From Alphaproteobacteria bacterium (GTDB lineage Bacteria > Pseudomonadota > Alphaproteobacteria > Rickettsiales > UBA3002), in contig JANNSK010000114.1 in the NCBI GenBank assembly GCA_031402515.1, positions 1-59,311 of the forward strand: 59,311 bases of DNA. The letters run 5' to 3'. The notes beneath the pieces were generated by a model. The model did not search any database, had not been told where the DNA came from, and saw only the letters and a program-made list of their open reading frames with translations. A program made the translations under genes and the position numbers. This document shows, one piece after another, positions 1 to 59,311 of the stretch (positions are counted from its first letter, which is position 1; each line of letters begins with the position of its first letter).

Positions 1-27
1 TTTTTCGTTCACTAAAATGCGAGGATC

Positions 28-384
28 TTAGTGGGCAGCAGCCGGTGCAGCGGCAGCCGGAGCAGCAGCATCCGCAGCCGTAGCGGCCGAAGTAGCAGCA
101 GCATCAGCAGCAGCGCCAGCAGCGGTAGCAGCAGTGCCAGCAGCAGCAGCGGCAGCATCCGCAGCAGCAGCGGCGGCAGCAGCATCCACAGCAGCGGCAT
201 CAGCAGCCGGAGCAGGAGCAGCCGCCTCAGGAGCAGCAGCTTCCGGGGTTGCTGTCATTTCTTCGCTGGTCACTTCCGTGGCCGGCTCTTTCGAGCCCAT
301 CGCAACGATAACCGCTGCCACAACGGCAACGATCGCGATGGCAACAATGATTTTTTTATTGGAACCTTTTGTTGGGGAATTCAT
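28..384 (-). CDS. Hypothetical membrane-anchored Ala/Pro-rich low-complexity protein
   Basis: 118-aa ORF. It has an N-terminal hydrophobic anchor (KKIIVAIAIVAVVAAVIVAM) followed by a (GCN)n-encoded poly-Ala/Pro/Glu tail, and a GAAGGA Shine-Dalgarno-like motif upstream of the ATG at 384. ORFs in other frames over the same GCN tract look like read-through artefacts. Confidence 0.4.
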   Translation of the reverse strand: MNSPTKGSNKKIIVAIAIVAVVAAVIVAMGSKEPATEVTSEEMTATPEAAAPEAAAPAPAADAAAVDAAAAAAAADAAAAAAGTAATAAGAAADAAATSAATAADAAAPAAAAPAAAH

Positions 385-503
385 AAGCCCTCATATCCTT
401 CTAGGGTTGGAGTTGAAGTTCTTTAATAGAACCGGTATCTATCTGCAACTGAACGCATTAAGAGTCAACACTTTACGTATAGTTTCATGGGATAATCCCA
501 CCA

Positions 504-1058
504 ATGAGCACGCAAGCACAGGAAAAACAAAAGAAAAATTGGAAAACCAACCCCATAGTCCTCATCGGGCTGATGGGGGTGGGTAAATCAACGATCGGTC
601 GCCGGTTGGCCAAAAAACTTGGCTGGAAGTTCATTGATTCCGACGTGGAAATCGAGGCAGCGGCAGGTTGCAGCGTGTCGGATATCTTCGCGATTCACGG
701 TGAGCCGATTTTCCGCGATCTGGAAAAACGGGTGATCAAGCGGCTGCTTTCCTCCGGTACGCCGCTGGTGCTGGCGACGGGCGGCGGCGCGTGGATGCAG
801 CCTGCGGTGCGCGAGATTATCCAGCAGAACGCGACGTCGGTGTGGCTGCGCGCGGAACTGGATGTGCTGGTCGAACGCGTCAGTCGCCGCAATTACCGGC
901 CATTGCTTGAAAAGGGCGACAAGCGCGAGATATTGGGTAAGCTGATGGCGGAGCGCTATCCGCTATACGGTGAGGCGGACCTCATCGTCGATTCGGACGG
1001 TGGCGCGCATGACCGTGTGGTTGATTTGGTGATTGAGACGCTGGAGCAAAAGAGATGA
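504..1058 (+). CDS. aroK: Shikimate kinase
   Basis: 184 aa with Walker A GLMGVGKST and a shikimate-kinase-like core (RRLAKKLGWKFIDSD ... LATGGGA). It lies immediately upstream of aroB, the conserved aroK-aroB pairing. Confidence 0.9.
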   Translation: MSTQAQEKQKKNWKTNPIVLIGLMGVGKSTIGRRLAKKLGWKFIDSDVEIEAAAGCSVSDIFAIHGEPIFRDLEKRVIKRLLSSGTPLVLATGGGAWMQPAVREIIQQNATSVWLRAELDVLVERVSRRNYRPLLEKGDKREILGKLMAERYPLYGEADLIVDSDGGAHDRVVDLVIETLEQKR

Positions 1059-1105
1059 CACATTCGATATATGCTGATGGTTTGTCTTTCGAGGCGACTC
1101 GGTAT

Positions 1106-1239
1106 GCCCTCACCCGAAATCGACTAAAGTCGATTTCGACCTCTCCCAAGGGAGAGGTAAGCAAGAGGTACAGCCTAGCCCCACGGCTACCTCTCCCTTG
1201 GGAGAGGTCAAAATCCGTCTTCGGATTTTGGGTGAGGGC
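1106..1239. repeat. Repeat family A, copy A1 (about 135-bp nested palindrome)
   Basis: Outer arms GCCCTCACCC...GGGTGAGGGC enclose two inner hairpins ACCTCTCCCAAGGGAGAGGT and ACCTCTCCCTTGGGAGAGGT. The same architecture recurs at 8830, 46116 and 55413, with a half copy at 25987. Confidence 0.85.
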
Positions 1240-1242
1240 GTC

Positions 1243-2355
1243 ATGAGCGAAACGCAAACACTGAAGGTCGATCTCGGCGCGCGCAGTTACGACGTTGTCG
1301 TTGGCGCTGGGCTGATTTCAGAGGCAGGTAAGTATGTCGCACCGTTGCTCGCCTCGCCCCGCGTGATGGTGGTGACGGATGAAACGGTGGCGCGGCATTA
1401 TCTCGCGCCGCTCATGCAATCGTTGCATGCGCAGGGCATACAAGTCGATCACGTGCGGGTGAAGGCGGGCGAGGGGAGCAAATCGTTTGCCAGTTACGCC
1501 AAGCTGATGGAAGCGCTGCTGGCGTTGAAACCAGACCGCAAGACGACGCTGCTGGCGCTCGGCGGCGGAGTGATTGGCGACCTCACCGGTTTTGCCGCGA
1601 GCACGCTATTGCGTGGCGTGCCTTATATCCAGATTCCGACGACGCTGCTGGCGCAGGTGGATAGTTCCGTGGGTGGTAAAACGGCGATCAACGCCAAGGT
1701 AGGGAAAAATCTGGTCGGGAGTTTTTATCAGCCGAGAATCGTGCTCGCCGATATTTCCACGCTGGCCACATTGCCCGCGCGGGAAATGCGTGCGGGCTAT
1801 GCCGAAATTATCAAATACGGGCTGATTATGAACGCGCCGTTTTATCACTGGTGTTTGGAAAACGGTGAAAAGCTGGTCGCGGGCGATACGGCGTTATTAC
1901 AGGTTGCCGTCGCGCAGTCGGTGGCGATGAAGGCAGAAATTGTGGGTAAGGATGAGCGTGAATCCGACCGCCGCGCGTTGCTCAATTTCGGCCATACGTT
2001 CGGCCATGCGCTCGAAGCGGAAACCGGCTATAGCGACACATTGCTGCACGGCGAGGCGGTGGCGATCGGCATGGTCATGGCCTGTCGTTTATCCACGCAG
2101 ATGAAACATCTGGCACCGGAAGTGGAGACAGAACTCGCGGCGCACCTCACGCGCATCGGGCTGCCTACCGCGCCGCACGACATCCAAAAAAACTGGGATG
2201 GTGGAAAGCTGGTGTCGCATTGTTTGAGCGATAAGAAAGCCGAGGGCGGCGCGCTGACATTTGTGATTCTCGATGCGGTGGGCAAAGCGCGCGTGGTGAA
2301 GCAGGTGGATAGCGAACTCGCGCATGTGGTGGCCGCTTCATATATGAAAGTCTGA
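1243..2355 (+). CDS. aroB: 3-dehydroquinate synthase
   Basis: The ORF-track start at 1198 reads through repeat A1. The in-frame ATG at 1243 (MSETQTLKV) gives 370 aa. Motifs GGGVIGDLTGFAA, VGGKTAIN and HTFGHALE match this family. Confidence 0.9.
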   Translation: MSETQTLKVDLGARSYDVVVGAGLISEAGKYVAPLLASPRVMVVTDETVARHYLAPLMQSLHAQGIQVDHVRVKAGEGSKSFASYAKLMEALLALKPDRKTTLLALGGGVIGDLTGFAASTLLRGVPYIQIPTTLLAQVDSSVGGKTAINAKVGKNLVGSFYQPRIVLADISTLATLPAREMRAGYAEIIKYGLIMNAPFYHWCLENGEKLVAGDTALLQVAVAQSVAMKAEIVGKDERESDRRALLNFGHTFGHALEAETGYSDTLLHGEAVAIGMVMACRLSTQMKHLAPEVETELAAHLTRIGLPTAPHDIQKNWDGGKLVSHCLSDKKAEGGALTFVILDAVGKARVVKQVDSELAHVVAASYMKV

Positions 2356-2365
2356 GGAGGGCCTT

Positions 2366-3661
2366 ATGGAAATGGCAGATATTCTGTTTTCGATGGGCAT
2401 GATTTTCCTATGCGTCGTCGGCTCGGCGTTTTTTGCGGGGGCGGAGACGGCGGTGACCGGCGTTTCGCAGGCGCGGCTGTTCCACCTCATGCAGGAAGGC
2501 GATCCGCGGGCGCAGAAAATCGATGAATTGCGCAAGGACAAAGAAGCGCTGATCGGTGCGCTGCTGCTCGGCAATAGCGCCGTGCATATCCTTGGTTCGG
2601 CGCTCGCCGCCGGGCTTGCCATCAAGCTCTACGGTGAGGATGGCGTGTTCTACGCCTCGGCGGTGATGACGATTATCGTCGTAACCTTCGGCGAAGTGCT
2701 GCCCAAAACCTACGCCATATTAAACAGCGAGGCGGTGACGCTCAGGGTGAGTTATTTCCTGTGGTTCATCTGCCGTCTACTGAGTCCGTTCGTGCGCGTC
2801 ATTCAATGGATCGACTACCCGTTCCTGCGCCTGCTGGGTGTGCATGATGGGCGGAGCAAATCGCTGGTTTCGGCGACCGATGTGATTCGCGGCACTATCG
2901 AGATGCATCATGAGGAAGGTGACGTTATCAAGAAAGATCGCGACATGCTGGGCAGCATTCTCGACCTCACCCATCGCGGAGTGGCCGAGGTGATGGTGCA
3001 TCGCAAGCAGGTGGAGAGTATCGACCTGTCGGAAGACCCCGAAACCATTATCGGACAGGCCATCGCCTGTAACCATAGCCGCATCCCGTTATGGAAGGAC
3101 AATGTGGAGAATATCGTCGGCATCCTGCATTTGAAGGATTTGCTCAAGCTGGTGCGTCAGCAGAAAATCGGCATCACCCGCGAGATGATTCGCCGCATCG
3201 CGCAGAAACCATGGTTCGTTCCCGAAACGACCAACCTCGCCGATCAGCTCACGGCGTTCCGTACCAAGCGTAAGCACTTCGCCTGCGTCGTCGATGAATA
3301 TGGCGCATGGCTCGGTATCGTGACGCTCGAGGACATCATCGAGGAAATCGTCGGCGATATTGACGATGAGCACGACCCACTTGAAATCGCCGAGATCATT
3401 CCGTTCGGCGAGCGGGCGTATCGCGTCGAGGGCACGGTCACCATCCGTGATTTAAACCGCAGGCTCGACTGGGATTTGCCGGATGATCATGCGAGCACCG
3501 TCGCCGGTTTGGTGTTGCATGAGGCGGAGGTGATCCCCGATAAAGGCGCCGTGTTCGAGTTTTTCGGCTACCGTTTCACCGTCGAGGAAAAACGCGCCAA
3601 CCAGATTACGCAGCTTTTGGTCGAGGAGCTTGAGGATGCGTTTGATGACGCTCAAGAATAA
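2366..3661 (+). CDS. CNNM/TlyC-family protein (DUF21 transmembrane domain, CBS pair, CorC_HlyC C-terminal domain)
   Basis: 431 aa. GAGGAGGG Shine-Dalgarno motif before the ATG. N-terminal transmembrane helices, a CBS-like pair (VMVHRKQVESI..., IVGILHLKDLL) and a C-terminal transporter-associated domain (YRVEGTVTIRDLNRRLDWDLP). Confidence 0.85.
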   Translation: MEMADILFSMGMIFLCVVGSAFFAGAETAVTGVSQARLFHLMQEGDPRAQKIDELRKDKEALIGALLLGNSAVHILGSALAAGLAIKLYGEDGVFYASAVMTIIVVTFGEVLPKTYAILNSEAVTLRVSYFLWFICRLLSPFVRVIQWIDYPFLRLLGVHDGRSKSLVSATDVIRGTIEMHHEEGDVIKKDRDMLGSILDLTHRGVAEVMVHRKQVESIDLSEDPETIIGQAIACNHSRIPLWKDNVENIVGILHLKDLLKLVRQQKIGITREMIRRIAQKPWFVPETTNLADQLTAFRTKRKHFACVVDEYGAWLGIVTLEDIIEEIVGDIDDEHDPLEIAEIIPFGERAYRVEGTVTIRDLNRRLDWDLPDDHASTVAGLVLHEAEVIPDKGAVFEFFGYRFTVEEKRANQITQLLVEELEDAFDDAQE

Positions 3662-3662
3662 A

Positions 3663-3738
3663 GTGGTGACAAGTGACAGGTGGCATGTGGCATGCGAAGG
3701 CATGGACAACGTGCCACTTGTCACCTGTCACCTGCCAC
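3663..3738. repeat. Imperfect hairpin built from 7-nt word repeats (GTGACAA GTGACAG GTGGCAT GTGGCAT ... inverted)
   Basis: Starts 2 nt after the stop at 3661. The left array and the right array (GTGCCACTTGTCACCTGTCACCTGCCAC) are approximately complementary. Confidence 0.6.
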
Positions 3739-3742
3739 TTTT

Positions 3743-3919
3743 ATGAGCGAAGCGAACGACACTATCATCGAGTTCATCACCCACGGCAGGTTCGTGCGGG
3801 TGACGGCGATCGATCCCAAAACCGGCAGAGAGGTGACCATCGTCGGCGATGCCGCCCTCCCGCGCGACAAGTTGGCCCAAGAGGCTATCAAGAAGCTGAA
3901 ATATATGATGAAAAAGTAG
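3743..3919 (+). CDS. Small hypothetical protein (58 aa)
   Basis: The ORF-track start at 3680 lies inside the word hairpin. The in-frame ATG at 3743 gives MSEANDTIIEFITHGRFVRVTAIDPKTGREVTIVGD... I recall this as a small conserved alphaproteobacterial protein but have not verified that. Confidence 0.5.
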   Translation: MSEANDTIIEFITHGRFVRVTAIDPKTGREVTIVGDAALPRDKLAQEAIKKLKYMMKK

Positions 3920-3963
3920 TTTTAGGGGTTCAGGGTTCAGGAAGTGCCTTGCCATCCCCTCGG

Positions 3964-4079
3964 CGTCATTCCCGCGCAGGCGGGAATCCAGCTTCAAGCC
4001 GCGTCTGCGGCGAAAAGACTGCTGTTTTACCGCGCCGGACGGCGCTTAGCGCTGGATTCCCGCCTGCGCGGGAATGACG
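3964..4079. repeat. Repeat family D, copy D1
   Basis: Terminal inverted arms CGTCATTCCCGCGCAGGCGGGAATCCAGC ... GCTGGATTCCCGCCTGCGCGGGAATGACG. Related copies lie at 41518 and 46434. Confidence 0.8.
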
Positions 4080-4105
4080 GAGCCTTCCCACCAGCCCCCC
4101 AAATC

Positions 4106-4122
4106 TTCACAAAACCTTAACA
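4106..4122 (+). promoter_or_regulatory. Tandem-hexamer box TTCACAaaaccTTAACA
   Basis: Two direct hexamers in 11-bp phase, 74 nt upstream of the ATG at 4196. Member of the 13-site box family described in the findings. Confidence 0.5.
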
Positions 4123-4195
4123 TTCAAGGGGTGGGTATTCATGATATGTTAACCATGTAGTAGTAGAATCAGAGCATCTGAGGCTAGCAAAGACC

Positions 4196-4891
4196 ATGGT
4201 TGAGAAAAGTACACCAGCAACACCATCACCCAAAGCGACGGCGGCGAAGCCGGTTGTGGCTGTGACGAAATCCGGCAAGCCGCTCGCTTCATTCGGCGAT
4301 CCGCTCCAACGGGCGATGGCTGAGCTGATGGTCGTTGTAGAGCCAAGAGAGTCAGAGAAGGCGCATGTTAAGGCCGACCTAGAGCAGCTACAAAAAAAAC
4401 ATGCTGGCCACCCAGAAGTCTATATCGATCCAAAGTTTGTACGCGACAATACAGAAACTCTTGCCATGCGTAACCTCAATGACTGGGCAAACATTTCTGC
4501 CGCACAGAAATATGTATTCCTCCGCCGTGCCGAGGATTATGCGCGTGCTTGGCAGGAAACCGATAAAGATCCAGAGCCTTTAAAGACGCCCGCGGCGATA
4601 AAAAAATATTGCGTTGATCAATTTACCGAAGGTTACAACAAGGCTGCCGGTTGGATGGCAGATCGTGATCGGGAGTTGAATAGGCAATGGGACACATGGA
4701 GTAAAGACTCATATTGGAAGCCCGCTGTTCACGGTTTAGTGCAAACTTTAATCGTCCCGACAGTAGTGGCTGCCACCCGCCTTCCCACGGCTGATGACAT
4801 CTTTTGGCACTCAGCACCCGCGACGCCCGACGTAAAAAAAAACCCTCAGCCATCCTCGATGACCCCGCTCAAAAAGGAGCACCAGCTATGA
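4196..4891 (+). CDS. Hypothetical protein (231 aa), no signal peptide
   Basis: Long ORF downstream of the box. Its stop overlaps the next start (ATGA at 4888-4891). It shares a helical motif (AAQKYVFLRRAEDYARAW...DPEPLKTP) with the repeats of the downstream giant protein. Confidence 0.6.
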   Translation: MVEKSTPATPSPKATAAKPVVAVTKSGKPLASFGDPLQRAMAELMVVVEPRESEKAHVKADLEQLQKKHAGHPEVYIDPKFVRDNTETLAMRNLNDWANISAAQKYVFLRRAEDYARAWQETDKDPEPLKTPAAIKKYCVDQFTEGYNKAAGWMADRDRELNRQWDTWSKDSYWKPAVHGLVQTLIVPTVVAATRLPTADDIFWHSAPATPDVKKNPQPSSMTPLKKEHQL

Positions 4892-7800
4892 CAAACTTCC
4901 CACCCAAAGTCGTCGCGAAGCCAGAACCGAATGCGGTGGTCGCGAAGCCAGTTGGCGCGAAGCCTGCGTATAAAAACGCGAATGACGACGCCGAACTTAA
5001 GTTCGCTATGTCGGAATTGTTGGGTACTACGTTTGAAGATATATCGGCGCGCGGCGAGTTGAACGCTGTCATGAGCAGTAGCGATGAAATGCCAGACGGC
5101 GCATCGCCTGGGTATCTCAGCCCGGCATTCCGCCAGAAATTTATGCAAGCAGGGCATAACTACAACAATAGCGATTCCGCGCGCGTATCGAAACTTCTGA
5201 TCTACAAGATGCTGGAGCGCGCGGCGGAGGTGGCTAACTACAAGGCTGCCAATGGCGGCAATACTCCGACGAAATTGAGTTTTGCCGCAGCGAATGTGCG
5301 GCGCGACGAAGCCTTCCACCCCCAAAAAAATGCCGCGGATGCGCTCCATTTCGCCCGCGAAGAAATGCTTAGTCGCTGGAATCCTAATCATATGCGCGCG
5401 GTCCCATTACTGAATGGCCTTGATGTGAATGACCCCAATGTTTTGACAGAAACGTCACGCAATAAATTCCTGGATATGTACAAAGACCAATATTGGATTG
5501 ATGCTGGCGCAAGTTATATCTGGGCCTATGCGGTCAATCAGCGTGCCGAAGGCATGTTGAATTTTTGGAAAACTCCGGGAAATAACGACAAGACTCCGCC
5601 GGCCATCGACGTTAGAAAAGCGTATGATGATGCGAAAGTATTGGCCGATCATTACAAGCCTGCCGCTCCTGCAATCCCCGCGCCTGCGACAACGCCTGCG
5701 GCCACCCCACCACCTGCGGCCAAACCTGCGCCGGGGATGCCGGGCGCACGCACGCCTAAGGATGCGCTTGAGTATGCGAAGGAAGAGATACTGAATAACA
5801 ATGTATGGAATACTGGGTCCCAGAGCACGCGTGATGCGTACAATGCGCGTTTCCCAACGGTGGTCACCCCCCAAATGCTAACGAAGGATTACCGCAAAGC
5901 TTTTATCACCAAAGCGGCGAAAACGGAGGGCATCGAGCGCACAACCTATGTCAAAATATACAACGTCTACCTGCATGCCGAAGAGGTGATGAATTTCTGG
6001 AACAAAAATCCCGGAAAAAATCCTCCCAAGCTGTCAGAAGGTACGATTGATCAGCGCATTGCCGACACAGAAAATAAGCAGGTCGCGACACTTGCAAAGA
6101 CACTGGCAGAAGAGGAAGCCAAGAAAACCGCGAAGACAGCACCACCGGTGGCGGGCAGAAAACCCGCCGCTATGCCGCCAGCAGCGAATACACCAACTCC
6201 ATCGACCACTGCGCCTGTTGTGCCGCTACCGGTAGCACCCGCCGCGCCGGTACCACCGGCATCGACCAAACCCGCCAAACCCGCCAAACCCGCCACACCA
6301 GCCAATCCGCTGCCACCAGCCACTCCGACGCCGACTGCGGGCGGTAAGCCTGCTGTAGCGACGGCTCCGTTGTTCAGTTTTGGGAGAGCAGAACCCTCGC
6401 TGCAAAGCGTCGAGAAGGCGATTTATGACCTCGCCAAGAAGAAGTGGGACAAAGACGTCGCCGCCCATAAGAAATGGGAAGAGGCAGCCAAGGCTGATGC
6501 ATCCAAAGCAGGTAATGAGCCAAAGGTTGATGATGAGCCGAAATATGCAGACTATGTGACTCAGTACACCGGCAAAACGGCGACTCAGGCGCTGATGCTT
6601 GAGGCGACTGACGGCAAACTTAATGCGATTCCTACTGGCCATCTCCCGGCGGCGCAGGCGCAGGCGCTCGGTGCGATTCTGTTGCGCATTGAGAAGAACG
6701 GTAACGGCACCGCGCGGCCCGATGTGACGGTGATGGGCGCTGATAACCAGCCGCATCAGCTCGAACCTAAAGAACTGTCCGCATGGCTGCAGGAAACCGC
6801 GCCGGATCAGCAGAAGCGCCCGGCGGGCGTTACGGCGGGCATGCCAGTCGATGCATGGGCGAAGGCGCGGAATGTCGGGCTGACGGCGCTTGCGTCGTCC
6901 TATCCGCTCCTGAACCCTAGTGATAGTGGTGACCCGTATGTTATCGAAACTGCCAAAGGGCAACGTCGCGTGGTCAGCAACGGCGTCGTTACCTTGCCGC
7001 TCGACGGGTATTACGGCGGTATCGATAACGGCACGCATGCTGCCGATGGTGACATCATCGACGTCTATATCAGTACCAAGGCGCACGATATGATGAAGGC
7101 CACGCCTCCCAAGGAGGTGAAGGGCAAAGTGTTCGTTATGCAGCAGATGGATAAAGGCAAAGACAATGACGAATTAAAAATCGGCATCGGTTACGACTCC
7201 GCCGAAGCGTTTGTCGCGGCCATGGCAAGCACGTGGGACAACAAGCAAAAATTCGTCGATGACAATCTCGGCAAAGTAGTCGAAATGACGTGGAGCCAGT
7301 ATTACGATAAAAATGGGCTGCAGGCGGCGCTGGCAGAGAAAGAAGCAACGTGGAAAAACGATAGAGTCAATCTCACGGTGGATGAGGTGGTGGCATTGCC
7401 GGCAATGCAGGACCCAAAAGTTACCGTTTACCAGCCTGCCCAACTTACTGCCGCGGCGCTCGCGTCACGCGCGGCTCCAGCAGCACCGGCAGCGAAACCG
7501 CCCGTTGCACCTGCAGTTGTTCCGCCGACGCCCGCGCCCGTCGTTCCGCCTGCAGTGCCTGCAGCACCCGTTGAAAAACCTGCAGAGGGGAAACCGCCTG
7601 TTGTCGAAAAACCGGTGGATGTGGAAAAGCCCAAACCGATCGTACCGACGCCGACGCCGACAGAAAAACCGGTCGAGCCATTAAAACCGGTGCCACCACC
7701 GACACCGAAACCCGAAACACCCGTCGGCCCGACCATCCAAACACTGATGGCGACACCACAAAAAAGCAGCAAAGCTTTCGAAGCGATGGGCATGTATGAT

Positions 7801-8655
7801 CGGCGCACCGCCGTACTCGATGTGGCGGTTATAGCCATGCTGCGTGATCGCGATTCCTTCGCGCATGTGCTGGATCGTCTGCGCGGCAGCGACAAGCAGG
7901 GTTTCTTCGGTCGCATCTTCGACAAGAGCGAGCATGAGCGCCTTGCCGACCGGCTGGAGGATGTTGCGGAAGCCATGGATGACCGTGCCCGCCTTGATCA
8001 TCGTGCGCAGAAAGGCAAACGCGTGTCACCGGATGATATTCGCGAAGCCAACGAGGATATCAACAAAGCCTTTGAAAAATTGGAGCAGTATCTCAACTCG
8101 ATTAAGGACAACAGCAAGCCCGTCGTCGGCGTCTGGCAAGACGAGGGCGAACCGCCGCGTGAGCCGCGTACGCGCGAAGAGAAAAGGATCGTTGCCAAGT
8201 TGATACGTGATGAGGAACGCAAGCAGCGCAAAGATCTCAATCACGCATTCGATCGTCAGGAAGCGGTGGCGATGCTGATGGGTATCGTCGGCGAGACGCC
8301 TGCCGTCAATGCGCTGGCACGTGATATCGTGGTGGATGATCTGGCACGCGAGGATATCGATCCGGGCATCGCCCTGCGGATTGATCGTTCGATAAAAGCG
8401 GTTGAGGCGGAAAAACGCACCGGCAGGTTTGGTACGGTCATCCGTCCCGACATCAGCGAGATCTTTCCTCCCGAGGTTCCGGCTGCGGCGGTGGTTACAC
8501 CGCAGGCAGCCAAGGACGCCGCACTTGAGGCGGGCGATAAAGCGAAGGCTTCCGGTGCCGGTGCTGCCAGCGATGTGGATGTTGAAGACACACCCGTACC
8601 GCAGAATGTTGCGACGAATGGCAAGGCTAACCAGGATGAGCCTTCCCGCGCGTAG
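4888..8655 (+). CDS. Giant modular hypothetical protein (1255 aa) with three Pro/Ala-rich linkers and an inorganic-pyrophosphatase-like central domain
   Basis: AAGGAG Shine-Dalgarno motif and ATG at 4888 (MTNFPPKV); the ORF-track start at 4804 is upstream of this. Three internal repeats end in NFW-x-PG-N. The segment LPLDGYYGGIDNGTHAADGDIIDVYIST...KVFVMQQMDKGKDNDELKIGIGY parallels the family I pyrophosphatase core (YG..T...DGDP.DV... D..G.D.K). Confidence 0.75.
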   Translation: MTNFPPKVVAKPEPNAVVAKPVGAKPAYKNANDDAELKFAMSELLGTTFEDISARGELNAVMSSSDEMPDGASPGYLSPAFRQKFMQAGHNYNNSDSARVSKLLIYKMLERAAEVANYKAANGGNTPTKLSFAAANVRRDEAFHPQKNAADALHFAREEMLSRWNPNHMRAVPLLNGLDVNDPNVLTETSRNKFLDMYKDQYWIDAGASYIWAYAVNQRAEGMLNFWKTPGNNDKTPPAIDVRKAYDDAKVLADHYKPAAPAIPAPATTPAATPPPAAKPAPGMPGARTPKDALEYAKEEILNNNVWNTGSQSTRDAYNARFPTVVTPQMLTKDYRKAFITKAAKTEGIERTTYVKIYNVYLHAEEVMNFWNKNPGKNPPKLSEGTIDQRIADTENKQVATLAKTLAEEEAKKTAKTAPPVAGRKPAAMPPAANTPTPSTTAPVVPLPVAPAAPVPPASTKPAKPAKPATPANPLPPATPTPTAGGKPAVATAPLFSFGRAEPSLQSVEKAIYDLAKKKWDKDVAAHKKWEEAAKADASKAGNEPKVDDEPKYADYVTQYTGKTATQALMLEATDGKLNAIPTGHLPAAQAQALGAILLRIEKNGNGTARPDVTVMGADNQPHQLEPKELSAWLQETAPDQQKRPAGVTAGMPVDAWAKARNVGLTALASSYPLLNPSDSGDPYVIETAKGQRRVVSNGVVTLPLDGYYGGIDNGTHAADGDIIDVYISTKAHDMMKATPPKEVKGKVFVMQQMDKGKDNDELKIGIGYDSAEAFVAAMASTWDNKQKFVDDNLGKVVEMTWSQYYDKNGLQAALAEKEATWKNDRVNLTVDEVVALPAMQDPKVTVYQPAQLTAAALASRAAPAAPAAKPPVAPAVVPPTPAPVVPPAVPAAPVEKPAEGKPPVVEKPVDVEKPKPIVPTPTPTEKPVEPLKPVPPPTPKPETPVGPTIQTLMATPQKSSKAFEAMGMYDRRTAVLDVAVIAMLRDRDSFAHVLDRLRGSDKQGFFGRIFDKSEHERLADRLEDVAEAMDDRARLDHRAQKGKRVSPDDIREANEDINKAFEKLEQYLNSIKDNSKPVVGVWQDEGEPPREPRTREEKRIVAKLIRDEERKQRKDLNHAFDRQEAVAMLMGIVGETPAVNALARDIVVDDLAREDIDPGIALRIDRSIKAVEAEKRTGRFGTVIRPDISEIFPPEVPAAAVVTPQAAKDAALEAGDKAKASGAGAASDVDVEDTPVPQNVATNGKANQDEPSRA

Positions 8656-8795
8656 CGAAAGCCGCCCTCACTTACCCACACTTATGTTGCGATGCAGCGC
8701 GAAGGGGCAGGTTTGCCTTGCGTCGCATAGTCACCGCTGCTAGCCCTCGACCAGCGCCATATGCTTGAATTCTGGCCGCATTTTATCATCGCAAG

Positions 8796-8829
8796 ATGAT
8801 GGATGACAGGATGATGGATGATCCGTGGT
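8796..8829. repeat. 7-nt word repeats (GATGATG GATGACA GGATGAT GGATGAT), left flank of A2
   Basis: Approximately inverted relative to 8972-9008 (GGATCATCGATCATCGGGTCATCGATCATCGAT). Together they bracket repeat A2. Confidence 0.6.
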
Positions 8830-8966
8830 GCCCTCACCCGAAATTTGCTAAAGCAAATTTCGACCTCTCCCAAGGGAGAGGTAACCGTGGGGCGCGATCT
8901 TGCCTCTTGTTTACCTCTCCCTTGGGAGAGGTCGAAAATCGTTTTTCACGATTTTCGGGTGAGGGC
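8830..8966. repeat. Repeat family A, copy A2
   Basis: Same outer arms (GCCCTCACCC / GGGTGAGGGC) and inner CCTCTCCC-N3-GGGAGAGG hairpins as A1. Confidence 0.85.
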
Positions 8967-9023
8967 AACTTTACGGATCATCGATCATCGGGTCATCGAT
9001 CATCGATACTACAGGAGACATCC

Positions 9024-10904
9024 ATGCACGTCGGACAACTGGTCAGCAGTCTTTTTTCCGTATTCCATGATCGCCGCAAATCGGTGGCGCAGATTCAGGC
9101 CGAAGCGAGCGCCAGCGTCCTCAAACGCACATTGGGCAAATGGAACCTCGTCAGCCTCGGCATTGGCTGCATCATCGGCGCCGGTATTTTCGTGATGACC
9201 GGCACCGCCGCCGCCAACCATGCGGGCCCTGCGATCATCCTCTCCTTCGTATTTGCCGGATTCGCCTGCGCTTTCGCGGGCTTATGTTACGCTGAATTGG
9301 CCTCGGTGCTGCCGGTATCCGGCTCCGCCTATACCTATGCCTATGCCACGCTCGGCGAAGTTTTCGCCTGGGTGATGGGCTGGCTGCTGCTGCTCGAATA
9401 CGGGCTTGCCGCCTCGACGGTCGCCGTCGGCTGGTCGGGCTATATCGTCAGCTTCCTCAAAGATTTCAACATCGTCATCCCGCCGGAATATACGGCGGCG
9501 ACGGGCCATGCGGTGAAACTCGCCAGCGGCCAGATGGGCACGGCGATCTTCAACCTCCCCGCCTTCCTCGGCGTGACGGCGGTAACGGCGCTGCTCATTG
9601 TCGGCGTCAAAGAATCGGCGAGCGTGAACAATGTTATCGTGCTGATCAAAGTATCGGTGATCGTGCTGTTCATCGCGATCGGGATTTTCTACGTGAACCC
9701 GGACAATTGGCATCCGTTTATACCGGAGGAAAAAGGGCCGGGTGAATTCGGCTTTAGCGGCATCCTGCGCGCCTCGTCGATCATCTTCTTCGCCTATGTC
9801 GGTTTCGAGGCGGTCTCAACCGCGGCGGCCGAGGCCAAGAATCCGCAGAAGGATATGCCGTTCGGCATCATCGGCTCACTGGTGATTTGTACGATTATCT
9901 ATATGGCGGTGGCGCTGGTGCTCACCGGCATTGTGCATTACCCGGAGCTCAACGTGCCCGACCCGATCGCGGTGGCGGTCGACCAAATCGGCCTCGGCTG
10001 GTTCTCCTTCGTCATCAAGGTCGGCGCCATCATGGGCCTGTCGTCGGTGATGCTGGTGCTGCTCTACGGTCAGACGCGGATTTTCTACACGATGAGCAAA
10101 GACGGGCTGCTGCCGGTCGTACTCAGCCACGTGCATAAGAAGTTCCGTACGCCGTGGATCAACACGATTATCGTCGGCGTGCTGGTGTCGATTGCGGCGG
10201 GTACGATGCCGATCAACGAACTGGGCGACCTGGTGTCGCTCGGCACGTTATGTGCCTTTGCCATTGTGTGCATGAGCGTATTGTGGCTGCATTATAAACA
10301 GCCGAAGCTAGCGCGGCCGTTCTCCACCCCGTGGAAACCGTGGATTCCGCTGCTTGGCATCGCTTTCTGCGGCTACCTCATCGCGCAGATGCCGTGGGCG
10401 ACCTTCGTGCAGCTGAAATGGTTCTTCCTGCTCGGCGCGCTGATCTATCTGTTCTACGGACGGGGCAACAGCCTGCTCGGTGCCACCACCGATAAGGGCT
10501 CGATGAATGGCGTGCAGCAGCTCTGGCTGCTGGTGGGCCTCGTTGGCGCGCTCTATATCGGCACGCTTGGCTTCCGCCAGCCGGACACGATGTCCTCCGT
10601 CGCCGATATGATCCAGATCGTCATGGCGCTGCTGGTCACCGGGGCGCTGGCGCTCAGCGGTATTCTCTGGAGTCAGGCGAAGAAAGGCAAAGCGGGCGAT
10701 ATGGGTGACGACTGGTTCAACACGCTGTTCGGTCTCTATGTCTTCGGCTTGCTGCTGTCGGTGATGCTGGATATTGGATCGTCGAAAGAGCTGCTGGCGC
10801 CCGCCTTGGTGCCGTATCTCTCCGCCCTGTTCGCCTTCACCACCAGCCTCGCGCTGCTGTGGTCGGTGCCGCTGCCGGGCTGGCTCAGAAGAAGGTTCAG
10901 CTAA
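9024..10904 (+). CDS. APC-superfamily amino-acid permease with an extra C-terminal transmembrane extension
   Basis: The ORF-track start at 8796 reads through repeats. AGGAGA Shine-Dalgarno motif then ATG at 9024 (MHVGQLV). Typical permease N-terminus (LGKWNLVSLGIGCIIGAGIFVMTG) and many transmembrane helices. About 150 extra C-terminal residues contain further hydrophobic helices. Confidence 0.85.
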   Translation: MHVGQLVSSLFSVFHDRRKSVAQIQAEASASVLKRTLGKWNLVSLGIGCIIGAGIFVMTGTAAANHAGPAIILSFVFAGFACAFAGLCYAELASVLPVSGSAYTYAYATLGEVFAWVMGWLLLLEYGLAASTVAVGWSGYIVSFLKDFNIVIPPEYTAATGHAVKLASGQMGTAIFNLPAFLGVTAVTALLIVGVKESASVNNVIVLIKVSVIVLFIAIGIFYVNPDNWHPFIPEEKGPGEFGFSGILRASSIIFFAYVGFEAVSTAAAEAKNPQKDMPFGIIGSLVICTIIYMAVALVLTGIVHYPELNVPDPIAVAVDQIGLGWFSFVIKVGAIMGLSSVMLVLLYGQTRIFYTMSKDGLLPVVLSHVHKKFRTPWINTIIVGVLVSIAAGTMPINELGDLVSLGTLCAFAIVCMSVLWLHYKQPKLARPFSTPWKPWIPLLGIAFCGYLIAQMPWATFVQLKWFFLLGALIYLFYGRGNSLLGATTDKGSMNGVQQLWLLVGLVGALYIGTLGFRQPDTMSSVADMIQIVMALLVTGALALSGILWSQAKKGKAGDMGDDWFNTLFGLYVFGLLLSVMLDIGSSKELLAPALVPYLSALFAFTTSLALLWSVPLPGWLRRRFS

Positions 10905-11002
10905 GCATTCGGAGACCATTCGGCTAGAATCCCGGCCCGTTACGTAAATACTTGCCAAGGGCAATGACGCTGGCTAAACCATGCGCGCCTCAATTTAAGT
11001 GT

Positions 11003-11077
11003 GCCGTCGTAGCTCAGGGGTAGAGCAACGCATTCGTAATGCGTGGGTCGGGGGTTCAATTCCCTCCGACGGCACCA
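11003..11077 (+). tRNA. tRNA-Thr (anticodon CGT)
   Basis: 75-nt cloverleaf. Acceptor stem GCCGTCG/CGACGGC, D-arm AGCTCAGGGGTAGAGC, anticodon stem-loop ACGCA-TTCGTAA-TGCGT, T-loop GGTTCAATTCC, encoded CCA. Confidence 0.9.
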
Positions 11078-11199
11078 CCCTACGCCTTCGGCTTCGGGTG
11101 GCTGACACCAGTCAGACACACGAAGGCGATCTTAGGCGTAGGAGTGTCCTCCGAAGCTCGTAGAGCGAAGGCGGACGCGCTCAACAATCTCAAACTTTT

Positions 11200-11886
11200 T
11201 TACATCACCGGCTGGGTGTAGGTGATGGTATAGGCGCGGAGGCCTTTGTCGCCGACGGTGACTTTTTTCACCTGCGTCGCGTCGCCATAAGTAGCGGTGA
11301 CGGTGTAGGCACCCTTCGGCAAATCCACCAGCAGATAGGGACCTTCGGTGGTCGTGCTCAAGATTGCCTCGCCGGTTGTATTGGCGATAGTGACAGTGAC
11401 GTCCGCCAGATAGTGGCCGGTATTGGCAGCGAAGGAGAGTTTTACGCGGAAGTCAGGTTCGAGCAGCTTCATCTGCGCCTTGCCTTCTTCGCCGAGGCCG
11501 CCGCTGACATAGCGGATGCCGTTATCCATGGCGTAGACTTCCGGTGCGTCGAGGTAATCTTCGTCGTCGGTGGTGCGCACGATTTCGCGCGCGCTGTCGG
11601 CGAAGGGTTTATCCTCGCCGCCTGCCGCAGGGTTGATGATTTCAGGCTGGCGTACTTTGTCGGCGCGTTCAGGGCGGACAAGGGTTGCGCCTTCGCGGTA
11701 TTTGATCGAAACGTCGGTCTGCCCGGAGGGGACATGAATAACATCCTGCATCAGCGTGCCATCGGGCGGGCCGTCGCCGGGATTCTTGGCGGTGGGCATG
11801 GGTTGATGGATGGGCTGGGCAAGGGCGGTGCTGGCCAGAAGTGTTGCGAGCATTGCGGTTCGGATTGTCCGTAGAGATGGTGACAT
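11200..11886 (-). CDS. Secreted protein with C-terminal carboxypeptidase-regulatory-like beta-sandwich
   Basis: AAGGAGAC Shine-Dalgarno motif then ATG at 11886 (MSPSLRTIRTAMLATLLASTALAQP, signal-peptide-like). C-terminal segment VTVTIANTTGEAILSTTTEGPYLLVDLPKGAYTVTATYGD. The ORF-track start at 11955 is upstream of the Shine-Dalgarno motif. Confidence 0.7.
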   Translation of the reverse strand: MSPSLRTIRTAMLATLLASTALAQPIHQPMPTAKNPGDGPPDGTLMQDVIHVPSGQTDVSIKYREGATLVRPERADKVRQPEIINPAAGGEDKPFADSAREIVRTTDDEDYLDAPEVYAMDNGIRYVSGGLGEEGKAQMKLLEPDFRVKLSFAANTGHYLADVTVTIANTTGEAILSTTTEGPYLLVDLPKGAYTVTATYGDATQVKKVTVGDKGLRAYTITYTQPVM

Positions 11887-12071
11887 GGGGGTCTCCTTGT
11901 GGTGAGTGTCGGTGAGATTCGACCACCAACATAGTCCATTAGCGAGAGATAACAAGGGGGGAGCTTAAAAGCCTATAGGAAACAGTATAGTGCATCTGTG
12001 TTATTTGCATGACTGGGTGGGCAGAAATCTGCTAAAACCCAGTCAGTTCAACTCGGCAAAAGGAGACTTTT

Positions 12072-12704
12072 ATGTACACGCTTTATTATTCACCGAATGC
12101 CTGCTCCCTCGCGGTCCATGCGCTGCTCATCGACATCGGCGCGAAATACGAACTGGTCAATGTCAAGGAAGCGCAGAATCACGACGCGTTTGTAAAAGCC
12201 AATCCACGGGCGATGGTGCCGACGCTTATCGTCGAAGGCAAGCCACTCTATGAAGGTGCAGCCATCCTCACCTACCTCGCTGACACGCATCGCAGTACCT
12301 TGCTTCCCGTCGCTGGCTGGGAACGCGCCAAGGCGCTCGAATGGTTGTCGTTCGCCAATAGCACCTTACATCCCAAATACGGTGCGCTATTCGCCTCGCT
12401 GTTCAAAATCGGCATGAGTCCTGCCGACGCAGATAAGAACCCGTTAACCAGTGCGGCGCTCGACGGTATCCAGCAATGCTGGGATCAGGTGGAGCAGGAA
12501 TTGCAGAGCAAGCAGTATATGGTCGGCAGCGAAGCCACCATCGGCGATATCCTGCTTACGGTGATCGCCAACTGGTCGCCCGCCATGCCACGGACCATCA
12601 AATTCGGGCCGAAAACCAAGGCCTATCTCACCCGCGTCAGCGCGCTGCCTTCCTACCAGAAGGCCATGGCGGAGGAGAAGGTGGAGTATAAAGTGGCGGC
12701 GTAA
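12072..12704 (+). CDS. Glutathione S-transferase family protein
   Basis: 210 aa. AAGGAGA Shine-Dalgarno motif. N-terminal thioredoxin-like GST fold (MYTLYYSPNACSLAVHALL...VPTLIVEGKPLYEGAAILTYL) and a helical C-domain. Confidence 0.8.
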   Translation: MYTLYYSPNACSLAVHALLIDIGAKYELVNVKEAQNHDAFVKANPRAMVPTLIVEGKPLYEGAAILTYLADTHRSTLLPVAGWERAKALEWLSFANSTLHPKYGALFASLFKIGMSPADADKNPLTSAALDGIQQCWDQVEQELQSKQYMVGSEATIGDILLTVIANWSPAMPRTIKFGPKTKAYLTRVSALPSYQKAMAEEKVEYKVAA

Positions 12705-12789
12705 GGCAGAATGAAAGGTTGTCAGCCACTGGCTGATTTGCTAGTGGTTGACACCCCATTCCTTGAAAATCATCCATTCGGAGCAAGCC

Positions 12790-13125
12790 ATGAAAAAACT
12801 TCTGCCATTGATGCTCGCGCTGGCGCTTGCCGCCTGCGCCGGCGAATACTGCAATAAACCCTGTCAGGATATGTGTGCCAAACATCGTGAACCGCTTTCT
12901 GAACGTACCTTAGGTTCGACGCGTGGCAACAACAACGTGATCATCCAGTATAATGATCAGGACTACAAAAAGAGCAGCAAGGGGTTCTGCAGTCATTGCG
13001 ACAAGATGAAGGGTGAATCCGGCAAGGCCAATAAGCGCACCAATAAAACATATAAGTCGGCGCCCGTCGATACGGTAACCGAGAAGAAAGAAACAAAGCC
13101 AGCGAAGAAAGGCCTGTTCTTCTAA
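12790..13125 (+). CDS. Small Cys-rich, Lys-rich lipoprotein
   Basis: In-frame ATG at 12790 gives MKKLLPLMLALALAAC, a lipobox with Cys. A canonical terminator follows. Confidence 0.6.
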   Translation: MKKLLPLMLALALAACAGEYCNKPCQDMCAKHREPLSERTLGSTRGNNNVIIQYNDQDYKKSSKGFCSHCDKMKGESGKANKRTNKTYKSAPVDTVTEKKETKPAKKGLFF

Positions 13126-13146
13126 ACTTCCACCCGCATTCATGAA

Positions 13147-13176
13147 AAGGGAGGCCCCGTGCCTCCCTTTTTTATT
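13147..13176 (+). terminator. Rho-independent terminator
   Basis: AAGGGAGGC-cccgt-GCCTCCCTT followed by a TTTTATT tract. Confidence 0.75.
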
Positions 13177-13225
13177 GGTAATCTGCCGCTTGCAAGAGCA
13201 GCGATAAATCCCTACAACCCGCGCC

Positions 13226-15031
13226 ATGACAGACTTGTCTCACATCAGGAACTTCTCGATCATTGCCCATATCGACCATGGCAAATCGACGCTGGCCGAC
13301 CGGCTGATTATGGCCTGCGGCGCGGTCGAGGCGCGCGACATGCACGCGCAGATGCTCGATTCGATGGATATTGAGCGCGAGCGCGGCATCACCATCAAGT
13401 CGCAAACGGTGCGGCTGAAATATACGGCGAAGGACGGCAAGGATTACATCCTGAACCTGATGGATACGCCCGGCCATGTCGATTTCGCCTATGAGGTGAG
13501 TCGTTGTCTGGCGGCGTGTGAAGGCTCGCTGCTGGTGGTCGATGCGAGCCAAGGGGTGGAGGCGCAAACGCTGGCCAACGTCTATCAGGCCATCGACAAC
13601 AAAAACGAAATCGTTCCGGTCTTAAACAAAATCGATTTACCGGCGGCTGAACCGCTTGCCGTCAGCCAGCAGATCGAGGACATGATCGGCATCGATACGA
13701 CGGACGCGCTGCATGTCTCGGCGAAAACGGGGCAGGGGATTCCTGACCTGCTCGAGGCCATCGTCGCGCGCGTGCCTCACCCGAAGGGCGACCGCGAGGC
13801 GCCGCTCAAGGCGCTGCTCGTTGATAGCTGGTACGACACCTATCTCGGCGTGATTATCCTCGTGCGCGTCGTGGACGGCACACTCAAGAAGGGTCAGAAA
13901 ATCCGCTTCATGAATGCAGGCATGACCCAAACGGTCGAGGGTGTCGGCGTGTTCACGCCGAAGAAAGTGAATGCCGAACTATTGGGGCCGGGTGAGGTGG
14001 GCTACATCCAGACCGGCATCAAGCTCGTTGAAGAATGCAATGTCGGCGACACGATCACCGACGAGAAAAACCAGACTGCCGAAGCATTGCCGGGATTCAA
14101 ACCGGTGCAGCCGGTGGTGTTCTGCGGATTATATCCTACGGACGCTTCCGACTTCGAACATCTCAAAGATTCGCTGGCCAAGCTGCGCTTAAACGATGCG
14201 AGCTTCCAGTTCGAGACCGAAAGTTCTACCGCGCTCGGCTTTGGATTCCGTTGCGGGTTCCTTGGATTACTGCATCTCGAAATTATTCAGGAGCGTCTGG
14301 AGCGCGAGTTCGATCTCGACCTCATCGCCACCGCACCTTCGGTTATTTATAAAATAACCATGACCGACGGCAAGGTGATGGAGCTGCATAATCCCGCCGA
14401 TTATCCGGATGTCACCAAAATCGCCGTGATGGAAGAGCCGTGGATTCATGCGACCATTTTCGTGCCGGATGATTATCTGGGGAATATTCTCGCGCTCTGT
14501 ACGGAGAAACGCGGCGAGCAGAAAAACCTCACCTATGTTGGCTCGCGCGCGCTGGTCGAATACAAGCTGCCGCTCAACGAAGTCGTGTTCGATTTTTACG
14601 ACCGGCTGAAATCAGGCAGCAAAGGTTACGCGAGTTTCGAGTATCACGTCGACGAATATCGCGAGAGCGATTTGGTAAAAGTGTCTATTCTCGTCAATGG
14701 CGAGTCGGTCGACGCGCTGGCGATGATCCTGCATCGCGCCGCTGCCGATTCGCGCGGCCGCGCGCTCTGTGGCCGCCTGAAGGAATTGATCCCCAAACAC
14801 CTGTTCCAGATTGCGATTCAGGCGGCCATCGGCGGTAAAATCATCGCCCGTGAAACCATTTCGGCGATGCGCAAAGACGTCACCGCGAAATGCTATGGTG
14901 GCGACATCAGCCGCAAACGCAAACTGCTCGATAAGCAGAAAAAGGGTAAAAAACGCATGCGGCAGATCGGCAATGTCGACATCCCGCAATCGGCCTTCAT
15001 CGCCGCGCTGAAGATGAGTGACGAAGGGTAG
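13226..15031 (+). CDS. lepA: Elongation factor 4 (LepA)
   Basis: 601 aa. GTPase motifs [17 protein letters not shown] and NKIDL, with a LepA-specific C-terminal region ending in a [20 protein letters not shown]-type tail. Confidence 0.95.
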
Positions 15032-15046
15032 GAATCTCCATCTTTT

Positions 15047-16252
15047 TTAATATTGTTCTTTCACAGAAAAAACGGGGATTTCACGCACAAGGAATTCTTC
15101 AAAAAGTGGTACTGTAAAAGCTGTATCACCATGTGCCGGACTATAAATCATGCCTTTGTTAATCAGCTGACCACGAAGTGGGGCTACTTGCTCGACAGTT
15201 TTTCCTAGTTTGGTTGCAATATCACCGGATCTTTGTGTTTTTGCTCCTAATTCAGCCAAAGCGCGAACATATTTTTTCTCACTCGGCGTAAGCCGATCGA
15301 ATCGGGTTCGGAAAAAATTCTTATCGAGATTGGCAATCGATAACGCACTCGCATTCTTTACATCATTAACGGTGATGGGGGATTCTTTTGCTATATTCCA
15401 CGCATGATATCCCCATTCCTGCAGGAAGTAGGGGTAGCCTTTCGTAGTTTTATAAATTTCATTCAGGGCGCCCGGAGCAAAGGCAACTTTTAGTTCTTTC
15501 GCTGGTTGTTGTAGTGCAATAATCGCGTCTTCTTTATTAAGGGCCCCCACCTCAGGGTAGGTAAACAACCGTTCCGCGTATGATTTTGAGTTGCCGGCTT
15601 TGGCGATCAATTGCGGCAATCCAGCGCCAATGAGAATAAGTGGCAATGATCTTTGTGAAACACGATGCACTGCCATAATCATGGCGCTCAATTCAATTTC
15701 GTCTACGTACTGTAGTTCGTCAATGATGATGGCCACTGCTGTTTTTCGGTCTTTTGCCGCCTCTCCAATGGCGACAAAAAGTGCGGCAAGATCAACTTCC
15801 AAATCCCCACTATCCGCTTCTCCTGTTTCAGCATCGACGTTGATATAAAATTCGAGATCGCCCGACTTGACTTTTAGAGCACCTATAAAGCTTTTAAATA
15901 CCCGCAGGGCCTTTTTAGCTTTTTCGCTAATCATTTCTCCACGATCCAGATCAAAAAGAATGCGCCGAAGATGTGGAATCAGCAACTCTGCCAAAGATTT
16001 TTTTTGGCGGCTTTCATGCGCCTCAATAAAAGCCACCCTATATCCGGCTTTTTCCGCCAGTCTCTGAATCTCACCTAGCAACACAGTTTTGCCCACGCCT
16101 CTTAAACCCACAAGTATCATGCTTTTTTCTGCGCGCCCGTTCTTAACGCGCTCTAATGCAACCAGTGCATTTTCTAATATAGCCTTACGGCCAGCTAGTT
16201 CAGGAGGGGGAGTCCCGGCTCCCGGGGAAAAAGGATTTTTTGCTCTGTCCAT
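15047..16252 (-). CDS. Orphan AAA/ORC-like (archaeal-ATPase type) NTPase with C-terminal winged-helix-like region
   Basis: 401 aa. Walker A GLRGVGKT and Walker B AIIIDELQY. The gene and its 5' flank look AT-richer by eye than lepA next door. Confidence 0.7.
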   Translation of the reverse strand: MDRAKNPFSPGAGTPPPELAGRKAILENALVALERVKNGRAEKSMILVGLRGVGKTVLLGEIQRLAEKAGYRVAFIEAHESRQKKSLAELLIPHLRRILFDLDRGEMISEKAKKALRVFKSFIGALKVKSGDLEFYINVDAETGEADSGDLEVDLAALFVAIGEAAKDRKTAVAIIIDELQYVDEIELSAMIMAVHRVSQRSLPLILIGAGLPQLIAKAGNSKSYAERLFTYPEVGALNKEDAIIALQQPAKELKVAFAPGALNEIYKTTKGYPYFLQEWGYHAWNIAKESPITVNDVKNASALSIANLDKNFFRTRFDRLTPSEKKYVRALAELGAKTQRSGDIATKLGKTVEQVAPLRGQLINKGMIYSPAHGDTAFTVPLFEEFLVREIPVFSVKEQY

Positions 16253-16392
16253 GTATATATACCTTATTATTACTTATCGTTAATGTTGATAATATGTAAT
16301 AAGTTTCATAAGATGTCAAATCCAAGTGATAATGAAGCTATGAGCGACGAAGGTTAAGCTTTTCCAGTTGGTTAGCTTGGCTCTTTGTAATT

Positions 16393-16419
16393 GTCACACA
16401 ATCTTCACAATCATTAACA
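16393..16419 (+). promoter_or_regulatory. Tandem-hexamer box GTCACAcaatcTTCACAatcaTTAACA
   Basis: Three direct hexamers spaced 11 and 10 bp apart. GCTATCTA lies 8 nt downstream and the start codon is about 50 nt away. Confidence 0.6.
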
Positions 16420-16467
16420 AGTAATTGTGCTATCTATTTCCTTTATCAAGCAATGATGGAGCAAGTT

Positions 16468-17532
16468 ATGGCGGCAAACAACACTACCATGGGTAATATT
16501 TATTCCGGTGATATGGCCAACGAGGTGATGGGAAGTGAAGGGCCCGACTCGGTTCATTTTAGGGTCTTAAAGAACGCCTATACGCAAGGCGGTAACGACA
16601 CGGTGAACGTCACTGTTTTGCTTTCCGGTGATCTAAGCACGGGTGCTGGTGATGATAAAATTAATGTTCACCAGATTGATGGTGACGGTTCCATCGATGC
16701 GGGTGCGGGCCGCAATGACCAGGTCACGATTGGGGCAACATTGGCGAAACGCGTTACTGATATTGATCGGCGGCCGGTGACATTGGGTGGCGGTGGTACG
16801 GTGGATGCAATCCGGCAGTCGGTAGAGGTAAATACCAGAAATGGTGTAGCCAACACCGTCAACGTCAAGGATATGGAAAGTGTAGAGGTTGAGGTTGACC
16901 CGTATGACTCGGTCCGTGCGACAGGTGTGGACCGTGTTCGGGTGCGCTCCGGCTTTACCAAAGACTATTGGGCGGCGAAGGGCATCCATCACACGGTGCC
17001 GATCGATATTACTGATGCGAAGGGTGGTGTGCTGGTGAGTTTGCATCATTCAGATATCGATGCGAATATTACGTTGCGTGGTGTGACAGGGACCATGAAC
17101 ATTTCACTGAGTAAGCAGGATAACCTTGGCTGGCATGAATCGACATGGATTCCGGGCATGCCTGACCCGACCGGCCACCATCAAACCATCACGCTGGATG
17201 ATAGTTTTGTGTTAAGCCAAAGTGATGATGGCAGTGCTGTGAAACCGCGTAGAATTCACATGGGTGCTGAAGGCGGCAAGCATGTGCTGAATATCAAACA
17301 TGGAGCAGCAAAGCATTTCCTGCGTCCGGACCAGTCTCCCAGCTTGCAACAGACGACACCAGACAATGAGATAGGTACGATCTATCTGCTGCGCGATCAG
17401 AATAATCAGCAGATTATCCTTGATAAATCTACCCAGAAGGTGGTGTTTGAAGGCGTTGGCAAAGATGGTCAGGATGTCATGTACGACCTTACCTTACCCA
17501 ATCTGAAGGCGCAGACCGTTCCCCATAAATAG
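16468..17532 (+). CDS. Hypothetical protein with degenerate G-x-D beta-roll-like repeats; paralogue of 21152-22408
   Basis: GGAG lies 6 nt before the ATG at 16468 (alternative start 16453). No signal peptide. GGNDTVNV...GAGDDKINV...GAGRNDQV repeats. The VNVKDMESVEVEV motif matches INVENVKDVEVVL in the paralogue. Confidence 0.65.
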   Translation: MAANNTTMGNIYSGDMANEVMGSEGPDSVHFRVLKNAYTQGGNDTVNVTVLLSGDLSTGAGDDKINVHQIDGDGSIDAGAGRNDQVTIGATLAKRVTDIDRRPVTLGGGGTVDAIRQSVEVNTRNGVANTVNVKDMESVEVEVDPYDSVRATGVDRVRVRSGFTKDYWAAKGIHHTVPIDITDAKGGVLVSLHHSDIDANITLRGVTGTMNISLSKQDNLGWHESTWIPGMPDPTGHHQTITLDDSFVLSQSDDGSAVKPRRIHMGAEGGKHVLNIKHGAAKHFLRPDQSPSLQQTTPDNEIGTIYLLRDQNNQQIILDKSTQKVVFEGVGKDGQDVMYDLTLPNLKAQTVPHK

Positions 17533-17581
17533 CCCATACCGATTACAGTGCGCATCTATCGCTGAAGATGGGTGGTGAGGG

Positions 17582-19177
17582 CTAGCGCTGGTTCTGCGCA
17601 ACGCGTTGGTTGTTGTTGAGCGCCGCCGCCAGCGTCGAGTTATTCCGGAACGCGTGTTCCATATATTTCTGGGTGTCGATGAACTTGTCGCCGGGCTGGA
17701 GCATGGCATACTGGGTGACGCCCTCGTCGTCGATATAGCTGATGTTGACGGAGCCATTACGCTGCGGGTTGATGCTGCGAATGAAGCCGGTATGGCTGCC
17801 CTCGCCGCGGCTTTTGTTGCTGACGTAAATGTCATACGGTTGGGGTATGTTGTGCGCGTTATAAGTTGTGTAAGCGCCGGCATTCCCTGCGAGACTACGC
17901 ATGGCATCGACCCCCATCGGGAACGCGTCGCCTTGGCCGAAAACCATGCTGCCAATGCTGCGGATTCTATCTTTGTTGTTGCTATGGCCGGGGTTCACAG
18001 GACGGCCAATCAATGCTCCCGCCGCCATAATAAGCACCAGCGAATTACATGCCTGACACGCGCGTTCGCCCACCGTACCATTAGCACCATTACCAGTTCT
18101 GGCGGTTGCCAGAGCTTCCGTATTCGGGGCGCCGGAGAAATAAATCATTTTTTTGCTTTCACCGTCGAGACCTTGGGTATTCGACTGCAATATCCGATCC
18201 TGTTGTGCGATGGCAGCCCTGAAATTCGGCATGCCGCTTGATGTGGTCAGCGGCGTTGGTAATTCCATGGTGTTGCCATCGGGAACTGAAGTAACTGGCA
18301 ACTTTGGCACTGGTGGTTGCGATGCTATTGCTTGAGGCTTTGTAGATTGAATGCCTGCGAACACTTCATCCGGTATATCCAGTCCATATTTCCTTAATTT
18401 CTGCTGTAGCTCGTTCTTTAACGAAGCAATCTCTTCAGCAGAAAGCGCGGACCCTTGAAAACCAAGTTTCTGAAGAATGGAAGGAAGTCTATTTCTGTCT
18501 GCTAATGAATCATTGCCTTTGCTACGCGGGTTACTTCTTAGCTCGGCATCGAGCGCAATTTCACCGAAGTAATCGGTGATCACACGTACGGCCTGATCTT
18601 TGGAGCTGCCCCTACTTAGAGGGTCAAGCAGGATGCCGAGTTCTATTTTGAAGACCCTAAAAGCATCGACAGCCCGATAGCCCTTGGGTGGCGGTGTAAG
18701 GGTAATCTTTTCCAACGCATGGGCGAGCGGAGTTGGTCCGGAACGGTTTGATGTGGGGGGTGTCGCGGTGGCAGTTGGGGTAACGACAGGCGGAATAACG
18801 ACAGGCGAGGTGGCAACGTTTTCACCTGCACCCGGGCCATCTGGTATCGAAGGCGGCGAGTAAGGTTCATTGAGATTGTGTGCGCGCGTGCGCACGGTGC
18901 CGCCGTTGGCAACGATGAACGCATCAAGCGCGCGCGTAGTGGCCGGACCAAAAATACCATCCACCGCAATTGGCGCTTCGGGATGGGTGGTGTTGTAGTA
19001 TTCCTGTAATGCCCTGACCGCTGCCTGAGTTTTGGGACCGAAGATGCGATCTTCGGCGAGTGCTTGGCTATTCGGCAGAAAGCCCTTGCCAGACTTACCT
19101 AGCAATGCATCCAGCGCGTTGAGATCATGCTGAAGTTCTTTCACCGAATCGCTACGTTGACCGCGTCTTAAACTCAT
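17582..19177 (-). CDS. Two peptidoglycan-binding (PG_binding_1-like) repeats plus a C-terminal putative papain-like (CHAP/NlpC-type) hydrolase
   Basis: 531 aa with GGGAGG Shine-Dalgarno motif. N-terminal repeats LRRGQRSDSVKELQHDLN...IFGPKTQAAVRALQ and VDGIFGPATTRALDAFI. The C-terminal Cys (GERACQACNS) and His (GEGSHTGFIRSI) arrangement is my inference only. Confidence 0.7.
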   Translation of the reverse strand: MSLRRGQRSDSVKELQHDLNALDALLGKSGKGFLPNSQALAEDRIFGPKTQAAVRALQEYYNTTHPEAPIAVDGIFGPATTRALDAFIVANGGTVRTRAHNLNEPYSPPSIPDGPGAGENVATSPVVIPPVVTPTATATPPTSNRSGPTPLAHALEKITLTPPPKGYRAVDAFRVFKIELGILLDPLSRGSSKDQAVRVITDYFGEIALDAELRSNPRSKGNDSLADRNRLPSILQKLGFQGSALSAEEIASLKNELQQKLRKYGLDIPDEVFAGIQSTKPQAIASQPPVPKLPVTSVPDGNTMELPTPLTTSSGMPNFRAAIAQQDRILQSNTQGLDGESKKMIYFSGAPNTEALATARTGNGANGTVGERACQACNSLVLIMAAGALIGRPVNPGHSNNKDRIRSIGSMVFGQGDAFPMGVDAMRSLAGNAGAYTTYNAHNIPQPYDIYVSNKSRGEGSHTGFIRSINPQRNGSVNISYIDDEGVTQYAMLQPGDKFIDTQKYMEHAFRNNSTLAAALNNNQRVAQNQR

Positions 19178-19227
19178 GCCTTTGCCTCCCGCAAACAGGA
19201 ATCCATGAGTCTATTATAGCGCAATTG

Positions 19228-19244
19228 TGTGAAGATTTTATGAA
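19228..19244 (-). promoter_or_regulatory. Tandem-hexamer box TTCATAaaatcTTCACA (read on the minus strand)
   Basis: Followed on the minus strand by caatTGCGCTATAAT (a -10-like element, plus-strand 19213-19220). Lies upstream of the start at 19177. Confidence 0.55.
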
Positions 19245-19502
19245 GGTCCGGGAGTTTTTACCAGGCGCCGCAAAGGCCACGCAAATCTTTTAATATGCTG
19301 ATAAATATAAGTAATTATACTTAGCGCTGGAGGGGGATTGTTTCGATTGATTCGCCATTGTCGATCGACGCATGGGCGATGGATTCTGCCCGGCACCGCC
19401 GCACTCAAGATGGGCGATGAGAGGGGTAGGCACCGCTTTGCAAACGGCCAGTTTAATGCTAAACGCAACCCGTGCATATTGGGGTCAAGGGAGTGAATCA
19501 CG

Positions 19503-20171
19503 ATGCAGACGCGCACGCCATGGCCAGCCAACCAGCGTATTGAGTCCTGTGCCGACGCCAGCATCGGCGCGACGTTGTTTACCGACATTGCCGATTACCA
19601 TCCCGCTCTCATTGCGGCAATGCTCCGGCTCGAGAACGATCCGAAGTTCAAGGAGAAACTGCCCCGCGGCAGTTGCGGCACCAAAATTTTTAGCATCGAT
19701 CAATGGGGTCTGGCCGAGGCTGAATTCCTGCATCAGCGCGCCATCGCGATGTTTAAGCAGATGCTGCAGAGTGAAACGGCGCATGTTGATCTCAGTTGGG
19801 GTAACGTCTATCGTGAGAACGATTATTGCATGCCGCACAGCCATATCCGCGCGCAAGCGAGCGTGGTGTATATGCTGGATCCGGGCGACGTGACATCCGA
19901 TGACCCGCTGGCGGCGCGATTTTATTTCGCTGATCCACGGTTGGCATTCTGCAATCAGCACGAATCGGGGCGCATGACACGCCTGCTCATTCCGCAGATG
20001 CCTGCGGGGGCGATGCTGATTTTTCCGGGCGTCACCGTGCATGGCGTCAACCCCTATTTCGGCAGCAAACCACGGATGACGCTATCGTGGAATATCAACC
20101 AGCGCGCGCTACCCGGTCACGCCCGCACGGATTTTGAAGGACCGCTCAACAATGCTCAGAAAAAAATCTAG
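19503..20171 (+). CDS. Putative 2OG-Fe(II) oxygenase-like protein (TIGR02466-type, from memory)
   Basis: 222 aa. The HSH...FADPR...GAMLIFPGVTVHGVNPY...RMTLSWNI pattern resembles the small 2OG-FeII_Oxy_5 family. Confidence 0.6.
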   Translation: MQTRTPWPANQRIESCADASIGATLFTDIADYHPALIAAMLRLENDPKFKEKLPRGSCGTKIFSIDQWGLAEAEFLHQRAIAMFKQMLQSETAHVDLSWGNVYRENDYCMPHSHIRAQASVVYMLDPGDVTSDDPLAARFYFADPRLAFCNQHESGRMTRLLIPQMPAGAMLIFPGVTVHGVNPYFGSKPRMTLSWNINQRALPGHARTDFEGPLNNAQKKI

Positions 20172-20404
20172 CGCCAGAGTGGTTTTCCGAGATTGATCTG
20201 GCTTTCGTCAGTAGCAGCCCCGGCGATGGCGCCGGTAGCGGCGCCGACAGCAGTGCCGGTGACGGGTGAACCAAGAATGGCGCCGCCAGCGAGGCCGACG
20301 CCGGCGCCGATAGCGGCACCGGAAGTCACGCGGTCTTCGCGGGTATTGCCGCAGGCGGCGACCATCAGGCAGGCGGTGATGGTGAGTGCGGAAGTGAGTT
20401 TCAT
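20168..20404 (-). CDS. Glycine-zipper lipoprotein (17-kDa-antigen/SlyB-like)
   Basis: In-frame ATG at 20404 gives MKLTSALTITACLMVAAC (lipobox), then GAAIGAGVGLAGGAILGSPVTGTAVGAATGAIAGAA. Confidence 0.7.
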   Translation of the reverse strand: MKLTSALTITACLMVAACGNTREDRVTSGAAIGAGVGLAGGAILGSPVTGTAVGAATGAIAGAATDESQINLGKPLWR

Positions 20405-20521
20405 AACATCCTCTTTGCTTGCAAGGTTAATAGCGCAGCAATTGTTACGCACGCGTGCGCGCCGGGCAAGAAAAACAGCGCTTAAAAGCGGGCCGCTGAG
20501 GTAAAAATCCCGGCAGTGTGA

Positions 20522-21052
20522 CTAAAGATGCGAGGCGTCCTGCCAGCCGCCGACGGTGTAGATGCTGCCTTCGGGGTTGCGGTCCACCTCGTTCACGCGC
20601 ATATCGTCGATGTAATAGCTTTTGTTGCCGGTTTTGTTGACCGAGATGCTGGTGCCGCCGAGATTGTCCAGCGTGTCGTAGACGGAGGCCATCGTATCGA
20701 ACGAGAAGCGCTTGTTGATGATGTAGTGGTCCATCGGGTGCTCACCCTGCTCGAACTCGCTATTGATGGGGGCAAATACGGTGTAGCCGATTTCCGAGTC
20801 ATACGGTTTGCTGATGTTGGCGGTTTCCATCGCCTTTTTGAACTCGGAAAGATTGGGGTCCTTGATACGCTTGGCAATCATCGCGCCGAGCGACATCGAC
20901 TGATTGACGCCCGCGGGGATGTATTGGGTTTCCGTCGCGGCGGCGGGGGCATCTACACTATCCGCCTCATGCTCATGGTTGGCGAAGCTCGCGGTGCTCA
21001 GTGCAAGCGCGGTGACAAGGGTGGTGGTCAGAAGAAGTTTTTTCATTTTCAT
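20522..21052 (-). CDS. Fasciclin (FAS1) domain protein, secreted
   Basis: MKMKKLLLTTTLVTALALSTASFA signal peptide, then the FAS1 signature ...YTVFAPINSEF... Confidence 0.75.
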   Translation of the reverse strand: MKMKKLLLTTTLVTALALSTASFANHEHEADSVDAPAAATETQYIPAGVNQSMSLGAMIAKRIKDPNLSEFKKAMETANISKPYDSEIGYTVFAPINSEFEQGEHPMDHYIINKRFSFDTMASVYDTLDNLGGTSISVNKTGNKSYYIDDMRVNEVDRNPEGSIYTVGGWQDASHL

Positions 21053-21151
21053 AAGGTGCTCCATCAAAGGTTGCCGGGGCACCATTTATAGAGGAGGAAA
21101 CACATAAGCGAAACAGTAAATTTATCGGGTAAACCCGATTCATTCCCGTGG

Positions 21152-22408
21152 TTAGCGTGCCGGGCCTGTGTGGGTCGTGTATTCGGCAACTTGGCCCTTG
21201 ACGGGGTCGTTTTTGTAAAAAATATCTACGCGCGCATCGTCCAACTGGATATGTTCGACATACTGGACATTGAAGAACTTCCCGCCGACTTCCTTGTCGC
21301 TGGTCAGTTGCAGGTTGCTTTTTCCCGGGTACTTGTCCTTGCCGCCGAGTTGCTCGAAGCGCAATGCCGGATTGCCCTTACTATCCTTGCGTGACTCGTC
21401 GGTGAAATCGGCAAGTCTCATGCCTATGAGTCGCACGGTTTCATCGACATTCGGGTTGCCCAGGATTTGGCCATTGCTGCGATAGATGCTGTTGGGTGTA
21501 AAAATGTTCTGGAGCGTGTAGATTTCTTTGTAGCCGGCCCATGACCTCCAGAATCCCGTGGTACTAGATCCTTTGATGAATTCGATATGAAAGCTGGCGA
21601 CATCATCCAGCATAACAGTGGCATTGCCTTCCTTTATATAGACATCGGCTTTAGTGGCGGCATGTGCAATCCGAAGGTTGCTCCATTTGTGCTTTCCTGT
21701 CGTTTCTTCTCTACCGCCACCGAGCACTACCTCGACGTCTTTTACGTTCTCGACGTTGATTTGCTCGCGGTTAGTATCCGCATCAAGCGCGGTAGTCGTG
21801 TTGCCGTATGGATTGATTTTTAACGTGCTGCCGTCTTTGGCGTTGATCACTTCGCAATCGATGATCGATGCAGTTTCAAAATCGCTGAGCCTTACAGCGT
21901 CCCTGCCGTAGCCCGACCTAACCTGTAGGCCCCCTTTGCCGCCATTGATCAAGGCTTCACTGACGCCGAAGACGCTCATACTGTCGTTGTCCCCGCCACC
22001 TTCAATATGCACTTTATTGCCGCGGGTTTTGCCTTCGCCGCGGACAACCATGAGGTCGGTTCCTTCATAGCCATAAAGACTGACGGTAGCTTTGTTGACC
22101 AGACCAAAGCCACGGGGTTTGAGAGCTGTGCCGGGTTTATAGTTGTATGTATCGAAACCGATACCGATGATGTCGTCGCCATTCCCGCCCGTGACATCAC
22201 TATCACGCCCGGCGGTGCCGATGCCGAATTGATCGCCCTTGGGTCCAAGACTGATGGAGTGTTGAAATATCCTGTCCGGATTCAGCGTTTTGAAGAAGAC
22301 GTTGTTCTTACTGTCCCGGCTGAGGGCCGGGAGGGTGAGTGGTGCAACATCGAACTCTTGCAAGAGGCCGGGTTCTTTGGGTTTCTTGGGTGTATCAGGT
22401 TTTGCCAT
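21152..22408 (-). CDS. Hypothetical protein (418 aa), paralogue of 16468-17532
   Basis: No signal peptide. Contains GGNGDDIIG and GGGDNDSMSV degenerate beta-roll-like repeats and shares the INVENVKDVEVVL motif. Confidence 0.65.
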   Translation of the reverse strand: MAKPDTPKKPKEPGLLQEFDVAPLTLPALSRDSKNNVFFKTLNPDRIFQHSISLGPKGDQFGIGTAGRDSDVTGGNGDDIIGIGFDTYNYKPGTALKPRGFGLVNKATVSLYGYEGTDLMVVRGEGKTRGNKVHIEGGGDNDSMSVFGVSEALINGGKGGLQVRSGYGRDAVRLSDFETASIIDCEVINAKDGSTLKINPYGNTTTALDADTNREQINVENVKDVEVVLGGGREETTGKHKWSNLRIAHAATKADVYIKEGNATVMLDDVASFHIEFIKGSSTTGFWRSWAGYKEIYTLQNIFTPNSIYRSNGQILGNPNVDETVRLIGMRLADFTDESRKDSKGNPALRFEQLGGKDKYPGKSNLQLTSDKEVGGKFFNVQYVEHIQLDDARVDIFYKNDPVKGQVAEYTTHTGPAR

Positions 22409-22484
22409 ACATCATGCTCTCATTGTGATTTTGTGTGGTTTTGGTTTTATTCCGACCAAGATAGCATAATCGTGGCCTGATAAG

Positions 22485-22501
22485 TGTGACAATTGTGTGA
22501 A
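22485..22501 (-). promoter_or_regulatory. Tandem-hexamer box TTCACAcaattGTCACA (read on the minus strand)
   Basis: Followed 16 nt later by TATGCTATCT. Lies about 77 nt upstream of the start at 22408. Confidence 0.6.
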
Positions 22502-22554
22502 GATTGCGTGAGTCGGGGATGGCAACCCCTTAAAAAGTCTAGCTTGTGCGGCGC

Positions 22555-23802
22555 TTATCCGGCTTTGCCGCGAGGACTCGGGGTGCCGGGGATTTTGCTC
22601 GCTATTTCCGACGGCAGCCCAGCGAGGAGCGATCCAATGTTGTTTTCGAGCGGCTTACCCGTGACGTCGAATTTGATATCATGCGTTTTCGCATAGTTTT
22701 TGATACCGTCGATCACTTGCCCTACTGTGCTGACCATGGCTTGCTGGCCTTCATCCAGCCAGCTGGCATTCTTAGCCAATGATTTATGTTTTTTCTCCAG
22801 CGTATTAATCAGCGCTTGTTCTTGACGATTGATGCCGTCCGATTCCACAACGCCAACGTCGCGTGTGGTAACGGTTCCCGTGCGTGGTGTCTGTGGTGCT
22901 GCAGCGACCTTGGCGGGTTTTTCTTCGAAAGCCCAGTTCCATGCGCCACCAATCGCGCCAGTGGTGGCTTCCCATCCCGCTTTCAGGCCGGATTCACGGT
23001 AGCCGTAATCGACCGCTTGTGTGAAATTCTTCACACCAAATTTGCCCTGACCAATGGCTTTTCCTACGGTTGTTTCCGTCGCCATCTTGCCGATAACGCC
23101 GCAACCGTCTTTGATGCCGAGCCAGTTTCCCTCGTAGGCAAAGTCGGCGGCGACAATGACTGTCCCCACTGCTGCAACCGTGAGAGCGGCGGGCACCCAG
23201 ACAGGAGCCGTGCCTGCAGTCACTAGCGTCGCGCCTGCGACATAGACGGCAGTGCCGACACCTATGGAGCCAAGCACGGTTATGGTATCCGCATAGGCAC
23301 GGCTGACATCTTTAGCGTTGTTATCGCCCCATGCATAAATACCTTCGAGCGGTGCCCACAGCATCGCGGCTTTTGAAAGAAATTTTAAAACGCCCGGCCC
23401 TGCTTTTTCTGCGCTTTCAGTTGCCAGTGTTCGCAAGGTGGAGCGGGTGGCGGCGGGAGGCTTGGGGTTTACCGGTGCGTCGAGTGCCTGCTGTTCCAGC
23501 TTAGCAATCGCATTCTTGTGTTCGACGATTTGCTGGCCAATGGTTTTACCCGCAGCTTTTTCCGCAGCTTTATTGGCTTTCCATTCGTGGAACTCCCTTT
23601 GCTCCGCGATTGCTGTGACGCGTTCTTTAGCGATCTCGGCGGCCTTCCCCGCATTGGGAGCAAGTCCAACGCCTGTGAGTGCCGCATCGCCGACTCCGCG
23701 ACTTAGCCGCTCAGAACCTGTCGCAGGTTTTTCCTCCGCAGCAGCAGGGCGCTCCACTGGAATGGTTGGTTGAGATGCGTTGTTGTCTTTATCGTCGGCC
23801 AT
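22555..23802 (-). CDS. Hypothetical protein (415 aa) with a central bilobed hydrophobic segment
   Basis: AAGGAG Shine-Dalgarno motif 7 nt before the ATG at 23802 (MADDKDNN); the ORF-track start at 23841 is upstream. Hydrophobic region VLGSIGVGTAVYVAGATLVTAGTAPVWVPAALTVAAVGTVIVAA. No Sec leader. Confidence 0.65.
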   Translation of the reverse strand: MADDKDNNASQPTIPVERPAAAEEKPATGSERLSRGVGDAALTGVGLAPNAGKAAEIAKERVTAIAEQREFHEWKANKAAEKAAGKTIGQQIVEHKNAIAKLEQQALDAPVNPKPPAATRSTLRTLATESAEKAGPGVLKFLSKAAMLWAPLEGIYAWGDNNAKDVSRAYADTITVLGSIGVGTAVYVAGATLVTAGTAPVWVPAALTVAAVGTVIVAADFAYEGNWLGIKDGCGVIGKMATETTVGKAIGQGKFGVKNFTQAVDYGYRESGLKAGWEATTGAIGGAWNWAFEEKPAKVAAAPQTPRTGTVTTRDVGVVESDGINRQEQALINTLEKKHKSLAKNASWLDEGQQAMVSTVGQVIDGIKNYAKTHDIKFDVTGKPLENNIGSLLAGLPSEIASKIPGTPSPRGKAG

Positions 23803-24085
23803 TGTCCTGCTCCTTAATCTTTCCTCTAGTATCGCAGACAATCCTTAAGTTTTTACTAACGTGCGGCGGTTTTTTAGGCATAAAGCGGTTAAAAAACCGT
23901 AAATAATGTCAGAAAATCGAGGGGATCTACCTCTTAAGGGGTCGCGCTTGCACTCGCGGGAGAAACTGGCTAGAAGTCACGCCCTTAGTTAGTTGTGTGG
24001 ATGGTGTCGCAGCGAACTGCCAAGCGCCACCGTTGATTTAGTTGCGCGTCGCCGCGGCCTGCCAAGCGGCGCGGAGGTTTGGAAC

Positions 24086-24161
24086 GGGGCATTAGCTCAG
24101 CTGGTAGAGCGCTTCCATGGCATGGAAGAGGTCAACGGTTCGACTCCGTTATGCTCCACCA
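24086..24161 (+). tRNA. tRNA-Ala (anticodon GGC)
   Basis: 76 nt. Acceptor stem GGGGCAT with the G3:U70 alanine identity pair, anticodon stem-loop CTTCC-ATGGCAT-GGAAG, T-loop GGTTCGACTCC, encoded CCA. Confidence 0.9.
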
Positions 24162-24372
24162 CCGCTTTTGCCCGCGCCTTTGGCGCGGTCTTGCAAAAGC
24201 GAGTGTCCGCCGTAGCCTTGGCGTAGGCGGACTAGGCGCAGCCATGCGGAGACGATCTTAGGCGAAGCAGTGCTCCCGGCGTAGCTGGAGCGAACACCAA
24301 CATTTTCCCCACGCCATGTAACCCAAACGGACTCGCGCGCGAATGTATCGGTGTAGAACCGAGGAGCAGGCC

Positions 24373-24882
24373 ATGACCCATTCCTATACAACAGTATCGT
24401 TAGCCATCGCGCTGATGCTTGGTGTAATATCGATGGCCTATGCAAAGGAGGAACCCATGAAACCAAAAATCCCGCTCACGCCCATGCAGGAATATGTGTG
24501 CATTCAGGGCGGCACGGAGCGGCCATTTGAGAATGCATATTGGGATCATCACGCCGAGGGGATTTATGTGGATGTGATTTCCGGCACGCCGCTATTTTCC
24601 TCGACCGATAAATTCGATTCCGGTTCCGGCTGGCCGAGTTTTACCAAACCGATTGCCGATCCGGTTGTAAAAACCAAGGAAGATTTAACGGGTGGTATGC
24701 TGCGCACGGAGGTGAAGTCCGCCGACTCCAACGCGCATTTGGGCCATGTGTTTGACGACGGCCCGAAAGCAACAGGCGGATTGCGTTTTTGCATTAATTC
24801 GGCCTCGTTGCATTTCGTGCCAAAGGCCGATATGGAAAAAGAAGGCTACGGTGCGTATCTCGCACTTTTTGAGGAAAAGTAG
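24373..24882 (+). CDS. msrB: Peptide-methionine (R)-S-oxide reductase MsrB with an N-terminal signal peptide
   Basis: GAGGAG Shine-Dalgarno motif and ATG at 24373. Export-like leader [24 protein letters not shown]. SelR core GGTERPF...GSGWPSF...[10 protein letters not shown]...RFCINS. Confidence 0.9.
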
Positions 24883-25290
24883 ATGCGGCGTTTTCTATCA
24901 TTGCTGGCGGCGATGTTGACGTTATCAGTAACGCCCGTGCAGGCGGCGCCCGAGTTGCCGCCGAAGCTGCTGGTGGTATTTTTCGATGCGGAATGGTGCC
25001 CCAATTGTCCGTCGGTACGGGCGGCGCTCAAGCAGGTGCGGGCGGATGGTGGGTTCGACGCCAGTAAGGTGTTGTTTGTCACGCTCGATATGAGCAATGG
25101 CGACACGACTACCGAGGCCAAACGGCGCGCCAAAGAACTTGGCATTTACGATTATTTCGAAAAGCGGCGATTCAGTGTCGGCTATCTGACTATCTTCGAT
25201 GCGGCGACGAAAACGGACCTCAAGCGTTTTTACCGTACCGCGAGTAGCGAAGATATGCGCCGCGCCTTGCAGGATTTTCTCGCCGAGTAG
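24883..25290 (+). CDS. Periplasmic thioredoxin-fold protein (WCPNC motif)
   Basis: The ATG abuts the msrB stop. Signal peptide MRRFLSLLAAMLTLSVTPVQA. FFDAEWCPNCP redox motif. Confidence 0.7.
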   Translation: MRRFLSLLAAMLTLSVTPVQAAPELPPKLLVVFFDAEWCPNCPSVRAALKQVRADGGFDASKVLFVTLDMSNGDTTTEAKRRAKELGIYDYFEKRRFSVGYLTIFDAATKTDLKRFYRTASSEDMRRALQDFLAE

Positions 25291-25339
25291 TCGCAAGGAA
25301 AGCGCTGGCGCGGGCGACTTGAACTGCTAGGATACGCCG

Positions 25340-25957
25340 ATGGATTTTCTTTCCACATTCGTTCACTGGCTGGTCGCGTTCGTGCACCAGTTCGGCTATG
25401 CGGGCATTTTTATCATGACGTTTATCGAGTCCACCTTCGTGCCGGTCCCGGCGGAGCTGACGGTGGTGCCCGCGGGCTATCTCGTGCAGCAAGGGAAAAT
25501 GGCCTTCGCGCCGGTGCTGTTGCTGAGCATTGCCGGCGCGGTGGCGGGGTCGTATGCGAACTACATGCTGGCGCGCACGTTGGGGCGCGGCGTGTTCATT
25601 CGCTACGGAAAGTATTTTTTCCTGACCGAGGAAAAACTGCGGAACATTGAGCGGTTTTTCGAGCGTTACGGCGCGATCTCAACCTTCACCGGCAGGCTGA
25701 TTCCCGGCGTGCGGCATTTCATCGCCTTTCCGGCTGGTTTGGCCAAGATGCCCCTGCGTCCCTTTCTGATTTACACCACGCTCGGCAGCGGTATCTGGAT
25801 GACGGTGTTGGTGACGCTCGGTTACTATATTGGCGAAAATAAGGCGTTGCTGACGACGTATCTGCCGCTGCTCAAACTCGGTATGCTTATCGTGCTGGCC
25901 GGCGGCCTTGCGTTTCATTTCTACCGCAGTTATCGCAAGGGTACGGAAGAGAAGTAA
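25340..25957 (+). CDS. DedA-family membrane protein
   Basis: 205 aa. Motifs FIESTFVPVPAEL and GRLIPGVRHFIAFPAG are typical of the DedA/SNARE-associated family. Confidence 0.85.
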   Translation: MDFLSTFVHWLVAFVHQFGYAGIFIMTFIESTFVPVPAELTVVPAGYLVQQGKMAFAPVLLLSIAGAVAGSYANYMLARTLGRGVFIRYGKYFFLTEEKLRNIERFFERYGAISTFTGRLIPGVRHFIAFPAGLAKMPLRPFLIYTTLGSGIWMTVLVTLGYYIGENKALLTTYLPLLKLGMLIVLAGGLAFHFYRSYRKGTEEK

Positions 25958-25986
25958 ACGCGAGGCGGATGATTCGATGATCGTAT

Positions 25987-26060
25987 GCCCTCACCCAAAG
26001 CCCTCTCCCAAAATCCGAAGACGGATTTTGACCTCTCCCAATGGGAGAGGTAAGCAAGCC
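25987..26060. repeat. Repeat family A, truncated half copy A3
   Basis: GCCCTCACCCAAAG...TTTTGACCTCTCCCAATGGGAGAGGTAAGCAAG with no right arm. Confidence 0.6.
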
Positions 26061-26282
26061 CGCGCCTCCTCGTTGTCTTTCTGCCAATCCGCGCCAGCGG
26101 ATATACTCGCCAGAGGCGGAGGTGCTTTGGGATTTTTTTAGCGCGGCTTCCGTTTTTGCCTGTTCGTCAACGGTGCGCACATAGGCGATCGACTGCGGTG
26201 TATGGGCGGCGCTGTCGAGTACCAAGCTTAGATTATTCGAGCGGAGAATTGTTACAGTTTTATGACAGTCGGGGTGGTTGTG

Positions 26283-26425
26283 CCGCTTGCTCGGTGCTTG
26301 ACTCCCCCGCTTGCGGGGGAGTCGACGCGCTACTTGAAGCGCGTCGGTGGGGGAATGGGAAGTGTAGTTAACCCCCCACGGATTTGCAAGGGCAAAGCCC
26401 GCTCCCCCTCAAGGGGGGAGCTAAG
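26283..26425. repeat. Repeat family B, copy B1
   Basis: Hairpins CTCCCCCGCTTGCGGGGGAG and GCTCCCCCTCAAGGGGGGAGC flank GCGCTACTTGAAGCGCGTCGGTGGGGG. Copies lie at 28675, 47154 and 50489, a half copy at 38687 and a fragment at 56459. Confidence 0.85.
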
Positions 26426-26434
26426 AATAGAAAA

Positions 26435-26460
26435 AGGCCCGCCTTTTGAGGGGCGGGCCT
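26435..26460 (-). terminator. Canonical Rho-independent terminator with no upstream coding gene on its strand
   Basis: On the minus strand this reads AGGCCCGCC-cctcaaaa-GGCGGGCCT followed by TTTTTCTATTCTT. The plus-strand reading has no U-tract. Confidence 0.6.
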
Positions 26461-26609
26461 AAGCTATGAAATCATCAGAGTCCATGGTTACTATCTCACA
26501 GCTAAGTTAATTTTTCGTTAATGAGAGATTTTTTGTTTGAGGGGGCGCTAATGCACCCCGGCTCGCCGCGGCCATCGCGGCTACGCGAAGGCAAAATAAA
26601 TCCTTAGTT

Positions 26610-26626
26610 GTCATACAGTTGTAACA
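26610..26626 (+). promoter_or_regulatory. Tandem-hexamer box GTCATAcagttGTAACA
   Basis: 11-bp phase, with GGCATAAT 7 nt downstream and the ATG at 26656 30 nt downstream. A second AT-variant pair GTTAATttttcGTTAAT lies at 26506-26522. Confidence 0.5.
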
Positions 26627-26655
26627 ATTTTGTGGCATAATGAAAGTGGGCGACT

Positions 26656-27762
26656 ATGCCCGATGAAAGGAATGACGTGGCGAGTCTGGAAACAGATGCT
26701 GCTGCCGCGCCCGTTGCCATGCAGCGGACGATGATGGCTGCCGATGAGAGACCGTCTGCGCGCGAGGATGCGGCGCAAAGCACGCTCGATCGCGTGTGGG
26801 ATCGGTTGCTCGAATGGCGTAAGGCGGCGCTCAAGGCCACGCCCGCCTTCATCGTCAACAATGCGAGTAACCTGAACGGCATGGTCCATCTCGCGGCGGA
26901 GGCGCTGACCTTTAAAGCGGCCGGCATCACGTTCCTGAAAAATAATCGCGGCGGGGAAAAGGCGAATATATTGATTGATCCCATCAACAACATCCGGCGC
27001 GCGGTAATGGGGGTTGAGGGCGGCGCGAACGGTGCCACGCATAACCATTGGCAGGCGCGCTCGACCGCGTCGGGCATGACAGGATGGGCGATCGGTACGG
27101 TCACGCCGGAAGCGGAGGAGGATGAAAAACGCGTTGAGGCGGATGTGATTCTGCGTGCGACATCGCCGACCAGATATTTTGGCAAACGATTTGTCGAAGG
27201 GTTTTACTTCTTCAGTCCGCACCATAAGCGCCAACAGATTGGCATGGGCGTAACAGCCGCCGGATTATTCGGCATCATGTCCGGGTTTTATAATGTGAGC
27301 GTCAAGAAAAACGTGCATTTCCCCAATATCTTTAACAGCATCAACGGTGCCATCACCACGGCAGCCGGATTGCAACTATGGTTTGCTCCCGACAATGCGA
27401 CGGGCTGGACACGTTTCGGTGCGACCATGTGGTCGCGGTTGCTGGTGCTGCCGTTCACCGTTGCCAGAAAAATAAGCGGCGGTGATCGTTGGGGTACGTA
27501 TCTGCTCGGGCAGGCGGGATTCCATGCCGTCAACACGGCGGCCTTCATGATCGGTGGCGCGGAGAAACGTCCCGACGGTACCGTCATCGACCATCAGGCG
27601 CTGCGCGCGGAAGCCAAGCTGCGCGGGAAGTCCTTGCCGCCGGAATCGGATGCCATCGTTATCGCGCGCGAGGATGCGCCAAAACCGGCGACGACCGTCT
27701 CGGCGATTGAGGCGCATGCGGTGAAGATTGATCGCGCAGACAATGTGATTCGTGTCTCGTGA
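26656..27762 (+). CDS. Hypothetical protein (368 aa) with C-terminal hydrophobic helices
   Basis: No Sec leader. Hydrophobic helices such as IGMGVTAAGLFGIMSGF, AITTAAGLQLWFAP and GTYLLGQAGFHAVNTAAFMIGG. Confidence 0.65.
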   Translation: MPDERNDVASLETDAAAAPVAMQRTMMAADERPSAREDAAQSTLDRVWDRLLEWRKAALKATPAFIVNNASNLNGMVHLAAEALTFKAAGITFLKNNRGGEKANILIDPINNIRRAVMGVEGGANGATHNHWQARSTASGMTGWAIGTVTPEAEEDEKRVEADVILRATSPTRYFGKRFVEGFYFFSPHHKRQQIGMGVTAAGLFGIMSGFYNVSVKKNVHFPNIFNSINGAITTAAGLQLWFAPDNATGWTRFGATMWSRLLVLPFTVARKISGGDRWGTYLLGQAGFHAVNTAAFMIGGAEKRPDGTVIDHQALRAEAKLRGKSLPPESDAIVIAREDAPKPATTVSAIEAHAVKIDRADNVIRVS

Positions 27763-27795
27763 CTCGTGTAAAAGTGAGGTTGGCGCGGTCTATGA

Positions 27796-27942
27796 CTCCC
27801 TCCCCCTTGAGGGGGAGGGAGGGGTGAGGGCGACAGCGTTTCCACAGACTCGGATTCAGAGTATGTTTCTAACGCCCTCCTTCCTCCTTCGCCAAGGCTT
27901 CGGAGGACAGGCCTAACCTCCCCCCTAGAGGGGGGAGGAACC
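27796..27942. repeat. Repeat family C, copy C1
   Basis: Terminal hairpins CCCTCCCCCTTGAGGGGGAGGG and CCTCCCCCCTAGAGGGGGGAGG with a shared core. An inverted copy lies at 30310-30428. Confidence 0.8.
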
Positions 27943-27967
27943 CAACCATTACGCCACCATTACACCT

Positions 27968-28582
27968 TTACTTCGTGGCTTTCAGCTCGATCTCGACCCG
28001 GCGCTCTTTGGCCATGCAGGCGATTTTCTCGGCGCGGGTTCCGGAGTCACAGCCGTCGGTGGCTGAGGCTTTGCCGAGGCCGCGCACATCGGCGCTGATC
28101 GGCTTGCTGGTTTTGCCATCGAGGTACGCCTTTACCGCATTGGCGCGCTTGCCGGCGAGCTTGTCGTTGTAATCCGACGCGCCGAACTGGTCGGTGAAGC
28201 CATGAACGCTCACGTCGGTGACGGCCGAGGATTCATTAATGGTGGTGGCCAGCGCATCGAGCGTTTCGCGGCCGCGTGGCCCGAGCGTCGAGTTATTAAA
28301 GTCGAAATAGACCGTGCGTTGCTCGAGTTCCACTTCCGGCACTTTCGGCGCAGGTGTTGGAACCGGCACGAATTTCTTTTTCGGTGCTTCGGCTTTCGGC
28401 GCGACGCCGCACGGATCGTTGTCACCCATCCATTTGGTACGTACGCAGCCGCCATGCGAATCATACACCGGCTTGCTGTTGGTGTCATACGCCGCTTCTT
28501 CCGCAGAGGATTTGGCGAGCGAGGTGGTGGCGGAGAAGGTGAGGGCGGTGAGGCAAACAGTGCCGAGAAGAAGCGTGCGCAT
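27968..28582 (-). CDS. OmpA-family (OmpA_C-like) peptidoglycan-associated protein
   Basis: AAGGAG Shine-Dalgarno motif and ATG at 28582 (MRTLLLGTVCLTALTFSATTSLA). The ORF-track start at 28759 reads through repeat B2. OmpA_C motifs VYFDFNNSTL...GFTDQFGASDYNDKLAGKRANAV. Confidence 0.85.
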   Translation of the reverse strand: MRTLLLGTVCLTALTFSATTSLAKSSAEEAAYDTNSKPVYDSHGGCVRTKWMGDNDPCGVAPKAEAPKKKFVPVPTPAPKVPEVELEQRTVYFDFNNSTLGPRGRETLDALATTINESSAVTDVSVHGFTDQFGASDYNDKLAGKRANAVKAYLDGKTSKPISADVRGLGKASATDGCDSGTRAEKIACMAKERRVEIELKATK

Positions 28583-28674
28583 GGAAGACTCCTTTGTTGG
28601 TTTTGTGGTGGGTGAGGGCGCAAACCATAGGCGTAGGAACCGAAAGCGGCAAGTGGGAAATGTCTCTTTCTTAA

Positions 28675-28823
28675 CTCCCCCGCTTGCGGGGGAGTCGGAG
28701 CGCTCCTTGAAGCGCTCCGGTGGGGGATAGGCCGTGAAGATAATCCCCCCACGCAACACGCTGCGTTACACTTGCGTGTTGCTGCTCCCCCTCAAGGGGG
28801 GAGCTAAGCACCGAGCAAGCGGG
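28675..28823. repeat. Repeat family B, copy B2
   Basis: Same two hairpins and core as B1. Ends in GAGCTAAGCACCGAGCAAGCGGG, abutting the stop of the RimK fusion gene. Confidence 0.85.
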
Positions 28824-30215
28824 TTATGCAGCCTTGGCTTTTTGCTTCACCAGCGCCAGTTCGATGGACTCGATCATTTTTCCAGCGATGTCCATGCCGG
28901 TGACGGATTCGATGCCCTCGAGGCCCGGCGAGGAGTTGATCTCGAGCACCTTGGGGCCGGAGGCGGAGCGGATAATATCGACGCCCGCGACTTTCAGCCC
29001 CATGATTTTCGACGATTGCAGGGCGATTTTGCGTTCCTCCGCCGTAATTTTAATATCGACCGCCGAGCCACCGCGATGGATGTTGGCACGGAAATCACCC
29101 GCGGGTGCGATGCGCTGCATACTTGCCACCACCCGGTCGTCGATGATGAAGCAGCGTATATCGCGCCCGTCGGCTTCTTTCACGAACTCCTGGACGAGGA
29201 TGTCGGCCTTGATGGATTTGAACGCATTGATGAGCGATTCGGCGGCGTTTTCGGTTTCAGCGAGTACGACGCCAACGCCCTGCGTGCCGGACAGAAGTTT
29301 CACCACGACCGGTGCGCCGCCGACCATTTTGATCAGCTCGGACGTTTCCTGCGGCGAGTGGGCGAAGGAGGTCACCGGCATCGGGATGCCTTTTTGCGCC
29401 AGCATTTGCAGCGTGCGCAGTTTGTCGCGGGCGCGGCCGATGCCCATCGCGCCGTTCAAGCAATAGGCGCCGGAGATTTCAAACTGGCGGAGCACGGCGC
29501 AGCCATAATGGGTGATGGCGGGGCGAATGCGGGGAATCACCGCGTCGAATGGTGCCAGCACTTCACCGCCGCGATAGTGGATCTCGGGCTCCTCGGCGCT
29601 GATGTTCATGTAACAATGTTGGATGTTGATGAAGCGCATGTCATGCCCGCGCACGCGCCCGGCTTCCATGATACGCTTGTTGGAGTAAAGCTCGCGGTCC
29701 GATGCCAGCACGGCGATCTTGAGGCCGGAGCCGGAGCCTGCGAGATCCTCGCGGTAAAACTGGCGCGCTTCGATTTCGGAATGTTTGCCTTGCAGGAACG
29801 ATTTTTCTGGATCGATCAGCATGCGGCCTTGCATCGCCTCGCGGCCCAATAACATACGGTAGCCCATGGAGTCGCGGTTGGTGAGGGTGAGCTGGATATT
29901 CTGGGTGACAGTGCCGATGCGTACCGCCGCTTCGATTACCGGGCGGCGCTCGGTGTGGCCCGACGATGATTTCACATCGCGTTCTTCGATCAGCCTGGCG
30001 CGGCAATGCACGGTAATGCGACGATCTTTCTGGATGGGATGGACGTCGAAACGGACCATCTTCTCGCCGCGCGAGGTATAGATGTGGATATTGTCTGCAT
30101 GCAGTGCTGAGGTGCGCGCGCCGGAATCGATTTTCGCCTTGATCGCAGGCAGATGGATGGCCGGCATGGCGCACCATTCTTCCTTGCCGATGACGAGTTT
30201 TTGCGTAATTAACAT
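28824..30215 (-). CDS. rimK: Fusion of an ATP-dependent zinc-protease/retropepsin-like domain (RimB/DUF785 type) with a RimK-family ATP-grasp glutamate ligase
   Basis: 463 aa. The N-terminal segment [31 protein letters not shown] is typical of the RimK-associated protease domain. The C-terminal ATP-grasp region ([15 protein letters not shown]...[12 protein letters not shown]) is RimK-like. Confidence 0.8.
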
Positions 30216-30309
30216 TCAGCCTCCCAAGGGCCGACCCGTATAGCCCAGAATAGGGGGAAAAGGCAAGGTTGCTGGCATGTTGGATAAAGTAAGTGAGGCA
30301 CGGTGGTGG

Positions 30310-30428
30310 GGTTCCTCCCCCCTCTAGGGGGGAGGTTAGGAGGAGGGCGTTTCGCGCTTGCTCCGAGTCTGAGTATGATGAAACGCTGCCGCCCTCTCCC
30401 TACCCCTCCCCCTCAAGGGGGAGGGAAG
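30310..30428. repeat. Repeat family C, copy C2 (inverted relative to C1)
   Basis: The reverse complement aligns end to end with C1. Confidence 0.8.
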
Positions 30429-30481
30429 CGCAAGCGGCATTGCCTCGTTATCACTTTCCAATTCGAGCCAGCAAAGAGTAA

Positions 30482-30513
30482 CAAAAAAGGCGGCAGGTTG
30501 ACCCTGCCGCCTT
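30482..30513 (-). terminator. Rho-independent terminator of the RTX gene
   Basis: Minus-strand reading AAGGCGGCAGG-gtcaa-CCTGCCGCCTT followed by TTTTGT, about 20 nt after the stop at 30535. Confidence 0.8.
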
Positions 30514-30534
30514 TCAGTAGGAGAAGTGTTTCGT

Positions 30535-31614
30535 TTAGCCAACCGTGAAGTCGCTCTGCACCCACGTATTCGAAGCAACGCCGATCACATGGATCTGCGC
30601 CGCGGCGCTGAAGGTGATGAAAGTGCCACCCACGCCATCGCTTGAAATCATTGATTGAATGCCGCTGAAGGTGTTGAGGAAGCTGAAGACGCCTTCGAAC
30701 GAGATTTTGTCTTCGCCACGCACGAAATCGTTGACCGTGTCGATACCGAAGTTCATGCCAGCTTTGCTGACTGCACCGTTTTCGTTCGAGAAGATGAAGT
30801 AATCCACGCCGCCTTCGCCGATATAGGTGTCGTTGCCTAAACCGCCGCGCAGGTAATCGTTGAGGCCAGCGCCGCCGTAAAGCGTATCGTTGCCGGTGCC
30901 GCCATAGACGAAGTCGGTGCCGTCGCCGCCGGAGACGAGGTCGTTACCGGCATCGCCGAATACGCAGTCATCCTGCTGGTCGCCGTAGACAGTGTCGTTG
31001 CCTTTACCGCCATACACGCGGTCGTTTTCGGTGCCACCGTACACGGTGTCGCAGCCGTCGCCACCGTAGATGGTGTCGCAGTTTTCTTCGCCGTTCAAGT
31101 AATCATTGCCACATTCGCCGTACATGAGGTCGTTACCCCAGTCGCCGACCATGTAGTCATGGCCATCGCCGCCATACATGGTGTCCTGACCGTAAAAGTG
31201 GTTGCCGTATGCGTCGTCGGCGCGGTCACCGTACATCGTGTCGTTGCCGCCGCCGCCGTAAAGGACGTCGTGGTCTTCACCGCCGCCGATAAGGTCATTA
31301 CCGGTGCCGCCCCAGATTTTGTCGTTACCCTGGTCGCCGCCGATGACATCGTTGCCAGCATCGCCGAGGATGGTGTCGTTACCGGTCCAGCCCCACACGG
31401 TGTCGGCGCCGCTGCCGAGTTTCACGTAGTCATGACCGCCATTGGCGAAGACGAGGTCGTTGCCGCCGTTGCCGTAAATCAGGTCGTTATCATCGCTGCC
31501 GACGATCGTCTCGCTGCCAATGAGGCCATTGATGGTTTTAAAGTTGAAACCATAGGGTACAGCGGCCGGAATCGGTTCCGGGCAGCAATCGGGGGCAGGG
31601 GGTACATAAGTCAT
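30535..31614 (-). CDS. RTX-type calcium-binding repeat protein (probable type I secretion substrate)
   Basis: 359 aa with more than 15 GGxGxDxUx nonapeptides ([27 protein letters not shown] and others), an undecorated N-terminus and a C-terminal non-repeat tail. Confidence 0.85.
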
Positions 31615-31706
31615 GATCAGAACTCCGTTGGTTAAATTGTCTAAAAGTTTAGTTAATTAATATTAACAGTTTTAACCTATTGAGCCCTGCAGCGCAATAG
31701 AACTTT

Positions 31707-31723
31707 TGTTAAATGTTTGTGAC
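31707..31723 (-). promoter_or_regulatory. Tandem-hexamer box GTCACAaacatTTAACA (read on the minus strand)
   Basis: About 93 nt upstream of the RTX start at 31614. Confidence 0.55.
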
Positions 31724-31878
31724 AATGCAATATACTGATAAACATAAATAAAGCATATTTTTTCTGCAGGACGGTTGTTCACAGGATGCAAGTTCTGCGT
31801 TCATTTCGTGAAATATTAGTGGTTAAAGTGGGGCGAGAGGGCTGAAGCTTGCTGTTAGGCTGCCCAAAGGAGAGCATC

Positions 31879-32670
31879 GTGGCGCATGGGCATGGGATAG
31901 GGTTGGGTGGCATCGTGGTGATTGGCGGGCTGCTGTATTTCACGGGTGCCGGCACGTGGATGTGGGATCGCATCAAAAGCTTCGATGAAAATTGCTATAT
32001 GGCAGTGGCGGAAACGGGTGCGGGATCGGGCGGCGGATTCTGCTCGGCGTTCGGTACGGTGGTCGATGCGACGGGTAAAGCCTGGACCTATGTCAGCGAA
32101 AATATGAGTGGCGTCGGCGCGGTCGCCAGCCGGTTTGGCGATTGGGTGGGTGGCCTGTGGGGCGGCGAGAACTTCGCCTCACTGACGATGCGGCTGCGCG
32201 ACAGCATGACCAACGGCACCTCGGCCTTAAGCAGCTGGGTGAGCCCATCGGAGAAGCTACAGTCGATGATGCAGCGTGGCCCGCAATCCATCAGCATCGG
32301 TGCGGGTGGGGCGGGCGAACGCGTCCGCGCCGCGATGGATAGTTTTGTCATCGGCCAGCATTATCTCAGCGGTAATAATATCGGCGCGGCGTTGCCATGG
32401 CTGCAGCAGGGCGCCAAGCAGCCGGGCTACGGGATTATGTCGCAGCTTGCGCTCGGCGATATGTACCAGCAGGGCGCGGGCGGGATGCAGTCCGACCCGG
32501 TCCGCGCGCGGTATTATTATATGCAGGCGCAGCAGTCGCTCGGTACGTTGAGCAGTTCGAATACGCCGCAAGCGCAGCAGATGCTTTCAAGCCTGCCCGC
32601 CTCGCCGCAGCAGATCAGCCAGCAGCTCACCGCGGCGATTGGGAGCCTGAATAAAAAGATCGGGAAGTAG
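31879..32670 (+). CDS. Membrane-anchored Sel1-like repeat protein
   Basis: AAAGGAGAG Shine-Dalgarno motif then GTG at 31879 (the ORF-track start at 31849 is TTG). N-terminal helix IGLGGIVVIGGLLYFTGAG. C-terminal Sel1-type repeats (ALPWLQQGAKQPGYGIMSQLALGDMYQQGAGGMQSDPVRARYYYMQA). Confidence 0.65.
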   Translation: MAHGHGIGLGGIVVIGGLLYFTGAGTWMWDRIKSFDENCYMAVAETGAGSGGGFCSAFGTVVDATGKAWTYVSENMSGVGAVASRFGDWVGGLWGGENFASLTMRLRDSMTNGTSALSSWVSPSEKLQSMMQRGPQSISIGAGGAGERVRAAMDSFVIGQHYLSGNNIGAALPWLQQGAKQPGYGIMSQLALGDMYQQGAGGMQSDPVRARYYYMQAQQSLGTLSSSNTPQAQQMLSSLPASPQQISQQLTAAIGSLNKKIGK

Positions 32671-32673
32671 CCG

Positions 32674-34626
32674 CTACACCCGTTGAATGGGTGCGGTGGA
32701 CTTGGCGCCAGTAAACGCAGGTGCGGATGGTGTGTATTCCTGCGGCTGCGTGGCATCGATGGCGCTGGCGAGTTTGGTGTCAACGGGGCTGCTCTTGTAA
32801 CCGTAACGAACCTGCAGTGCTTTATCCAACGTTTCGATGGAGCCGATCACATCCTTCATGATTTCCACTATTTTGCCGATCTGCTTTGCTGCATTGATGT
32901 CTCCCGCGCTTTCGAATGCGCTTTTCATCTCCTCAATTTTCCGGGAACTTGGGATTAAAAACTGCTTGGCCTTATTGTAGAAATCGATGTCCGCCTGAGA
33001 GACTCGCTGCTGATTATCGACTTTCTTCGCGATGGCCTCGAGTCCCTTGAGGTAATTCATGCGGGTGTCGTTGACCTCCAGTGCCAGATTGACGTTCGAC
33101 ATGCGTGTCAGGCGTGCGAGCATGGTATCCAGTAGTTCCAGCGATTTTATCCGTGCGTCTGTCGTGATACCCGTGTCCATACGCTCTTTGGTGAATTGCC
33201 GGTCGAGATAGATTTTGAGGTAAAATTCGGCGAACAGTTTTTTGTCTTCCGGGCTGAAAGTCTGGCCGCTTTTCAGTTTTTCCTCCAGCGTCTGAACCTT
33301 TGCTGCATTGGCTTTGCGGTCGGTCAGCTGTCTTGCCAGTTGTCTGCTATCCAACCCGAAGCCGACTTCCACTTCCTCACCAAAGGCACGCTCTGCTAAT
33401 CCACCACCAAGCAGTGCCACAGAAAATCCACCGGCACCAATCACGAGGGGGTTCTTGGTAATCAGTGCTAAGGCACCACCGGCGATCAGGCCGCTGAGCA
33501 TCGCGCCACCGGCCATTGCCATGGCGTGGCCATCGTTGTTCTGATACTGCCGCCAGACATCAAAGCCACCAAAAGCAACACCAAGTGGCAGTGCGACGGC
33601 ACCCGCTGCCTGCGCGATGCGCCCGGCAACACCCTTTCTCAGTGCGTTGATCACGATCCCGTCAGCGACCACGCTGCCGCCGCCCAATGCCAGATAACTG
33701 CCAGTGATGAGCACGTCGTCCGTACTGCCGCGCGCAAGATCGCGGATGATGTCGTCGCGGTTCTGGTATATCGCCAGTCCCACCATCGCGGTGTTGAAGC
33801 CAGTGGCGATGCGGGCTGATTTAGATGTTATGCCCTCACCAAACAGGCCGGGGATGGTATCTTCGGGCAGGTAAAAGCCTCTCTTGCTGGGGTCTGCATC
33901 GTTGTGGTGCACCACAATGGTCCGAGGTTTTTTGCCGCCTGGCGACCGTTCCAGCTGTATCGGCTTGCCGTTCACCTTCAGTTGCGCTCTTGCTTCCTCC
34001 GGCGTCAGGAAATCGATGGGTTTGTTGGTGATGTCGTCGATCAATACCACGCAGCCGTTCTTGTACTTTTCACTGAGCGGTTTGCCGTTCTCATCGAGCG
34101 TGGGTTTGCCGTTCTCATCCAGAATTTCTACCGGGCCGTCGTAGTAGATGGCTCTCACTTCCGTTGTGCGGGTTCCCGCTCCCGGTTGTTGCCAGTTACT
34201 TTTCAACCCGGCGGCGCGCCATGCAGGAATCGCCTGGCCTCCCTTTATCTTGCCGCCGAGGCCTTTCGTGTTTTCCGGCAGTTTAAGTGTTTTACGAGTT
34301 TCCGACTTGACGTCCTCATTGGCTGGGGTTTCGAGATAATCCAATGCAGCCGTGACTTCTTCGGGGGTTAGCCCGCCATAGAGTCGGCCTTTGGTCAGTG
34401 GTTGCAATACTTCGCTTAGTCGCGCCATCTGCCCTTCGGTAGCCCCCCATATCACGAAAGCCGGATCTGATTCAGGCACGTGGATCTTTCTGCCATCCCT
34501 GGTTTTGACGTCGCCGGGGTACTGCAGGGGAAGCACGAAGTAGCGCAGCGTGATGCTCGCCTTCGTAGTCAGGGAAGGAGGGTAACGATGGTCTTCTGAA
34601 ATAGTTTCTGGTTCTTTTTCTGCCAT
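32674..34626 (-). CDS. Hypothetical protein (650 aa) with a central glycine-zipper hydrophobic region
   Basis: GGGAG Shine-Dalgarno motif. No Sec leader (MAEKEPETISED). Tandem DENGKPTL / DENGKPLS motif. Hydrophobic block GSYLALGGGSVVADG...AMAMAGGAMLSGLIAGGALALI...GAGGFSVALLGGGLA. Confidence 0.7.
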   Translation of the reverse strand: MAEKEPETISEDHRYPPSLTTKASITLRYFVLPLQYPGDVKTRDGRKIHVPESDPAFVIWGATEGQMARLSEVLQPLTKGRLYGGLTPEEVTAALDYLETPANEDVKSETRKTLKLPENTKGLGGKIKGGQAIPAWRAAGLKSNWQQPGAGTRTTEVRAIYYDGPVEILDENGKPTLDENGKPLSEKYKNGCVVLIDDITNKPIDFLTPEEARAQLKVNGKPIQLERSPGGKKPRTIVVHHNDADPSKRGFYLPEDTIPGLFGEGITSKSARIATGFNTAMVGLAIYQNRDDIIRDLARGSTDDVLITGSYLALGGGSVVADGIVINALRKGVAGRIAQAAGAVALPLGVAFGGFDVWRQYQNNDGHAMAMAGGAMLSGLIAGGALALITKNPLVIGAGGFSVALLGGGLAERAFGEEVEVGFGLDSRQLARQLTDRKANAAKVQTLEEKLKSGQTFSPEDKKLFAEFYLKIYLDRQFTKERMDTGITTDARIKSLELLDTMLARLTRMSNVNLALEVNDTRMNYLKGLEAIAKKVDNQQRVSQADIDFYNKAKQFLIPSSRKIEEMKSAFESAGDINAAKQIGKIVEIMKDVIGSIETLDKALQVRYGYKSSPVDTKLASAIDATQPQEYTPSAPAFTGAKSTAPIQRV

Positions 34627-34689
34627 GGCCGATCTCCCTGTTCAGAATTTGCTGATACTGGAGCCATACCAGAAAAATGGTTAATTTTC

Positions 34690-34717
34690 ATTAACAGTTT
34701 TGTGAAGGTTTTGTGAC
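34690..34717 (-). promoter_or_regulatory. Tandem-hexamer box GTCACAaaaccTTCACAaaactGTTAAT (read on the minus strand)
   Basis: Three hexamers in 11-bp phase, about 64 nt upstream of the start at 34626. Confidence 0.6.
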
Positions 34718-34817
34718 AATGGGCTGGAGATGCCTGAATTTCAGCGCTAAATTGTGGGCAAGGGGAGGGCTCTTACCCTTCAGTCGTGAGGCGGTGTGGG
34801 GGGTAGCCGCCTCGTGT

Positions 34818-34985
34818 CTACTTCATCGCGGCATTCACTTTATTGGCGACGTTGTTGTACTGATTGGCTGATTTGCCGCCGAGCGCGGTGGCGCCACCGA
34901 TGATGGCAAGGCCGATGAGTGCGGCAATCAACGCGTATTCAATGGCAGTGGCACCGCTTTGGCATTTCAGAAGTCTATGCAACAT
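34818..34985 (-). CDS. flp: Flp/Fap-family type IVb pilin (copy 1)
   Basis: GGAG lies 6 nt before the ATG at 34985. Sequence MLHRLLKCQSGATAIEYALIAALIGLAII carries the Flp motif G/ATAIEY. Confidence 0.8.
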   Translation of the reverse strand: MLHRLLKCQSGATAIEYALIAALIGLAIIGGATALGGKSANQYNNVANKVNAAMK

Positions 34986-35021
34986 AACCGGCTCCATCAT
35001 CTCGGCGTTATTTGCTGAACC

Positions 35022-35183
35022 CTAATACGTATTGAGTTGGTTGGTGATGAGGTTGAACGTCTCGGCAAGTTGGGTGCCGATGTTGGAAGCTGCTGTGATA
35101 ATCGCCATTGCAATCAGGGATGCGATGAGTGCGTACTCAATCGCCACTGCGCCGTTTTCGGACCTGATCAGACATGGCACCAT
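35022..35183 (-). CDS. flp: Flp-family pilin (copy 2; below the ORF-track size cutoff)
   Basis: Translated by hand: MVPCLIRSENGAVAIEYALIASLIAMAIITAASNIGTQLAETFNLITNQLNTY (53 aa). Confidence 0.7.
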   Translation of the reverse strand: MVPCLIRSENGAVAIEYALIASLIAMAIITAASNIGTQLAETFNLITNQLNTY

Positions 35184-35280
35184 AACGCGATTCTTAGCAA
35201 GTTAGGCGCGCCAGTCAACAAACAAGAACGGCCCGCGAGGATGAGTCGCGGGCCGTTTCCTGACGTGATGAACGAAAAAC

Positions 35281-35445
35281 TTACGCGTTCATCTGGTTGG
35301 CAGTGTTATTGAAGACGTTGCCAAGCTTGTTACCAAGCGTTCCCATCGCGACGATGGCGGCAACGGCAATCAGTGCAGCGATGAGGCCATACTCGATGGC
35401 CGTCGCGCCTGACTCGTTTTTTAAAAATGTGCAGAGGGTTTTCAT
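35281..35445 (-). CDS. flp: Flp-family pilin (copy 3)
   Basis: In-frame ATG at 35445 gives MKTLCTFLKNESGATAIEYGLIAALIAVAAIVAMG... Confidence 0.8.
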   Translation of the reverse strand: MKTLCTFLKNESGATAIEYGLIAALIAVAAIVAMGTLGNKLGNVFNNTANQMNA

Positions 35446-35528
35446 AGAAGCTCCTAAATGGATATTCGGGGGTACCAAGGGAACCGGTCCGTGGCACCAT
35501 GCCACGGACCGGAATTCAGTGTCAGCAA

Positions 35529-35696
35529 CTATGCGTTCAGTTTGTTCGCAACGTTGTTGAAGGTGTTACCGAGCTTGTTACCAAGCGCGCCCATCGCGAA
35601 GATGGCGGCAACAGCAATCAGCGCCGCGATAAGGCCGTATTCGATGGCCGTCGCACCTGATTCATTCTCGATGAAGGATTTTACAAATTTCGTCAT
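35529..35696 (-). CDS. flp: Flp-family pilin (copy 4; below the ORF-track size cutoff)
   Basis: Translated by hand: MTKFVKSFIENESGATAIEYGLIAALIAVAAIFAMGALGNKLGNTFNNVANKLNA (55 aa). GGAGAA Shine-Dalgarno motif upstream. Confidence 0.8.
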   Translation of the reverse strand: MTKFVKSFIENESGATAIEYGLIAALIAVAAIFAMGALGNKLGNTFNNVANKLNA

Positions 35697-35866
35697 GCGT
35701 ATTCTCCTGAAAGATTAGTTCAACAAAACAGCGGGCCGTTTGTTTGCTTATAGCATCCATGGCCCACCCATACGCTGGAATCTCCAGCTGCCTCTACCTT
35801 TAGCAAAGAATGGCGCTCTTCGCAAAGAGTATTCGTGGTTTGGTTGCTGATTTTCCAAGCAATTTT

Positions 35867-35893
35867 AGTTAAATGCTGGTGCATTTTTGTGAC
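35867..35893 (-). promoter_or_regulatory. Weaker tandem-hexamer box GTCACAaaaatGCACCAgcatTTAACT (read on the minus strand)
   Basis: Same 11/10-bp geometry as the box at 16393, but the middle hexamer is degenerate. About 170 nt upstream of the first flp gene. Confidence 0.4.
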
Positions 35894-35966
35894 AAGTAGC
35901 AGGGGGCAAGCGGCAGGTAATGCGCCAAAATCCTCGCGTTACTTGCCATTTGCCGCCTCCCATCTG

Positions 35967-36461
35967 TCACGTTTTCCAGTGCTCCACCAGGAGCGTCAAT
36001 CCCTCGTGGATATGTTGACGCTCACGATCGAGTTGCGACGCCAGTTGCGGGCGATTCCACGACTGCTTGCAAATCTCGGGATTCAGGAAGTGCGGCATCT
36101 CGTTATAGACGGTGAGGCGAATGACGGGATCGTGGCGCCGGTGGGCGCGCAGCAGCGCGATTGCTTCCGCATATTCGCGCTCGCGCAGGCTGCGCCAGGC
36201 GGGATCGTCCATTGCCATCGCACTTTCATCCGGTAGCGTATAGCATGTGGTGATGCGCGGTGCACCGTAGCGTAACGTATGCAACCAGCGTAAATGTAAT
36301 CCGCCACGATGCTGCTCATCACTGATGAGATTGCGCGCCAGGCAGAGATCAATGGGTTCGGCGGTGAGGCCATGGACCTGTTTCCATTGCAGCTCCGGCG
36401 TGCCGAAATCCGACGTAGTGGTAGGTTGGCGCGGTCTGCCGCGCTTGGTGGAGAATGCCAT
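35967..36461 (-). CDS. Hypothetical protein (164 aa), phage-regulator-like
   Basis: MAFSTKRGRPRQPTTTSDFGTPELQWKQ... has a basic N-terminus. It lies 6 nt downstream of 36468-36836 on the same strand. Confidence 0.5.
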   Translation of the reverse strand: MAFSTKRGRPRQPTTTSDFGTPELQWKQVHGLTAEPIDLCLARNLISDEQHRGGLHLRWLHTLRYGAPRITTCYTLPDESAMAMDDPAWRSLREREYAEAIALLRAHRRHDPVIRLTVYNEMPHFLNPEICKQSWNRPQLASQLDRERQHIHEGLTLLVEHWKT

Positions 36462-36467
36462 AAAAGG

Positions 36468-36836
36468 TTAGTGGCTAGAGTCGAGAGTCACTTCACTTCG
36501 ACCCCGGGTGCGCCAACCGAGGCCTGCTGGTAACCGCCACTCGCAATCGCGGGCAAGGGCGATTTTTGCACGGCTGCGCACATAGTCGGGATCGAAGCCC
36601 GCATGGTCGCAGACGGCAGTGAAATCGGCGGTGTCAGAAAGCAACCAGGAGATGGCGTCATGCCGCACGCGTTTTGCTCCCGTTTTTTTTGACTTGTTGG
36701 CGGCATCCATGAGTGCCTGGGTAATGACCGCCCGCCACAGACCGGGTTCGTGGTCGGAAAATGAGCCCAGGCTGCGCGTGTGGTGGCTCGGGAAATGATT
36801 AATGAATCTCAGTGAAAGCGGCATGTGATTCTCCAT
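36468..36836 (-). CDS. Hypothetical protein (about 120 aa)
   Basis: Alternative start at 36824 is preceded by GGAGAA. No family recognised. Confidence 0.5.
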   Translation of the reverse strand: MENHMPLSLRFINHFPSHHTRSLGSFSDHEPGLWRAVITQALMDAANKSKKTGAKRVRHDAISWLLSDTADFTAVCDHAGFDPDYVRSRAKIALARDCEWRLPAGLGWRTRGRSEVTLDSSH

Positions 36837-36928
36837 TATCGGTTGTGGTTACAACTAATTAATATAATGAAAATACAATGTGCTATTGAGAGAACTATGC
36901 GTTCTGCAAGAGATACAAGAAGCTAGAA

Positions 36929-36947
36929 ATACAATCATGGATTGTAT
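36929..36947. promoter_or_regulatory. Perfect palindrome ATACAATC-atg-GATTGTAT in an AT-rich divergent intergenic region
   Basis: An 8+8 inverted repeat. A half-site-like AAATACAATG lies about 60 nt upstream at about 36871. Operator-like. Confidence 0.4.
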
Positions 36948-37104
36948 AAATCAGTTGGACACAACCAGCAAGTCGGTATTTTTTCTTACGGGGTACTTCC
37001 GGGTGATTCGTGGCTGGGCTAAGATGAAATTATAGTCTGGATGAGTCACGCTCGGCCTCATCCGTTTTCGCTTTTGAGCGACCCCTTTTCTCCAGAAAAT
37101 ATCG

Positions 37105-37443
37105 ATGTCCAGAAGATCGAAGAGAACATCTGTGCGCGCTACCGGGAAGTCATGCACGCAACATGGTATGAAACAGGCGTGGCGGCGCACGCGCAAGCTG
37201 GTGGAGGCCATGCTGGAGATTATGGAGAAGGGGATTCGTGAGCCGGACTCGGTGCCCGAGCAATGGGACCGGCTGTTCGGCGCGAAATCAAGCGCAGTGG
37301 CAAACCTGGAAAAACTGGTGCAGGTGCTGGTCGAACTGCATGGTCAAGTCAAAGCGCAGGAAGAAAACGGCGAGGGTGATGCGGCATCGATCAATCACGA
37401 TGAGTTGGCGTTATTGTCGGAGTGGCTTAAAGCGCAGCCATGA
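37105..37443 (+). CDS. Hypothetical protein (112 aa); start uncertain
   Basis: Open frame ending at the word hairpin. No clear Shine-Dalgarno motif at 37105. Confidence 0.35.
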   Translation: MSRRSKRTSVRATGKSCTQHGMKQAWRRTRKLVEAMLEIMEKGIREPDSVPEQWDRLFGAKSSAVANLEKLVQVLVELHGQVKAQEENGEGDAASINHDELALLSEWLKAQP

Positions 37444-37488
37444 GCCTACAGCCTACAGCTGAGAGGTACTAGCTGTAAGCTGTAGGCT
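37443..37488. terminator. 18-bp-stem hairpin built from 7-nt words (AGCCTAC AGCCTAC AGCT / AGCTGTA AGCTGTAGGCT)
   Basis: Begins at the last base of the TGA stop (37441-37443) and sits between convergent genes. 17 of 18 stem positions pair; the loop is GAGAGGTACT. Confidence 0.6.
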
Positions 37489-37500
37489 AATGGCTGTCGG

Positions 37501-38220
37501 CTAATGCATTGTCGGCCGCGCCTGCTCCACCGCAAACATCATTGGCTGCTTCGCCCGGTAGCGCGCGGCTTTGAGCGCATAGCGTTTCCATAAGGAACTG
37601 CCCTCGGCGAGTGCATGTATCAGTACTTCCGGTGGAGATTCTTTATCGTGGAGCTGGCGGGCGAGTTCCAGCATCTCGGCGAAACATTGCATCAACGGGC
37701 CCGCGCGGTAATTAGCAAAACACGGTGCGGCGATGACCGCATCGACGGCGGCATCGACAATGGTCATCCATGCGCCGGGGAGTTGGTTGAGCGATTGATG
37801 CGTCGCGTGCATGGCCTGCCAGCGCTTGCGCAGGGTGAGGTCGCGCATGCCGTCGCCGGCGACGGCGCTGCCCAATATCATCATCGGTTCGTAGCGGGCA
37901 CGCTCAAGCGCGGCGTCGAGCAGGAAACGGCGCAGGCGCGGCGATTCATTATCGAGCGCATTGCGCATGAGGGCGGTGGCCTCAGTGCTGCGCAGTTGTG
38001 GTTCGGCGTCAAGGGCGGCGGCATGGTTCACCATGTCGGCGATGAGATCGAGCAGTTTGAAGGCGGGCATGTAGCGCACGTCGTTGTGGTTCAGCACGTC
38101 GCGTACGCGGGTTTCGACGATGTCGCGCAGTGCGTCGGCGTGGGGGCCCTTCAGTGGTTTCAGGGCAAAGAATTCATCAATGATGCTGGAGAAATTATAC
38201 GTTCGATGCAGCGCGACCAT
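37501..38220 (-). CDS. Hypothetical protein (239 aa)
   Basis: Long helical-looking ORF. No family recognised. Confidence 0.5.
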   Translation of the reverse strand: MVALHRTYNFSSIIDEFFALKPLKGPHADALRDIVETRVRDVLNHNDVRYMPAFKLLDLIADMVNHAAALDAEPQLRSTEATALMRNALDNESPRLRRFLLDAALERARYEPMMILGSAVAGDGMRDLTLRKRWQAMHATHQSLNQLPGAWMTIVDAAVDAVIAAPCFANYRAGPLMQCFAEMLELARQLHDKESPPEVLIHALAEGSSLWKRYALKAARYRAKQPMMFAVEQARPTMH

Positions 38221-38367
38221 GGTTCATTGTAGCAGAAATACTCGTCAGTCGCCAGTCTCCAGCTTGTCGCGCCGTAGCCCCGCACTTGATGCGGGGGAAG
38301 GCGGAAGGCCAGTAAAAAGGCAGATTTCAGCGCCGTTTGCGTGTTTCGCACTGCAGCGAAAAAGCAC

Positions 38368-38640
38368 CTACACCTCGAACCCGAATTTTTCCTTGAGGTA
38401 GGTTTTGATTTCGTCCGACGGGGTTTCGCCGTAGCAGGAAGCCACGACTTTGCCGAAATCCTCGAGGTCGAGCGTGCCATCGCCATCGATGGATTTGAGG
38501 AACGCCGATTCGCGCGCCGGCTCGACCAGCACGAAGTAGTAGGCCCAGCGGCCGGTAGTGTCCTTGGCCTTGAGCTTGTGGATCAGATGGCCCTTTTTGG
38601 CGATGATCTGATCAACAAACGAGCGTTTTTTCTCTTCCAT
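38368..38640 (-). CDS. Small hypothetical protein (90 aa), paralogue of 45740-46081
   Basis: In-frame ATG at 38640 (MEEKKRSFVDQIIAKKGHLIHKLKAKDTTGRWAYYFVLV...EDFGKVVASCYGETPSDEIKTYLKEKFGF). The ORF-track start at 38793 reads through repeat B3. Confidence 0.6.
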   Translation of the reverse strand: MEEKKRSFVDQIIAKKGHLIHKLKAKDTTGRWAYYFVLVEPARESAFLKSIDGDGTLDLEDFGKVVASCYGETPSDEIKTYLKEKFGFEV

Positions 38641-38686
38641 CGGCCCAGTGTACCGGCGGGACGGGCGGATGCAAGTAATTAGCGGG

Positions 38687-38767
38687 TTACCCCCCACGCA
38701 ACACGCGTCGCTAAAGCTTGCGTGTTGCCGCTCCCCCTCAAGGGGGGAGCTAGCACCGAGCAAACGG
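38687..38767. repeat. Repeat family B, right-half copy B3
   Basis: TTACCCCCCACGCAACACGCGTCGCTAAAGCTTGCGTGTTGCCGCTCCCCCTCAAGGGGGGAGCTAGCACCGAGCAAACGG. Nearly identical to the right half of B5. Confidence 0.8.
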
Positions 38768-38781
38768 CGATGAGGATTACC

Positions 38782-40194
38782 ATGAACAATCACATTTTCA
38801 ATGAAGCGCGGGCGAAAATCGAGGCGGCGACGCGGAATGATTTTCTGTTTTTCCTGCGCCGTGCAGTGAAATCAGTATCGCCCGGCGTTACCTATTTACA
38901 TAACTGGCATATCGAGGCGATCGCCGAATATCTCGCGGCGTGCGAACGTGGAGAGGTGACACGACTCATCATCAATCTGCCGCCGCGCATGCTGAAATCG
39001 ACGATGGTCTCGGTGGCGTGGCCGGCATGGCTACTGGCGCAGCGGCCGGAGGAGCGCATCATGGTGGCGAGTTACGCGCAGTCGCTTTCCATCAAGCATT
39101 CGACGGATTGCCGCGCGGTGATGATGGCGCCGTGGTACGGCCAAGCATTTCCTGACACGCAATTGTCGTATGACCAGAACGAGAAAGAAAAATTCACGAC
39201 GACCGCGCGCGGTTATCGGCTGGCGGTATCAGTCGGTGGGGCGGCTTTGGGCGAGGGCGGGAATTTCTTGATTGTCGATGACCCATTGAATCCGCTGCAG
39301 GCCAGCCATCCGACGCAGCGCGATGCGGCGAATGCGTGGTTCGACCATACATTCGCCACACGGCTGGATGATAAATACAAAGGTGCGATTATTGTGGTGA
39401 TGCAACGGCTGCATCGCGGCGATCTTGCCGGATACTTGCTGGAGAAGGGCGGATGGGAGCATCTGAACCTGCCAGCAATTGCGCCCGCGCCTACGGTGAT
39501 TCGTCTGGGCGACTTTACGCACACACGCGAAGTCGGCGAAGTGCTGCATCCGGCGCGCGAGAGCGCGGCGTTGCTCGAACGCACCAAGCGCGAACTGGGC
39601 AGCGCCAACTTCAGCGCACAGTATCAGCAGAATCCGCAGGCGACCGCGGGTGCGATTGTGCGGCCTGCATGGTTTGCTGCACGCGCGGAGGTGAGTGATG
39701 GCGCGATGTGCGTGCAGTCGTGGGATACGGGGGTTAAGGCAGGATTTCACCATGATGCGTCGGCCTGCGCGACCTTCATCGAGCGCGAGGGAAAACATTA
39801 TCTCGCCGAAATGCGCACGATGCGCATGGAATATCCGGCGTTGAAGCGCGCCATACTGGCGGCGGCGGAACGGATGAAGCCTGACGCGATTTTGATCGAG
39901 GATAAGGCGAGCGGGCAATCGTTGCTGCAGGATTTGAAATACGAGACATCGCTGCCGCTGATTGCCTGCAAGGCGACGGAGGATAAGCTATCGCGGCTGA
40001 TTCGGGTGACGCCGATGATGGAGTCGGGGCTGGTGGTGTTGCCGAATCATGCGTCGTGGCTCGCCGCATTCGAGGAGGAATTATTTGCGTTTCCTTCCGT
40101 ATCGCACGACGATCAGGTGGATGCGTTTAGTCAGTATTTGAATTGGGTGCGCGCACGGGGAGGATGGAGAAATCCATCTATTAGAAACCTTTAG
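38782..40194 (+). CDS. GTA/phage terminase large subunit (RcGTA g2-like)
   Basis: GAGGA lies 5 nt before the ATG at 38782 (alternative start 38770; the ORF-track GTG at 38722 is inside repeat B3). The NWHIEAIAEYL...LIINLPPRMLKS...LIVDDP...SWDTG...DDQVDA pattern matches terminase ATPase and nuclease motifs. Confidence 0.9.
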   Translation: MNNHIFNEARAKIEAATRNDFLFFLRRAVKSVSPGVTYLHNWHIEAIAEYLAACERGEVTRLIINLPPRMLKSTMVSVAWPAWLLAQRPEERIMVASYAQSLSIKHSTDCRAVMMAPWYGQAFPDTQLSYDQNEKEKFTTTARGYRLAVSVGGAALGEGGNFLIVDDPLNPLQASHPTQRDAANAWFDHTFATRLDDKYKGAIIVVMQRLHRGDLAGYLLEKGGWEHLNLPAIAPAPTVIRLGDFTHTREVGEVLHPARESAALLERTKRELGSANFSAQYQQNPQATAGAIVRPAWFAARAEVSDGAMCVQSWDTGVKAGFHHDASACATFIEREGKHYLAEMRTMRMEYPALKRAILAAAERMKPDAILIEDKASGQSLLQDLKYETSLPLIACKATEDKLSRLIRVTPMMESGLVVLPNHASWLAAFEEELFAFPSVSHDDQVDAFSQYLNWVRARGGWRNPSIRNL

Positions 40195-40197
40195 CCG

Positions 40198-40226
40198 TTC
40201 ACAACAATCTTCACAAAACTGTCACA
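40198..40226 (+). promoter_or_regulatory. Tandem-hexamer box TTCACAacaatcTTCACAaaactGTCACA
   Basis: Three hexamers beginning 4 nt after the terminase stop. GGTATGGT lies 14 nt downstream. Upstream of the NTPase-fusion gene. Confidence 0.6.
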
Positions 40227-40285
40227 CTTCTTTGGGAATGGGTATGGTAGGGGATGAGTATGATTCATGTTTTGAGGAGATGAGA

Positions 40286-41404
40286 ATGCCCAATATCAAC
40301 AATGTGGCCACGGACCATGTTCAGCAGCATCGTCTAAAAATTGTGGTTGGTTCGCAGAGTGAAGTGAAATTAAATGCAGTGAAGAATGCGCTGCGTGCAC
40401 TCAACGTCGATGCCGATGTGATCGGCGTGAAAGCGAAGTCAGGTATCAACGAGCAGCCTGTTGCAAACGAAACCGTCGATGGCGCAAGAAACCGCGTTGC
40501 TGATGCGCGGCGGTTATATCCTGATGCGGACATGTATATTGCTGTAGAAAATGGAATTTTTCCTAAAGCAGGAAGTTGGATTGACAAGGCAGTGATATTG
40601 GCTGTCACTCGAGGCGGCAAAGAAAGCCTCGAATACTCACAAGGCGTAGAATTCCCAAAACAGTACGTTGAGGAAGCCCATGCTCAGGGCTTTGATAAGA
40701 TCACGGTCGGTCAGGTTATGCAAAAACACGGAGCAGTGGCAAAGCACGATGATCCGCATTTAAGCCTTGCAGGTAAATCGCGCGCAACAATTATCGAGGA
40801 CACTCTTAAAGAGACGCTACCTTCTGCATTGGGACTCCATACGGTTGATAAGACCAGCACCCCCAGCATAACCAGGCCGCTTGTGCGAACCGGGATCCTC
40901 TATAATCCAGCCCAAGAAGGAAGTAGAGAAGAAGCGATTCAGGAGGGCAAAGACAGCATCTTCAGGCAGCTTAATTTCTTTAATAAGGGAATCGGGAAAA
41001 AAGATCCTTACCGCTGGCGGGCGGACATGAGCGCTCTGAAAATTACGGAAAGCGGCAATGAAAAGAAACCATCGATTCGGGTGGAAGTGGTCGCCATTAA
41101 AAGCACATCGAACTTGAAAGGGCAGGCTGCCGAACCCATCAAAGCCCTCGCCGGTGAAGCGCTCGACGATGCTTATGCAAAAAACTATAAATCGCCACCT
41201 GTCGAACGGTCCGTGCTGGATGGGCTTAAAGTGGGTGAAGTGACCGGAGGCGTGCAGCACGACGGTGATCCGAAAGCGCCATCTGCAAAAACCAGCGGTG
41301 TTCAGCCGCATGGCGAGCAGCCTACTCCCGGTGGTAAAAAACCAACGACTGAGAGCCGGGGACGCATACCAATGCGCCAGAAGCCGCTCATCCCCGGAAA
41401 GTAA
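40286..41404 (+). CDS. YjjX-like non-canonical NTPase (inosine/xanthosine triphosphatase family) fused to a basic C-terminal extension of about 190 aa
   Basis: GAGGAG lies 6 nt before the ATG at 40286. The N-terminal segment KIVVGSQSEVKLNAVKNAL...SGINEQPVANETVDGARNRVADARRLYPDADMYIAVENGIF parallels E. coli YjjX ([41 protein letters not shown]). No family recognised for the C-terminal half. Confidence 0.75.
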   Translation: MPNINNVATDHVQQHRLKIVVGSQSEVKLNAVKNALRALNVDADVIGVKAKSGINEQPVANETVDGARNRVADARRLYPDADMYIAVENGIFPKAGSWIDKAVILAVTRGGKESLEYSQGVEFPKQYVEEAHAQGFDKITVGQVMQKHGAVAKHDDPHLSLAGKSRATIIEDTLKETLPSALGLHTVDKTSTPSITRPLVRTGILYNPAQEGSREEAIQEGKDSIFRQLNFFNKGIGKKDPYRWRADMSALKITESGNEKKPSIRVEVVAIKSTSNLKGQAAEPIKALAGEALDDAYAKNYKSPPVERSVLDGLKVGEVTGGVQHDGDPKAPSAKTSGVQPHGEQPTPGGKKPTTESRGRIPMRQKPLIPGK

Positions 41405-41517
41405 TAAAACCGCCCGCTGTAATTTTTTGTCAAGCCTACTTCCCGGCGTATAAAGATGCGCGTACAACAGTAAATGTAGCATCGAGAAAGTGTGACGATG
41501 GTTCGTCGAACTTTCTC

Positions 41518-41628
41518 CGTCATGCCGGGCTTGACCCGGCACCCATCTTCTTAACAATAACTACTGAGTGTGTTTTTACTCCGTTGTTTTAAGAAGAAGA
41601 TGGACTCCGGCTCAAGGCCGGAATGACG
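41518..41628. repeat. Repeat family D, copy D2
   Basis: CGTCATGCCGGGCTTGACCCGGCACCCATCTTCTT ... AAGAAGATGGACTCCGGCTCAAGGCCGGAATGACG. Confidence 0.75.
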
Positions 41629-41697
41629 ATTCCTGAGGGATCCTTCGCGTTGCTCAGGATGACAACATGCTTTCCCCCACTTAACAAACAGGTTCCT

Positions 41698-42879
41698 ATG
41701 GCACACGCATTCTCGTGGCTGCACCGCATGGCGGCGCGGCAGGTTGAAAAGAAATATTTCCCTACCACCCATGCGTTCATGATTCCGGCGGGTCAGCCGG
41801 TCTGGATGCGTCGTGAGTTCACCAAGTTCGCCGAGGAAGGCTATAAGCGCAATGTGATCGCCCATCGCTGCATCACGATGCTGGCGACCGCGGCGGCGAG
41901 TGTGCCGTGGAAATTGTCCGAGCGCAGTGCGCGTGGTGCGACAAAGTTTCTGGAAACGCATCCGTTACTTGCACTGCTTAATCATCCGAATCCGCTGCAG
42001 GGCGGCACCGAATTCTGCGAAGCGGTCTATACGCAGCGGCTGATTGCGGGTAATGCGTTTATCCATGCGGTAGGGCCAGGCGATGCGGCGCCGCTCGAAT
42101 TGCACGTGCTGCGTCCGGATCGGGTGGCGATCATTCCGGGGCAGGGCGGGATTCCGAAAGCATACCGTTATACGATTGATACGCGCAGCGTTGATATTCT
42201 GGTCGATCCCATGACCGGCATAAGCCGCGTGCTGCATCTCAAAACATTTCATCCGCTCGACGATTGGTACGGGATGTCGCCGATGGAAGCGGCGGCGTAC
42301 AGTATCGACCAGCATAACCAGTGCGGCGCGTGGAACCAGGCGTTGCTGCAGAATGGCGCGCGGCCTTCGGGCGCCTTGATGGTGAAGTCCGGCGATGGGC
42401 AGGCGGGTGCGCTGACCGAGACGCAGTATACGCGACTAAAATCACAACTCGACGAGCAATTCTCCGGCGCGATTAATGCCGGGCGGCCATTGCTGCTCGA
42501 AGGTGGGCTTGAATGGAAAGAGATGAGTTTGAGTCCGCGCGATATGGATTTTATCGGGATCAAACATGCGAGCGCGCGCGACGTGGCGCTGGCGTTCGGT
42601 GTGCCGCCGCAACTGCTCGGTATTCCCGGCGATAATACGTTCTCCAACATGCAGGAAGCGCGCCTCGCGCTGTGGGAGCAGACGATTTTGCCGTTGCTCA
42701 CCTCGGTGACGGACGCGCTCAATAACTGGCTGGTACCCATGTTCGATGGGTATTTAACGTTGACACTTGATAGTGATGCAATTCCTGTGCTGGCGGCGAA
42801 ACGCGATGCGTATTGGGACCGCATCAGCAAAACGGATTTCCTGAGTGATGATGAGAAAAGAAAGTTGCTGGGTATCTGA
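41698..42879 (+). CDS. GTA/phage portal protein, HK97 family (RcGTA g3-like)
   Basis: In-frame ATG at 41698 (MAHAFSWLHRM); the ORF-track start at 41623 lies in repeat D2. 393 aa. Portal-typical PLLALLNHPNP...GNAF...MSPMEAA...GAINAGRPLLLEGGLEWK. Confidence 0.9.
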   Translation: MAHAFSWLHRMAARQVEKKYFPTTHAFMIPAGQPVWMRREFTKFAEEGYKRNVIAHRCITMLATAAASVPWKLSERSARGATKFLETHPLLALLNHPNPLQGGTEFCEAVYTQRLIAGNAFIHAVGPGDAAPLELHVLRPDRVAIIPGQGGIPKAYRYTIDTRSVDILVDPMTGISRVLHLKTFHPLDDWYGMSPMEAAAYSIDQHNQCGAWNQALLQNGARPSGALMVKSGDGQAGALTETQYTRLKSQLDEQFSGAINAGRPLLLEGGLEWKEMSLSPRDMDFIGIKHASARDVALAFGVPPQLLGIPGDNTFSNMQEARLALWEQTILPLLTSVTDALNNWLVPMFDGYLTLTLDSDAIPVLAAKRDAYWDRISKTDFLSDDEKRKLLGI

Positions 42880-43664
42880 TGCATAACAAATCACTCGCCG
42901 TGATCTGCGATAAGAGTACGGGTGTGCTTGAGTTAAAATCGCTTTCGGCGGACGGCCGTTTCGCCGGTTATGCCAGCGTGTTCGGCATGGTTGATGCGCA
43001 GCGCGATGTGGTGCATCGCGGCGCCTTTCGTCAGAGTTTAAAAACGCGTCCGGGCCCGTTGCAGCTGTTATGGCAACACCAGTGGCATGAACCGATTGGT
43101 ATCATCGACAGGATTTTCGAGGATGCGCGCGGGCTGTATGTCGAGGGCCGCTTGCTCATGGAAGTGGCGCGGGCGCGCGAAGCGTTGGCCCTGCTAAAAT
43201 CAGGCGTGATCAGGGGACTCAGTATCGGCTACACGGTGAAAAGCTTTCGCCGGAATCCCGATTCGGGCGTGCGTGAATTGCTTGAAATCGACTTGTGGGA
43301 AGTGAGTCTGGTGACGATGCCCGCCAACGCATCTGCACAGGTGACGATGGTAAAACGCACGGATGTTTTGCCGCAGAATATCATCGCGCTCGCATGGGCG
43401 ATGCAAGGCGCAATGCCTCCGCGCCTGACGGCGATGGGATCGAAAGCCGATGGGGCGCGGCGGCAGACATGGGAGTTACTGGAGGACATTGCCAACCACT
43501 GCTTTCTCTGGCGCAAGCAGGACGTGGAGAAAAGATTGCAGCAACTTAACGCAAAAAATCTAAGCAGCCGATTCATCCAAGGCGACGGCGCCGACACGGC
43601 CGCGATGGGTGCGGTTGAAGATGACGGTCGAAACGGTCCCGCGCGGTGGAAGCAGGGGCCCTAA
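42879..43664 (+). CDS. HK97-family prohead protease (RcGTA g4-like) with an unusual C-terminal extension of about 90 aa
   Basis: TGATG overlap with the portal stop. Protease core GYASVFGMVDAQRDVV..GAF...LLWQH...PIG...GLSIGY...EVSLVTMPAN. The extension overlaps a convergent ORF by 105 nt. Confidence 0.8.
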   Translation: MHNKSLAVICDKSTGVLELKSLSADGRFAGYASVFGMVDAQRDVVHRGAFRQSLKTRPGPLQLLWQHQWHEPIGIIDRIFEDARGLYVEGRLLMEVARAREALALLKSGVIRGLSIGYTVKSFRRNPDSGVRELLEIDLWEVSLVTMPANASAQVTMVKRTDVLPQNIIALAWAMQGAMPPRLTAMGSKADGARRQTWELLEDIANHCFLWRKQDVEKRLQQLNAKNLSSRFIQGDGADTAAMGAVEDDGRNGPARWKQGP

Positions 43665-44009
43665 GGCCAGCGCATCAAGCGCGGTTTCTTTCAGGTAGAA
43701 GACATTGTTGGCCATCGCCGCGTGGCGCTTGCTTTCGTTCAAATGCTCTTCGCTGACGCGGATGATGCTTTCGAACATCTGGATCAGCTCGCGGGTGGAC
43801 AGCGATTGTACGCGCACATCCAGGCAGAGCTGCATCGCGGTCGCGGTGACGGCGGCTTGCCACTGATGGTCCGTGGTCGCCATCGGTATGCCGTGCAGAT
43901 TGAAATAGGCGCGGTGGATGAGTTCGGTAACGTGGGCCCTGAGTTCGGGATCCGCCGCGAATGACCCGCGTGGAACGTGGTGATGCTTGGCTACAGAAGA
44001 TTCGTGCAT
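43560..44009 (-). CDS. Hypothetical protein (149 aa) inserted antisense between g4 and g5
   Basis: Open frame with a plausible AT-rich promoter region upstream (44010-44240). Its 3' end overlaps the g4 tail, so either this ORF or the g4 extension may be spurious. Confidence 0.35.
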   Translation of the reverse strand: MHESSVAKHHHVPRGSFAADPELRAHVTELIHRAYFNLHGIPMATTDHQWQAAVTATAMQLCLDVRVQSLSTRELIQMFESIIRVSEEHLNESKRHAAMANNVFYLKETALDALALGPLLPPRGTVSTVIFNRTHRGRVGAVALDESAA

Positions 44010-44241
44010 GATTTACCTGCCGTATACTCTGTTTTTTTTAAGCCCGCAGCGGGTGGGCCTGGTTAACGTAATGGCTTCGAGGTCTAATCGTTAGCAATCG
44101 TTAACTAATTCATGAGTAACATAAGGCAAAGGTTAACACAAGGTAAAAATATCGCCCCCAATCATTAATAAGTGAGGACTCATATATTGCGGCGATAGCC
44201 GAAGAATTTTTCTTTTTTTCAATCTTTTTAACGAGGTAACG

Positions 44242-45435
44242 ATGACTATTTCCGAAGTAACCGAACGCGTTCATGCATTGGGTAATGCGTGGGAGCAGCT
44301 AAAACAGGTGAATGATGCCAGGCTGAATGAAGTCGAGCATAAGGGCCATGCCGATCCGCTCTATCAGGAGCATATCCAGCGTATTAACGAGGCAATGGAT
44401 CAGCATGCCCGCCGCATGGACAAGATCGAAACCGTGCAGGGCCGACCGGCGCGTGAGATGAAAGCCCCGCTGATGGGCGCCGATGCATCCGAATACAAAA
44501 CGGCGTTTCGTAACTATCTGCGCAAAGGTATGGATGCAGGGCTGGAGCAGATCCAGCTGAAATCGCTCTCCGTCGGCACCGATGCCGATGGCGGATACTT
44601 TGTCACGCCGCAAATGGCGCAGACGATCGTGCAGATTGTCCATGAGTCGTCGCCATTGCGTGCGCTGGCTTCGGTTGAGACCATCTCCAGCGATTCACTC
44701 GATCTCATTGAGGATACGAACGATATGAGTGCTGCCTGGGTGGCCGAGACGGATGACCGTACCGACACCAATACCGCACAGATCAACAAGAACAGTATCG
44801 ACGCGTTCGAGATGTATGCGCAGCCGAAGGCGACGCAGAAACTCATCGATGACGCATCGATCGATATCGAGCAGTGGGTGGCGCAGAAAGTCGCCGACAG
44901 ATTCGCACGTCTGGAAGCGACCGCCTTCGTCAGCGGTAACGGCACCAGCCAACCGAAAGGTATCTTAAGCTACGCGGCGGGTACCAGCTTCGGCCAGATT
45001 GAGCAGATCAACTCCGGCACCAGTGCCGTGGTCACTGCCGATGGCCTCATCAAGCTCTATTACGGGCTGAAGGATGCCTATGCCAAGCGGGCGACGTTCC
45101 TGATGCATCGCACCACTGTGCAGGCGGTGCGATTGCTGAAAGAAGCGACGACCAACCAGTATCTCTGGCAACCCGGCCTTGCTGCCGGCACGCCCGATAC
45201 GCTGCTCGGCGTACCGGTCGCACTCGCCGCAGATATCCCCGTTCCGGCAGCGGATTCACTGTCGGTCGTGGTTGCCGATTTCAAACGCGCGTATTTGATT
45301 GTCGACCGCATCGGCGTGCGTATTCTGCGCGATCCGTTTACCGCCAAGCCGTTCGTGAAGTTCTACACGACGAAACGTGTTGGCGGTGAAGTGGTCAATA
45401 CGGAAGCCATCAAGCTGATGAAGCTGGCGGTTTAG
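44242..45435 (+). CDS. HK97-family major capsid protein (RcGTA g5-like)
   Basis: 397 aa. An N-terminal delta-like coiled region, then DADGGYFVTPQ...AWVAE...QKLIDD...LEATAFVSGNGTSQPKGIL, typical of the family. Confidence 0.9.
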   Translation: MTISEVTERVHALGNAWEQLKQVNDARLNEVEHKGHADPLYQEHIQRINEAMDQHARRMDKIETVQGRPAREMKAPLMGADASEYKTAFRNYLRKGMDAGLEQIQLKSLSVGTDADGGYFVTPQMAQTIVQIVHESSPLRALASVETISSDSLDLIEDTNDMSAAWVAETDDRTDTNTAQINKNSIDAFEMYAQPKATQKLIDDASIDIEQWVAQKVADRFARLEATAFVSGNGTSQPKGILSYAAGTSFGQIEQINSGTSAVVTADGLIKLYYGLKDAYAKRATFLMHRTTVQAVRLLKEATTNQYLWQPGLAAGTPDTLLGVPVALAADIPVPAADSLSVVVADFKRAYLIVDRIGVRILRDPFTAKPFVKFYTTKRVGGEVVNTEAIKLMKLAV

Positions 45436-45476
45436 TTTTGGTTTTCTGTCGTCAGTAGGCAAGGTCTCGCCTGTTT

Positions 45477-45499
45477 CCTCTCCCCCATCGGGGGAGAGG
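45477..45499 (+). other. Perfect 10-bp GC hairpin after the capsid gene (CCTCTCCCCC-atc-GGGGGAGAGG)
   Basis: Read directly. No U-tract. Resembles the inner hairpin of repeat family A. Confidence 0.5.
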
Positions 45500-45739
45500 G
45501 ACGCGAGGCTTAACGAGCGCGAGTGAGTTTAGCCGCAGCTGGGTGAGGGGGTTATTGACGACGGATACGAGATCAGTGTCCCCTGCGACTGTTTGTGCCC
45601 CCCTGTCCACCGGTTCGCGCTACGCGGTGATGAATTTTACCACAGAGAGCAAAAAATACGGCAAAATGCCTGAAACGCCAAGATGTTCGATTGACGCTGA
45701 CGGTTGAAATACTTATCCTTTACGCTCAGTGAGGCGCAT

Positions 45740-46081
45740 GTGAGCGACTTAAGCCGTTCGGATAAAATTCTGGCAGAGAAGACTGTCTGCGTACTGCTCG
45801 TGCGCGGCGAGGATCCCGACGGCAAGCCTATCTATGCCTATGTCGGCGTGCGTGCTGATAAGCTTGAGGAGTTCATGAAGGCGCAGGAGCAGGGGTTATT
45901 TTATCCCGAAGAGTTCGGCGTTGTGATTGAATCCGGCACGGGCGAGCCTCCGGCGGAAGTGCGCGTCAAAATGGAACGCGACTACGGATTTAACCATGAA
46001 GGTATGCTCGATATTCCTGACGCGCAGAACGCCACCAAGATTGCAGCGGAGCTCAGCCGCAAGGCGAATGATAAGGATTAG
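45740..46081 (+). CDS. Small hypothetical protein (113 aa), paralogue of 38368-38640, inserted between g5 and g6
   Basis: GTG at 45740 is preceded by GTGAGG and aligns N-terminally with the paralogue. Shared pattern ...G.P/W.YAYV/YYFV...F.K......EDFG/EEFG.V..S..GE.P.E....... (D/K)YGF/KFGF. A TTGACG-N17-TATCCT promoter-like element lies at 45691-45719. Confidence 0.6.
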   Translation: MSDLSRSDKILAEKTVCVLLVRGEDPDGKPIYAYVGVRADKLEEFMKAQEQGLFYPEEFGVVIESGTGEPPAEVRVKMERDYGFNHEGMLDIPDAQNATKIAAELSRKANDKD

Positions 46082-46110
46082 TTGTTGGTTGCTGGTTGTT
46101 GGTTGTTAGG
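46082..46110. repeat. 7-nt word repeats (TTGTTGG TTGCTGG TTGTTGG TTGTTAG) abutting a stop codon
   Basis: Starts right after the TAG at 46079-46081. A different word array (CTAGCAA CTAGCAC TAGCGAC TAGCAC TAGCAC) lies at 46256-46293 on the other side of repeat A4. Confidence 0.6.
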
Positions 46111-46115
46111 AAGAT

Positions 46116-46250
46116 GCCCTCACCCGAAATCGCCAGAGCGATTTCGCCCTCTCCCAAGGGAGAGGTAAACAAGTGGCACATCCTCTCCCCACGGCCACCT
46201 CTCCCTTGGGAGAGGTCGAAAATCATCCTTCATGATTTTCGGGTGAGGGC
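46116..46250. repeat. Repeat family A, copy A4
   Basis: Canonical arms and inner hairpins, further extended by AGGAAGAT / ATCTTCCT. Confidence 0.85.
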
Positions 46251-46433
46251 ATCTTCCTAGCAACTAGCACTAGCGACTAGCACTAGCACTCATCTTATGA
46301 CCCTCCATCTCTACCGTCCCGTACGCTGGTGGCGGCAGGGGGCAATGCTGCTTGATGCAGGGACCCATCACAATCTAACGCCGGAAGACGAAGCGCTGCT
46401 CATCGCGCTCCGCCTGGCTACGAAAATTCCACC

Positions 46434-46548
46434 CGTCATTCCAGCGCAAGCTGGAATCCACCTTCTTTTTAAAAAAGAAAGATGGATTCCCGATGAAGAC
46501 TTGCAACCAAACGCGATGCGTTTGGGCAAGCCTAGCTCGGGAATGACG
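46434..46548. repeat. Repeat family D, copy D3
   Basis: CGTCATTCCAGCGCAAGCTGGAATCCACCTTCTTT...GCCTAGCTCGGGAATGACG. The ORF track translates it as the spurious N-terminus of g6 (VIPAQAGIH). Confidence 0.75.
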
Positions 46549-46581
46549 ATTCCCTTTTGCTTCCCTTTTTGCGGAGAAACC

Positions 46582-47130
46582 ATGACCGACGATAACACGA
46601 CCCATCTGAAATTGATTACAGCACCTGCCAGCGAACCGCTGTCGGTGGCGGAAGCGAAATTATTTTTGCGCATCGAGCATACGGCAGATGATGCATTGGT
46701 CACGCGGGCGATCGCCGCGTCGCGCGAGGCGGCGGAGCAATATCTGCGCAGCGCGCTGTTGCCGCAAATCTGGGAATATACGGTGGCGAATCCCTATCGC
46801 TGCGAAGTCCGGCTGCCATTCGGCCCGGCGCAATCCATCACCAGTATTGTGGCCACGGATAGCGCAGGCGAGGAAAATACGCTGGATAGCGATACGTACA
46901 AGCTGAGCGTTGATGGCAGCATGGTGCTGTTTGTGAATACGCCGTCGTCGGAGAAAATCGCGATACGCTATAGCGCGTCCGTGGCCTCCGATGCGGCGAC
47001 GCTTCCGGCGTTGATCAAGCAAGGGATGTTACATCACATCGCGGCGATGCTCGAGCAGCGTGAGGGCATCGTACCGCTGCCGATGCAATCCATCGCGTGT
47101 TACATGCCGTATCGGAAAATGTCGCTTTAG
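46582..47130 (+). CDS. Head-tail connector protein (phage gp6-like; RcGTA g6-like)
   Basis: GGAGAA Shine-Dalgarno motif then ATG at 46582 (MTDDNTTHLKL). LSVAEAKLFLRIEHTADDALVTRAIAASREAAEQY is typical of the gp6-like connector family. Confidence 0.8.
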   Translation: MTDDNTTHLKLITAPASEPLSVAEAKLFLRIEHTADDALVTRAIAASREAAEQYLRSALLPQIWEYTVANPYRCEVRLPFGPAQSITSIVATDSAGEENTLDSDTYKLSVDGSMVLFVNTPSSEKIAIRYSASVASDAATLPALIKQGMLHHIAAMLEQREGIVPLPMQSIACYMPYRKMSL

Positions 47131-47153
47131 TGCTAAGGCCATCCTTTCTTTAA

Positions 47154-47299
47154 CTCCCCCCTTGAGGGGGAGTCGGCGTGCCACTTAAGCGCGCCGGTGG
47201 GGGGGGGTGGGCCGTGAAGGGTACCCCCCACGGAACTCGCTGCGCTTTGCTTGCGAGTTCCCGCTCCCCCTCAAGGGGGGAGCTGGCACCGAGCAAGCG
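47154..47299. repeat. Repeat family B, copy B4
   Basis: Same hairpin pair and core as B1 and B2. Lies between g6 and g7. Confidence 0.85.
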
Positions 47300-47340
47300 T
47301 TTAATGATTACGACTTCACCATCGCCTATTAGGAAAACCC

Positions 47341-47667
47341 ATGGATGCGATTTTAGCCTCGCGGTTGCGCGAGCGGATTACGCTTGAGCGACCTGAGCGC
47401 ACGGAAGATGACTATGGCGGTGGCGAGATCGCATGGACGGCAGTGGCGACGGTTTATGCCAGTATCAAGCCGATTATTGGCACGGCGCGTGAGATTGCCC
47501 GCGCCGATCAGGTGGTGGCGATTGCGGGTTATCGCATCACCATTCGCCTCCGTGACGATGTCGATGCCAGCATGCGGATTCTGTGGAAGTCGCGCATGTT
47601 GATGATTCATTCGCTGCATGAAAGCGCGACGACACTTGAAATTTTAGCCTACGAGGAGATGGCATGA
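47341..47667 (+). CDS. Head-tail adaptor (SPP1 gp16-type; RcGTA g7-like)
   Basis: 108 aa. LRERITLERP....DDYGG....W..VATVYASIKP...RE pattern. Confidence 0.8.
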   Translation: MDAILASRLRERITLERPERTEDDYGGGEIAWTAVATVYASIKPIIGTAREIARADQVVAIAGYRITIRLRDDVDASMRILWKSRMLMIHSLHESATTLEILAYEEMA

Positions 47668-48068
47668 GCACGCTCGCATTGAACAGCGTCCAGCAGGGGC
47701 TTTACAGCAAACTGATCGGCGACGGTGTGCTCATGGATATGATTGCCGGCGTGTTCGACGCGGTGCCTGAGCGCACGGCAATGCCCTATATCATCATCGG
47801 CGATGGGGTGGCGAAGGAAGCGGCGGCACTCGAAAGCGCCAGCGTGCAATGCGAACTCGTCATCGATGTATGGACGGATGCGGCAGGCCGCAAAACCGCG
47901 CTGACAATTATGAATCGGATTTATGGGCTACTGCATCAAGGGACGCTCAGCCTATCCGGCTTTGAAGTGATCCTGATGCGCTGCGAGGAAGCGGCGACCC
48001 GGCTGGAACCCGATGGGCCGCATATGCGGGGGGAGATGCTTTTTAGTGCGCTGGTAAGGGTGGTGTAA
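47664..48068 (+). CDS. DUF3168-type GTA protein (RcGTA g8-like)
   Basis: ATGA overlap with g7. 134 aa. VQQGLYSKLIGDGVLMDMIAGVFDAVPE...PYIIIGD is typical of this family (from memory). Confidence 0.75.
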   Translation: MSTLALNSVQQGLYSKLIGDGVLMDMIAGVFDAVPERTAMPYIIIGDGVAKEAAALESASVQCELVIDVWTDAAGRKTALTIMNRIYGLLHQGTLSLSGFEVILMRCEEAATRLEPDGPHMRGEMLFSALVRVV

Positions 48069-48254
48069 GCCGACAGCCAACAGCCGACAGCCGACAGCCA
48101 ACAGCCGACAGCCGACAGCCGACAGCCGACAGCCAACAGCCGACAGCCTACAGCCGACAGCCAACAACCAACAACCAACAACCAACCAACCAACCAACCA
48201 ACCAACCAACCAACCAACCAACAGATTCTTAGCTGTAAGCTGTGGGCTGTAGGC
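48069..48254. repeat. Expanded 7-nt word array: about 14 GCC(G/A/T)ACA units, then ACCAACA units, then about ten CCAA units, then the inverted words AGCTGTA AGCTGTG GGCTGTA GGCT
   Basis: Starts at the first base after the g8 TAA and fills the gap between convergent genes. The distal words are complementary to the proximal heptamers. Confidence 0.85.
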
Positions 48255-48257
48255 TAA

Positions 48258-48824
48258 CTACTTCTTCTCTCTTATCGGTGAAAGCCGCGTATTGCGGCGC
48301 CAGACATCGATCTGGTAGGCCATGCGCTCGGTATCGACATCGCCGCAGCTGAGGCGGCCATAGACCATGGCATAACTTCCCTGCGTCGCTGCTGCGCGCT
48401 GACGGACGAGCGCGTCGGCTTCATGAATGTTTTTCGCCAGCTTCTTTACTTGCGCGTAGACGAGCAGCATTTGCCAGGTGTCGCTATATTCGTTGGGTTT
48501 CATTTTCTTGCATTTCACCAGCAGGTAACTGTTGAGCAGGATATTGTCGATCTGCTCCACCGCCTCGCTTTGATGCCGCTGGGCCGCGCTCAGTCGTGCA
48601 CCGGGGCTGAATAGTTCGATAATGGGATTGTTGGTGGTTTGCGACGGCCATGGGGCTTCAGAAGGCGGCGGTGTTACGGGAAGCGGCACGGCCGACGGCG
48701 ATACCATCGATATGGCGATAAACAATAGCGTGACCAGCCCCGCCATGCCGACAAGCGGCCAGCGGTAACCGGGAGGAATGCGCTGGCGCGCTTCCTTAAG
48801 GAGCTGGCGGAGTAGCGTTTTCAT
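48258..48824 (-). CDS. Hypothetical single-pass membrane protein
   Basis: In-frame ATG at 48824 (MKTLLRQLL...WPLVGMAGLVTLLFIAISMV). It overlaps the upstream gene's 3' end by 29 nt; alternative start at 48746. Confidence 0.5.
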   Translation of the reverse strand: MKTLLRQLLKEARQRIPPGYRWPLVGMAGLVTLLFIAISMVSPSAVPLPVTPPPSEAPWPSQTTNNPIIELFSPGARLSAAQRHQSEAVEQIDNILLNSYLLVKCKKMKPNEYSDTWQMLLVYAQVKKLAKNIHEADALVRQRAAATQGSYAMVYGRLSCGDVDTERMAYQIDVWRRNTRLSPIREKK

Positions 48825-49296
48825 GGCAATCGATGGTGATGTTTTCACCCTGGTTGATGGTGTGGGTCCATAAGCGGTCGTAAGCGAAGCAGCGATAACC
48901 AATGACCAGTTGCTTAAAGCAGGAGGCAAGCGGTTCGATTTTCAGCTCCTCGCTGGTGACGTAAAAGGTGCAGTCGAGTTTGCCGTTGCAGCGCGCGCCG
49001 AGTACGCTCAGCACATTATCGGAATTGATACGCGGCAGCGGTTTTAATGACGCGTCCGCGGTATCGTTTGCCACTTTCTGTTGGAGGCGCAACTGCTGGC
49101 GATTCAGGTTTTCCTGCTCGATGAAGCTGTTGCAGTTCTCGCCCCAGCTGGCGGTGTAAATTTGGATAAAGCGGTCGCCGGCGACTTGGCTGGGGCCCGG
49201 TGGCGGCTTATTGGGGTCGATGATCACGTAGAGCACCACAATCAAGGCGCAGATGATGGTGAGCGCCATCGCATGAAATTTCCAATTGTGCCGCAT
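48796..49296 (-). CDS. Membrane-anchored protein with a SUEL/rhamnose-binding-lectin-like Cys pattern
   Basis: N-terminal helix AMALTIICALIVVLYVI. Then IQIYTASWGENC...LGARCNGKLDCTFYVTSEELKIEPLASCFKQLVIGYRC, which resembles the Gal_Lectin signature (A.YG...C ... C.G...C......DPC.G..K.L.V.Y.C). Confidence 0.55.
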   Translation of the reverse strand: MRHNWKFHAMALTIICALIVVLYVIIDPNKPPPGPSQVAGDRFIQIYTASWGENCNSFIEQENLNRQQLRLQQKVANDTADASLKPLPRINSDNVLSVLGARCNGKLDCTFYVTSEELKIEPLASCFKQLVIGYRCFAYDRLWTHTINQGENITIDCHENATPPAP

Positions 49297-49396
49297 TGAT
49301 TGCCCCGGTTGAGTGAGGAATAGCTAACCTGAGGAATCTCGGGCGTCAATGGAATGCAGTAGTCTGATGGCGGGTGGCGGACTGAACGGCCAATGC

Positions 49397-50422
49397 TTAT
49401 TGAATACTGAAGGTGTTGCCCAGATCAGTCTTGGGCTTGTTGTTGGTATTCAAGACCAGTTTTTTATCGACGGGTGGTGTTGCGGCGGCGGGTGGTGTGC
49501 CTTCGACTGCCTCGCCGCCGGTTACAACTTTCGGGAGTGGGTTATCCAGCGCAGTGGCTTTGGATGGGTCGGGCGGCGTGGTGTCGGCTTGGGTGGTTTT
49601 TTTGCGTTCGGCCGCTGCTTGAAGATATGCGTTGAGTTCTCCTCCTGCCGCGGCAAGCATATCATGACCAGCGGAGTCTTTTCCTGACACCATTTCGCGC
49701 AGGGTAAAGGCGTTAGTGGCGTCATCCGGCGACCCTTTACGTACCGCTTCTTTCAGCATGCCGAAGATACCGGTAAGCGATGCATCTGGACGATCCCACA
49801 TATTCGAAAGCAAGCCTTTCCATTGGCTGCTCGCCAATGTTTTTTGTTCAATGCCGACAATTGATGCGGCGGCTTTTTGAGCGATGATAGCACGCTGGCT
49901 ATCATCAAGATCGTCGCCATGCTTGGCGGCAAGTGCATCCGAGAGACTGACTACTAAGTTATCATAGATGGCCTTGGCAGTAACGATGGCGGATTTTGGA
50001 TCCTTGTCCATTGACTTAAAGCCGATATATTCTTTGATAGCTGTGTTACAAATCTCTTGCAGGCCAACGGTGACTTCTTTGGGTAATTGGAGTGCGTTGG
50101 TGAGTTCTTCAAAACCAGAAAAACCTTTGATTTTGGATAACAGCTCTTGTTTTGCGTGTGCCGTCGCCTGGAAAATAACGCCGAAGATGCTGCCTACGAT
50201 CCAATCGTAAATACCCTGCAATACAGCCGCGAAGCCACTTACATATTCGCCAATGATGGGGATCTTGGAAAGTTTGAATCCCCATAGCTCGTACGCTTCT
50301 GCTTGTTCGGCGATGGTGGATGTGGCGCTTTGTATACTATCTGCAAGATCGCCGCCGCCCATACTTCTGACAGTATCGGTGACGATTGACAGGGGATTTA
50401 TCGCTGCAACTGCTGTGCCCAT
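49397..50422 (-). CDS. Hypothetical protein (341 aa), no Sec leader
   Basis: GAGGAAAT Shine-Dalgarno motif. Looks AT-richer than its flanks by eye. Hydrophobic stretch IPIIGEYVSGFAAVLQGIYDWIVGSIFGVIF. Confidence 0.65.
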   Translation of the reverse strand: MGTAVAAINPLSIVTDTVRSMGGGDLADSIQSATSTIAEQAEAYELWGFKLSKIPIIGEYVSGFAAVLQGIYDWIVGSIFGVIFQATAHAKQELLSKIKGFSGFEELTNALQLPKEVTVGLQEICNTAIKEYIGFKSMDKDPKSAIVTAKAIYDNLVVSLSDALAAKHGDDLDDSQRAIIAQKAAASIVGIEQKTLASSQWKGLLSNMWDRPDASLTGIFGMLKEAVRKGSPDDATNAFTLREMVSGKDSAGHDMLAAAGGELNAYLQAAAERKKTTQADTTPPDPSKATALDNPLPKVVTGGEAVEGTPPAAATPPVDKKLVLNTNNKPKTDLGNTFSIQ

Positions 50423-50463
50423 ATTTCCTCATCTCCATCATAGCAAAAGGGAGGGGCTTTGAA

Positions 50464-50480
50464 TGTGAAGATTTGATGAC
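50464..50480 (-). promoter_or_regulatory. Tandem-hexamer box GTCATCaaatcTTCACA (read on the minus strand)
   Basis: Followed 19 nt later by GCTATGAT. About 42 nt upstream of the start at 50422. Confidence 0.55.
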
Positions 50481-50488
50481 GATTTTTA

Positions 50489-50634
50489 GCTCCCCCCTTG
50501 CGGGGGAGCGGGATTTTCTCTTGCAACGCCGTGGGGCGATGGGCATACGAAATTACCCCCCACGCAACACGCGTCGCTAAAGCTAGCGTGTTGCCGCTCC
50601 CCCTCAAGGGGGGAGCTAGGCCCCGTGCTCACGG
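50489..50634. repeat. Repeat family B, copy B5
   Basis: Sits between the two divergent boxes at 50464 and 50643. Confidence 0.85.
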
Positions 50635-50642
50635 CCAAAACC

Positions 50643-50659
50643 TTCACGCAATTGTCACA
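50643..50659 (+). promoter_or_regulatory. Tandem-hexamer box TTCACGcaattGTCACA
   Basis: Followed 18 nt later by GCTATAAT (50678-50685). ATG at 50708. Confidence 0.6.
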
Positions 50660-50707
50660 CTTTTCAGCGCTTTTTCAGCTATAATTTAGGGTGAAGGATA
50701 GTGTCTG

Positions 50708-51982
50708 ATGGATAGAATGAGACCACATGGTTTTGACGTTGCACGTGACGGGCCGTTGCGCTTCGATGGCGATGATGCGCGCGGGAGTGACGCGCCCGAT
50801 GCGCAGGATGCGCGCGGCGGTGACGACAAGCCGATACGCATATTCAATATCATCGAAGTCAGTCCGCAAATCGTCGCCTACCTGCAGGCGGGCTACAACG
50901 TCATCTCGGATTTCGCGACGAAATTCGTCGCGCAGCCGGTCTATGACGGCACGGTTTTACTCGCGCAGCGGATGGGTATCAAAGACATCAAGCGCGCGCG
51001 TGGACTGGCGGCGGCGACCACTTTTGCTGTTGATACGACGATAAAATCCGCCGGTTATGTGGCGCCATGGTTGGGCTCGGCCCGGGGGCATCGTAAGCAA
51101 CTGAACGCGCTGGCGCGTACATTGGCGCCGGTGCTCGACGAGTTAAAGGGCGGTCATGCGTTGGTGAATCTGCATGCGGTCGGCATCAACGATAACGAAA
51201 TGATTTACGCCCAGCGGCGTAGGCTTGCCGAGGAAGCGCGGATGAGCAATGTGTCGAACGTCATCGACCTGATTATCAATGCCGGTCCCAACGTGTGGTT
51301 CAGCGCGCAACAGCTTCATCGCATGGCATACAGCAACCTGTCGCCGCGCGAACTTGCCCTCAAGGAACATGCCGACGCGCTGAAATCGGAAGGTAATCCG
51401 CGCTGGGAATTCAGGGATGCGAAGGAAACCATCGTCAACACCGCGACGGCTGGTATCGCTGATTACGTGAAGAATCTGCAGACCAAGGCGCTGGAGAAAA
51501 CACGCCAGCATTACTCGGCGATGGAGATGATCCTAGCCCTCGATGAACAGCTTAACAAGCATCCAGGAGCGACGACGATTCGGGCGCCGGGCAAGGATGG
51601 CGACCTGTTCACGCTGGAGAAATATGTGGCGCGGATTATTACCCAGCATCAGCGGGATATGGCGGATATCAGCCCGGCCCATACGGAAATCCGCAATGCG
51701 CTGAAGGAAGATTTGGTGGTGCTCGTGAAGCCTATTGCTGAATCGATCCATAAGGGCAAACTGAGCCCGCTGACGCTGGTGCGCTGGGTCGGCGAAGGCA
51801 AGCTGGTCAAGGATAAGGGCAGGGCGCTGGCGAGCCTTTCCGAAGTTCAGGGTTTGCTGGGGCAGCAGGCGGCGCCTCACGTTCCGGCGATAACCAGCCA
51901 AACTCAGGCGATTAACCGCCTTGGCGGCGAACGGGCGCATCTCGGCACCCTGCACAGCGTTGAACGGGCTTTGAATACGTAA
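50708..51982 (+). CDS. Hypothetical protein (424 aa), no Sec leader
   Basis: GAAGGA Shine-Dalgarno motif. Arg/Asp-rich N-terminus. No family recognised. Confidence 0.65.
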   Translation: MDRMRPHGFDVARDGPLRFDGDDARGSDAPDAQDARGGDDKPIRIFNIIEVSPQIVAYLQAGYNVISDFATKFVAQPVYDGTVLLAQRMGIKDIKRARGLAAATTFAVDTTIKSAGYVAPWLGSARGHRKQLNALARTLAPVLDELKGGHALVNLHAVGINDNEMIYAQRRRLAEEARMSNVSNVIDLIINAGPNVWFSAQQLHRMAYSNLSPRELALKEHADALKSEGNPRWEFRDAKETIVNTATAGIADYVKNLQTKALEKTRQHYSAMEMILALDEQLNKHPGATTIRAPGKDGDLFTLEKYVARIITQHQRDMADISPAHTEIRNALKEDLVVLVKPIAESIHKGKLSPLTLVRWVGEGKLVKDKGRALASLSEVQGLLGQQAAPHVPAITSQTQAINRLGGERAHLGTLHSVERALNT

Positions 51983-52009
51983 GGAATTCAGCGTGTTCAT
52001 AAGTGGAAT

Positions 52010-52026
52010 GTCACACAATCTTCACA
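52010..52026 (+). promoter_or_regulatory. Tandem-hexamer box GTCACAcaatcTTCACA
   Basis: Identical 17-mer to the first two hexamers of the box at 16393. GGTACTCT lies 19 nt downstream. ATG at 52071. Confidence 0.6.
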
Positions 52027-52070
52027 CTAAAAACCCCCGATTTTTGGTACTCTAGAGGCTGGAGTACTCT

Positions 52071-53825
52071 ATGGACCAACAAGGTTTTACAGCAGGAGGC
52101 GTTGGCAGCGTCAGCGAGCCATTGGCCGCTATACCGCGCATGCCCGTTGTGCGCACGGCGAGTAAGACGCCCGTCAAAACGAATGGAACGGGTAAGCCGC
52201 AGGCAGGGATGCCGCCGGTCAATACTGGCAGTACACCGACGATTGGATTTCTCAATAGCTTCAAAAATGCGACCGAACCAATGTGGCTTGTACAGTTTTT
52301 AGGTCTCTTGATGATACCGGTCGCGTGGAGTTTAGATCGTGTCGGGTTAAAAAGCGCGGCCAATGGATTACGCGGTTGGATCATCGCGCCGACCAATGCG
52401 TTGATGAATACCCGCGTCAGGGATGGATTCCATCTGCGTGCCAATGCGGTGGATGAAGCAGCCAAAATCATGCGTAATGTTGGCGGCGATACGGCCACAA
52501 AAGCTTCAGCGTTGGAAACACGATCGGTCGTCCTGCACGGAGCAGCGGCGGAGAGCGGAAAAAAATGGAGCACGTGGTTTGAACCAGCGCGCAAATGGTT
52601 CGGCGATGCGATTGACAATTTCAGCAAAAGTGGTTTTGGAAAATGGGTCGAAGCGCGGGTGAAGGGATTCACCGATTGGCGCATTAACCGTCATGGGCCG
52701 AAAGTTGGCGGCGCTATCGATATGGCGATTGATAGTATCAAGGCTTCCCCGACCGATGTGCAGGCGAAACTTGCGGGCGTACTCACGGATCTGCAGGCGG
52801 CCAAAGGTTTGACGGGCACTACACAAGCGGCCGCACTGGCGAAAGCGGAAGGCCAGATTGGACATATCGTAAAGGGTGTAGAAGGCGCGGGCGCGCAAGC
52901 TGTGCATACGGTCGGTGATCTGGTGAAGACAGCGAAATGGTCGGCGGAAACGCTGGTGAGTCATACGACGGCTGCTGCATCAGGGTTGCGGGCGATGACG
53001 AAGAATCTGCTGCGCAGCGCAGGCAATATCCCGATTTTCTTTGCGGTGGTTGGTGCCGGTGCATTGGCGGGTGCAGCAATGTATGGTCTGAAAGCGCGCC
53101 AAGATAATAAGATCGCGCGCCAAAGCCTCAAAGATATGGCGGCGGATATTGGCGATGCAAAGCATCCGATGATGATTGCGGCATCCAAGATGGCAAAGAA
53201 ACAAAGCAGCGGTCGTTGGATGAGTGCTGGCCTGACGGGCGTTGGGGAAGGCCTCGTGGCCACGCCGATGGGGATGGGGGTAGGGCCGGGGGCAGGCAAG
53301 ATGGGAATGATCGCGTTGGGTGCGGGTTTCCTGCCGAATCTTAGCCAATTACTGGTTCCGGAGAATCATTTGCTCAACGCCTATGCGACGTTGAAGCAAA
53401 ACGAACAGGGGAAAATTACTCTGCCGCCGGAACATAAAATCGACATGGTGCGCCATCTGGTCGCGGCGGTGCCAGCGGTGAATAAGCAGGGCGGCGTGGA
53501 TAATAGATTGTCGCGACCCATCGCAACGGAAATTGTGAAGCGCAATCTGTCGGTGAAGCAAACATTGCAGCTTCTGGCTAATCCGGAGCAGTTCACCGCG
53601 CTCACGAGCGAAGTCGCTGCGGCGCAGAAAAAGATTATCGAGGAAGCTGCCGCGCAGAAAAAAGCCAATGAAGAAACCGCAACACAAAAGCCGGGTGAGG
53701 TGGCAGCGACGCCGCCTGTTCCGGCGAAGCCAAAAACGGAGACGCCATCGCTGACGATTAATGCTGCAACCACCAGCAACGAAGGTCGCCTCGCTGACAT
53801 CCAGCGCGCGATGGGGCAGGTGTAG
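52071..53825 (+). CDS. Hypothetical protein (584 aa) with internal glycine-rich hydrophobic segments
   Basis: GGAG lies 6 nt before the ATG. Hydrophobic segments NIPIFFAVVGAGALAGAAMYGL and GLVATPMGMGVGPGAGKMGMIALGAGFL. Repeated AAQKK motif near the C-terminus. Confidence 0.7.
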   Translation: MDQQGFTAGGVGSVSEPLAAIPRMPVVRTASKTPVKTNGTGKPQAGMPPVNTGSTPTIGFLNSFKNATEPMWLVQFLGLLMIPVAWSLDRVGLKSAANGLRGWIIAPTNALMNTRVRDGFHLRANAVDEAAKIMRNVGGDTATKASALETRSVVLHGAAAESGKKWSTWFEPARKWFGDAIDNFSKSGFGKWVEARVKGFTDWRINRHGPKVGGAIDMAIDSIKASPTDVQAKLAGVLTDLQAAKGLTGTTQAAALAKAEGQIGHIVKGVEGAGAQAVHTVGDLVKTAKWSAETLVSHTTAAASGLRAMTKNLLRSAGNIPIFFAVVGAGALAGAAMYGLKARQDNKIARQSLKDMAADIGDAKHPMMIAASKMAKKQSSGRWMSAGLTGVGEGLVATPMGMGVGPGAGKMGMIALGAGFLPNLSQLLVPENHLLNAYATLKQNEQGKITLPPEHKIDMVRHLVAAVPAVNKQGGVDNRLSRPIATEIVKRNLSVKQTLQLLANPEQFTALTSEVAAAQKKIIEEAAAQKKANEETATQKPGEVAATPPVPAKPKTETPSLTINAATTSNEGRLADIQRAMGQV

Positions 53826-53826
53826 T

Positions 53827-54687
53827 ATGGCAGGAACTCCCAGAGTTGCACCAACACCCATAACGCGAAAAGTCAGCGGTTTTAGTAATACGTTATTCTG
53901 GGGATCGATCGGTGTAGCAATTGCGATCCCGATTTTTGGACCAATGCTTTCGCACTTCGTCGATCGTTGGCGCAATCGGCATGATACGAATAATGAACTG
54001 AGAACGCGTGCTGACTGGTATCGGTTTCAGGTGGCCAAGCAGCTTGGGATGAATCCGGCGGATGTGACGCAACGCGATTTGCTGCGCGCGGCGGAACTCA
54101 ATCCGCAACTCGCGCGGTCGGTGAAGGAAGTGTATAATAAAGAGGGCGACAATAACCGCTTCTCGCTGCTGACGATGGCGGGTGCAAGCTTAGTGCCTGT
54201 TGCCGGCGGCGGAATCAAAGCGATGGCGATGACGATGGGCGGTGCGATTGGCGGCGGAACGCTGGCGTCGTTGATGACGAAGTCGCGCGTTGATCCGCAG
54301 GATGTGATTGAGGTGATTAACGCGCAGGTGATGGCCGGACGTGGCGCGCGTAATGCAGTGTCGCCGCAGCTGGTATTCATGCTGCGTGTGGCGCAGAATG
54401 ATGCGTTGGGAAAACAGATTTCACAGATGTATGGCAAGGCGTTTCATACAATGACGGAGGCTGAACAAACGGGCGTGATGCAGGCCTATCCTCAGCTTGC
54501 CAGTGCCTGTGCCTCGGAAGCCTATGCGGTATCGACCGGCGTCATGCAGGTGCAGGAGCTGATGGCGGCGCCGCCGAATATGAACAGTATGGCGGCGAGA
54601 TATGCGCCGTCGCCGCGCAGTCAGTCGTTCGTGGCGCAGCTTGAAACCGACCGTGCCAAGCAGGTGGCGAATACGCCAAGCGTTTAG
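53827..54687 (+). CDS. Hypothetical protein (286 aa) with bilobed hydrophobic segments
   Basis: The ATG lies 1 nt after the upstream stop, suggesting an operon. Hydrophobic segments LFWGSIGVAIAIPIFGPML and LLTMAGASLVPVAGGGIKAMAMTMGGAIGGGTLASLM. Confidence 0.65.
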   Translation: MAGTPRVAPTPITRKVSGFSNTLFWGSIGVAIAIPIFGPMLSHFVDRWRNRHDTNNELRTRADWYRFQVAKQLGMNPADVTQRDLLRAAELNPQLARSVKEVYNKEGDNNRFSLLTMAGASLVPVAGGGIKAMAMTMGGAIGGGTLASLMTKSRVDPQDVIEVINAQVMAGRGARNAVSPQLVFMLRVAQNDALGKQISQMYGKAFHTMTEAEQTGVMQAYPQLASACASEAYAVSTGVMQVQELMAAPPNMNSMAARYAPSPRSQSFVAQLETDRAKQVANTPSV

Positions 54688-54763
54688 TTGCTGGTTGTTA
54701 GTTGTTGGTTGTTAGTCGCACCTCCAATTAACCAACAACTAACAACCAGCAACCAACAACGCA
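54688..54763. terminator. Hairpin with a 24-bp perfect stem made of 7-nt words (GTTGCTG GTTGTTA GTTGTTG GTT / inverted)
   Basis: Starts at the first base after the TAG at 54685-54687. Loop about 13 nt. The ORF track translates it as a false N-terminus of g12. Confidence 0.7.
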
Positions 54764-54795
54764 TTAAACTCTCATCATTCACAAAAGGATTTATC

Positions 54796-55395
54796 ATGGG
54801 ATTTGTCGAGGACAGATTTCCTTCCGATATCAGCTATGGATCATCAGGCGGGCCTGAATATGCGACGGATGTTGTGATCAGCGGCAGCGGCCACGAGCAG
54901 CGCAACATCAACTGGAGTCAGGCGCGGGCACGGTACAATGTTGCGCATGGGGTGAAAACGAAAGCGCAGCTTGATGCGCTCATCGCGTTTTTCCGTGCGC
55001 GCAAAGGCCGCGCCTACGGATTTCGCTTCAAGGACTGGACGGATTTCAGAGCGACTGACGCGGTCATTGGCACGGGTAACGGCAGCGCCACGCAATTTCA
55101 GCTGGTGAAAAAATATACGAGCGGCGGGGTAGATGAATCGCGCATGATTACCAAACCAGTGGTCGGTACGGTGAAGATTTACAAGGACGCCGTGCTGCAA
55201 TCGAGCGGGGTGAGTGTATCGACCACAACCGGTGTGGTGACATTGGGCGTAGGGCCCGCCAATGGCGTCGTCATCACCGCCGATTTCGAGTTCGATGTGC
55301 CGGTCCGCTTCGATACCGACCGTTTATCGGCAACGCTTGACGCGTATGGCGTCCATTCGTGGCAGGATATCCCACTGATTGAGGTGCGTATATAA
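54796..55395 (+). CDS. DUF2460/TIGR02217-type GTA protein (RcGTA g12-like)
   Basis: In-frame ATG at 54796. MGFVEDRFPSDISYGSSGGPEY....V...SG.EQRN..WS.AR..Y......K....L..L..FF.AR.GR..GFRFKDW.D is characteristic. Confidence 0.85.
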   Translation: MGFVEDRFPSDISYGSSGGPEYATDVVISGSGHEQRNINWSQARARYNVAHGVKTKAQLDALIAFFRARKGRAYGFRFKDWTDFRATDAVIGTGNGSATQFQLVKKYTSGGVDESRMITKPVVGTVKIYKDAVLQSSGVSVSTTTGVVTLGVGPANGVVITADFEFDVPVRFDTDRLSATLDAYGVHSWQDIPLIEVRI

Positions 55396-55412
55396 GTGCT
55401 AGTCGCTAGAAA

Positions 55413-55551
55413 GCCCTCTCCCAAAATTCGCTAAGAGGCGAATTTTGACCTCTCCCGGTGGGAGAGGTGGCCGTGAGGCGAGGCCCTAGCCTCTTGCTTA
55501 CCTCTCCCATCGGGAGAGGTCAAAATCCGTCTTCGGATTTTGGGTGAGGGC
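55413..55551. repeat. Repeat family A, copy A5 (degenerate left arm)
   Basis: Inner hairpins ACCTCTCCCGGTGGGAGAGGT and ACCTCTCCCATCGGGAGAGGT. The right arm GGGTGAGGGC is intact. Confidence 0.8.
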
Positions 55552-55607
55552 AACCTGACGGGATTTACGAACAATGCTCACTGTCGGGCAAGAAAATCGG
55601 AGTTTCC

Positions 55608-56459
55608 ATGCAGTCTATATCTGAATCACTGGCAACGCACCTCAATCAAGAAGTGACGACACTGGCGACATGCTGGAAAATCATGCGTGCGGATGGTGTG
55701 GCCTATTATTATACCGATCATGATCGCGACCTGGTGATTGAGGGTGACAGCTATAAAGCGGCGAGTTTGATGAGCCCGTCGGCGGTGACGTCGCAGCTTA
55801 ATCTGGCGACGGATAATCTGGAGCTTGAAGGGATGCTGACGGATGATGGCTTGGGCGAGGATGATATTCTTAGCGGCAAATTCGATCACGCCAGGATCAC
55901 GATTTTCATCGTCAATTATGCGGATATTGTTGCCGGGAAACTCGCACTCAAGCATGGGTTGCTTGGCGAAGTGAGTTTAAAGAACGGCATGTTCGTCGCC
56001 GAGATTAGGGGGCTTTCCTCGGTGCTGCAACAAACCATCGGTGAAGTATATACGCCGAGCTGCCGCGCCAAATTGGGTGATGGGCGTTGCGGCGTGGGTC
56101 TCGCATCTTTTACCGTGAGCGGCACCATTACGGCGGTGGAAGGTGCCCATGCGTTTAGCGATTCAGCGCGCATGGAGGATCATCATTACTTTGCCTATGG
56201 GATTATTTCCTTCACCAGCGGTGACAATACGGGGTTGAGCATGGAGATCCGTGAGTTTTTCTCCAGCCGATTTAGTCTGTTCCTACCCATGCCGCATGCG
56301 GTGCAAGTGGGTGATGCCTATACGGCAGTTGCTGGATGCGACAAGCGTTTTGACACATGTATCGCGCGGTTTTCCAATGCGATAAATTTCCGTGGCGAAC
56401 CGCACGTTCCCGGCACGGATAAGATGATGCAGACGGCGGCAACGCGCACGGACTTCTAA
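55608..56459 (+). CDS. DUF2163 plus BR0599-type GTA protein (RcGTA g13-like)
   Basis: 283 aa. TLATCWKIMRADGVAYYYTDHDRDLVIEGDSYKA and the C-terminal GCDKRFDTCIARFSNAINFRGEPHVPG are signature-like. Confidence 0.85.
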   Translation: MQSISESLATHLNQEVTTLATCWKIMRADGVAYYYTDHDRDLVIEGDSYKAASLMSPSAVTSQLNLATDNLELEGMLTDDGLGEDDILSGKFDHARITIFIVNYADIVAGKLALKHGLLGEVSLKNGMFVAEIRGLSSVLQQTIGEVYTPSCRAKLGDGRCGVGLASFTVSGTITAVEGAHAFSDSARMEDHHYFAYGIISFTSGDNTGLSMEIREFFSSRFSLFLPMPHAVQVGDAYTAVAGCDKRFDTCIARFSNAINFRGEPHVPGTDKMMQTAATRTDF

Positions 56460-56683
56460 CTCCCCCCCCTCAGGGGGAGCTAATAGAGGCTTGCTAGTCA
56501 CCAACGACTGAAGCATGATGTGGGCATGCACTGGTTGTTTACCATTTTCCAAGGATTGTCGTCGGGCTTGCGTGTTCATGAAAGCCCACTCTATCGCTAT
56601 CCTTACCGTGAGGCGTCGGAAGCCTTCCGTGGCGACACTAAACGCATCGCCTCCGATATTGAAGCCTGCATGGAGCGTTATCG

Positions 56684-57103
56684 ATGAGCGGTTTTGATAA
56701 CAAGCAACGTAAACGCAGCCCTGAGGGGTTGCCCTCGCCAGAGGTATTGGAGGCGTATGATGCGGTGCTTGCCGGTTCGGCGACGCGGATTATCGATATG
56801 TTCGAACGCGAGCAGGCGCATCGCCATACGTGGGAACATCGCGCCTTGCGTATTCATCAGGTTTCGACGGTGCTCGGACAGTTTCTGGGATTCATGATCG
56901 CGGTGGCGATTTTTGTGTCGGCTACCATTATCGGTATGTCAGGCAATGCGAGCGTTGCCGCTTTCATCTGGGTGTTCGGTATGGCGATTGTCACCATGGC
57001 GGCGGTCATCTGGTGGTATGCAAAAAGTCTTGGCCAGCGGCCGTTATTCGCCCGGCCTGCGATGCGTAGTTCGTTCCGGCCGGAAAAAGAATCCAACGAA
57101 TAG
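56684..57103 (+). CDS. DUF2335-like membrane protein inserted between g13 and g14
   Basis: 139 aa. LPSPEVLEAYDAVLAGSATRIIDMFEREQAHRHTWEH followed by two transmembrane helices matches my memory of DUF2335. Confidence 0.6.
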   Translation: MSGFDNKQRKRSPEGLPSPEVLEAYDAVLAGSATRIIDMFEREQAHRHTWEHRALRIHQVSTVLGQFLGFMIAVAIFVSATIIGMSGNASVAAFIWVFGMAIVTMAAVIWWYAKSLGQRPLFARPAMRSSFRPEKESNE

Positions 57104-57127
57104 CGCGAGCAACTAGCACTGGTTTCT

Positions 57128-57574
57128 ATGACAACTCCGCACGACATCGTCGCGATTGCGCGCGGGCTGGTTGGCGTGCGGTTCGCGCATCAGGGACGCT
57201 GTCCTGACCAAGGGCTTGATTGTTTGGGATTCCTGTTGGCAGTGGCGCGCCAAGCGAAATTGATGCTGCGCGGGGTGTATCCGGAAACCTATGACCGTCG
57301 CGACTATGGCGCGCGGCCGGATACGGAATTTCTAGAGTGCCGGTTGAAGACATTGCTGACGCCAGTGACGCATATGGGCGTTGCCGATATTTTATTGCTG
57401 CGGGTGGATGGCCGCGCGCAGCATCTGGCCATGGTCAGCGACTATCCGGAGCCTGACGCATGGGGCATCATTCATGCCTACGCGCCCGCGCGAAAAGTGG
57501 TTGAACATCGGCTGGATAGGTGGTGGCAGTCGGCGATTGCCGGAATTTACCGATTGCCTTGTGTATTAGAATGA
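57128..57574 (+). CDS. NlpC/P60-family phage cell-wall peptidase (RcGTA g14-like)
   Basis: 148 aa. IARGLVGVRFAHQGRCPDQGLDCLGFLL (catalytic Cys context) and a later HLAMV..., as in the TIGR02219-type family. Confidence 0.85.
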   Translation: MTTPHDIVAIARGLVGVRFAHQGRCPDQGLDCLGFLLAVARQAKLMLRGVYPETYDRRDYGARPDTEFLECRLKTLLTPVTHMGVADILLLRVDGRAQHLAMVSDYPEPDAWGIIHAYAPARKVVEHRLDRWWQSAIAGIYRLPCVLE

Positions 57575-57865
57575 GAATGACAGGCGCGGACCGACGAACC
57601 AGTTATGTTTTGAGGTGCGGGACACGGTCATGCGCGACGATACGTTGTTATGCTCGGCAATCGGTGCGCCGAGTTCGTAGCCGTTTTCCATGCGGGTGAG
57701 TTTTACCCGGTAGGGATCTTTGGCTTCGTCGTAATCGAAAGAGAAGAACATGACCGTTTCGCCTTCACGCGCATGCGTTTTGATGCGGGAATAATCCATG
57801 GTATTATTACTACCGCAAGCGGTGAGCATCACCAGTACGCAGCTCAGTGTAAGGGCTCTTACCAT
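57566..57865 (-). CDS. Small lipoprotein (99 aa) inserted antisense between g14 and g15
   Basis: In-frame ATG at 57865 gives MVRALTLSCVLVMLTAC (lipobox). It has its own tandem-hexamer box and GCTATACT upstream. It overlaps the g14 3' end by 9 nt. Confidence 0.6.
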   Translation of the reverse strand: MVRALTLSCVLVMLTACGSNNTMDYSRIKTHAREGETVMFFSFDYDEAKDPYRVKLTRMENGYELGAPIAEHNNVSSRMTVSRTSKHNWFVGPRLSFSF

Positions 57866-57897
57866 AGGTGAAGTATAGCAGATTTTTGGGCAAATAA

Positions 57898-57914
57898 CGT
57901 TACGATTGTGTGAC
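57898..57914 (-). promoter_or_regulatory. Tandem-hexamer box GTCACAcaatcGTAACG (read on the minus strand)
   Basis: Followed 18 nt later by GCTATACT. About 33 nt upstream of the start at 57865. Confidence 0.55.
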
Positions 57915-57979
57915 ATTTCCCGCACTGCAACCGGCACCCATTGTGCCATCATGCAACGCAATAAACAGGAGCAGTCCGG

Positions 57980-59311
57980 ATGGCATCTATCGTTCTGACC
58001 ACGATTGGTCGTGCCGTAGGGACCGCCAGCGGTATCCCTTTCGGAGGGCAAATTGGCTCGATAATCGGAGGGCTTGCGGGGGCCGCACTCAGCGGCACAT
58101 CCAAGCGCCACTACGAGGGGGCACGGCTCGAGGAGCTGGCGGTGCAGACCTCGACCTACGGGCGGATGATACCCATCGTGTTCGGCTCGGTACGGATTGC
58201 CGGGAACGTCATCTGGTCGCAGCCGATCAAAGAGGTGGGAAAAACGACCAAAACCAGTAGCGGCGGCAAGGGCGGTGGAACGACTAAAAGCAGCAGTACG
58301 AGCACGGAATATCGTTATTTCGTGACGCTGGCGATTGCCATTTGCGAAGGCGAGATTAGCAAAATAAACCGTGTCTGGGCCGATGCCAAGCTACTCGATT
58401 TAAGCCAGGGCACGTATCGGATGTATAAGGGCAGCGAAACGCAGGTTCCCGACACGCTGATCGAGAGTTACGAAGGGGTGGGGGCGACCCCCGCCTATCG
58501 CGGCACGGCCTATATCGTGATCGAAGATTTCCCGCTCGCCGATTTTGGCAATCGCATTCCGAATTTCACCTTCGAGGTGACGCGTCAGTTATCGCAGACG
58601 GATGCGGATGCGCAGTCGGTCGAGGAAGCGGTGACGTCGGTGATGATGATTCCGGGTTCGGGCGAGTTCGTCTACGACACCGAAGCCCAGTATAAAGTCA
58701 ACGGGCAGACCGTCAGCGGCAATGTCACGCAGGGTGGCTACCGGGCCGCGCTCAACCAGCACAACGCCGATGGCAAGGCCAATACGCTGGTGGCGCTCGA
58801 CCAGTTGCAACTGACATTTCCCAATCTCGCATGGGTGGGGATTGCGGTGAACTGGTTCGGCACCACGATGGATATCGCGACGTGCGACATTTGGCCTTCG
58901 GTGGAGTATCAGGCGAATACGACAACGACGCCGGATGTGTGGGGTGTGGCGGGGTATAATACGCGGGCGACAGCGCACCAGATAGGCAACGATAGTGGAA
59001 AATTGCGTTACGGCGGCACACCGGATGACGGGAGTATTGTGCGCCTGCTCGACGAACTGCAGGACCGTGACCTTAAAGTGTTTTTCTATCCGCAGCTGCT
59101 GATGGATGTGGCGGGCAAACCGTGGCGCGGGCATCTCACCGGATCGCCTGCGAACGTGAGTAGCTTCTTCAGTAAAACGCACGGGTATAACGCATTCATC
59201 CTGCATTACGCGAATCTCGTCGCGGGCAAGGTGGATGCGTTTGCTATCGGCACCGAGTTGCGCGACCTCACCAAAATTACCAGTTCAACCGGCGTGTTTC
59301 CGGTGGTTTCG
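57980..59311 (+). CDS. GTA host-specificity / TIM-barrel-like tail protein (RcGTA g15-like), 5' partial, runs off the window
   Basis: Not in the ORF track because it has no stop. Hand translation from the ATG at 57980: MASIVLTTIGRAVGTASGIPFGGQIGSIIGGLAGAALSG...YGRMIPIVFGSVRIAGNVIWSQPI...EYRYFVTLAIAICEGEI...RVWADAKLLDL...YRGTAYIVIEDFPLADFGNRIPNFTFEV. Open for all 444 codons. Confidence 0.9.
   Translation, partial: MASIVLTTIGRAVGTASGIPFGGQIGSIIGGLAGAALSGTSKRHYEGARLEELAVQTSTYGRMIPIVFGSVRIAGNVIWSQPIKEVGKTTKTSSGGKGGGTTKSSSTSTEYRYFVTLAIAICEGEISKINRVWADAKLLDLSQGTYRMYKGSETQVPDTLIESYEGVGATPAYRGTAYIVIEDFPLADFGNRIPNFTFEVTRQLSQTDADAQSVEEAVTSVMMIPGSGEFVYDTEAQYKVNGQTVSGNVTQGGYRAALNQHNADGKANTLVALDQLQLTFPNLAWVGIAVNWFGTTMDIATCDIWPSVEYQANTTTTPDVWGVAGYNTRATAHQIGNDSGKLRYGGTPDDGSIVRLLDELQDRDLKVFFYPQLLMDVAGKPWRGHLTGSPANVSSFFSKTHGYNAFILHYANLVAGKVDAFAIGTELRDLTKITSSTGVFPVVS

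Follow-up and report, generated by a model that had tools for sequence, protein, structure and literature searches.

Tandem-hexamer boxes in the 59,311-nt stretch of DNA analyzed here (the window) are real and non-random, and on balance they probably serve as sites for a class II activator of the OmpR/PhoB family, most likely an orthologue of CenR or a paralogue derived from it, that would drive a single accessory regulon. The initial annotation had quoted 13 sites, and each of the 13 strings was found where it had been reported (for minus-strand sites the coordinate is the highest position of the site). A search of the window with the pattern (G/T)T(C/A)A(C/T)A-N4-6-same returned 13 matches at 11 loci. 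Dinucleotide-preserving shuffles (n = 300) contained a mean of 0.55 and a maximum of 3 matches.

[quoted passage not shown] At a threshold of at least 18 the window held 14 matches versus 0.05 expected; its remainder scored no higher than about 13, except for shifted registers of the same arrays. All 14 matches were intergenic, with intergenic DNA making up 15% of the window, and all 14 faced a gene. Between co-directional genes, 6 of 6 sites were oriented like the downstream gene, and in divergent regions each site adjoined the gene that it faces. In leave-one-out scoring twelve of the original sites held (19–31), but site 35893 dropped to 11.0. This site lies near four tandem flp genes (34818–35696) and is doubtful as a true box because it has only one good hexamer and because 13 relatives conserve the Flp pilin promoter but have no box there. 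A fourteenth site was found at 26266 on the minus strand. Each box consists of two, sometimes three, 11-bp units in tandem, with the consensus yyKTCAYAmAA. All features are compiled in Table 1.

Table 1. Boxes, associated −10 elements and adjoining genes in the window.
Feature	Sequence or hexamers	Position	Strand	PWM score	Context
Box 1	TTCACAaaaccTTAACA	4106..4122	+	29.9	5′ of orphan 4196-4891, then 1283-aa InPase-domain protein
Box 1 TG-extended −10	TGATATGTT	4142..4150	+		19 nt after box 1
Box 2	three hexamers: GTCACA, TTCACA, TTAACA	16393..16419	+	32.5	5′ of orphan 16453-17532
Box 2 TG-extended −10	TGCTATCTA	16428..16436	+		18 nt after middle hexamer
Box 3	TTCATAaaatcTTCACA	19228..19244	-	26.4	5′ of PG_binding_1/putative peptidase gene 17582-19177
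Box 3 −10 element	GCTATAAT	19213..19220	-		7 nt after proximal hexamer; short-spacing class
Box 4	TTCACAcaattGTCACA	22485..22501	-	31.3	5′ of orphan 21152-22408
Box 4 TG-extended −10	TGCTATCTT	22458..22466	-		18 nt after box 4
Box 14 (newly found)	GTCATAaaactGTAACA	26250..26266	-	25.0	divergent partner of box 5
Box 5	GTCATAcagttGTAACA	26610..26626	+	24.0	5′ of orphan 26656-27762
Box 5 TG-extended −10	TGGCATAAT	26633..26641	+		6 nt after box 5; short-spacing class
Box 6	GTCACAaacatTTAACA	31707..31723	-	25.6	5′ of RTX-repeat protein 30535-31614
Box 7	three hexamers: GTCACA, TTCACA, GTTAAT	34690..34717	-	29.2	5′ of orphan 32674-34626
Box 7 TG-extended −10	TGGTATGGC	34663..34671	-		18 nt after third hexamer
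Site 8 (doubtful)	single good (consensus) hexamer	35867..35893	-		~100 nt 5′ of Flp pilin promoter
Box 9	three hexamers	40198..40226	+	30.2	between GTA terminase and NTPase_I-T (DUF84) gene 40232-41404
Box 10	GTCATCaaatcTTCACA	50464..50480	-	27.6	heads minus-strand three-gene unit 49397-50422, 48796-49296, 48258-48824
Box 10 TG-extended −10	TGCTATGAT	50437..50445	-		18 nt after box 10
Box 11	TTCACGcaattGTCACA	50643..50659	+	25.8	5′ of orphan 50708-51982
Box 11 −10 element	AGCTATAAT	50677..50685	+		17 nt after box 11
Box 12	GTCACAcaatcTTCACA	52010..52026	+	28.3	5′ of orphan 52071-53825 and co-transcribed 308-aa gene 53761-54687
Box 12 TG-extended −10	TGGTACTCT	52045..52053	+		18 nt after box 12
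Box 13	GTCACAcaatcGTAACG	57898..57914	-	26.0	5′ of small lipoprotein gene 57566-57865
Box 13 TG-extended −10	TGCTATACT	57872..57880	-		17 nt after box 13; ATG 57865 after 6 nt

The downstream element described earlier as GCTATnnT or GGTAT exists, but it is better defined as TGnTAnnnT, a TG-extended −10. It lies 17–19 nt after the appropriate hexamer at eight window sites and about one helical turn nearer at sites 19244 and 26610. For site 4106 the element originally proposed, GGTATTCA, was rejected in favor of the one in register, TGATATGTT. No in-register −10 was found at sites 31723, 26266 and 35893; together with site 40198, where the assignment is ambiguous, 4 of the 14 window sites are without a clear one. 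Box 6 (31723) is distal, and an AT-rich CtrA-like element lies between it and the RTX gene. Downstream of box 14 no clear gene was seen. Across 55 sites from relatives, information content was found in the box (−4 to +18) and in a block T-t-t-g-n-T-A-t-a-n-T at +33 to +44, with none in between. Among 59 sites from the window and relatives that are followed by a G[CG]TAnnnT element, this element started 18–19 nt after the box in 42, 30 nt in 7 and 6–7 nt in 3. These spacing classes are about 11 nt apart and support boxes that would be locked in helical phase to the −10 element. A standard −35/−10 scan detected none of these promoters, which have no −35 hexamer.

An ATG stands exactly 6 nt past the −10 in 16 of 102 unique promoters, an arrangement that fixes the predicted +1 and places the distal hexamer at −50/−49 and the site center at −42. 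The canonical hexamer pair spans about −50 to −34, upstream of the TG-extended −10. The targets had been called leaderless, which fits a minority, amounting to about 16% in the lineage as a whole and to 1 of 13 in the window, but most have leaders. The one clearly leaderless case in the window is the lipoprotein transcript (gene start 57865), assigned because its ATG lies 6 nt after the −10. The genes at 16453 and 26656 have predicted leaders of about 7–9 nt without a Shine-Dalgarno sequence, and the other window targets have leaders of 10–45 nt, mostly with one.

About 40 related MAGs of 37–64% GC carry the same promoter before syntenic genes, and we found no boxes in GTA loci of unrelated alphaproteobacteria. 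A pattern scan located it at 60 metagenome loci before about 56 mostly unannotatable gene families. The box is retained at the syntenic T10-like, T11, T12, 308-aa, RTX, T3-like and T5-like promoters, with proteins only 25–40% identical. The divergent pair at box 10 is conserved in more than 15 relatives. Orthologues of the box 11 gene (28–39% identity) keep the box at 16 loci, and those of the box 12 gene at 11 loci, most of them leaderless. It is also kept before RTX orthologues in L028 and L042, before a T3-like gene beside lepA in the nearest relative (L137), and before an orphan in L138 at the position equivalent to the box 5 target. A metagenome homologue of the InPase-like protein bears its own perfect box (L123), as does rcdA (DUF1465) in two low-GC relatives. 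Conservation at orthologous promoters across the whole lineage strengthens the proposal of a dispersed accessory-gene regulon.

The putative targets encode fast-evolving and mostly unannotatable proteins, many of which contain glycine-rich membrane segments, low-complexity linkers or domains directed at the cell wall. They form self-contained units scattered among housekeeping genes and within the GTA cluster, and include orphans, an RTX protein, a peptidoglycan hydrolase-like protein and polymorphic-toxin-type InPase and NTPase domains. As had been noted, housekeeping genes are without a box: none precedes aroK, aroB, corC, the permease, GST, lepA, msrB, dedA, ompA or rimK. Likewise, none was found upstream of the GTA structural genes in the window. 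The cluster span contains five boxes (40198, 50480, 50643, 52010 and 57914) rather than the three first counted.

The geometry, with direct repeats 11 bp apart, co-directional with transcription and phased to the −10, is that of OmpR/PhoB-type class II activation and supports, at the family level, the assignment suggested in the initial annotation. This assignment also gains from a statistical similarity to the site of CenR, an OmpR-family site with experimental support. The R. sphaeroides CenR motif, derived by ChIP from 31 sites (PMC9275681), shared orientation and register with the box when the two were aligned, and the mean column correlation was 0.70, a value reached by 0 of 1000 column-shuffled controls. 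R. sphaeroides CenR sites are co-directional with transcription, lie directly 5′ of the −35 and precede genes for envelope and secreted proteins such as peptidoglycan-binding proteins, cell-wall hydrolases and lipoproteins (PMC9275681). In S. meliloti, the CenR site of PsrlA, AGTCAC-N6-GTGACT, is centered at about −42 with its left arm at −50 to −45, and mutagenesis demonstrated that within TCA neither the T nor the A can be substituted and that C is replaceable only by A (PMC11328730). In 121 independent sites of the lineage, T occupies position 2 in 98% and A occupies position 4 in 99%; at position 3, C occurs in 88% and A in 11%, and G never does. By sequence, the box closely resembles the published CenR site, sharing the S. 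meliloti half-site rules, the 11-bp period, the orientation and the center near −42. In contrast, the second half-site is TCA here and TGA in Rhodobacter and Sinorhizobium. Characterized CenR regulons are made up of some dozens of conserved envelope genes, and most of these encode signal peptides, whereas the sites here are dense and precede orphans specific to the lineage, among which signal peptides are infrequent. No box precedes the msrB/periplasmic-thioredoxin operon (24343–25290), a possible counterpart of the CenR targets msrA and srlA. The window contained no OmpR-type (Response_reg/Trans_reg_C) gene, and in the loci screened first none lay near a box; a single one was found later, in a locus without a box (L139).

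A different, possibly lineage-specific OmpR-type regulator (a response regulator, or a ToxR- or SARP-like protein) acting as master switch of an effector-like secretome is possible, though we consider it unlikely. PmrA is such a switch for the Dot/Icm effectors of Legionella and Coxiella. The arguments from geometry apply equally to this reading, the target mix is closer to an effector set than to a housekeeping envelope regulon, and the site density, at one promoter per 4–10 kb, is very high, unlike known CenR regulons. Such a regulator would, however, need to share the CenR half-site rules that the box follows in detail. The PmrA box itself is a mismatch, at 4.1 on the box matrix, and inspection of the window revealed neither type IV secretion genes nor those of any other dedicated secretion system.

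More doubtful still is an unusual Pho regulon driven by PhoB under phosphate limitation. The 11-bp unit is nearly identical to the E. coli Pho-box unit CTGTCATAWAW, and by sequence a Pho box fits at least as well as a CenR site: among eight motifs scored on the box matrix, the E. coli Pho-box consensus ranked highest at 15.5, versus 12.9 for the CenR consensus. On the other hand, the predicted position of the canonical pair is a full helical turn upstream of where the Pho box stands in E. coli. PhoB promoters share the absence of a −35 and the need for strict spacing between box and −10 (PMC10294691), and a phoR-like kinase gene is present in the lineage. Against PhoB, the phoR-pstC-pstA-pstB operon of three relatives carries no box at PWM of at least 12, the boxes in these three loci precede orphan genes only, and none of about 66 target families contains a phosphate-acquisition gene. 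Pho and PmrA, the precedents first offered, are thus not the closest ones.

It is very unlikely that the boxes are variant sites of the cell-cycle regulator CtrA, which controls GTA, pili and rcdA in other alphaproteobacteria. The 11-bp period, some hexamers reading TTAACA or GTAACA, TTAACCAT half-sites just 3′ of boxes 1 and 7, and targets within the GTA cluster and at rcdA would fit. Canonical TTAA-N7-TTAAC sites, however, are separately enriched in the lineage (21 versus about 3 expected) and have their own −10 spacing of 7–9 nt, including at the GTA capsid promoter; therefore CtrA appears to retain its usual specificity. The box has G at position 1 in half of the cases and C at position 3 in 88%, and the CtrA consensus scored 2.1 on the box matrix. 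Least probable of all is a repressor operator, an UP-like element or a −35 determinant for an alternative sigma factor. TTCACA does differ from TTGACA at a single position, and TG-extended −10 promoters can function without a −35, so that the protein binding upstream could be something other than an activator. However, the 20–22 nt from the proximal hexamer to the TAnnnT hexamer are too long for contact by sigma region 4, two to three phased copies with whole-helical-turn offsets are unexpected for a −35 or an operator overlapping the core promoter, and in sequence the box shows much greater specificity than a UP element rich in A/T.

In the CenR-type reading that we favor, a winged-helix response regulator of the OmpR/PhoB family would occupy the box, as a dimer or oligomer, and act as a class II activator. 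RNA polymerase would require the bound, presumably phosphorylated, regulator at these promoters. This regulator would most likely be the CenR orthologue of the lineage, belonging to CenK-CenR, a two-component system of the cell envelope, or else a CenR-derived paralogue. Together, the target units would then form one large accessory regulon, activated by the signal that the cognate kinase senses.

All 13 strings quoted in the initial annotation, which had described tandem hexamers (G/T)T(C/A)A(C/T)A ahead of orphan genes, were found at their coordinates. The degenerate pattern of two such hexamers with 4-6 nt between them gave 13 matches at 11 loci in the window (a complete contig, G+C content 55.5%), compared with a mean of 0.55 and a maximum of 3 in 300 dinucleotide-preserving shuffled versions. 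From the 13 sites a weight matrix of 22 columns was built (the box matrix), with which the seed sites scored 18.7-32.5. In leave-one-out scoring 12 sites reached 19-31 and site 35893 reached 11.0. At a score of at least 18 the window contained 14 sites versus 0.05 expected; the fourteenth, a new one, faces a stretch in which half a copy of a repeated palindromic element but no convincing gene was seen. Elsewhere in the window neither strand scored higher than about 13, shifted registers of these arrays aside. All 14 high-scoring sites were intergenic on our own gene map, where intergenic DNA makes up 15% of the window. The six sites between co-directional genes all point toward the downstream gene, and in divergent intergenic regions each site is the nearest one to the gene that it faces. 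Most pairs have a start-to-start distance of 11 bp and the remaining ones of 10-12 bp, a period kept in more than 120 sites, and alignment on the box gave yyKTCAYAmAA as the consensus of the 11-bp unit.

Two sites differed from this picture. In 13 relatives the promoter region of the Flp pilins is conserved and contains no box; its kept elements are a -35-like CTTTGC, a -10 of the TGCTAT type and, within the 5' leader, a CAGCTGG-N-CCAGCG hairpin. Because of this and of its leave-one-out score, site 35893 should not be counted. Site 31723, ahead of the RTX gene, and its counterparts in relatives lie farther upstream than the other boxes, and an AT-rich CtrA-like TTAAC-N6-TTAAC is found between this box and the gene.

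Other repeated elements were observed in the intergenic regions of the window. Six matches to the Rfam family whalefall-1 form three back-to-back pairs, and each pair is one palindromic repeat of about 150 nt with nested hairpins (GCCCTCACCCGAAATCG...CCTCTCCCAAGGGAGAGG...). All three copies, which share 84% identity, are intergenic, and the repeat resembles a REP- or MITE-like element more than an sRNA gene. Beside the two divergent box pairs (26.3-26.6 kb and 50.5-50.6 kb) a GC-rich hairpin, GCTCCCCC-N4-GGGGGAGC, was seen.

Box sites, genes and other elements of the window. Minus-strand sites are listed under their highest coordinate. The third column gives the distance (nt) from the relevant hexamer to the start of the -10 element.
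Feature	Position	-10 distance	Remark
Box site	4106	17-19	in-register -10 TGATATGTT at 4142-4150
Box site	16393	17-19	
Box site	19244	6-7	about one helical turn nearer
Box site	22501	17-19	
Box site	26266-26250	none found in register	minus strand; divergent from site 26610
Box site	26610	6-7	about one helical turn nearer
Box site	31723	none found in register	RTX gene
Box site	34717	17-19	
Box site	35893	none found in register	Flp pilins
Box site	40198	ambiguous	
Box site	50480	17-19	head of a minus-strand three-gene unit
Box site	50643	17-19	
Box site	52010	17-19	
Box site	57914	17-19	
Target gene	17582-19177		PG_binding_1, N-terminal (Pfam)
Target gene	30535-31614		RTX repeats (Pfam)
Target gene	40232-41404		NTPase_I-T (Pfam)
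Flp pilins, four tandem genes	34818-35696		leader to ~35790; counted among the four window targets with Pfam matches, site 35893 doubtful
Genes with short predicted leaders	16453, 26656		leaders ~7-9 nt, without Shine-Dalgarno
Lipoprotein gene	57865 (ATG)		only clearly leaderless gene in the window
Tail carriers	50708-51982, 52071-53825		C-terminal tail H-x-G
STAND/AAA_16 ATPase gene	15047-16252		directly upstream of box 16393
msrB operon	24343-25290		no box
g8, tail completion	47664-48068		
g12, DUF2460	54688		
Tandem repeat just past g8	48068-48222		~17 copies of AGCCGAC/AGCCAAC, then ~16 CCAA
Four small genes	35967-36836, 37105-38220		between Flp pilins and terminase
whalefall-1 pairs	1106-1239, 8830-8966, 46116-46250		half copy near 25990-26060
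GC-rich hairpins	26395-26425, 50489-50509, ~50595-50615		
CtrA-type sites	26506-26520, 4149-4156, 34677-34684		

The element that the initial annotation had read as GCTATnnT/GGTAT downstream of the boxes does exist, but is better described as TGnTAnnnT, a TG-extended -10. A TG lies one base upstream of TAnnnT in 8 of the 10 assigned -10 elements of the window. For site 4106 the proposed GGTATTCA was out of register and had to be replaced. When 59 sites from the window and its relatives were analyzed together, G[CG]TAnnnT started 18-19 nt downstream in 42, 30 nt downstream in 7 and 6-7 nt downstream in 3, so that the spacing classes differ by whole helical turns. Alignment of 55 sites from related genomes revealed only two blocks of information, the box itself and T-t-t-g-n-T-A-t-a-n-T at +33 to +44, with none between or upstream. 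The 6 nt at the proper -35 distance had no consensus in the box promoters, and a standard -35/-10 consensus scan of 40-58.5 kb detected none of them. With 20-22 nt between it and the TAnnnT hexamer, the proximal hexamer is too far away to act as a -35.

Leader lengths were surveyed at 102 unique canonical promoters of the window and of all the related loci. In 16 of these 102 promoters, and in 1 of 13 in the window, the -10 is followed by an ATG after exactly 6 nt. This sharp spike validates the -10 assignment and identifies leaderless transcripts with predicted starts. Leaders longer than 20 nt were found in 56 of the 102, and where leaders were at least 10 nt long, 50 of 75 promoters were followed by a Shine-Dalgarno sequence, typically GGTGAAGGA or GAGGAA. 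Apart from the genes listed in the table, the window targets have ordinary short leaders. Thus 'leaderless', which had been given as a general label, holds only for a minority.

The box was also found in related genomes. A search of GTDB representative genomes with the GTA capsid protein returned 71 loci. The closest capsids (65-77% identity) belong to MAGs labelled 'Rickettsiales bacterium', 'Alphaproteobacteria bacterium' or, apparently mislabelled, 'Azospirillum'. Related capsid loci repeat the box layout of the window, with a divergent pair about 6 kb past the capsid start, another about 1.9 kb on, and often a fourth box ahead of the orthologue of a 308-aa gene. The proteins behind these conserved boxes are only 25-40% identical. 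RTX orthologues keep an upstream box in two loci (L028, L042). In the nearest relatives, whose LepA is 88-91% identical, the loci around lepA have a box ahead of a PG_binding protein beside lepA and another ahead of an orphan at the position of 26656-27762. G+C content, RTX genes and Flp pilins had pointed to a Micavibrio-like predator (PMC3189940), an idea not supported by the LepA search, in which only MAGs were matched down to 77% identity. No box was present in the loci of other alphaproteobacteria and other phyla (L046-L072, the related L048, L054, L058 and L062 left out). The orphan 50708-51982 had no match in GTDB representative genomes; homologues of 28-39% identity were seen only by tblastn in syntenic loci. 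Exact-protein look-ups to extend the window gave no match for one protein and only a 932-nt read contig for the other.

Metagenome contigs were scanned once with GTCACAMAANCTTCACA-N18-19-TGNTA, which returned 60 loci. The flanks that the pattern leaves unspecified fit the consensus (AATT ahead of the box), which marks these matches as genuine. The genes behind them fall into 56 families, almost all unrelated to the window proteins, and two of ten representatives had Pfam matches, to DUF1465 (RcdA) and to an SLT lytic transglycosylase. In two low-GC relatives rcdA (DUF1465) carries a perfect box and an in-register TG-extended -10 (L074 at 2985, L080 at 1710). RcdA is an adaptor for CtrA proteolysis in Caulobacter. 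Loci that had not been picked for a box (L133, L134, L136-L139) contained about 10 box promoters in 104 kb, and the window 14 in 59 kb. These densities indicate a large regulon, and by extrapolation there are probably some hundreds of box promoters per genome. The box is confirmed and extends to the whole lineage.

Within the window, no box precedes aroK, aroB, a CorC-type transporter, an amino-acid permease, GST, lepA, msrB, dedA, an OmpA-family gene, rimK or any GTA structural gene. Beyond the Pfam matches in the table, the window targets had no match in Pfam, NCBIfam, PHROG or PDB sequences. By our own reading, the C-terminus of 17582-19177 reads like a CHAP/NlpC-type peptidase. Several targets contain long glycine/alanine-rich hydrophobic segments and proline/alanine-rich linkers, and a lipoprotein signal peptide is present in one. 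The 1283-aa InPase-domain protein encoded next is probably under the control of box 4106 too, and a metagenome homologue of this protein has a perfect box of its own (L123). Third-position G+C is slightly lower in the targets than in other genes (0.61 versus 0.67, p=0.01). In the STAND/AAA_16 ATPase gene it is 0.39 versus about 0.67 in the neighbours, and this gene is probably foreign DNA. Several unrelated box-driven proteins, those in the table and proteins of L078, L129, L130 and L131 among others, end in a position-fixed tail [H]-x-G-[RTKS]-[LIVM]-x8-10-COOH (examples ...SNEGRLADIQRAMGQV and ...AHLGTLHSVERALNT). Counted by gene family the enrichment of this tail is weak (4/66 versus 14/727, p=0.055), and for the strict form it is 2/66 versus 0/727 (p=0.007).

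Geometry and conservation make it likely that the boxes are class II activator sites of the OmpR/PhoB type. The closest known system is the CenR box. For Rhodobacter sphaeroides, ChIP-seq and RNA-seq, together with EMSA on two promoters, served to delimit the CenR regulon (PMC9275681). The motif is TGA-N8-TGA, with the consensus TCACGCAATCGTGAC over 31 listed sites, 28 of which run in the direction of transcription and sit immediately ahead of the -35 (PMC9275681). When a matrix from these 31 sites was compared with the box matrix, the two had the same orientation and aligned with TCAC on TCAC. Their mean column correlation was 0.70 over all 15 columns, a value reached by none of 1000 column-shuffled controls (p<0.001). 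In Sinorhizobium meliloti the CenR-dependent srlA promoter contains AGTCAC-N6-GTGACT, whose centre is at about -42 and whose left arm spans -50 to -45, and saturation mutagenesis showed that the T and the A of TCA allow no change, while the C allows A but not G or T (PMC11328730). The base frequencies of 121 unique sites outside the window, seeded ones excluded, follow these rules: 98% have T at position 2 and 99% have A at position 4, and position 3 is C in 88%, A in 11% and never G. The (C/A) ambiguity originally read at position 3 is exactly what these sites contain. With +1 set at the A of the ATG in the leaderless class (predicted starts), the distal hexamer occupies -50/-49 to -45/-44 and the 17-mer is centred at -42.

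Both systems have an 11-bp direct repeat with a T-(C/G)-A-C half-site and a CAATC-like spacer, lying co-directionally just upstream of or overlapping the -35 with a centre near -42, and in both T and A are invariant and C gives way to A only. Extracytoplasmic and cell-wall-related proteins are among the targets here, and in R. sphaeroides CenR targets are mostly envelope or secreted proteins, among them PG-binding proteins, a cell-wall hydrolase, L,D-transpeptidases and lipoproteins (PMC9275681). In contrast to the model organisms, where the promoter-proximal half-site is TGA, both half-sites are TCA here. The promoters described here further differ in the TG-extended -10 and in being leaderless in some cases. 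Their targets are lineage-specific orphans and not tolQ, surA, dsbC and similar genes. Known CenR regulons comprise a few dozen conserved genes, whereas the density here, one promoter in about 4-10 kb, implies hundreds of promoters. The conserved CenR targets include cenR itself, tolQ, srlA/RSP_1807, msrA and surA. Neither tolQ nor tolB was in any fetched locus, and cenR was not found. The operon of msrB and a periplasmic thioredoxin-like protein (signal peptide, WCPNC motif), which may correspond to the CenR targets msrA and srlA, has no box. Weighing both sides, we give at best an even chance that the boxes would be sites of CenR or of a CenR-derived paralogue.

No response-regulator or Trans_reg_C gene is present in the window. 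A tblastn search with E. coli PhoB and Caulobacter CtrA, which served only as probes, found none beside a box in the loci screened by then, and over all those loci recovered only two lone receiver domains. In L139, a related locus without a box, an OmpR-family response regulator and a HAMP histidine kinase lie between GST and lepA (7421-9532), where the window has a 125-aa ORF.

Among the other regulators, PhoB came nearest in sequence. The E. coli Pho box, CTGTCATA(A/T)A(T/A)CTGTCA(C/T), fits the box matrix well with a consensus score of 15.5, and shares with the lineage box nearly the same 11-bp unit, an A-rich spacer, -35-less promoters and a strict -10 spacing; in contrast, the main spacing class here lies one helical turn farther from the -10. 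A pstB detected by tblastn beside a box-driven orphan led to the pst loci of three relatives (L133, L134, L136). In these, the phoR-pstC-pstA-pstB operon has no box at a matrix score of at least 12, and boxes stand ahead of orphans only. Family searches with the window targets and ten representatives of the metagenome target families, which together cover a minority of the roughly 66 target families, revealed no phosphate transporter or phosphatase. On these two grounds a Pho regulon is improbable. The order in the three pst loci is a phoR-like kinase, pstC, pstA, pstB and two PAS_5 proteins, with no pstS, phoU or phoB adjoining. A box-driven orphan of about 340 aa is convergent to the pst locus in L133 and L136, as in L096.

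CtrA shares with the box regulator proposed here the OmpR family, the 11-bp period and the lineage, but differs in the half-site and in a shorter -10 spacing. Its consensus scores 2.1 on the box matrix, and canonical TTAA-N7-TTAAC sites occur separately. They are enriched in the high-GC loci of the lineage (21 versus about 3 expected) and sit 7-9 nt from TGnTAnnnT, including at the GTA capsid promoter. CtrA thus appears to keep its normal specificity, and the box appears to belong to something else. CtrA-type sites (TTAA-N7-TTAAC, TTAACCAT) were seen in the window and in related loci (L011, L015 and L017 near 9850-9870, L120 at 4817, L131 at 1731), sometimes sharing an intergenic region with KTCACA boxes and sometimes back to back or in phase with them.

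The PmrA-regulated Dot/Icm effector genes of Legionella and Coxiella offer a parallel in that a tandem-repeat box near the -10 marks many unrelated, fast-evolving accessory genes, and as there the box can be used to predict members of the set. The PmrA repeat, cTTAATatT, is different (score 4.1 on the box matrix), its hosts are gammaproteobacteria, and no type IV secretion genes were seen in the window. ChvI (published motifs TTGC-N3-GCAA and GCC-N8-GCC, unlike the box), alphaproteobacterial LexA (GTTC-N7-GTTC, score -5.6) and the DnaA box (score 0.7) were dismissed. The earlier interpretation thus stands as to response-regulator boxes at the -35 position and a dispersed accessory regulon, and was given up as to leaderless genes in general, Pho and PmrA as precedents, the site at the Flp pilins and one of the -10 assignments. 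The preferred reading is an OmpR/PhoB-type activator with the CenR box as its nearest known counterpart.

Box-driven genes also occur among the structural genes of the GTA cluster, where they are found past the terminase and in the g8-g12 and g14-g15 intervals. Every inserted gene has its own promoter, and the positions are conserved across relatives. The GTA-like cluster runs from the tail-completion gene g8 to g12. In the window the stretch between these two lacks any recognisable g9-g11 (major tail, chaperone, tape measure); this gap, surveyed in the window (47664-54687), L043 and L040, holds box-driven genes in the window and its close relatives, and in L043 g12 directly follows g8. In relatives the GTA capsid promoter carries CtrA boxes and the KTCACA boxes are found at the inserted non-structural genes. 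The inserts resemble prophage morons, which are autonomous units of promoter, gene and terminator set between structural genes. Here, in contrast, the host element is a GTA-like cluster, and one host-wide regulatory box, rather than phage promoters, is common to the inserts. Separately, four small genes (164, 122, 112 and 239 aa) between the Flp pilins and the GTA terminase are kept in 9-17 relatives, match no known family or structure and are GTA regulator candidates. The 164-, 122- and 239-aa genes had no Pfam, NCBIfam or PDB sequence match and therefore cannot be called regulators.

A wider scenario, which we consider improbable, is that a CenR-type switch would have become the master regulator for hundreds of fast-evolving proteins directed to the membrane or cell wall. 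These would form an accessory secretome or 'effectorome' against other cells, whose members would have colonised the GTA cluster where g9-g11 are missing, with the shared tail H-x-G-(R/T)-(L/V/I)-x8-10-COOH as an export or turnover tag.

New are the regulon marked by the box and the scale at which the box is used. Box and TG-extended -10 together carry about 25 bits, so that even for genomes seen only in metagenomes a simple scan can list the genes of a large, presumably co-regulated set, and about 9 in 10 of these box-marked genes have no recognisable function. The box promoters are also a ready-made natural set of leaderless and short-leader promoters with fixed geometry, and their presence in the lineage's GTA-like cluster marks it as a landing pad for cargo genes under regulation. 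In model alphaproteobacteria CenR is an essential envelope regulator whose regulon is small and conserved; should it also be the regulator here, it would govern a large accessory set specific to the lineage. Such a regulon expansion would be open to experiment by means of synthetic proteins and reporters.

Follow-up and report, generated by a model that had tools for sequence, protein, structure and literature searches.

A reduced gene transfer agent cluster with intercalated genes, probably inherited vertically, in an alphaproteobacterium

The window, a stretch of 59,311 nucleotides, carries 11 RcGTA-type genes (g2–g8 and g12–g15) in canonical order at 38.8–59.3 kb, as identified by Pfam, NCBIfam and PDB matches. 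They most probably represent a chromosomal, vertically inherited and reduced GTA gene set, with intercalated genes in three layers and a separately regulated island between g8 and g12. The head, neck and baseplate genes would have been retained, and those of the tube, the chaperone and the tape measure lost. The first layer would be old and clade-wide, comprising sm125 and its paralogue before g2, anti149, gapA/B, gapD/E/F and the DUF2335 gene, all passed down together with the GTA genes from a time earlier than the split of the sampled relatives. The second would consist of a small number of recent acquisitions at variable sites (the NTPase fusion at the g2|g3 junction, gapC and perhaps a lipoprotein gene), and the third of lineage-specific REP-like palindromes and microsatellites that enlarged the junctions. 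The architecture of the particle, and any particle production here, we infer. A reduced GTA without tail tube, chaperone and tape measure has already been described in Rickettsiales (PMC9254644), and host genes lie between the GTA genes of Orientia (PMC10732058). The retained and lost genes are the same in the Rickettsiales GTA and in the window, but here the genes remain in one locus.

All the GTA genes lie on the forward strand. The large terminase gene g2 (TerL, 38782–40194; Terminase_6C, TIGR01630) is unsplit and 62–70% identical to its relatives over almost the full length. It is followed by the portal gene g3 (41623–42879; PF04860, E 8e-85), the prohead protease gene g4 (42879–43664; PF04586, TIGR01543) and the HK97-type major capsid gene g5 (44242–45435; PF05065, E 5e-82), which has 3994 homologues, the best ones 70–82% identical. 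The head-tail connector g6 (46297–47130; TIGR02215 on aa 104–260) has a conserved N-terminal extension and precedes the head completion (stopper) protein g7 (47341–47667; PF05521) and the tail terminator g8 (47664–48068; PF11367), which matches the RcGTA terminator Rcc01690 in the PDB (6tba_4A, E 4e-5). Beyond the island lie the distal tail protein g12 (54796–55395; PF09343, TIGR02217, E 4e-69) and the baseplate hub g13 (55608–56459; PF09931 with PF09356, TIGR02218), which matches the RcGTA hub (6tba_7A, E 1.6e-47). The NlpC/P60-like peptidase g14 (57128–57574; TIGR02219, phrog_329) is divergent; its TIGR02219 match is weak (38.9 bits, E 1e-9, under the cut-off), and its sequence shows a DCLG Cys motif. 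The megatron gene g15 (57980–59311; NF048004, E 1e-138) is cut by the contig end after its first 444 aa, covers profile positions 1–480 of 1299 and also matches GTA_TIM. No g1 was recognised. The first-pass annotation had named an RcGTA-type cluster in this order, with overlapping starts and without frameshifts, and the comparison confirms each of these points, placing the starts at 42877–42881 (TGATG) and 47664–47667 (ATGA). All 11 reading frames are open, but its description of the cluster as intact gene by gene is somewhat too favourable. Alignment showed that g4 reads through for ~75 aa (about 43440–43664) beyond the stop of 13 relatives, and that a palindromic element lies in frame within g6 (46436–46549), which is 41 aa longer than in six relatives (alignment A2). 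The island gene gapD is shortened, and g9–g11 are absent.

No similarity to g9, g10 or g11 was found anywhere in the window. Among about 80 related loci of uncultured alphaproteobacteria, g9 is present in 20 clade loci, within 9–32 bp after g8 in 18 of them, and is missing in 15 independent loci (the window and 14 others) that are scattered patchily over the capsid tree. This copy has lost the tail-tube gene g9, and microsatellites, (AGCCRAC)~14 and (CCAA)~16 at 48068–48257, stand in its place. The g10/g10.1 genes occur in three loci only, and the tail chaperone and tape measure are absent clade-wide. Since the window is one contig, other parts of the genome could carry g1 and g9–g11. The first-pass annotation had read the g8–g12 gap as an insertion site and missed the loss of tube, chaperone and tape measure.

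Comparisons with L072 and L073 gave dN values of 0.10–0.17 for g3; those for g12 and sm125 are 0.13–0.15 and 0.10–0.13. Overall dN is about 0.10–0.16 for g3, g5, g6 and g12 at a saturated pS of ~0.7, so that the dN/dS ratios can serve only as approximate upper bounds. The head genes, g12 and g13 are strongly constrained; the structural frames stay open, as first noted, and the relaxed selection proposed for them is not seen. The gap genes have a dN of 0.40–0.65. The g4 read-through, the gapD truncation, the REPs that part once-coupled genes and a TerL gene split in five relatives (L001, L004, L010, L016 and L073) suggest some erosion.

Comparison of the loci showed that the six junctions are occupied as originally listed, and that five of the six hold orthologous genes, with place and strand unchanged, in related loci. 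The closest relatives, L072–74 (capsid 81–82% identical), share order and strands, including anti149, sm125, gapA/B and gapD/E/F, and the same arrangement is seen in many genome loci with capsid identity down to about 60%. The shared inserts indicate that the architecture is a clade-wide inherited state rather than a colonisation of this genome. The upstream flank is syntenic too (Flp pilins, c16, c19, c24 and c26), LepA and capsid identities rank the relatives similarly, and no integrase or replication gene was found in the 20 kb upstream. The nearest named relative, L001 (UBA6189, capsid 77% identical), is assigned to Ca. Mitibacteraceae, and on this relative the uncultured host lineage may be placed close to that basal, apparently free-living family of Rickettsiales.

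The conserved junction genes, for which accessory functions is still a fair label, differ in their spread. Divergent from g2, a small-protein paralogue of ~90 aa (subfamily B, 38368–38640, reverse strand), which aligns with sm125 (alignment A1), is found at the same place in L001, L004–6, L010, L012, L014, L016 and L027. The 149-aa antisense ORF anti149 of the g4|g5 junction (43560–44009, reverse strand) has orthologues of 47–56% identity, with place and strand unchanged, in 18 genome loci and in L072–74; its pN/pS is 0.42–0.47, and it has no family match in Pfam, NCBIfam or PHROG. In the g5|g6 (capsid|connector) junction, the 113-aa protein sm125 (45740–46081, forward strand) has 973 homologues and follows g5 in 39 loci, with identities of 53–86% compared with 26–59% for g8; a fold search with its AF2 model (pLDDT 72) gave no match. 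The two-TM membrane protein DUF2335 of the g13|g14 junction (56684–57103, forward strand; PF10097) has orthologues at the same junction in L061 (81%) and in L075, L077 and L079 (69–72%), and is absent in L076, L081 and L082. It is 69–81% identical compared with 55–59% for g13 and g14 of the same loci. To judge from these identities, the conservation of sm125 and DUF2335 exceeds that of their GTA neighbours.

The NTPase_I-T (YjjX-like) fusion in the g2|g3 junction (40232–41404, forward strand; Pfam PF01931 on aa 40–165) is lineage-specific; no orthologue was found in any of the related loci searched, and relatives hold different small genes there instead (c36, c29, c69). The 99-aa lipoprotein of the g14|g15 junction (57566–57865, reverse strand), recognised in the sequence by its lipobox LTAC, has one orthologue at the same place, in L077 (33%), and is absent in L079. 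The NTPase fusion and the island gene gapC have a GC3 of 0.50–0.51 compared with 0.60–0.74 in other genes. Because of this GC3 and their few or no orthologues, these two genes, and only these, look recently acquired. A TM or signal segment is present in seven of the 11 intercalated proteins compared with none of the six GTA proteins checked.

The g8|g12 island consists of six genes (48258–54687). The clade-wide gapA (48258–48929, reverse strand; 29 cluster members) is membrane-anchored with a TM segment at aa 59–77. The overlapping gapB (48796–49296, reverse strand; 25 members), also clade-wide, is exported, with an N-terminal hydrophobic segment and a weak SUEL-lectin signal (PF02140, E 1e-4, under the cut-off) that is faint in L073/74. 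The variable gene gapC (49397–50422, reverse strand) has a cluster of only three members, from the window, L001 and L027. On the forward strand, gapD (50708–51982; 27 members) is helical and clade-wide but lacks the C-terminal ~180 aa that its orthologues have in the alignment; it has no family or PDB match. The Ala-rich helical gapE (52071–53825; alignment A4) has two hydrophobic (TM) segments, and hhalign relates its C-terminal half to family c34 of the outer clade as a homologue (93%, E 3.5e-7). The membrane protein gapF (53827–54687; alignment A5), with a TM segment, lies directly upstream of g12 and is 26–53% identical among relatives.

All five boxes of the first reading are present as direct repeats. 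The box upstream of the NTPase fusion (40199–40226, forward strand) has three TCACA units 11–12 bp apart. Two boxes lie in the divergent control region of gapC and gapD (50464–50481, reverse strand, and 50644–50659, forward strand), with a REP pair between them (50482–50631). A perfect match lies upstream of gapE (52009–52026, forward strand), and a degenerate box with three mismatches upstream of the lipoprotein gene (57898–57915, reverse strand). The boxes are more frequent than by chance (11 vs. 2.6 expected with one mismatch, 16 vs. 3.2 with three); they lie between genes and point to the gene downstream. In relatives they are kept upstream of gapE (22–48 bp upstream in seven), gapD, gapC-type genes, c15 and an RTX gene, and those of the control region (50464–50659) are at orthologous sites in L001, L005, L007, L009 and L027. 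A box was never found upstream of GTA genes. The box is a chromosome-wide promoter-proximal motif. It would be part of a chromosome-wide regulon, probably read by a winged-helix response regulator, and the island genes, mostly for envelope proteins, would most likely be transcribed separately from it, the GTA genes doing without a box of this type.

The first-pass annotation had proposed an unusual, recent moron-like colonisation, in which foreign genes newly entered six junctions under relaxed selection or as co-opted cargo. The absent or few orthologues and deviant GC3 of the NTPase fusion and gapC, the differing g2|g3 contents among relatives, the promoter-like boxes owned by several inserted genes and the many envelope proteins, which are often true of morons, would fit this proposal. 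However, its own test, synteny, went the other way at five of the six junctions, which are shared with relatives at capsid identities of only 60–82%; the shared genes are native in composition, sm125 and DUF2335 are better conserved than the adjacent GTA genes, and the structural genes are under strong constraint. Apart from two or three genes, colonisation is largely refuted, and as a general explanation it is very improbable. Still less credible is the view that the locus is a defective prophage and not an element of the GTA type. Every structural gene is of the HK97/siphovirus type, but no integrase, repressor, replication or lysis genes were found in the contig, relatives share the chromosomal flanks, GTA-specific families are present (TIGR02217, TIGR02218 and the NF048004 megatron), divergence follows that of LepA, and DUF2335 has no match in viral contigs.

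In L025, gapD is positioned directly after g9, g10 and g10.1, the usual position of the tape measure gene; thus, some of the island might derive from the tail genes, strongly altered, and not from the host. The gapD–F proteins could then be what has become of a tape measure and tail-assembly module through strong divergence, expansion or splitting, consistent with their long, helical and fast-evolving sequences, the Gly-rich hydrophobic segments of gapE and gapF, and gapF always abutting g12. However, their profiles match no RcGTA chain or other PDB entry, nor any Pfam, NCBIfam or PHROG family, and hhalign gives no link to g10. Moreover, gapD and gapE each have a conserved box that otherwise precedes RTX and other host genes, and 15 independent loci in which there is no tube to be measured keep gapD–F under constraint. 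Their summed length of >1,300 aa far exceeds an RcGTA-size tail. This assignment is therefore improbable, although less so than colonisation. The most serious competitor, itself unlikely, is a decaying relic that no longer makes a particle, with the tail loss, the g4 read-through, the REP insertions and the split terminases of relatives as steps of pseudogenisation and its head genes serving an unrelated role or not yet decayed. The missing g9–g11, the patchy loss of g9, the split TerL genes, the lost g4 stop, the truncated gapD and the broken translational coupling at g6|g7 and g12|g13 all point in this direction. The open GTA frames and the low dN of portal, capsid, connector and g12 at saturated synonymous sites argue against decay, as does g8, which shows no specific acceleration where g9 has been lost. 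Furthermore, the same retained gene set is transcribed and under purifying selection in classical Rickettsiales (PMC9254644). An inherited, reduced GTA gene set remains the preferred explanation.

The repeat elements noted in nearly every junction are real, but occupy about eight of about 17 junctions. The sm125–g6 junction (46081–46290) contains (GTTGTTG)n, an inverted whalefall-1-type palindrome pair and (CTAGCA)n, and inverted heptamer tandems TTAGTTG/AACCAAC (I19) lie at 54684–54760. The same repeat families are found throughout the contig, and whalefall-1 has no match in the loci of seven relatives; the junction repeats are REP-like, genome-wide and lineage-specific. The 4-nt overlap between g6 and g7 of L072 and many relatives is replaced here by a REP-like element of the GCTCCCCCTCAAGGGGGGAGC family (D5, D7, D8; 47148–47298). 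In L072–74 this gene pair and the pair g12/g13 are both contiguous or overlapping; here g12 and g13 are parted by a whalefall-1-type palindrome pair (I3, I9, D9, D12; 55436–55558).

In the window (59.3 kb, GC 55.5%), eleven homologues of the head and tail genes of the Rhodobacter capsulatus gene transfer agent (RcGTA), g2-g8 and g12-g15, lie in canonical order, all on the plus strand, from 38.8 kb to the contig end. They encode the large terminase (g2, 38782-40194, Terminase_6C and TIGR01630), the portal (g3, 41623-42879, PF04860, E = 8e-85), the HK97 prohead protease (g4, 42879-43664, PF04586 and TIGR01543), the capsid protein (g5, 44242-45435, PF05065, E = 5e-82), the connector (g6, 46297-47130, TIGR02215), the head completion protein (g7, 47341-47667, PF05521) and the tail completion protein or terminator (g8, 47664-48068, PF11367, matching the RcGTA terminator Rcc01690). 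These are followed by the distal tail protein (g12, 54796-55395, TIGR02217, E = 4e-69), the hub (g13, 55608-56459, TIGR02218, with a match to the RcGTA hub at E = 1.6e-47), an NlpC/P60-like peptidase (g14, 57128-57574, TIGR02219, E = 1e-9, below the cut-off) and the megatron (g15, 57980 to the contig end, NF048004, E = 1e-138). Eleven RcGTA homologues are contained within 20.5 kb; Shakya et al. 2017 (PMC5721377) define a large cluster as at least nine in one region. The two overlapping gene boundaries listed by the first-pass annotation are present in the sequence. The g4 of the window lacks the stop codon used by 13 relatives, which adds ~75 aa. None of the ORFs upstream of g2 has a family match to the small terminase g1; a conserved ORF of 112 aa (37105-37443, +) is a candidate by position only. 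The locus is chromosomal, has conserved flanks and the pattern of vertical inheritance, and lacks an integrase and a replication module. Capsid and LepA divergences among the relatives run in parallel.

Six junctions between these genes are occupied, and the gene-by-gene list of the first-pass annotation is correct for all of them. The junctions hold an NTPase_I-T fusion ORF (g2/g3), an antisense gene of 149 aa, anti149 (g4/g5), a small protein, sm125, with a paralogue upstream of g2 (g5/g6), an island of six genes, gapA-gapF (g8/g12), a DUF2335 membrane protein (g13/g14) and an antisense lipoprotein of 99 aa with the lipobox LTAC (g14/g15). For comparison, 71 related loci were collected from a genome scan and 11 more from look-ups and a metagenome scan, in which g13 as the query gave only eight short loci. 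The window proteins were mapped on all loci by tblastn, and the conserved ORFs were clustered independently. Capsid homologues number in the thousands, the best, from uncultured MAGs, reaching 70-82% identity.

The comparisons showed that most of the intercalated genes are old residents. Sm125 follows the capsid gene in 39 loci with 53-86% identity and is better conserved than g6, g7 and g8. Many loci also have the paralogue, located upstream of g2 and divergent to it in orientation (alignment A1). Anti149 precedes the capsid gene in 18 genome loci and in three further loci (L072-74). Within the island, the clusters of gapA, gapB, gapD, gapE and gapF have 29, 25, 27, 13 and 12 members, respectively, with constant order and strands; towards the outside of the clade, gapE has as its counterpart a family that matches its C-terminal half (hhalign 93%, E = 3.5e-7). 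The DUF2335 gene is located between g13 and g14 in four loci, where it is 69-81% identical while g13 and g14 are only 55-59% identical, and is missing from three others. The lipoprotein has a single weak positional orthologue and the NTPase fusion has none among the loci, the g2/g3 junction being occupied by different small genes in different lineages. Synteny also covers the region upstream of g2, where four tandem Flp/Fap pilin genes (34818-35696, -) and four genes without an assigned role (35967-38220) are kept across relatives.

The first-pass annotation had read these genes as an unusual colonisation of a GTA-type cluster by morons, extra genes inserted among phage structural genes, and had named conserved insertions in relatives as the outcome that speaks against it. 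The GTA-type cluster with occupied junctions is as described. However, the insertions are conserved in relatives at five of the six junctions, and a recent colonisation is not supported, apart from two or three genes. A moron would be patchy among close relatives and foreign in composition, and only the NTPase fusion and gapC fit this signature, being the only compositional outliers (GC3 of 0.50-0.51 vs. 0.60-0.74). The other junction genes are syntenic in relatives and native in composition. The likeness to prophage morons is limited to extra genes among structural genes, several of them with a promoter-like element and many encoding envelope proteins; prophage morons are typically patchy and compositionally foreign, whereas the genes here are mostly clade-wide, syntenic and native. 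For genome annotation, the practical lesson is to compare synteny first, before calling genes that lie among those of a GTA cluster morons.

The part of the cluster missing between g8 and g12 is that of the tail tube, the chaperone and the tape measure. Searches with the genes of relatives or of the canonical locus L049 showed no similarity to g9 (tube) or g10/g10.1 (chaperone) within the 59 kb, and nothing similar to g11 (tape measure) was found on the contig with a query profile that is itself poor. Queried with the canonical Phage_tail_2-type g9 from a Hyphomicrobiales locus, 20 loci of the clade showed a tube gene directly downstream of g8. This gene is missing from the window and from 14 other independent loci, among them the closest relatives (L072, L073/74 and L001), as scored only in loci with enough downstream sequence. 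Since the g9-less loci are scattered on the capsid neighbour-joining tree, g9 appears to have been lost several times independently. In the window, the g9 position is occupied by the microsatellites (AGCCRAC)n and (CCAA)n. A g10 with its frameshift extension is kept in only three outer loci. In a distant relative (L042, 4700-10201), g8 abuts g12, g9-g11 being gone with no island instead, and in two others (L037, 11370-15012; L044, 11361-15164) g6 abuts g12, the stretch from g7/g8 to g11 being gone, again without an island.

The island at this site is more likely a set of host-type genes than one of diverged tail genes. A tail origin of part of it, though unlikely, is suggested by one relative, L025, in which gapD lies directly after g10/g10.1, in the place of the tape measure gene. 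Alignment of profiles by hhalign among 20 locus-derived families linked gapE with cluster c34, c67 with c44 and c63 with c96, and linked no gap family to g10/g10.1. One cluster considered as g11, c73, is the g10.1 frame and was rejected. When scanned against Pfam, NCBIfam and PHROG, the junction genes gave only NTPase_I-T, DUF2335 and a sub-threshold SUEL-lectin match for gapB. The products of gapD, gapE and gapF are helical, and gapD in the window lacks ~180 C-terminal residues. Profiles of these three and of sm125 matched PDB sequences only compositionally, to designed helical proteins. A Pfam scan of 25 members of the sm125 family gave only weak KTSC matches, and the AF2 model of sm125 (pLDDT 72) matches no fold in PDB or BFVD significantly. 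A DUF2335 scan of viral contigs found nothing. Transmembrane or signal segments are predicted in seven of the 11 intercalated proteins and in none of the six GTA proteins checked; with the SUEL-lectin signal of gapB, this gives the island the look of a group of envelope-protein genes subject to host-type regulation.

The regulation is suggested by the direct-repeat boxes, which consist of two TCACA-containing heptamers one helical turn apart (consensus TGTCACA-N4-CTTCACA, with the half-sites in either order). The window contains 11 sites with one mismatch vs. 2.6 expected, and 16 sites with three mismatches on a longer pattern vs. 3.2 expected; neither count was matched by any shuffle. Those with no more than one mismatch lie between genes and are oriented towards the one downstream. 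The majority of the boxes lie outside the GTA cluster (4105, 16392, 19228, 22485/22496, 31707 and 34701), before genes for an RTX protein, a peptidoglycan-binding protein and several hypothetical proteins. Among 44 related loci searched, perfect boxes occur at orthologous positions, 22-48 bp upstream of gapE in seven loci and upstream of gapD in three. They also occur upstream of cluster c15 and the RTX gene and divergently upstream of minus-strand gapC-type genes, and none of the 44 loci has a box upstream of a canonical GTA gene. Because the boxes are mostly outside the cluster, conserved at island promoters and never before GTA genes, they appear to mark a chromosomal regulon that includes the island genes and to be no feature of the GTA. 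In form they resemble the sites of OmpR/PhoB-type regulators, with helical-turn direct repeats that are promoter-proximal and kept at orthologous promoters; as a lead only, the box is a putative binding site of a response regulator. The Pho box likewise has two 7-nt repeats with a 4-nt A-rich spacer and an 11-bp period just upstream of the regulated gene starts. In contrast to the Pho box, the genes here are mostly hypothetical envelope-type or RTX-type, with no recognisable phosphate-scavenging genes. No regulator gene for the box was identified in the contig, and scans for sigma-70 promoters and intrinsic terminators were not above shuffled expectation. The box-preceded RTX protein (30535-31614, -) has 10 HemolysinCabind stretches, and several relatives have orthologues close to their GTA locus. 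A 1283-aa ORF (4804-8655, +) with only a weak match to InPase (inorganic pyrophosphatase) lies downstream of a degenerate box.

Comparison with the two closest relatives showed saturated synonymous sites (pS ~0.7), so that dN/dS values are only indicative. The non-synonymous distances (dN) are 0.10-0.16 for the portal, capsid, connector, g12 (0.13-0.15) and sm125, 0.24-0.43 for g4, g7 and g8, and 0.40-0.65 for the island genes, in which pN is still well below pS. All these genes thus evolve as coding sequence, with the head and baseplate genes under tight constraint. Wear nevertheless shows in the lost g4 stop and the shortened gapD of the window and, among relatives, in the split large terminase. 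The constraint is stronger on the head (g3, g5 and g6, 0.10-0.16) than on g7 and g8 (0.25-0.43), with g12 as an exception. After g9 loss, the ratio of the g8 to the capsid distance is 2.1 vs. 1.8. A relaxation of g8 specific to the g9-less lineages was rejected, since the distances of g3 and sm125 shift similarly.

The repeat families of the junctions are spread over the whole contig. They include a GCTCCCCCTCAAGGGGGGAGC-type hairpin, inverted pairs scored by Rfam as whalefall-1 (RF01762), a CGTCATTCC...GGAATGACG palindrome, and heptamer and tetramer microsatellites. The whalefall-1 pairs are intergenic (1106-1239, 8830-8966 and 46116-46250; also 25987-26058 and 55436-55558), with further sub-threshold copies in the window and no match in the GTA loci of seven relatives. 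Although scored as an sRNA motif, whalefall-1 behaves here like a palindromic repeat of the REP/MITE type. Repeat-filled gaps of 210 bp separate g6 from g7 and g12 from g13 in the window, whereas in its closest relatives the two genes of each pair abut or overlap. The CGTCATTCC...GGAATGACG palindrome at 46436-46549 sits within the conserved N-terminal extension of g6 and keeps its frame, adding 41 aa and no stop; a further copy is located at 3964-4079. We take the in-frame copy to be reminiscent of the Rickettsia palindromic elements. These and REP elements share with the window the many short intergenic palindromes, and one copy here is coding and in frame. However, the sequence families differ, and one here matches Rfam whalefall-1.

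The structure of the RcGTA particle is described in Bárdy et al. 2020 (PMC7296036; PDB 6tba and 6teh). The window shares with RcGTA the g2-g8 and g12-g15 homologues in the same order, the megatron, distal tail and hub families, direct matches of g13 and g8 to the hub and terminator chains, and a chromosomal location without an integrase. It differs in lacking the g9 tube, the g10/g10.1 chaperone, the g11 tape measure and a recognisable g1, in the about 12 non-GTA genes interleaved, and in having only two of the usual overlapping boundaries left; its capsid shares only about 35-45% identity with those of Hyphomicrobiales-type clusters. The window fits the reduced GTAs described by George et al. 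2022 (PMC9254644), in which capsid and portal genes persist in the Rickettsiales and Holosporaceae under purifying selection and the Rickettsiales also retain distal tail and hub genes as well as the megatron, the tube genes being missing. The window likewise has head, portal, distal tail, hub and megatron genes, with purifying selection on the head genes and with the tube and other tail parts undetected. However, those sets are broken up into several small clusters, and the endosymbiont genomes that carry them are reduced, whereas the window has 11 genes at one locus, in a genome of 55% GC with a free-living appearance; it retains g7 and g8, and g9 is kept in many close relatives. What sets the window apart from the known reduced type is the single 11-gene locus and the close relatives that still have the tube gene. 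Non-GTA genes between conserved GTA genes also occur in Orientia tsutsugamushi, in which Giengkam et al. 2023 (PMC10732058) depicted host genes there; Orientia, however, has six GTA genes, spread across several regions.

The nearest GTDB representative is UBA6189 (L001), with a capsid 77% identical and sister to that of the window on the capsid tree, and the placement in the Rickettsiales would rest on this one relative. Schön et al. assigned UBA6189 to Candidatus Mitibacteraceae, the deepest-branching family of the Rickettsiales, with larger genomes, a higher GC and an apparently free-living lifestyle; their text on the family makes no mention of GTAs or phages, and in the literature searched GTAs are tied to it only by a passing citation. 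A Micavibrio-like host was rejected because the matches include no Micavibrio and the nearest representative is a Mitibacteraceae MAG. On the best reading, the locus is an inherited, reduced GTA of the Rickettsiales type with three layers of additions. The oldest layer would be the conserved lineage-specific genes, the second a separately regulated island of envelope proteins at the site of the former tail-length module, and the third a recent overlay of REP-like repeats. The absence of g9-g11 holds for the contig only; particle production, and with it any role of a tubeless head-neck-baseplate assembly, is putative.

A bolder and rather doubtful extension makes the lineage and its relatives a functional halfway form, between the compact GTA known from free-living Alphaproteobacteria and the scattered remnants, head plus baseplate, of classical Rickettsiales. 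It would make a tubeless, short-tailed particle, with sm125 and its paralogue, anti149 and DUF2335 as parts or regulators and the separately regulated envelope island at the old tail-length site. If so, a large GTA cluster was present at the base of the Rickettsiales, the tube was lost many times in parallel, and the origin of the RcGTA-type element would shift outside Clade 1, the supposed limit of large clusters.

In the survey of Shakya et al. 2017 (PMC5721377), large clusters were confined to Clade 1, and the Rickettsiales and other deep lineages had clusters of at most five genes; published surveys confine large clusters to the Rhizobiales-Rhodobacterales-Caulobacterales-Sphingomonadales clade and report small scattered sets in the Rickettsiales. 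An 11-gene single locus in what is probably a basal, free-living-type member bears on the age and dismantling of the RcGTA-type element. The close relatives with and without the tube gene form a natural series on the role of a tubeless head and baseplate, and sm125 and DUF2335 are small, highly conserved candidates for GTA-associated factors in the Rickettsiales.

Minor features were observed elsewhere in the contig and the related loci. An STAND/AAA_16-type NTPase gene (15047-16252, -) lies in a stretch of low GC (44-48% vs. 55%) and is possibly a recently acquired defence-type gene. The contig starts with a long imperfect GCA/GCC-rich triplet repeat (23-262, periods of 9-21 nt), which probably encodes an Ala/Ser-rich stretch truncated at the contig end. 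In five relatives (L001, 4033-7000; L073, 1487-4974; L004, L010 and L016) a break at about aa 318/333 divides the large terminase into ATPase and nuclease halves, in three of them made by an antisense gene of 500-666 aa without a Pfam family; the split could reflect a site-specific mobile gene or a two-piece terminase.

Follow-up and report, generated by a model that had tools for sequence, protein, structure and literature searches.

The window, that is, the whole stretch of 59,311 nucleotides that was analysed, comes from a genome that is neither AT-rich nor obviously reduced (GC of the window, 56%), and it contains an RcGTA-like cluster of a gene-transfer agent (GTA), a domesticated phage, with the gene order g2, g3, g4, g5, g6, g7, g8, block, g12, g13, g14, g15. 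The block is about 6.6 kb long and consists of exactly six ORFs between g8 and g12, at the positions given in the earlier note. The true start of g12, read from the sequence, is the ATG at 54796. The features of this region are the following:

47664..48068, + strand: g8, tail terminator / tail completion (PF11367 at 1.1e-19), the last head-neck gene ahead of the block
48068..48256, no strand: repeat region between g8 and L3, with the heptamer AGCCGAC/AGCCAAC in about 17 copies, (CCAA)x16 and an inverted arm
48258..48824, − strand: L3, membrane-anchored at the N-terminus, with a Pro-rich linker and, at the C-terminus, a conserved domain of about 110 aa that has two conserved Cys
48796..49296, − strand: L2, membrane-anchored at the N-terminus, with a domain of the SUEL type (rhamnose/galactose-binding lectin-like) in which six Cys are invariant
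49397..50422, − strand: L1, of the variable LB family (108-341 aa), which opens the leftward operon and takes the LB position of all relatives
50437..50481, − strand: L1 promoter box, CGTCATCAAATCTTCACA, 21 nt, -10 TATGAT ending 14 nt ahead of the ATG
50487..50618, no strand: REP-like palindromic elements in the divergent spacer, absent from relatives
50642..50685, + strand: R1 promoter box, type B, CTTCACGCAATTGTCACAC, -10 TATAAT at 50680, conserved GGTGAAGGA leader
50708..51982, + strand: R1, soluble, elongated helical bundle (predicted; AF2 mean pLDDT 84.5, pTM 0.75)
52009..52053, + strand: R2 promoter box, type A, TGTCACACAATCTTCACAC, 20 nt, -10 TACTCT
52071..53825, + strand: R2, helical, with a TM helix in the centre (about residues 317-340), a hydrophobic stretch rich in Gly and a conserved domain at the C-terminus
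53827..54687, + strand: R3, with a transmembrane helix at the N-terminus, helical domains and a hydrophobic stretch rich in Gly
54684..54760, no strand: inverted repeat between R3 and g12, a 27-bp stem of heptamer repeats
54796..55395, + strand: g12, distal tail protein (DUF2460; PF09343 at 1.8e-76), the first baseplate gene past the block

For five of the six ORFs, many loci carry syntenic homologues over the full length, and the ORFs are therefore regarded as real genes. The earlier note had described L3 as a single-pass membrane protein and L2 as a membrane anchor joined to a lectin-like domain, and both descriptions are borne out, the former by hydropathy, from which the topology of L2, L3, R2 and R3 was derived, and the latter by PF02140 matches in 9/9 members of the L2 family and by the match of the family profile to the rhamnose-binding lectin 5h4s (1.3e-18). 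Both proteins are predicted to be anchored in the inner membrane, and the N-terminal anchor would place the L2 lectin domain in the periplasm. Homologues of L3 gave tblastn matches in seven of the first 80 loci, and syntenic ORFs from L005 and other loci were aligned in addition. L1 (341 aa) is not the orphan it was taken for, as it matches the LB protein of L014 at E 1e-5 and shares a central domain with those of L003 and L014. A further leftward gene of the relatives, LA, is absent from the window.

R1 is 424 aa long in the window and typically 570-740 aa in its family (116 clusters), and the alignment traces the difference to about 200 aa that were lost internally and in frame and that nearly all relatives keep. 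The copy in the window is thus a trimmed one, with R1 shortened internally and LA missing. A structure search with the AF2 model found no structural neighbours of R1, which is confidently predicted to adopt a new helical-bundle fold, and no relatives of it were found in IMG/VR. The Gly-rich hydrophobic segments that had been noted in R2 and R3 are indeed present, and both are predicted to be helical membrane proteins. R2 has no match in Pfam, PHROG or PDB; R3, which starts 1 nt past the R2 stop (the two genes are coupled likewise in L088), has an all-helical predicted structure (pLDDT 65.5) with no fold match.

None of the six genes is recognisable as a tube, chaperone or tape-measure gene, in agreement with the earlier note. 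The comparison with tail proteins that it had proposed was run by profiles for the module proteins and by Foldseek for the predicted structures of R1 and R3, and no similarity emerged: the profile searches of Pfam, PHROGs and PDB gave no match to such proteins, hhalign found no similarity to local g9 and TMP profiles, and Foldseek found no tail-protein fold, the best match among viral proteins having an E of 0.058 and annotated TMPs appearing only at E ~1. As to the small unannotated ORFs in which g9-g11 might have been hidden, a six-frame HMM/phmmer scan of the 59-kb window detected no g9, g10, g10.1, g11 or long TMP (E >0.4 throughout), and tblastn with seven clade g9 proteins did not find g9 there (best E 0.14). 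The block also lacks a chaperone pair or frameshift signal. The six ORFs are not diverged g9-g11.

They represent instead the window genome's version of an L/R module (leftward L3, L2, (LA), LB; rightward R1, R2, R3) that is inherited vertically throughout the clade. It is found at the same place, between g8/g9 and g12, in about 45 related loci of an uncultured alphaproteobacterial lineage, from MAGs labelled Rickettsiales, Azospirillum or Alphaproteobacteria. The block is not a feature of this locus only: the relatives carry it as a standard lineage-specific GTA component. All seven metagenome loci with flanks that were recovered with R1 as the seed are GTA clusters of identical gene order, and the R1-seeded searches gave only GTA-embedded copies. 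The module is stable in genomes whose g2|g3 junction shows a turnover of different box cassettes (see below), and its proteins diverge rapidly, clade identity being 64-81% for g12 and only 27-45% for R1.

The g9 gene follows g8 in ten module-bearing loci (L003, L004, L005, L011, L014, L018, L032, L084, L086 and L087), and L020 has a g9-like ORF. Because module and g9 coexist in these 11 loci, the module fills the g10-g11 slot, and the loss of g9 is a separate, recurrent event. Where present, the clade g9 matches Phage_tail_2 only at 1e-9 to 6e-5 (canonical g9, 8e-38). It is missing from the window, L081/82/91, L088, L089, L092 and L094, that is, from the closest relative and at least four further distinct contigs. 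In the window, the repeat/hairpin region at 48068-48256 occupies the site that g9 has in the 11 other loci. These sequence comparisons show that the clade conserves g9 only weakly and has lost it more than once; g10 or g11 was seen at no module-bearing locus. Among the three readings offered in the earlier note, a tail-less or reduced particle is thus favoured as far as the tube is concerned, a replacement module on a conserved baseplate is possible, and a removal of the tail genes to another place is improbable.

The promoter boxes of the earlier note (about 50470, 50650 and 52010) represent a genuine motif, since the window contains seven strict boxes versus 0.14 expected (and at most two in any of 200 shuffles), and they are kept upstream of homologous genes in relatives. 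Each box consists of two 11-bp-phased repeats (TGTCA[C/T], CTTCA[C/T]) at the -35 position, followed about 21 nt later by an extended -10, and the spacing between box and -10 is conserved. L1, R1 and R2 have their own conserved box each; the L1 box recurs upstream of LB in L003, L004, L011, L014, L018, L032, L084, L086, L088, L089 and L092, the R1 box in 17 other loci and the R2 box in 19, and in most relatives R3 has one too. The short distance between the -10 and the ATG of L1 fits the idea of a leaderless or short-leader transcript, and in relatives several R2, R3 and LB genes begin 6 nt past the -10. Over 1.33 Mb (window plus loci) there are 113 strict boxes, 56 of them ahead of R1, R2 or R3 and none directly before g2-g9 or g12-g15. 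Beyond the GTA cluster the box also stands ahead of unrelated orphan genes, namely four ORFs (359, 531, 418 and 650 aa) and a gene for an RTX-repeat protein; within it, box cassettes are wedged into the junctions g2|g3 and g14|g15. Only two of 23 other box-driven proteins have a Pfam domain (PG_binding_1, GDSL lipase), and no Pho-regulon marker occurs among the 23. By architectural resemblance only, the box would be an activator-type promoter of the OmpR/PhoB kind.

A Rho-independent terminator lies between R3 and g12 in L003, L004, L011, L018, L081 and L084, and the window has a long hairpin at this place. The GTA of Caulobacter is known to have internal terminators along with anti-termination (PMC11150451). 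No promoter for g12-g15 apart from the boxes of the R block was identified; were the baseplate genes read from these boxes, the R genes would be ordinary co-expressed tail-module genes. The REP-like set of the divergent spacer includes a 66-nt element with a second copy just upstream of g2 (38686-38752).

The L/R genes are organised as autonomous, moron-like cassettes, and the explanation that we tentatively prefer, short of an even chance, is that they are envelope cassettes linked to the baseplate half of a GTA from which the tail tube is disappearing. A response regulator of the OmpR/PhoB family would activate the cassettes separately from the GTA late genes, and the module proteins would work at the cell envelope together with the baseplate genes, to which they are invariably linked, most likely by controlling the passage of the GTA particle or of its DNA through the envelope, be it exclusion, uptake or release. 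At the same time the GTA would be losing the part of its tail that comprises tube and tape measure, g9 being highly diverged where it is kept. The L and head operons run towards each other and no terminator separates them, so that expression of the L genes and production of GTA may exclude each other. No homology connects any of the proteins with GTA biology, and the link is one of position. A gene trapped in an operon may be retained even if its function is unrelated.

Such retention is the core of a rather unlikely alternative, in which the module genes belong to a host regulon and encode secreted, surface or effector-type products (e.g., for interaction with a eukaryotic host or prey). They and the other box-driven cassettes would have no GTA role and would have become lodged at junctions that tolerate them within an operon inherited vertically. 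The presence of the box before orphans outside the cluster, the lack of a Pfam domain in 21 of the 23 further box-driven ORFs, which is typical of effector repertoires, the collection of box cassettes at other GTA junctions and the rapid sequence divergence all agree with it. However, position, order and orientation of the module are strictly kept across a deep clade while the g2|g3 cassettes turn over in the same genomes, the R1-seeded searches gave GTA-embedded copies only, and IMG/VR yielded no R1 relative.

It is unlikely that R1-R3 are non-homologous substitutes for the TMP and its chaperones, that is, membrane-active inner-tail or ejection proteins carried in the particle, as in short-tailed phages, which after release via the baseplate would bridge the recipient envelope, so that a siphovirus-like GTA becomes short or tube-less. 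They do occupy the exact TMP slot on the strand of g12-g15 at every locus, module and recognisable TAC/TMP are mutually exclusive (no module locus has either), R2 and R3 share TMP-like traits (helical, Gly-rich hydrophobic segments, fast evolution), the R boxes may feed the baseplate genes, and R1-R3 and g12-g15 stay intact where g9 is lost. Yet the genes each have an activator-type promoter of their own, which speaks against ordinary structural tail genes and is of a type shared with non-GTA orphans, and a terminator parts R3 from g12; the strongly hydrophobic anchors of R2 and R3 point to the producer's inner membrane rather than to the tail lumen; the chaperone pair, the frameshift signal and any profile or fold similarity to TMPs are missing; and a total of about 1,500 aa far exceeds the need of a five-ring GTA tail, RcGTA g11 having 216 aa (PMC7296036). 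Still less probable is that the tube, chaperone and tape-measure genes were relocated in the genome, the GTA being a normal siphovirus-like one and the module unrelated to the tail. The window is a single 59-kb contig, and split GTA clusters are described for Rickettsiales (PMC9254644), but the 59 kb contain nothing that resembles g9-g11, g10 or g11 is found at no locus, and the clade g9, where present, sits weakly conserved at its canonical place, which suggests decay rather than relocation.

The g9-g10-g10.1-g11 module of RcGTA (Rhodobacter capsulatus, PMC7296036) lies in the same g8-g12 slot, between flanking genes that are clear homologues of those in the window. It has no sequence or profile similarity to the window block, nor any in fold as far as R1 and R3 are concerned, and it measures about 1.7 kb versus 6.6 kb. 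Unlike it, the block has three of its six genes on the opposite strand, promoters of its own for L1, R1 and R2, and hydrophobic membrane segments in four of the six products. GTAs that keep distal tail, hub and megatron but have no tail tube are already known from Rickettsiales/Holosporaceae (George et al. 2022, PMC9254644): there, as here, capsid/portal and distal-tail/hub/megatron genes are kept, genes for the tube and for other parts of the tail are absent or went undetected, and unknown genes lie within the cluster, for which the possible recruitment of unrelated genes was explicitly raised. In contrast to these reduced-tail GTAs, the cluster in the window is contiguous, its genome is not AT-rich, and the replacement genes are conserved families sharing a promoter box. 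PHO-box and other OmpR/PhoB-type promoters (PMC4415409) likewise have direct repeats, TGTCA[C/T] or (G/C)TTCAC, with 11-nt phasing at the -35 position, but the resemblance is architectural only, as no box-driven gene seen is a recognisable Pho-regulon gene.

Phage morons, like the L/R module, have their own promoter and terminator, sit between genes that are direct neighbours in related clusters, and encode membrane proteins whose expression is expected to be independent of the late operon. HK97 gp15, for example, is a superinfection-exclusion moron inside the tail operon. Unlike such single small genes, the L/R module is a seven-gene, two-operon set, ancient and fixed in its clade, and it resides in a GTA rather than in a prophage.

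An RcGTA-type head-tail cluster fills the right-hand 20 kb of the window, and collinear homologues of g2-g8 and g12-g15 (RcGTA gene names) were recognized by Pfam, PHROG, and translation. The g8-g12 interval holds exactly the six ORFs described in the earlier note; these genes are called here the L/R module.

Genes of the GTA cluster and of the L/R module:
38722-40194, terminase g2 (Pfam)
41623-42879, portal g3 (Pfam)
42879-43664, S78 protease g4 (Pfam)
44242-45435, capsid g5 (Pfam)
46297-47130, connector g6 (Pfam)
47341-47667, head completion g7 (Pfam)
47664-48068, tail completion/terminator g8 (Pfam)
48258-48824, leftward, L3
48796-49296, leftward, L2
49397-50422, leftward, L1 (LB family)
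50708-51982, rightward, R1
52071-53825, rightward, R2
53827-54687, rightward, R3
54796 (ATG) to 55395, distal tail g12 (DUF2460, Pfam)
55608-56459, hub g13 (hub domains, Pfam)
57128-57574, g14 (minor-tail PHROG 329)
57983 to past the window end, g15 (identified from translation)

The cluster has further peculiarities. A g1-like gene is absent 5' of g2 (region 38368-38793), where a leftward ORF abuts the g2 start region and the head-operon promoter space is only about 130 nt, mostly a palindromic element. A 125-aa gene between g5 and g6 (45704-46081) has neither an RcGTA counterpart nor a Pfam family and ranks with the most strongly conserved genes of the cluster, with about 72-86% identity in nearer relatives and 35-59% in farther loci. 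The g6 product is extended at its N-terminus by about 110 aa, a feature kept in relatives too, and a DUF2335 membrane protein (56684-57103; PHROG 3996, category "moron") is inserted between g13 and g14, with 59-84% identity in most of the about 30 loci that carry a DUF2335 gene.

The earlier note implied that the six genes are a unique local replacement, which proved wrong, as the block is a clade-wide module. A g12 scan with one genome per species gave 80 loci, the best g12 matches (64-77% identity) being in MAGs labeled Rickettsiales, Azospirillum, or Alphaproteobacteria, and roughly 35 of the 80 share one g8-g12 layout, as judged by tblastn and ORF clustering. This layout usually consists of g9 on the plus strand, a leftward operon L3-L2-LA-LB, and rightward R1 and R2 (each about 600 aa) and R3 (about 300 aa), followed by g12. 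Contigs with R3 homologues have the identical arrangement, as do all eight loci from a metagenome scan seeded with R1 in place of a GTA gene. Because the alignments are full-length, with motifs and cysteines conserved, the module ORFs are genuine genes held under constraint. As a whole, the module is ancient, conserved, and specific to the lineage.

The closest relative of the window, locus L088 (identity of 90% for g3, 81% for g12, and 45% for R1), matches its layout exactly: g8 converges directly on L3, g9 and LA are absent, and R3 starts one base past the R2 stop in both. Specific to the window are a shortened R1 (424 aa after in-frame loss of about 200 aa, versus 570-740 aa in almost every one of the 116 family clusters), an enlarged L1/LB, and a heptamer tandem repeat with a hairpin between g8 and L3. 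Across the whole g12-clade lineage the g8-g12 interval is a hypervariable spot. It is empty in L016 (8538-8568), where g8 abuts g12; it contains two leftward membrane-protein genes in L038, L040, and L043 and other orphan sets in L024, L025, L036, and L046; and L050 (7009-9246) alone keeps g9, g10, g10.1, and a g11-like gene.

Between g8 and g12 of the window, the tail-tube gene g9 (PF06199), the chaperone (TAC) genes g10 and g10.1 (PF11836, PF09550), and the tape-measure gene g11 were not found. Over the whole 59 kb, seven clade g9 proteins used as tblastn queries reached no better than E 0.14, HMM and phmmer searches of stop-to-stop fragments in all frames left g9, g10, g10.1, and g11 above E 0.4, and a six-frame scan detected no TAC gene. 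Two positive controls were available: in L050, g9, g10, and g10.1 gave clear Pfam matches, the g11-like ORF having none, and the clade g9 proteins were detectable. None of the six block ORFs corresponds to a tail tube of about 135 aa with a PF06199 match. When all seven module families were compared by hhalign with profiles built from the fetched loci, each gave a probability of 0.6% or less against g9. Tail folds were likewise absent in the profile comparison of the seven families and in the predicted structures of R1 and R3, in line with the earlier note, which saw no tail-tube character in these proteins. The module genes have no homology to the genes for tube, chaperone, or tape measure.

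The three genes g10, g10.1, and g11 are missing from every module-bearing locus. Where present, the clade g9 matches Phage_tail_2 at E 1e-9 to 6e-5, versus 8e-38 for the canonical g9 of L050; it is missing from the window, L081/82/91, L088, L089, L092, and L094. In a rough g12+g13 tree (midpoint-rooted neighbor joining, without support values), which does not tell a single origin of the module from several, L081/82 and the window belong to separate sub-clades, each of which also has g9-bearing loci. This placement implies that g9 was lost more than once in the clade.

The promoter boxes noticed earlier 5' of L1, R1, and R2 are a genuine motif, as the strict core occurs seven times in the window, with 0.14 expected and at most two in 200 shuffles. 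The core consists of two 11-nt-phased repeats (type A, TTGTCA(C/T)-AAAAG-CTTCA(C/T)AC), in inverted order in the R1 box, and TTGTCACAAAAGCTTCACAC is a candidate regulator target. An extended -10 (TTTGCTATTCT, TATAGT) follows about 21 nt past the box and the start codon lies 6-30 nt past the -10, so that several of the predicted transcripts must be leaderless. A scan for consensus sigma-70 promoters did not exceed chance and recovered none of the boxes, whose promoters have no -35. All seven strict boxes are intergenic and correctly oriented: three precede R1, R2, and a 390-aa gene inserted at the g2/g3 junction, and the other four precede orphan genes at 16-35 kb. Degenerate boxes precede L1, an RTX-repeat gene (30.5-31.6 kb), an ORF at 4.2 kb, and, at the g14/g15 junction, a lipoprotein gene read leftward.

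Boxes elsewhere in the window:
4102-4122
16392-16409
19228-19245
22485-22513
31707-31724
34690-34729
40206-40227
57898-57917

The window and 86 loci (1.33 Mb) contain 113 strict boxes. The ORF 3' of the box is R2 in 20 cases, R1 in 18, R3 in 18, and LB in at least six; none of the 113 precedes a GTA core gene, and only 2 of 23 other box-driven proteins have a Pfam domain. Outside the block, the box-driven genes of the window are mostly domain-less, comprising ORFs of 359, 531 (PG_binding_1), 418, and 650 aa besides the RTX-repeat, 390-aa, and lipoprotein genes, and the box looks like the mark of a regulon of uncharacterized secreted or envelope proteins. A canonical intrinsic terminator follows R3 in relatives, 20-45 nt 5' of g12, and the window has a 27-bp-stem hairpin between R3 and g12. 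L1/LB, R1, and R2, and in relatives R3, carry what is predicted to be a conserved activator-type promoter, present on non-GTA orphans as well, and LB appears to share its transcript with L2 and L3.

Five of the six window proteins gave no informative match in Pfam, PHROGs, NCBIfam, or PADLOC, the exception being L2 (SUEL_Lectin); none of the six matched a PADLOC anti-phage defense model. Four have hydrophobic membrane segments, R1 and L1 being without. As judged from its sequence, L2 is a membrane-anchored SUEL-type (rhamnose-binding) lectin: all nine aligned family members match PF02140 (best E 1.3e-8), the window copy reaching 23 bits, under the 31.4-bit cut-off, and the family profile finds the rhamnose-binding lectin 5h4s at 1.3e-18 and CSL2/CSL3 at about 1e-7, with six invariant cysteines and the ...P..C.K.L.V.Y.C motif. 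L3 combines a strong anchor at its N-terminus with a C-terminal domain that contains Cys; in R2, a single transmembrane helix lies centrally, and there is a hydrophobic stretch rich in Gly.

R1, R2, and R3 had no match among PDB profiles, and no R1 was found in IMG/VR. Word-indexed homology searches with R2 returned the query alone, its low-complexity sequence having probably swamped the candidate list. The AF2 model of R1, which has no transmembrane segment, was built with 57 homologues and is confident (pLDDT 84.5, pTM 0.75), with four helices of 34-46 residues and a small C-terminal sub-domain. Its structural neighbors are not significant (best E 0.3 in PDB and 0.058 in BFVD), and R1 is confidently predicted to be a new fold. 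An α-helical pore-forming toxin of the ClyA/XaxAB type was rejected for R1 (ClyA and XaxB at Foldseek E 1.2-3.3, TM 0.10-0.18), and a tblastn match of an R1 C-terminal domain at 36.2-36.8 kb (E 0.003) was judged spurious, as it crosses a stop codon. The only hint of kinship among the seven families is a faint similarity between the R1 and LB N-termini (hhalign E 1.4e-3, probability 18%).

The g2/g3 junction is a second cassette hot spot, with turnover: every relative covering it has a box-driven inserted gene, and the gene differs. Several intergenic spacers of the cluster contain heptamer-repeat hairpins (AGCCGAC, AGCCAAC, AACCAAC, and complements), one followed by a (CCAA)x16 run, and the Rfam Whalefall-1 RNA motif (RF01762) has six intergenic matches above the gathering score in three inverted pairs, one between the 125-aa gene and g6. 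These matches probably represent the CCTCTCCC...GGGAGAGG family of palindromic repeats.

Junction cassettes and repeats:
40232-41404 of the window, g2/g3 cassette, NTPase_I-T-domain protein
850-1773 of L089, g2/g3 cassette, 307-aa protein
1136-1603 of L090 and 4747-5229 of L092, g2/g3 cassettes, TM protein of about 155-160 aa
37435-37502, heptamer-repeat hairpin
46081-46129, heptamer-repeat hairpin
48068-48256, heptamer-repeat hairpin
54684-54760, heptamer-repeat hairpin
1106-1239, Whalefall-1 pair
8830-8966, Whalefall-1 pair
46116-46250, Whalefall-1 pair

A 66-nt double-hairpin element occurs 5' of g2 (38686-38752) and 5' of the R1 box (50548-50618), in the same orientation with one mismatch and no further copy in the window. 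It is absent from all 86 loci, which speaks against a common GTA regulatory site at g2 and R1 and is why it was treated as a genome-specific REP-like repeat; it may be a REP/MITE-like repeat or serve regulation in this genome alone.

Of the earlier note, the lack of homology and the reading of the boxes as promoters hold, and the unique local replacement does not. Tentatively, and at somewhat less than an even chance, we read the block as moron-like envelope cassettes linked to the GTA's baseplate half. Typical of morons are the predicted promoters (conserved box and -10) at LB, R1, R2, and R3, the R3 terminators of relatives, and insertion between neighbors that adjoin in L016 and flank a canonical g9-g11 set in L050. 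Control of the cassettes would lie with a two-component response regulator and be separate from that of the GTA late genes. No terminator separates the L operon from the head operon on which it converges, and expression of the two may for this reason be mutually exclusive; anti-termination, by analogy, would let late transcription cross the module. The module would most plausibly act at the cell envelope, where GTA particles or their DNA would be excluded, taken up, or released. The module never leaves the g12 neighborhood while the g2/g3 junction swaps cassettes, which suggests a function tied to the baseplate half; set against this constancy, pure hitch-hiking effector genes, which the use of the box by non-GTA orphans would favor, are a rather unlikely explanation.

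That R1-R3 are non-homologous tape-measure or ejection substitutes is unlikely. R3 and R2 lie directly 5' of g12 and have hydrophobic segments, and R3 is modeled as all-helical (AF2 pLDDT 65.5); however, R3 begins with a transmembrane helix, an N-terminal membrane anchor, its model has no fold neighbor, long-tape-measure profiles gave hhalign probabilities of 0.5% or less, and tape-measure families are absent from the Pfam and PHROG matches. Relocation of the tail genes elsewhere in the genome, which is compatible with the other readings, is quite unlikely. Very unlikely is a new envelope-crossing apparatus that replaces tube and tape measure, in which a tube-less particle of head, neck, and baseplate would deliver DNA, possibly protein, through R1-R3 and the membrane-anchored L proteins under a dedicated two-component regulator; if true, a domesticated phage would have been remodeled into a different delivery machine.

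GTAs of Rickettsiales-like and Holosporales-like bacteria retain the head and baseplate and have "lost" the tube and tape measure, and to our knowledge nobody knows what, if anything, replaces the lost parts. Loss of the tube and tape-measure genes in the broad group was already known, and recruitment of unknown genes had been suggested as an idea; no description of the module, its families, or the promoter box was found in the searchable literature. This locus and its relatives give the question concrete objects in seven defined protein families, among them R1 with its confidently predicted new fold, and in a fixed position beside the baseplate genes; the sharply conserved box also appears to mark a wider regulon of uncharacterized proteins. 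With natural variants with and without the tube gene available, it can now be tested whether these GTAs are tube-less, whether the unknown genes are particle components, envelope gatekeepers, or passengers, and which regulator acts.

Regarding known systems, the architecture of the box is like that of OmpR/PhoB-type activator sites, PHO boxes among them (PMC4415409), in that at least two 11-nt-phased direct repeats replace the -35. It differs in its genes: pst, pho, and ugp-type genes are not among the box-driven ORFs examined, none of which has a Pho-regulon domain, and the box is for this reason not called a PHO box. Anti-termination is documented in the Caulobacter GTA (PMC11150451). The RcGTA tail comprises a stopper, a terminator, five tube rings, a distal tail protein, and a 216-aa tape-measure trimer (PMC7296036). 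In the published GTAs of Rickettsiales and Holosporaceae, the head, distal tail, hub, and megatron are kept and tube genes are undetected (PMC9254644), a pattern that the tail genes of this clade fit.
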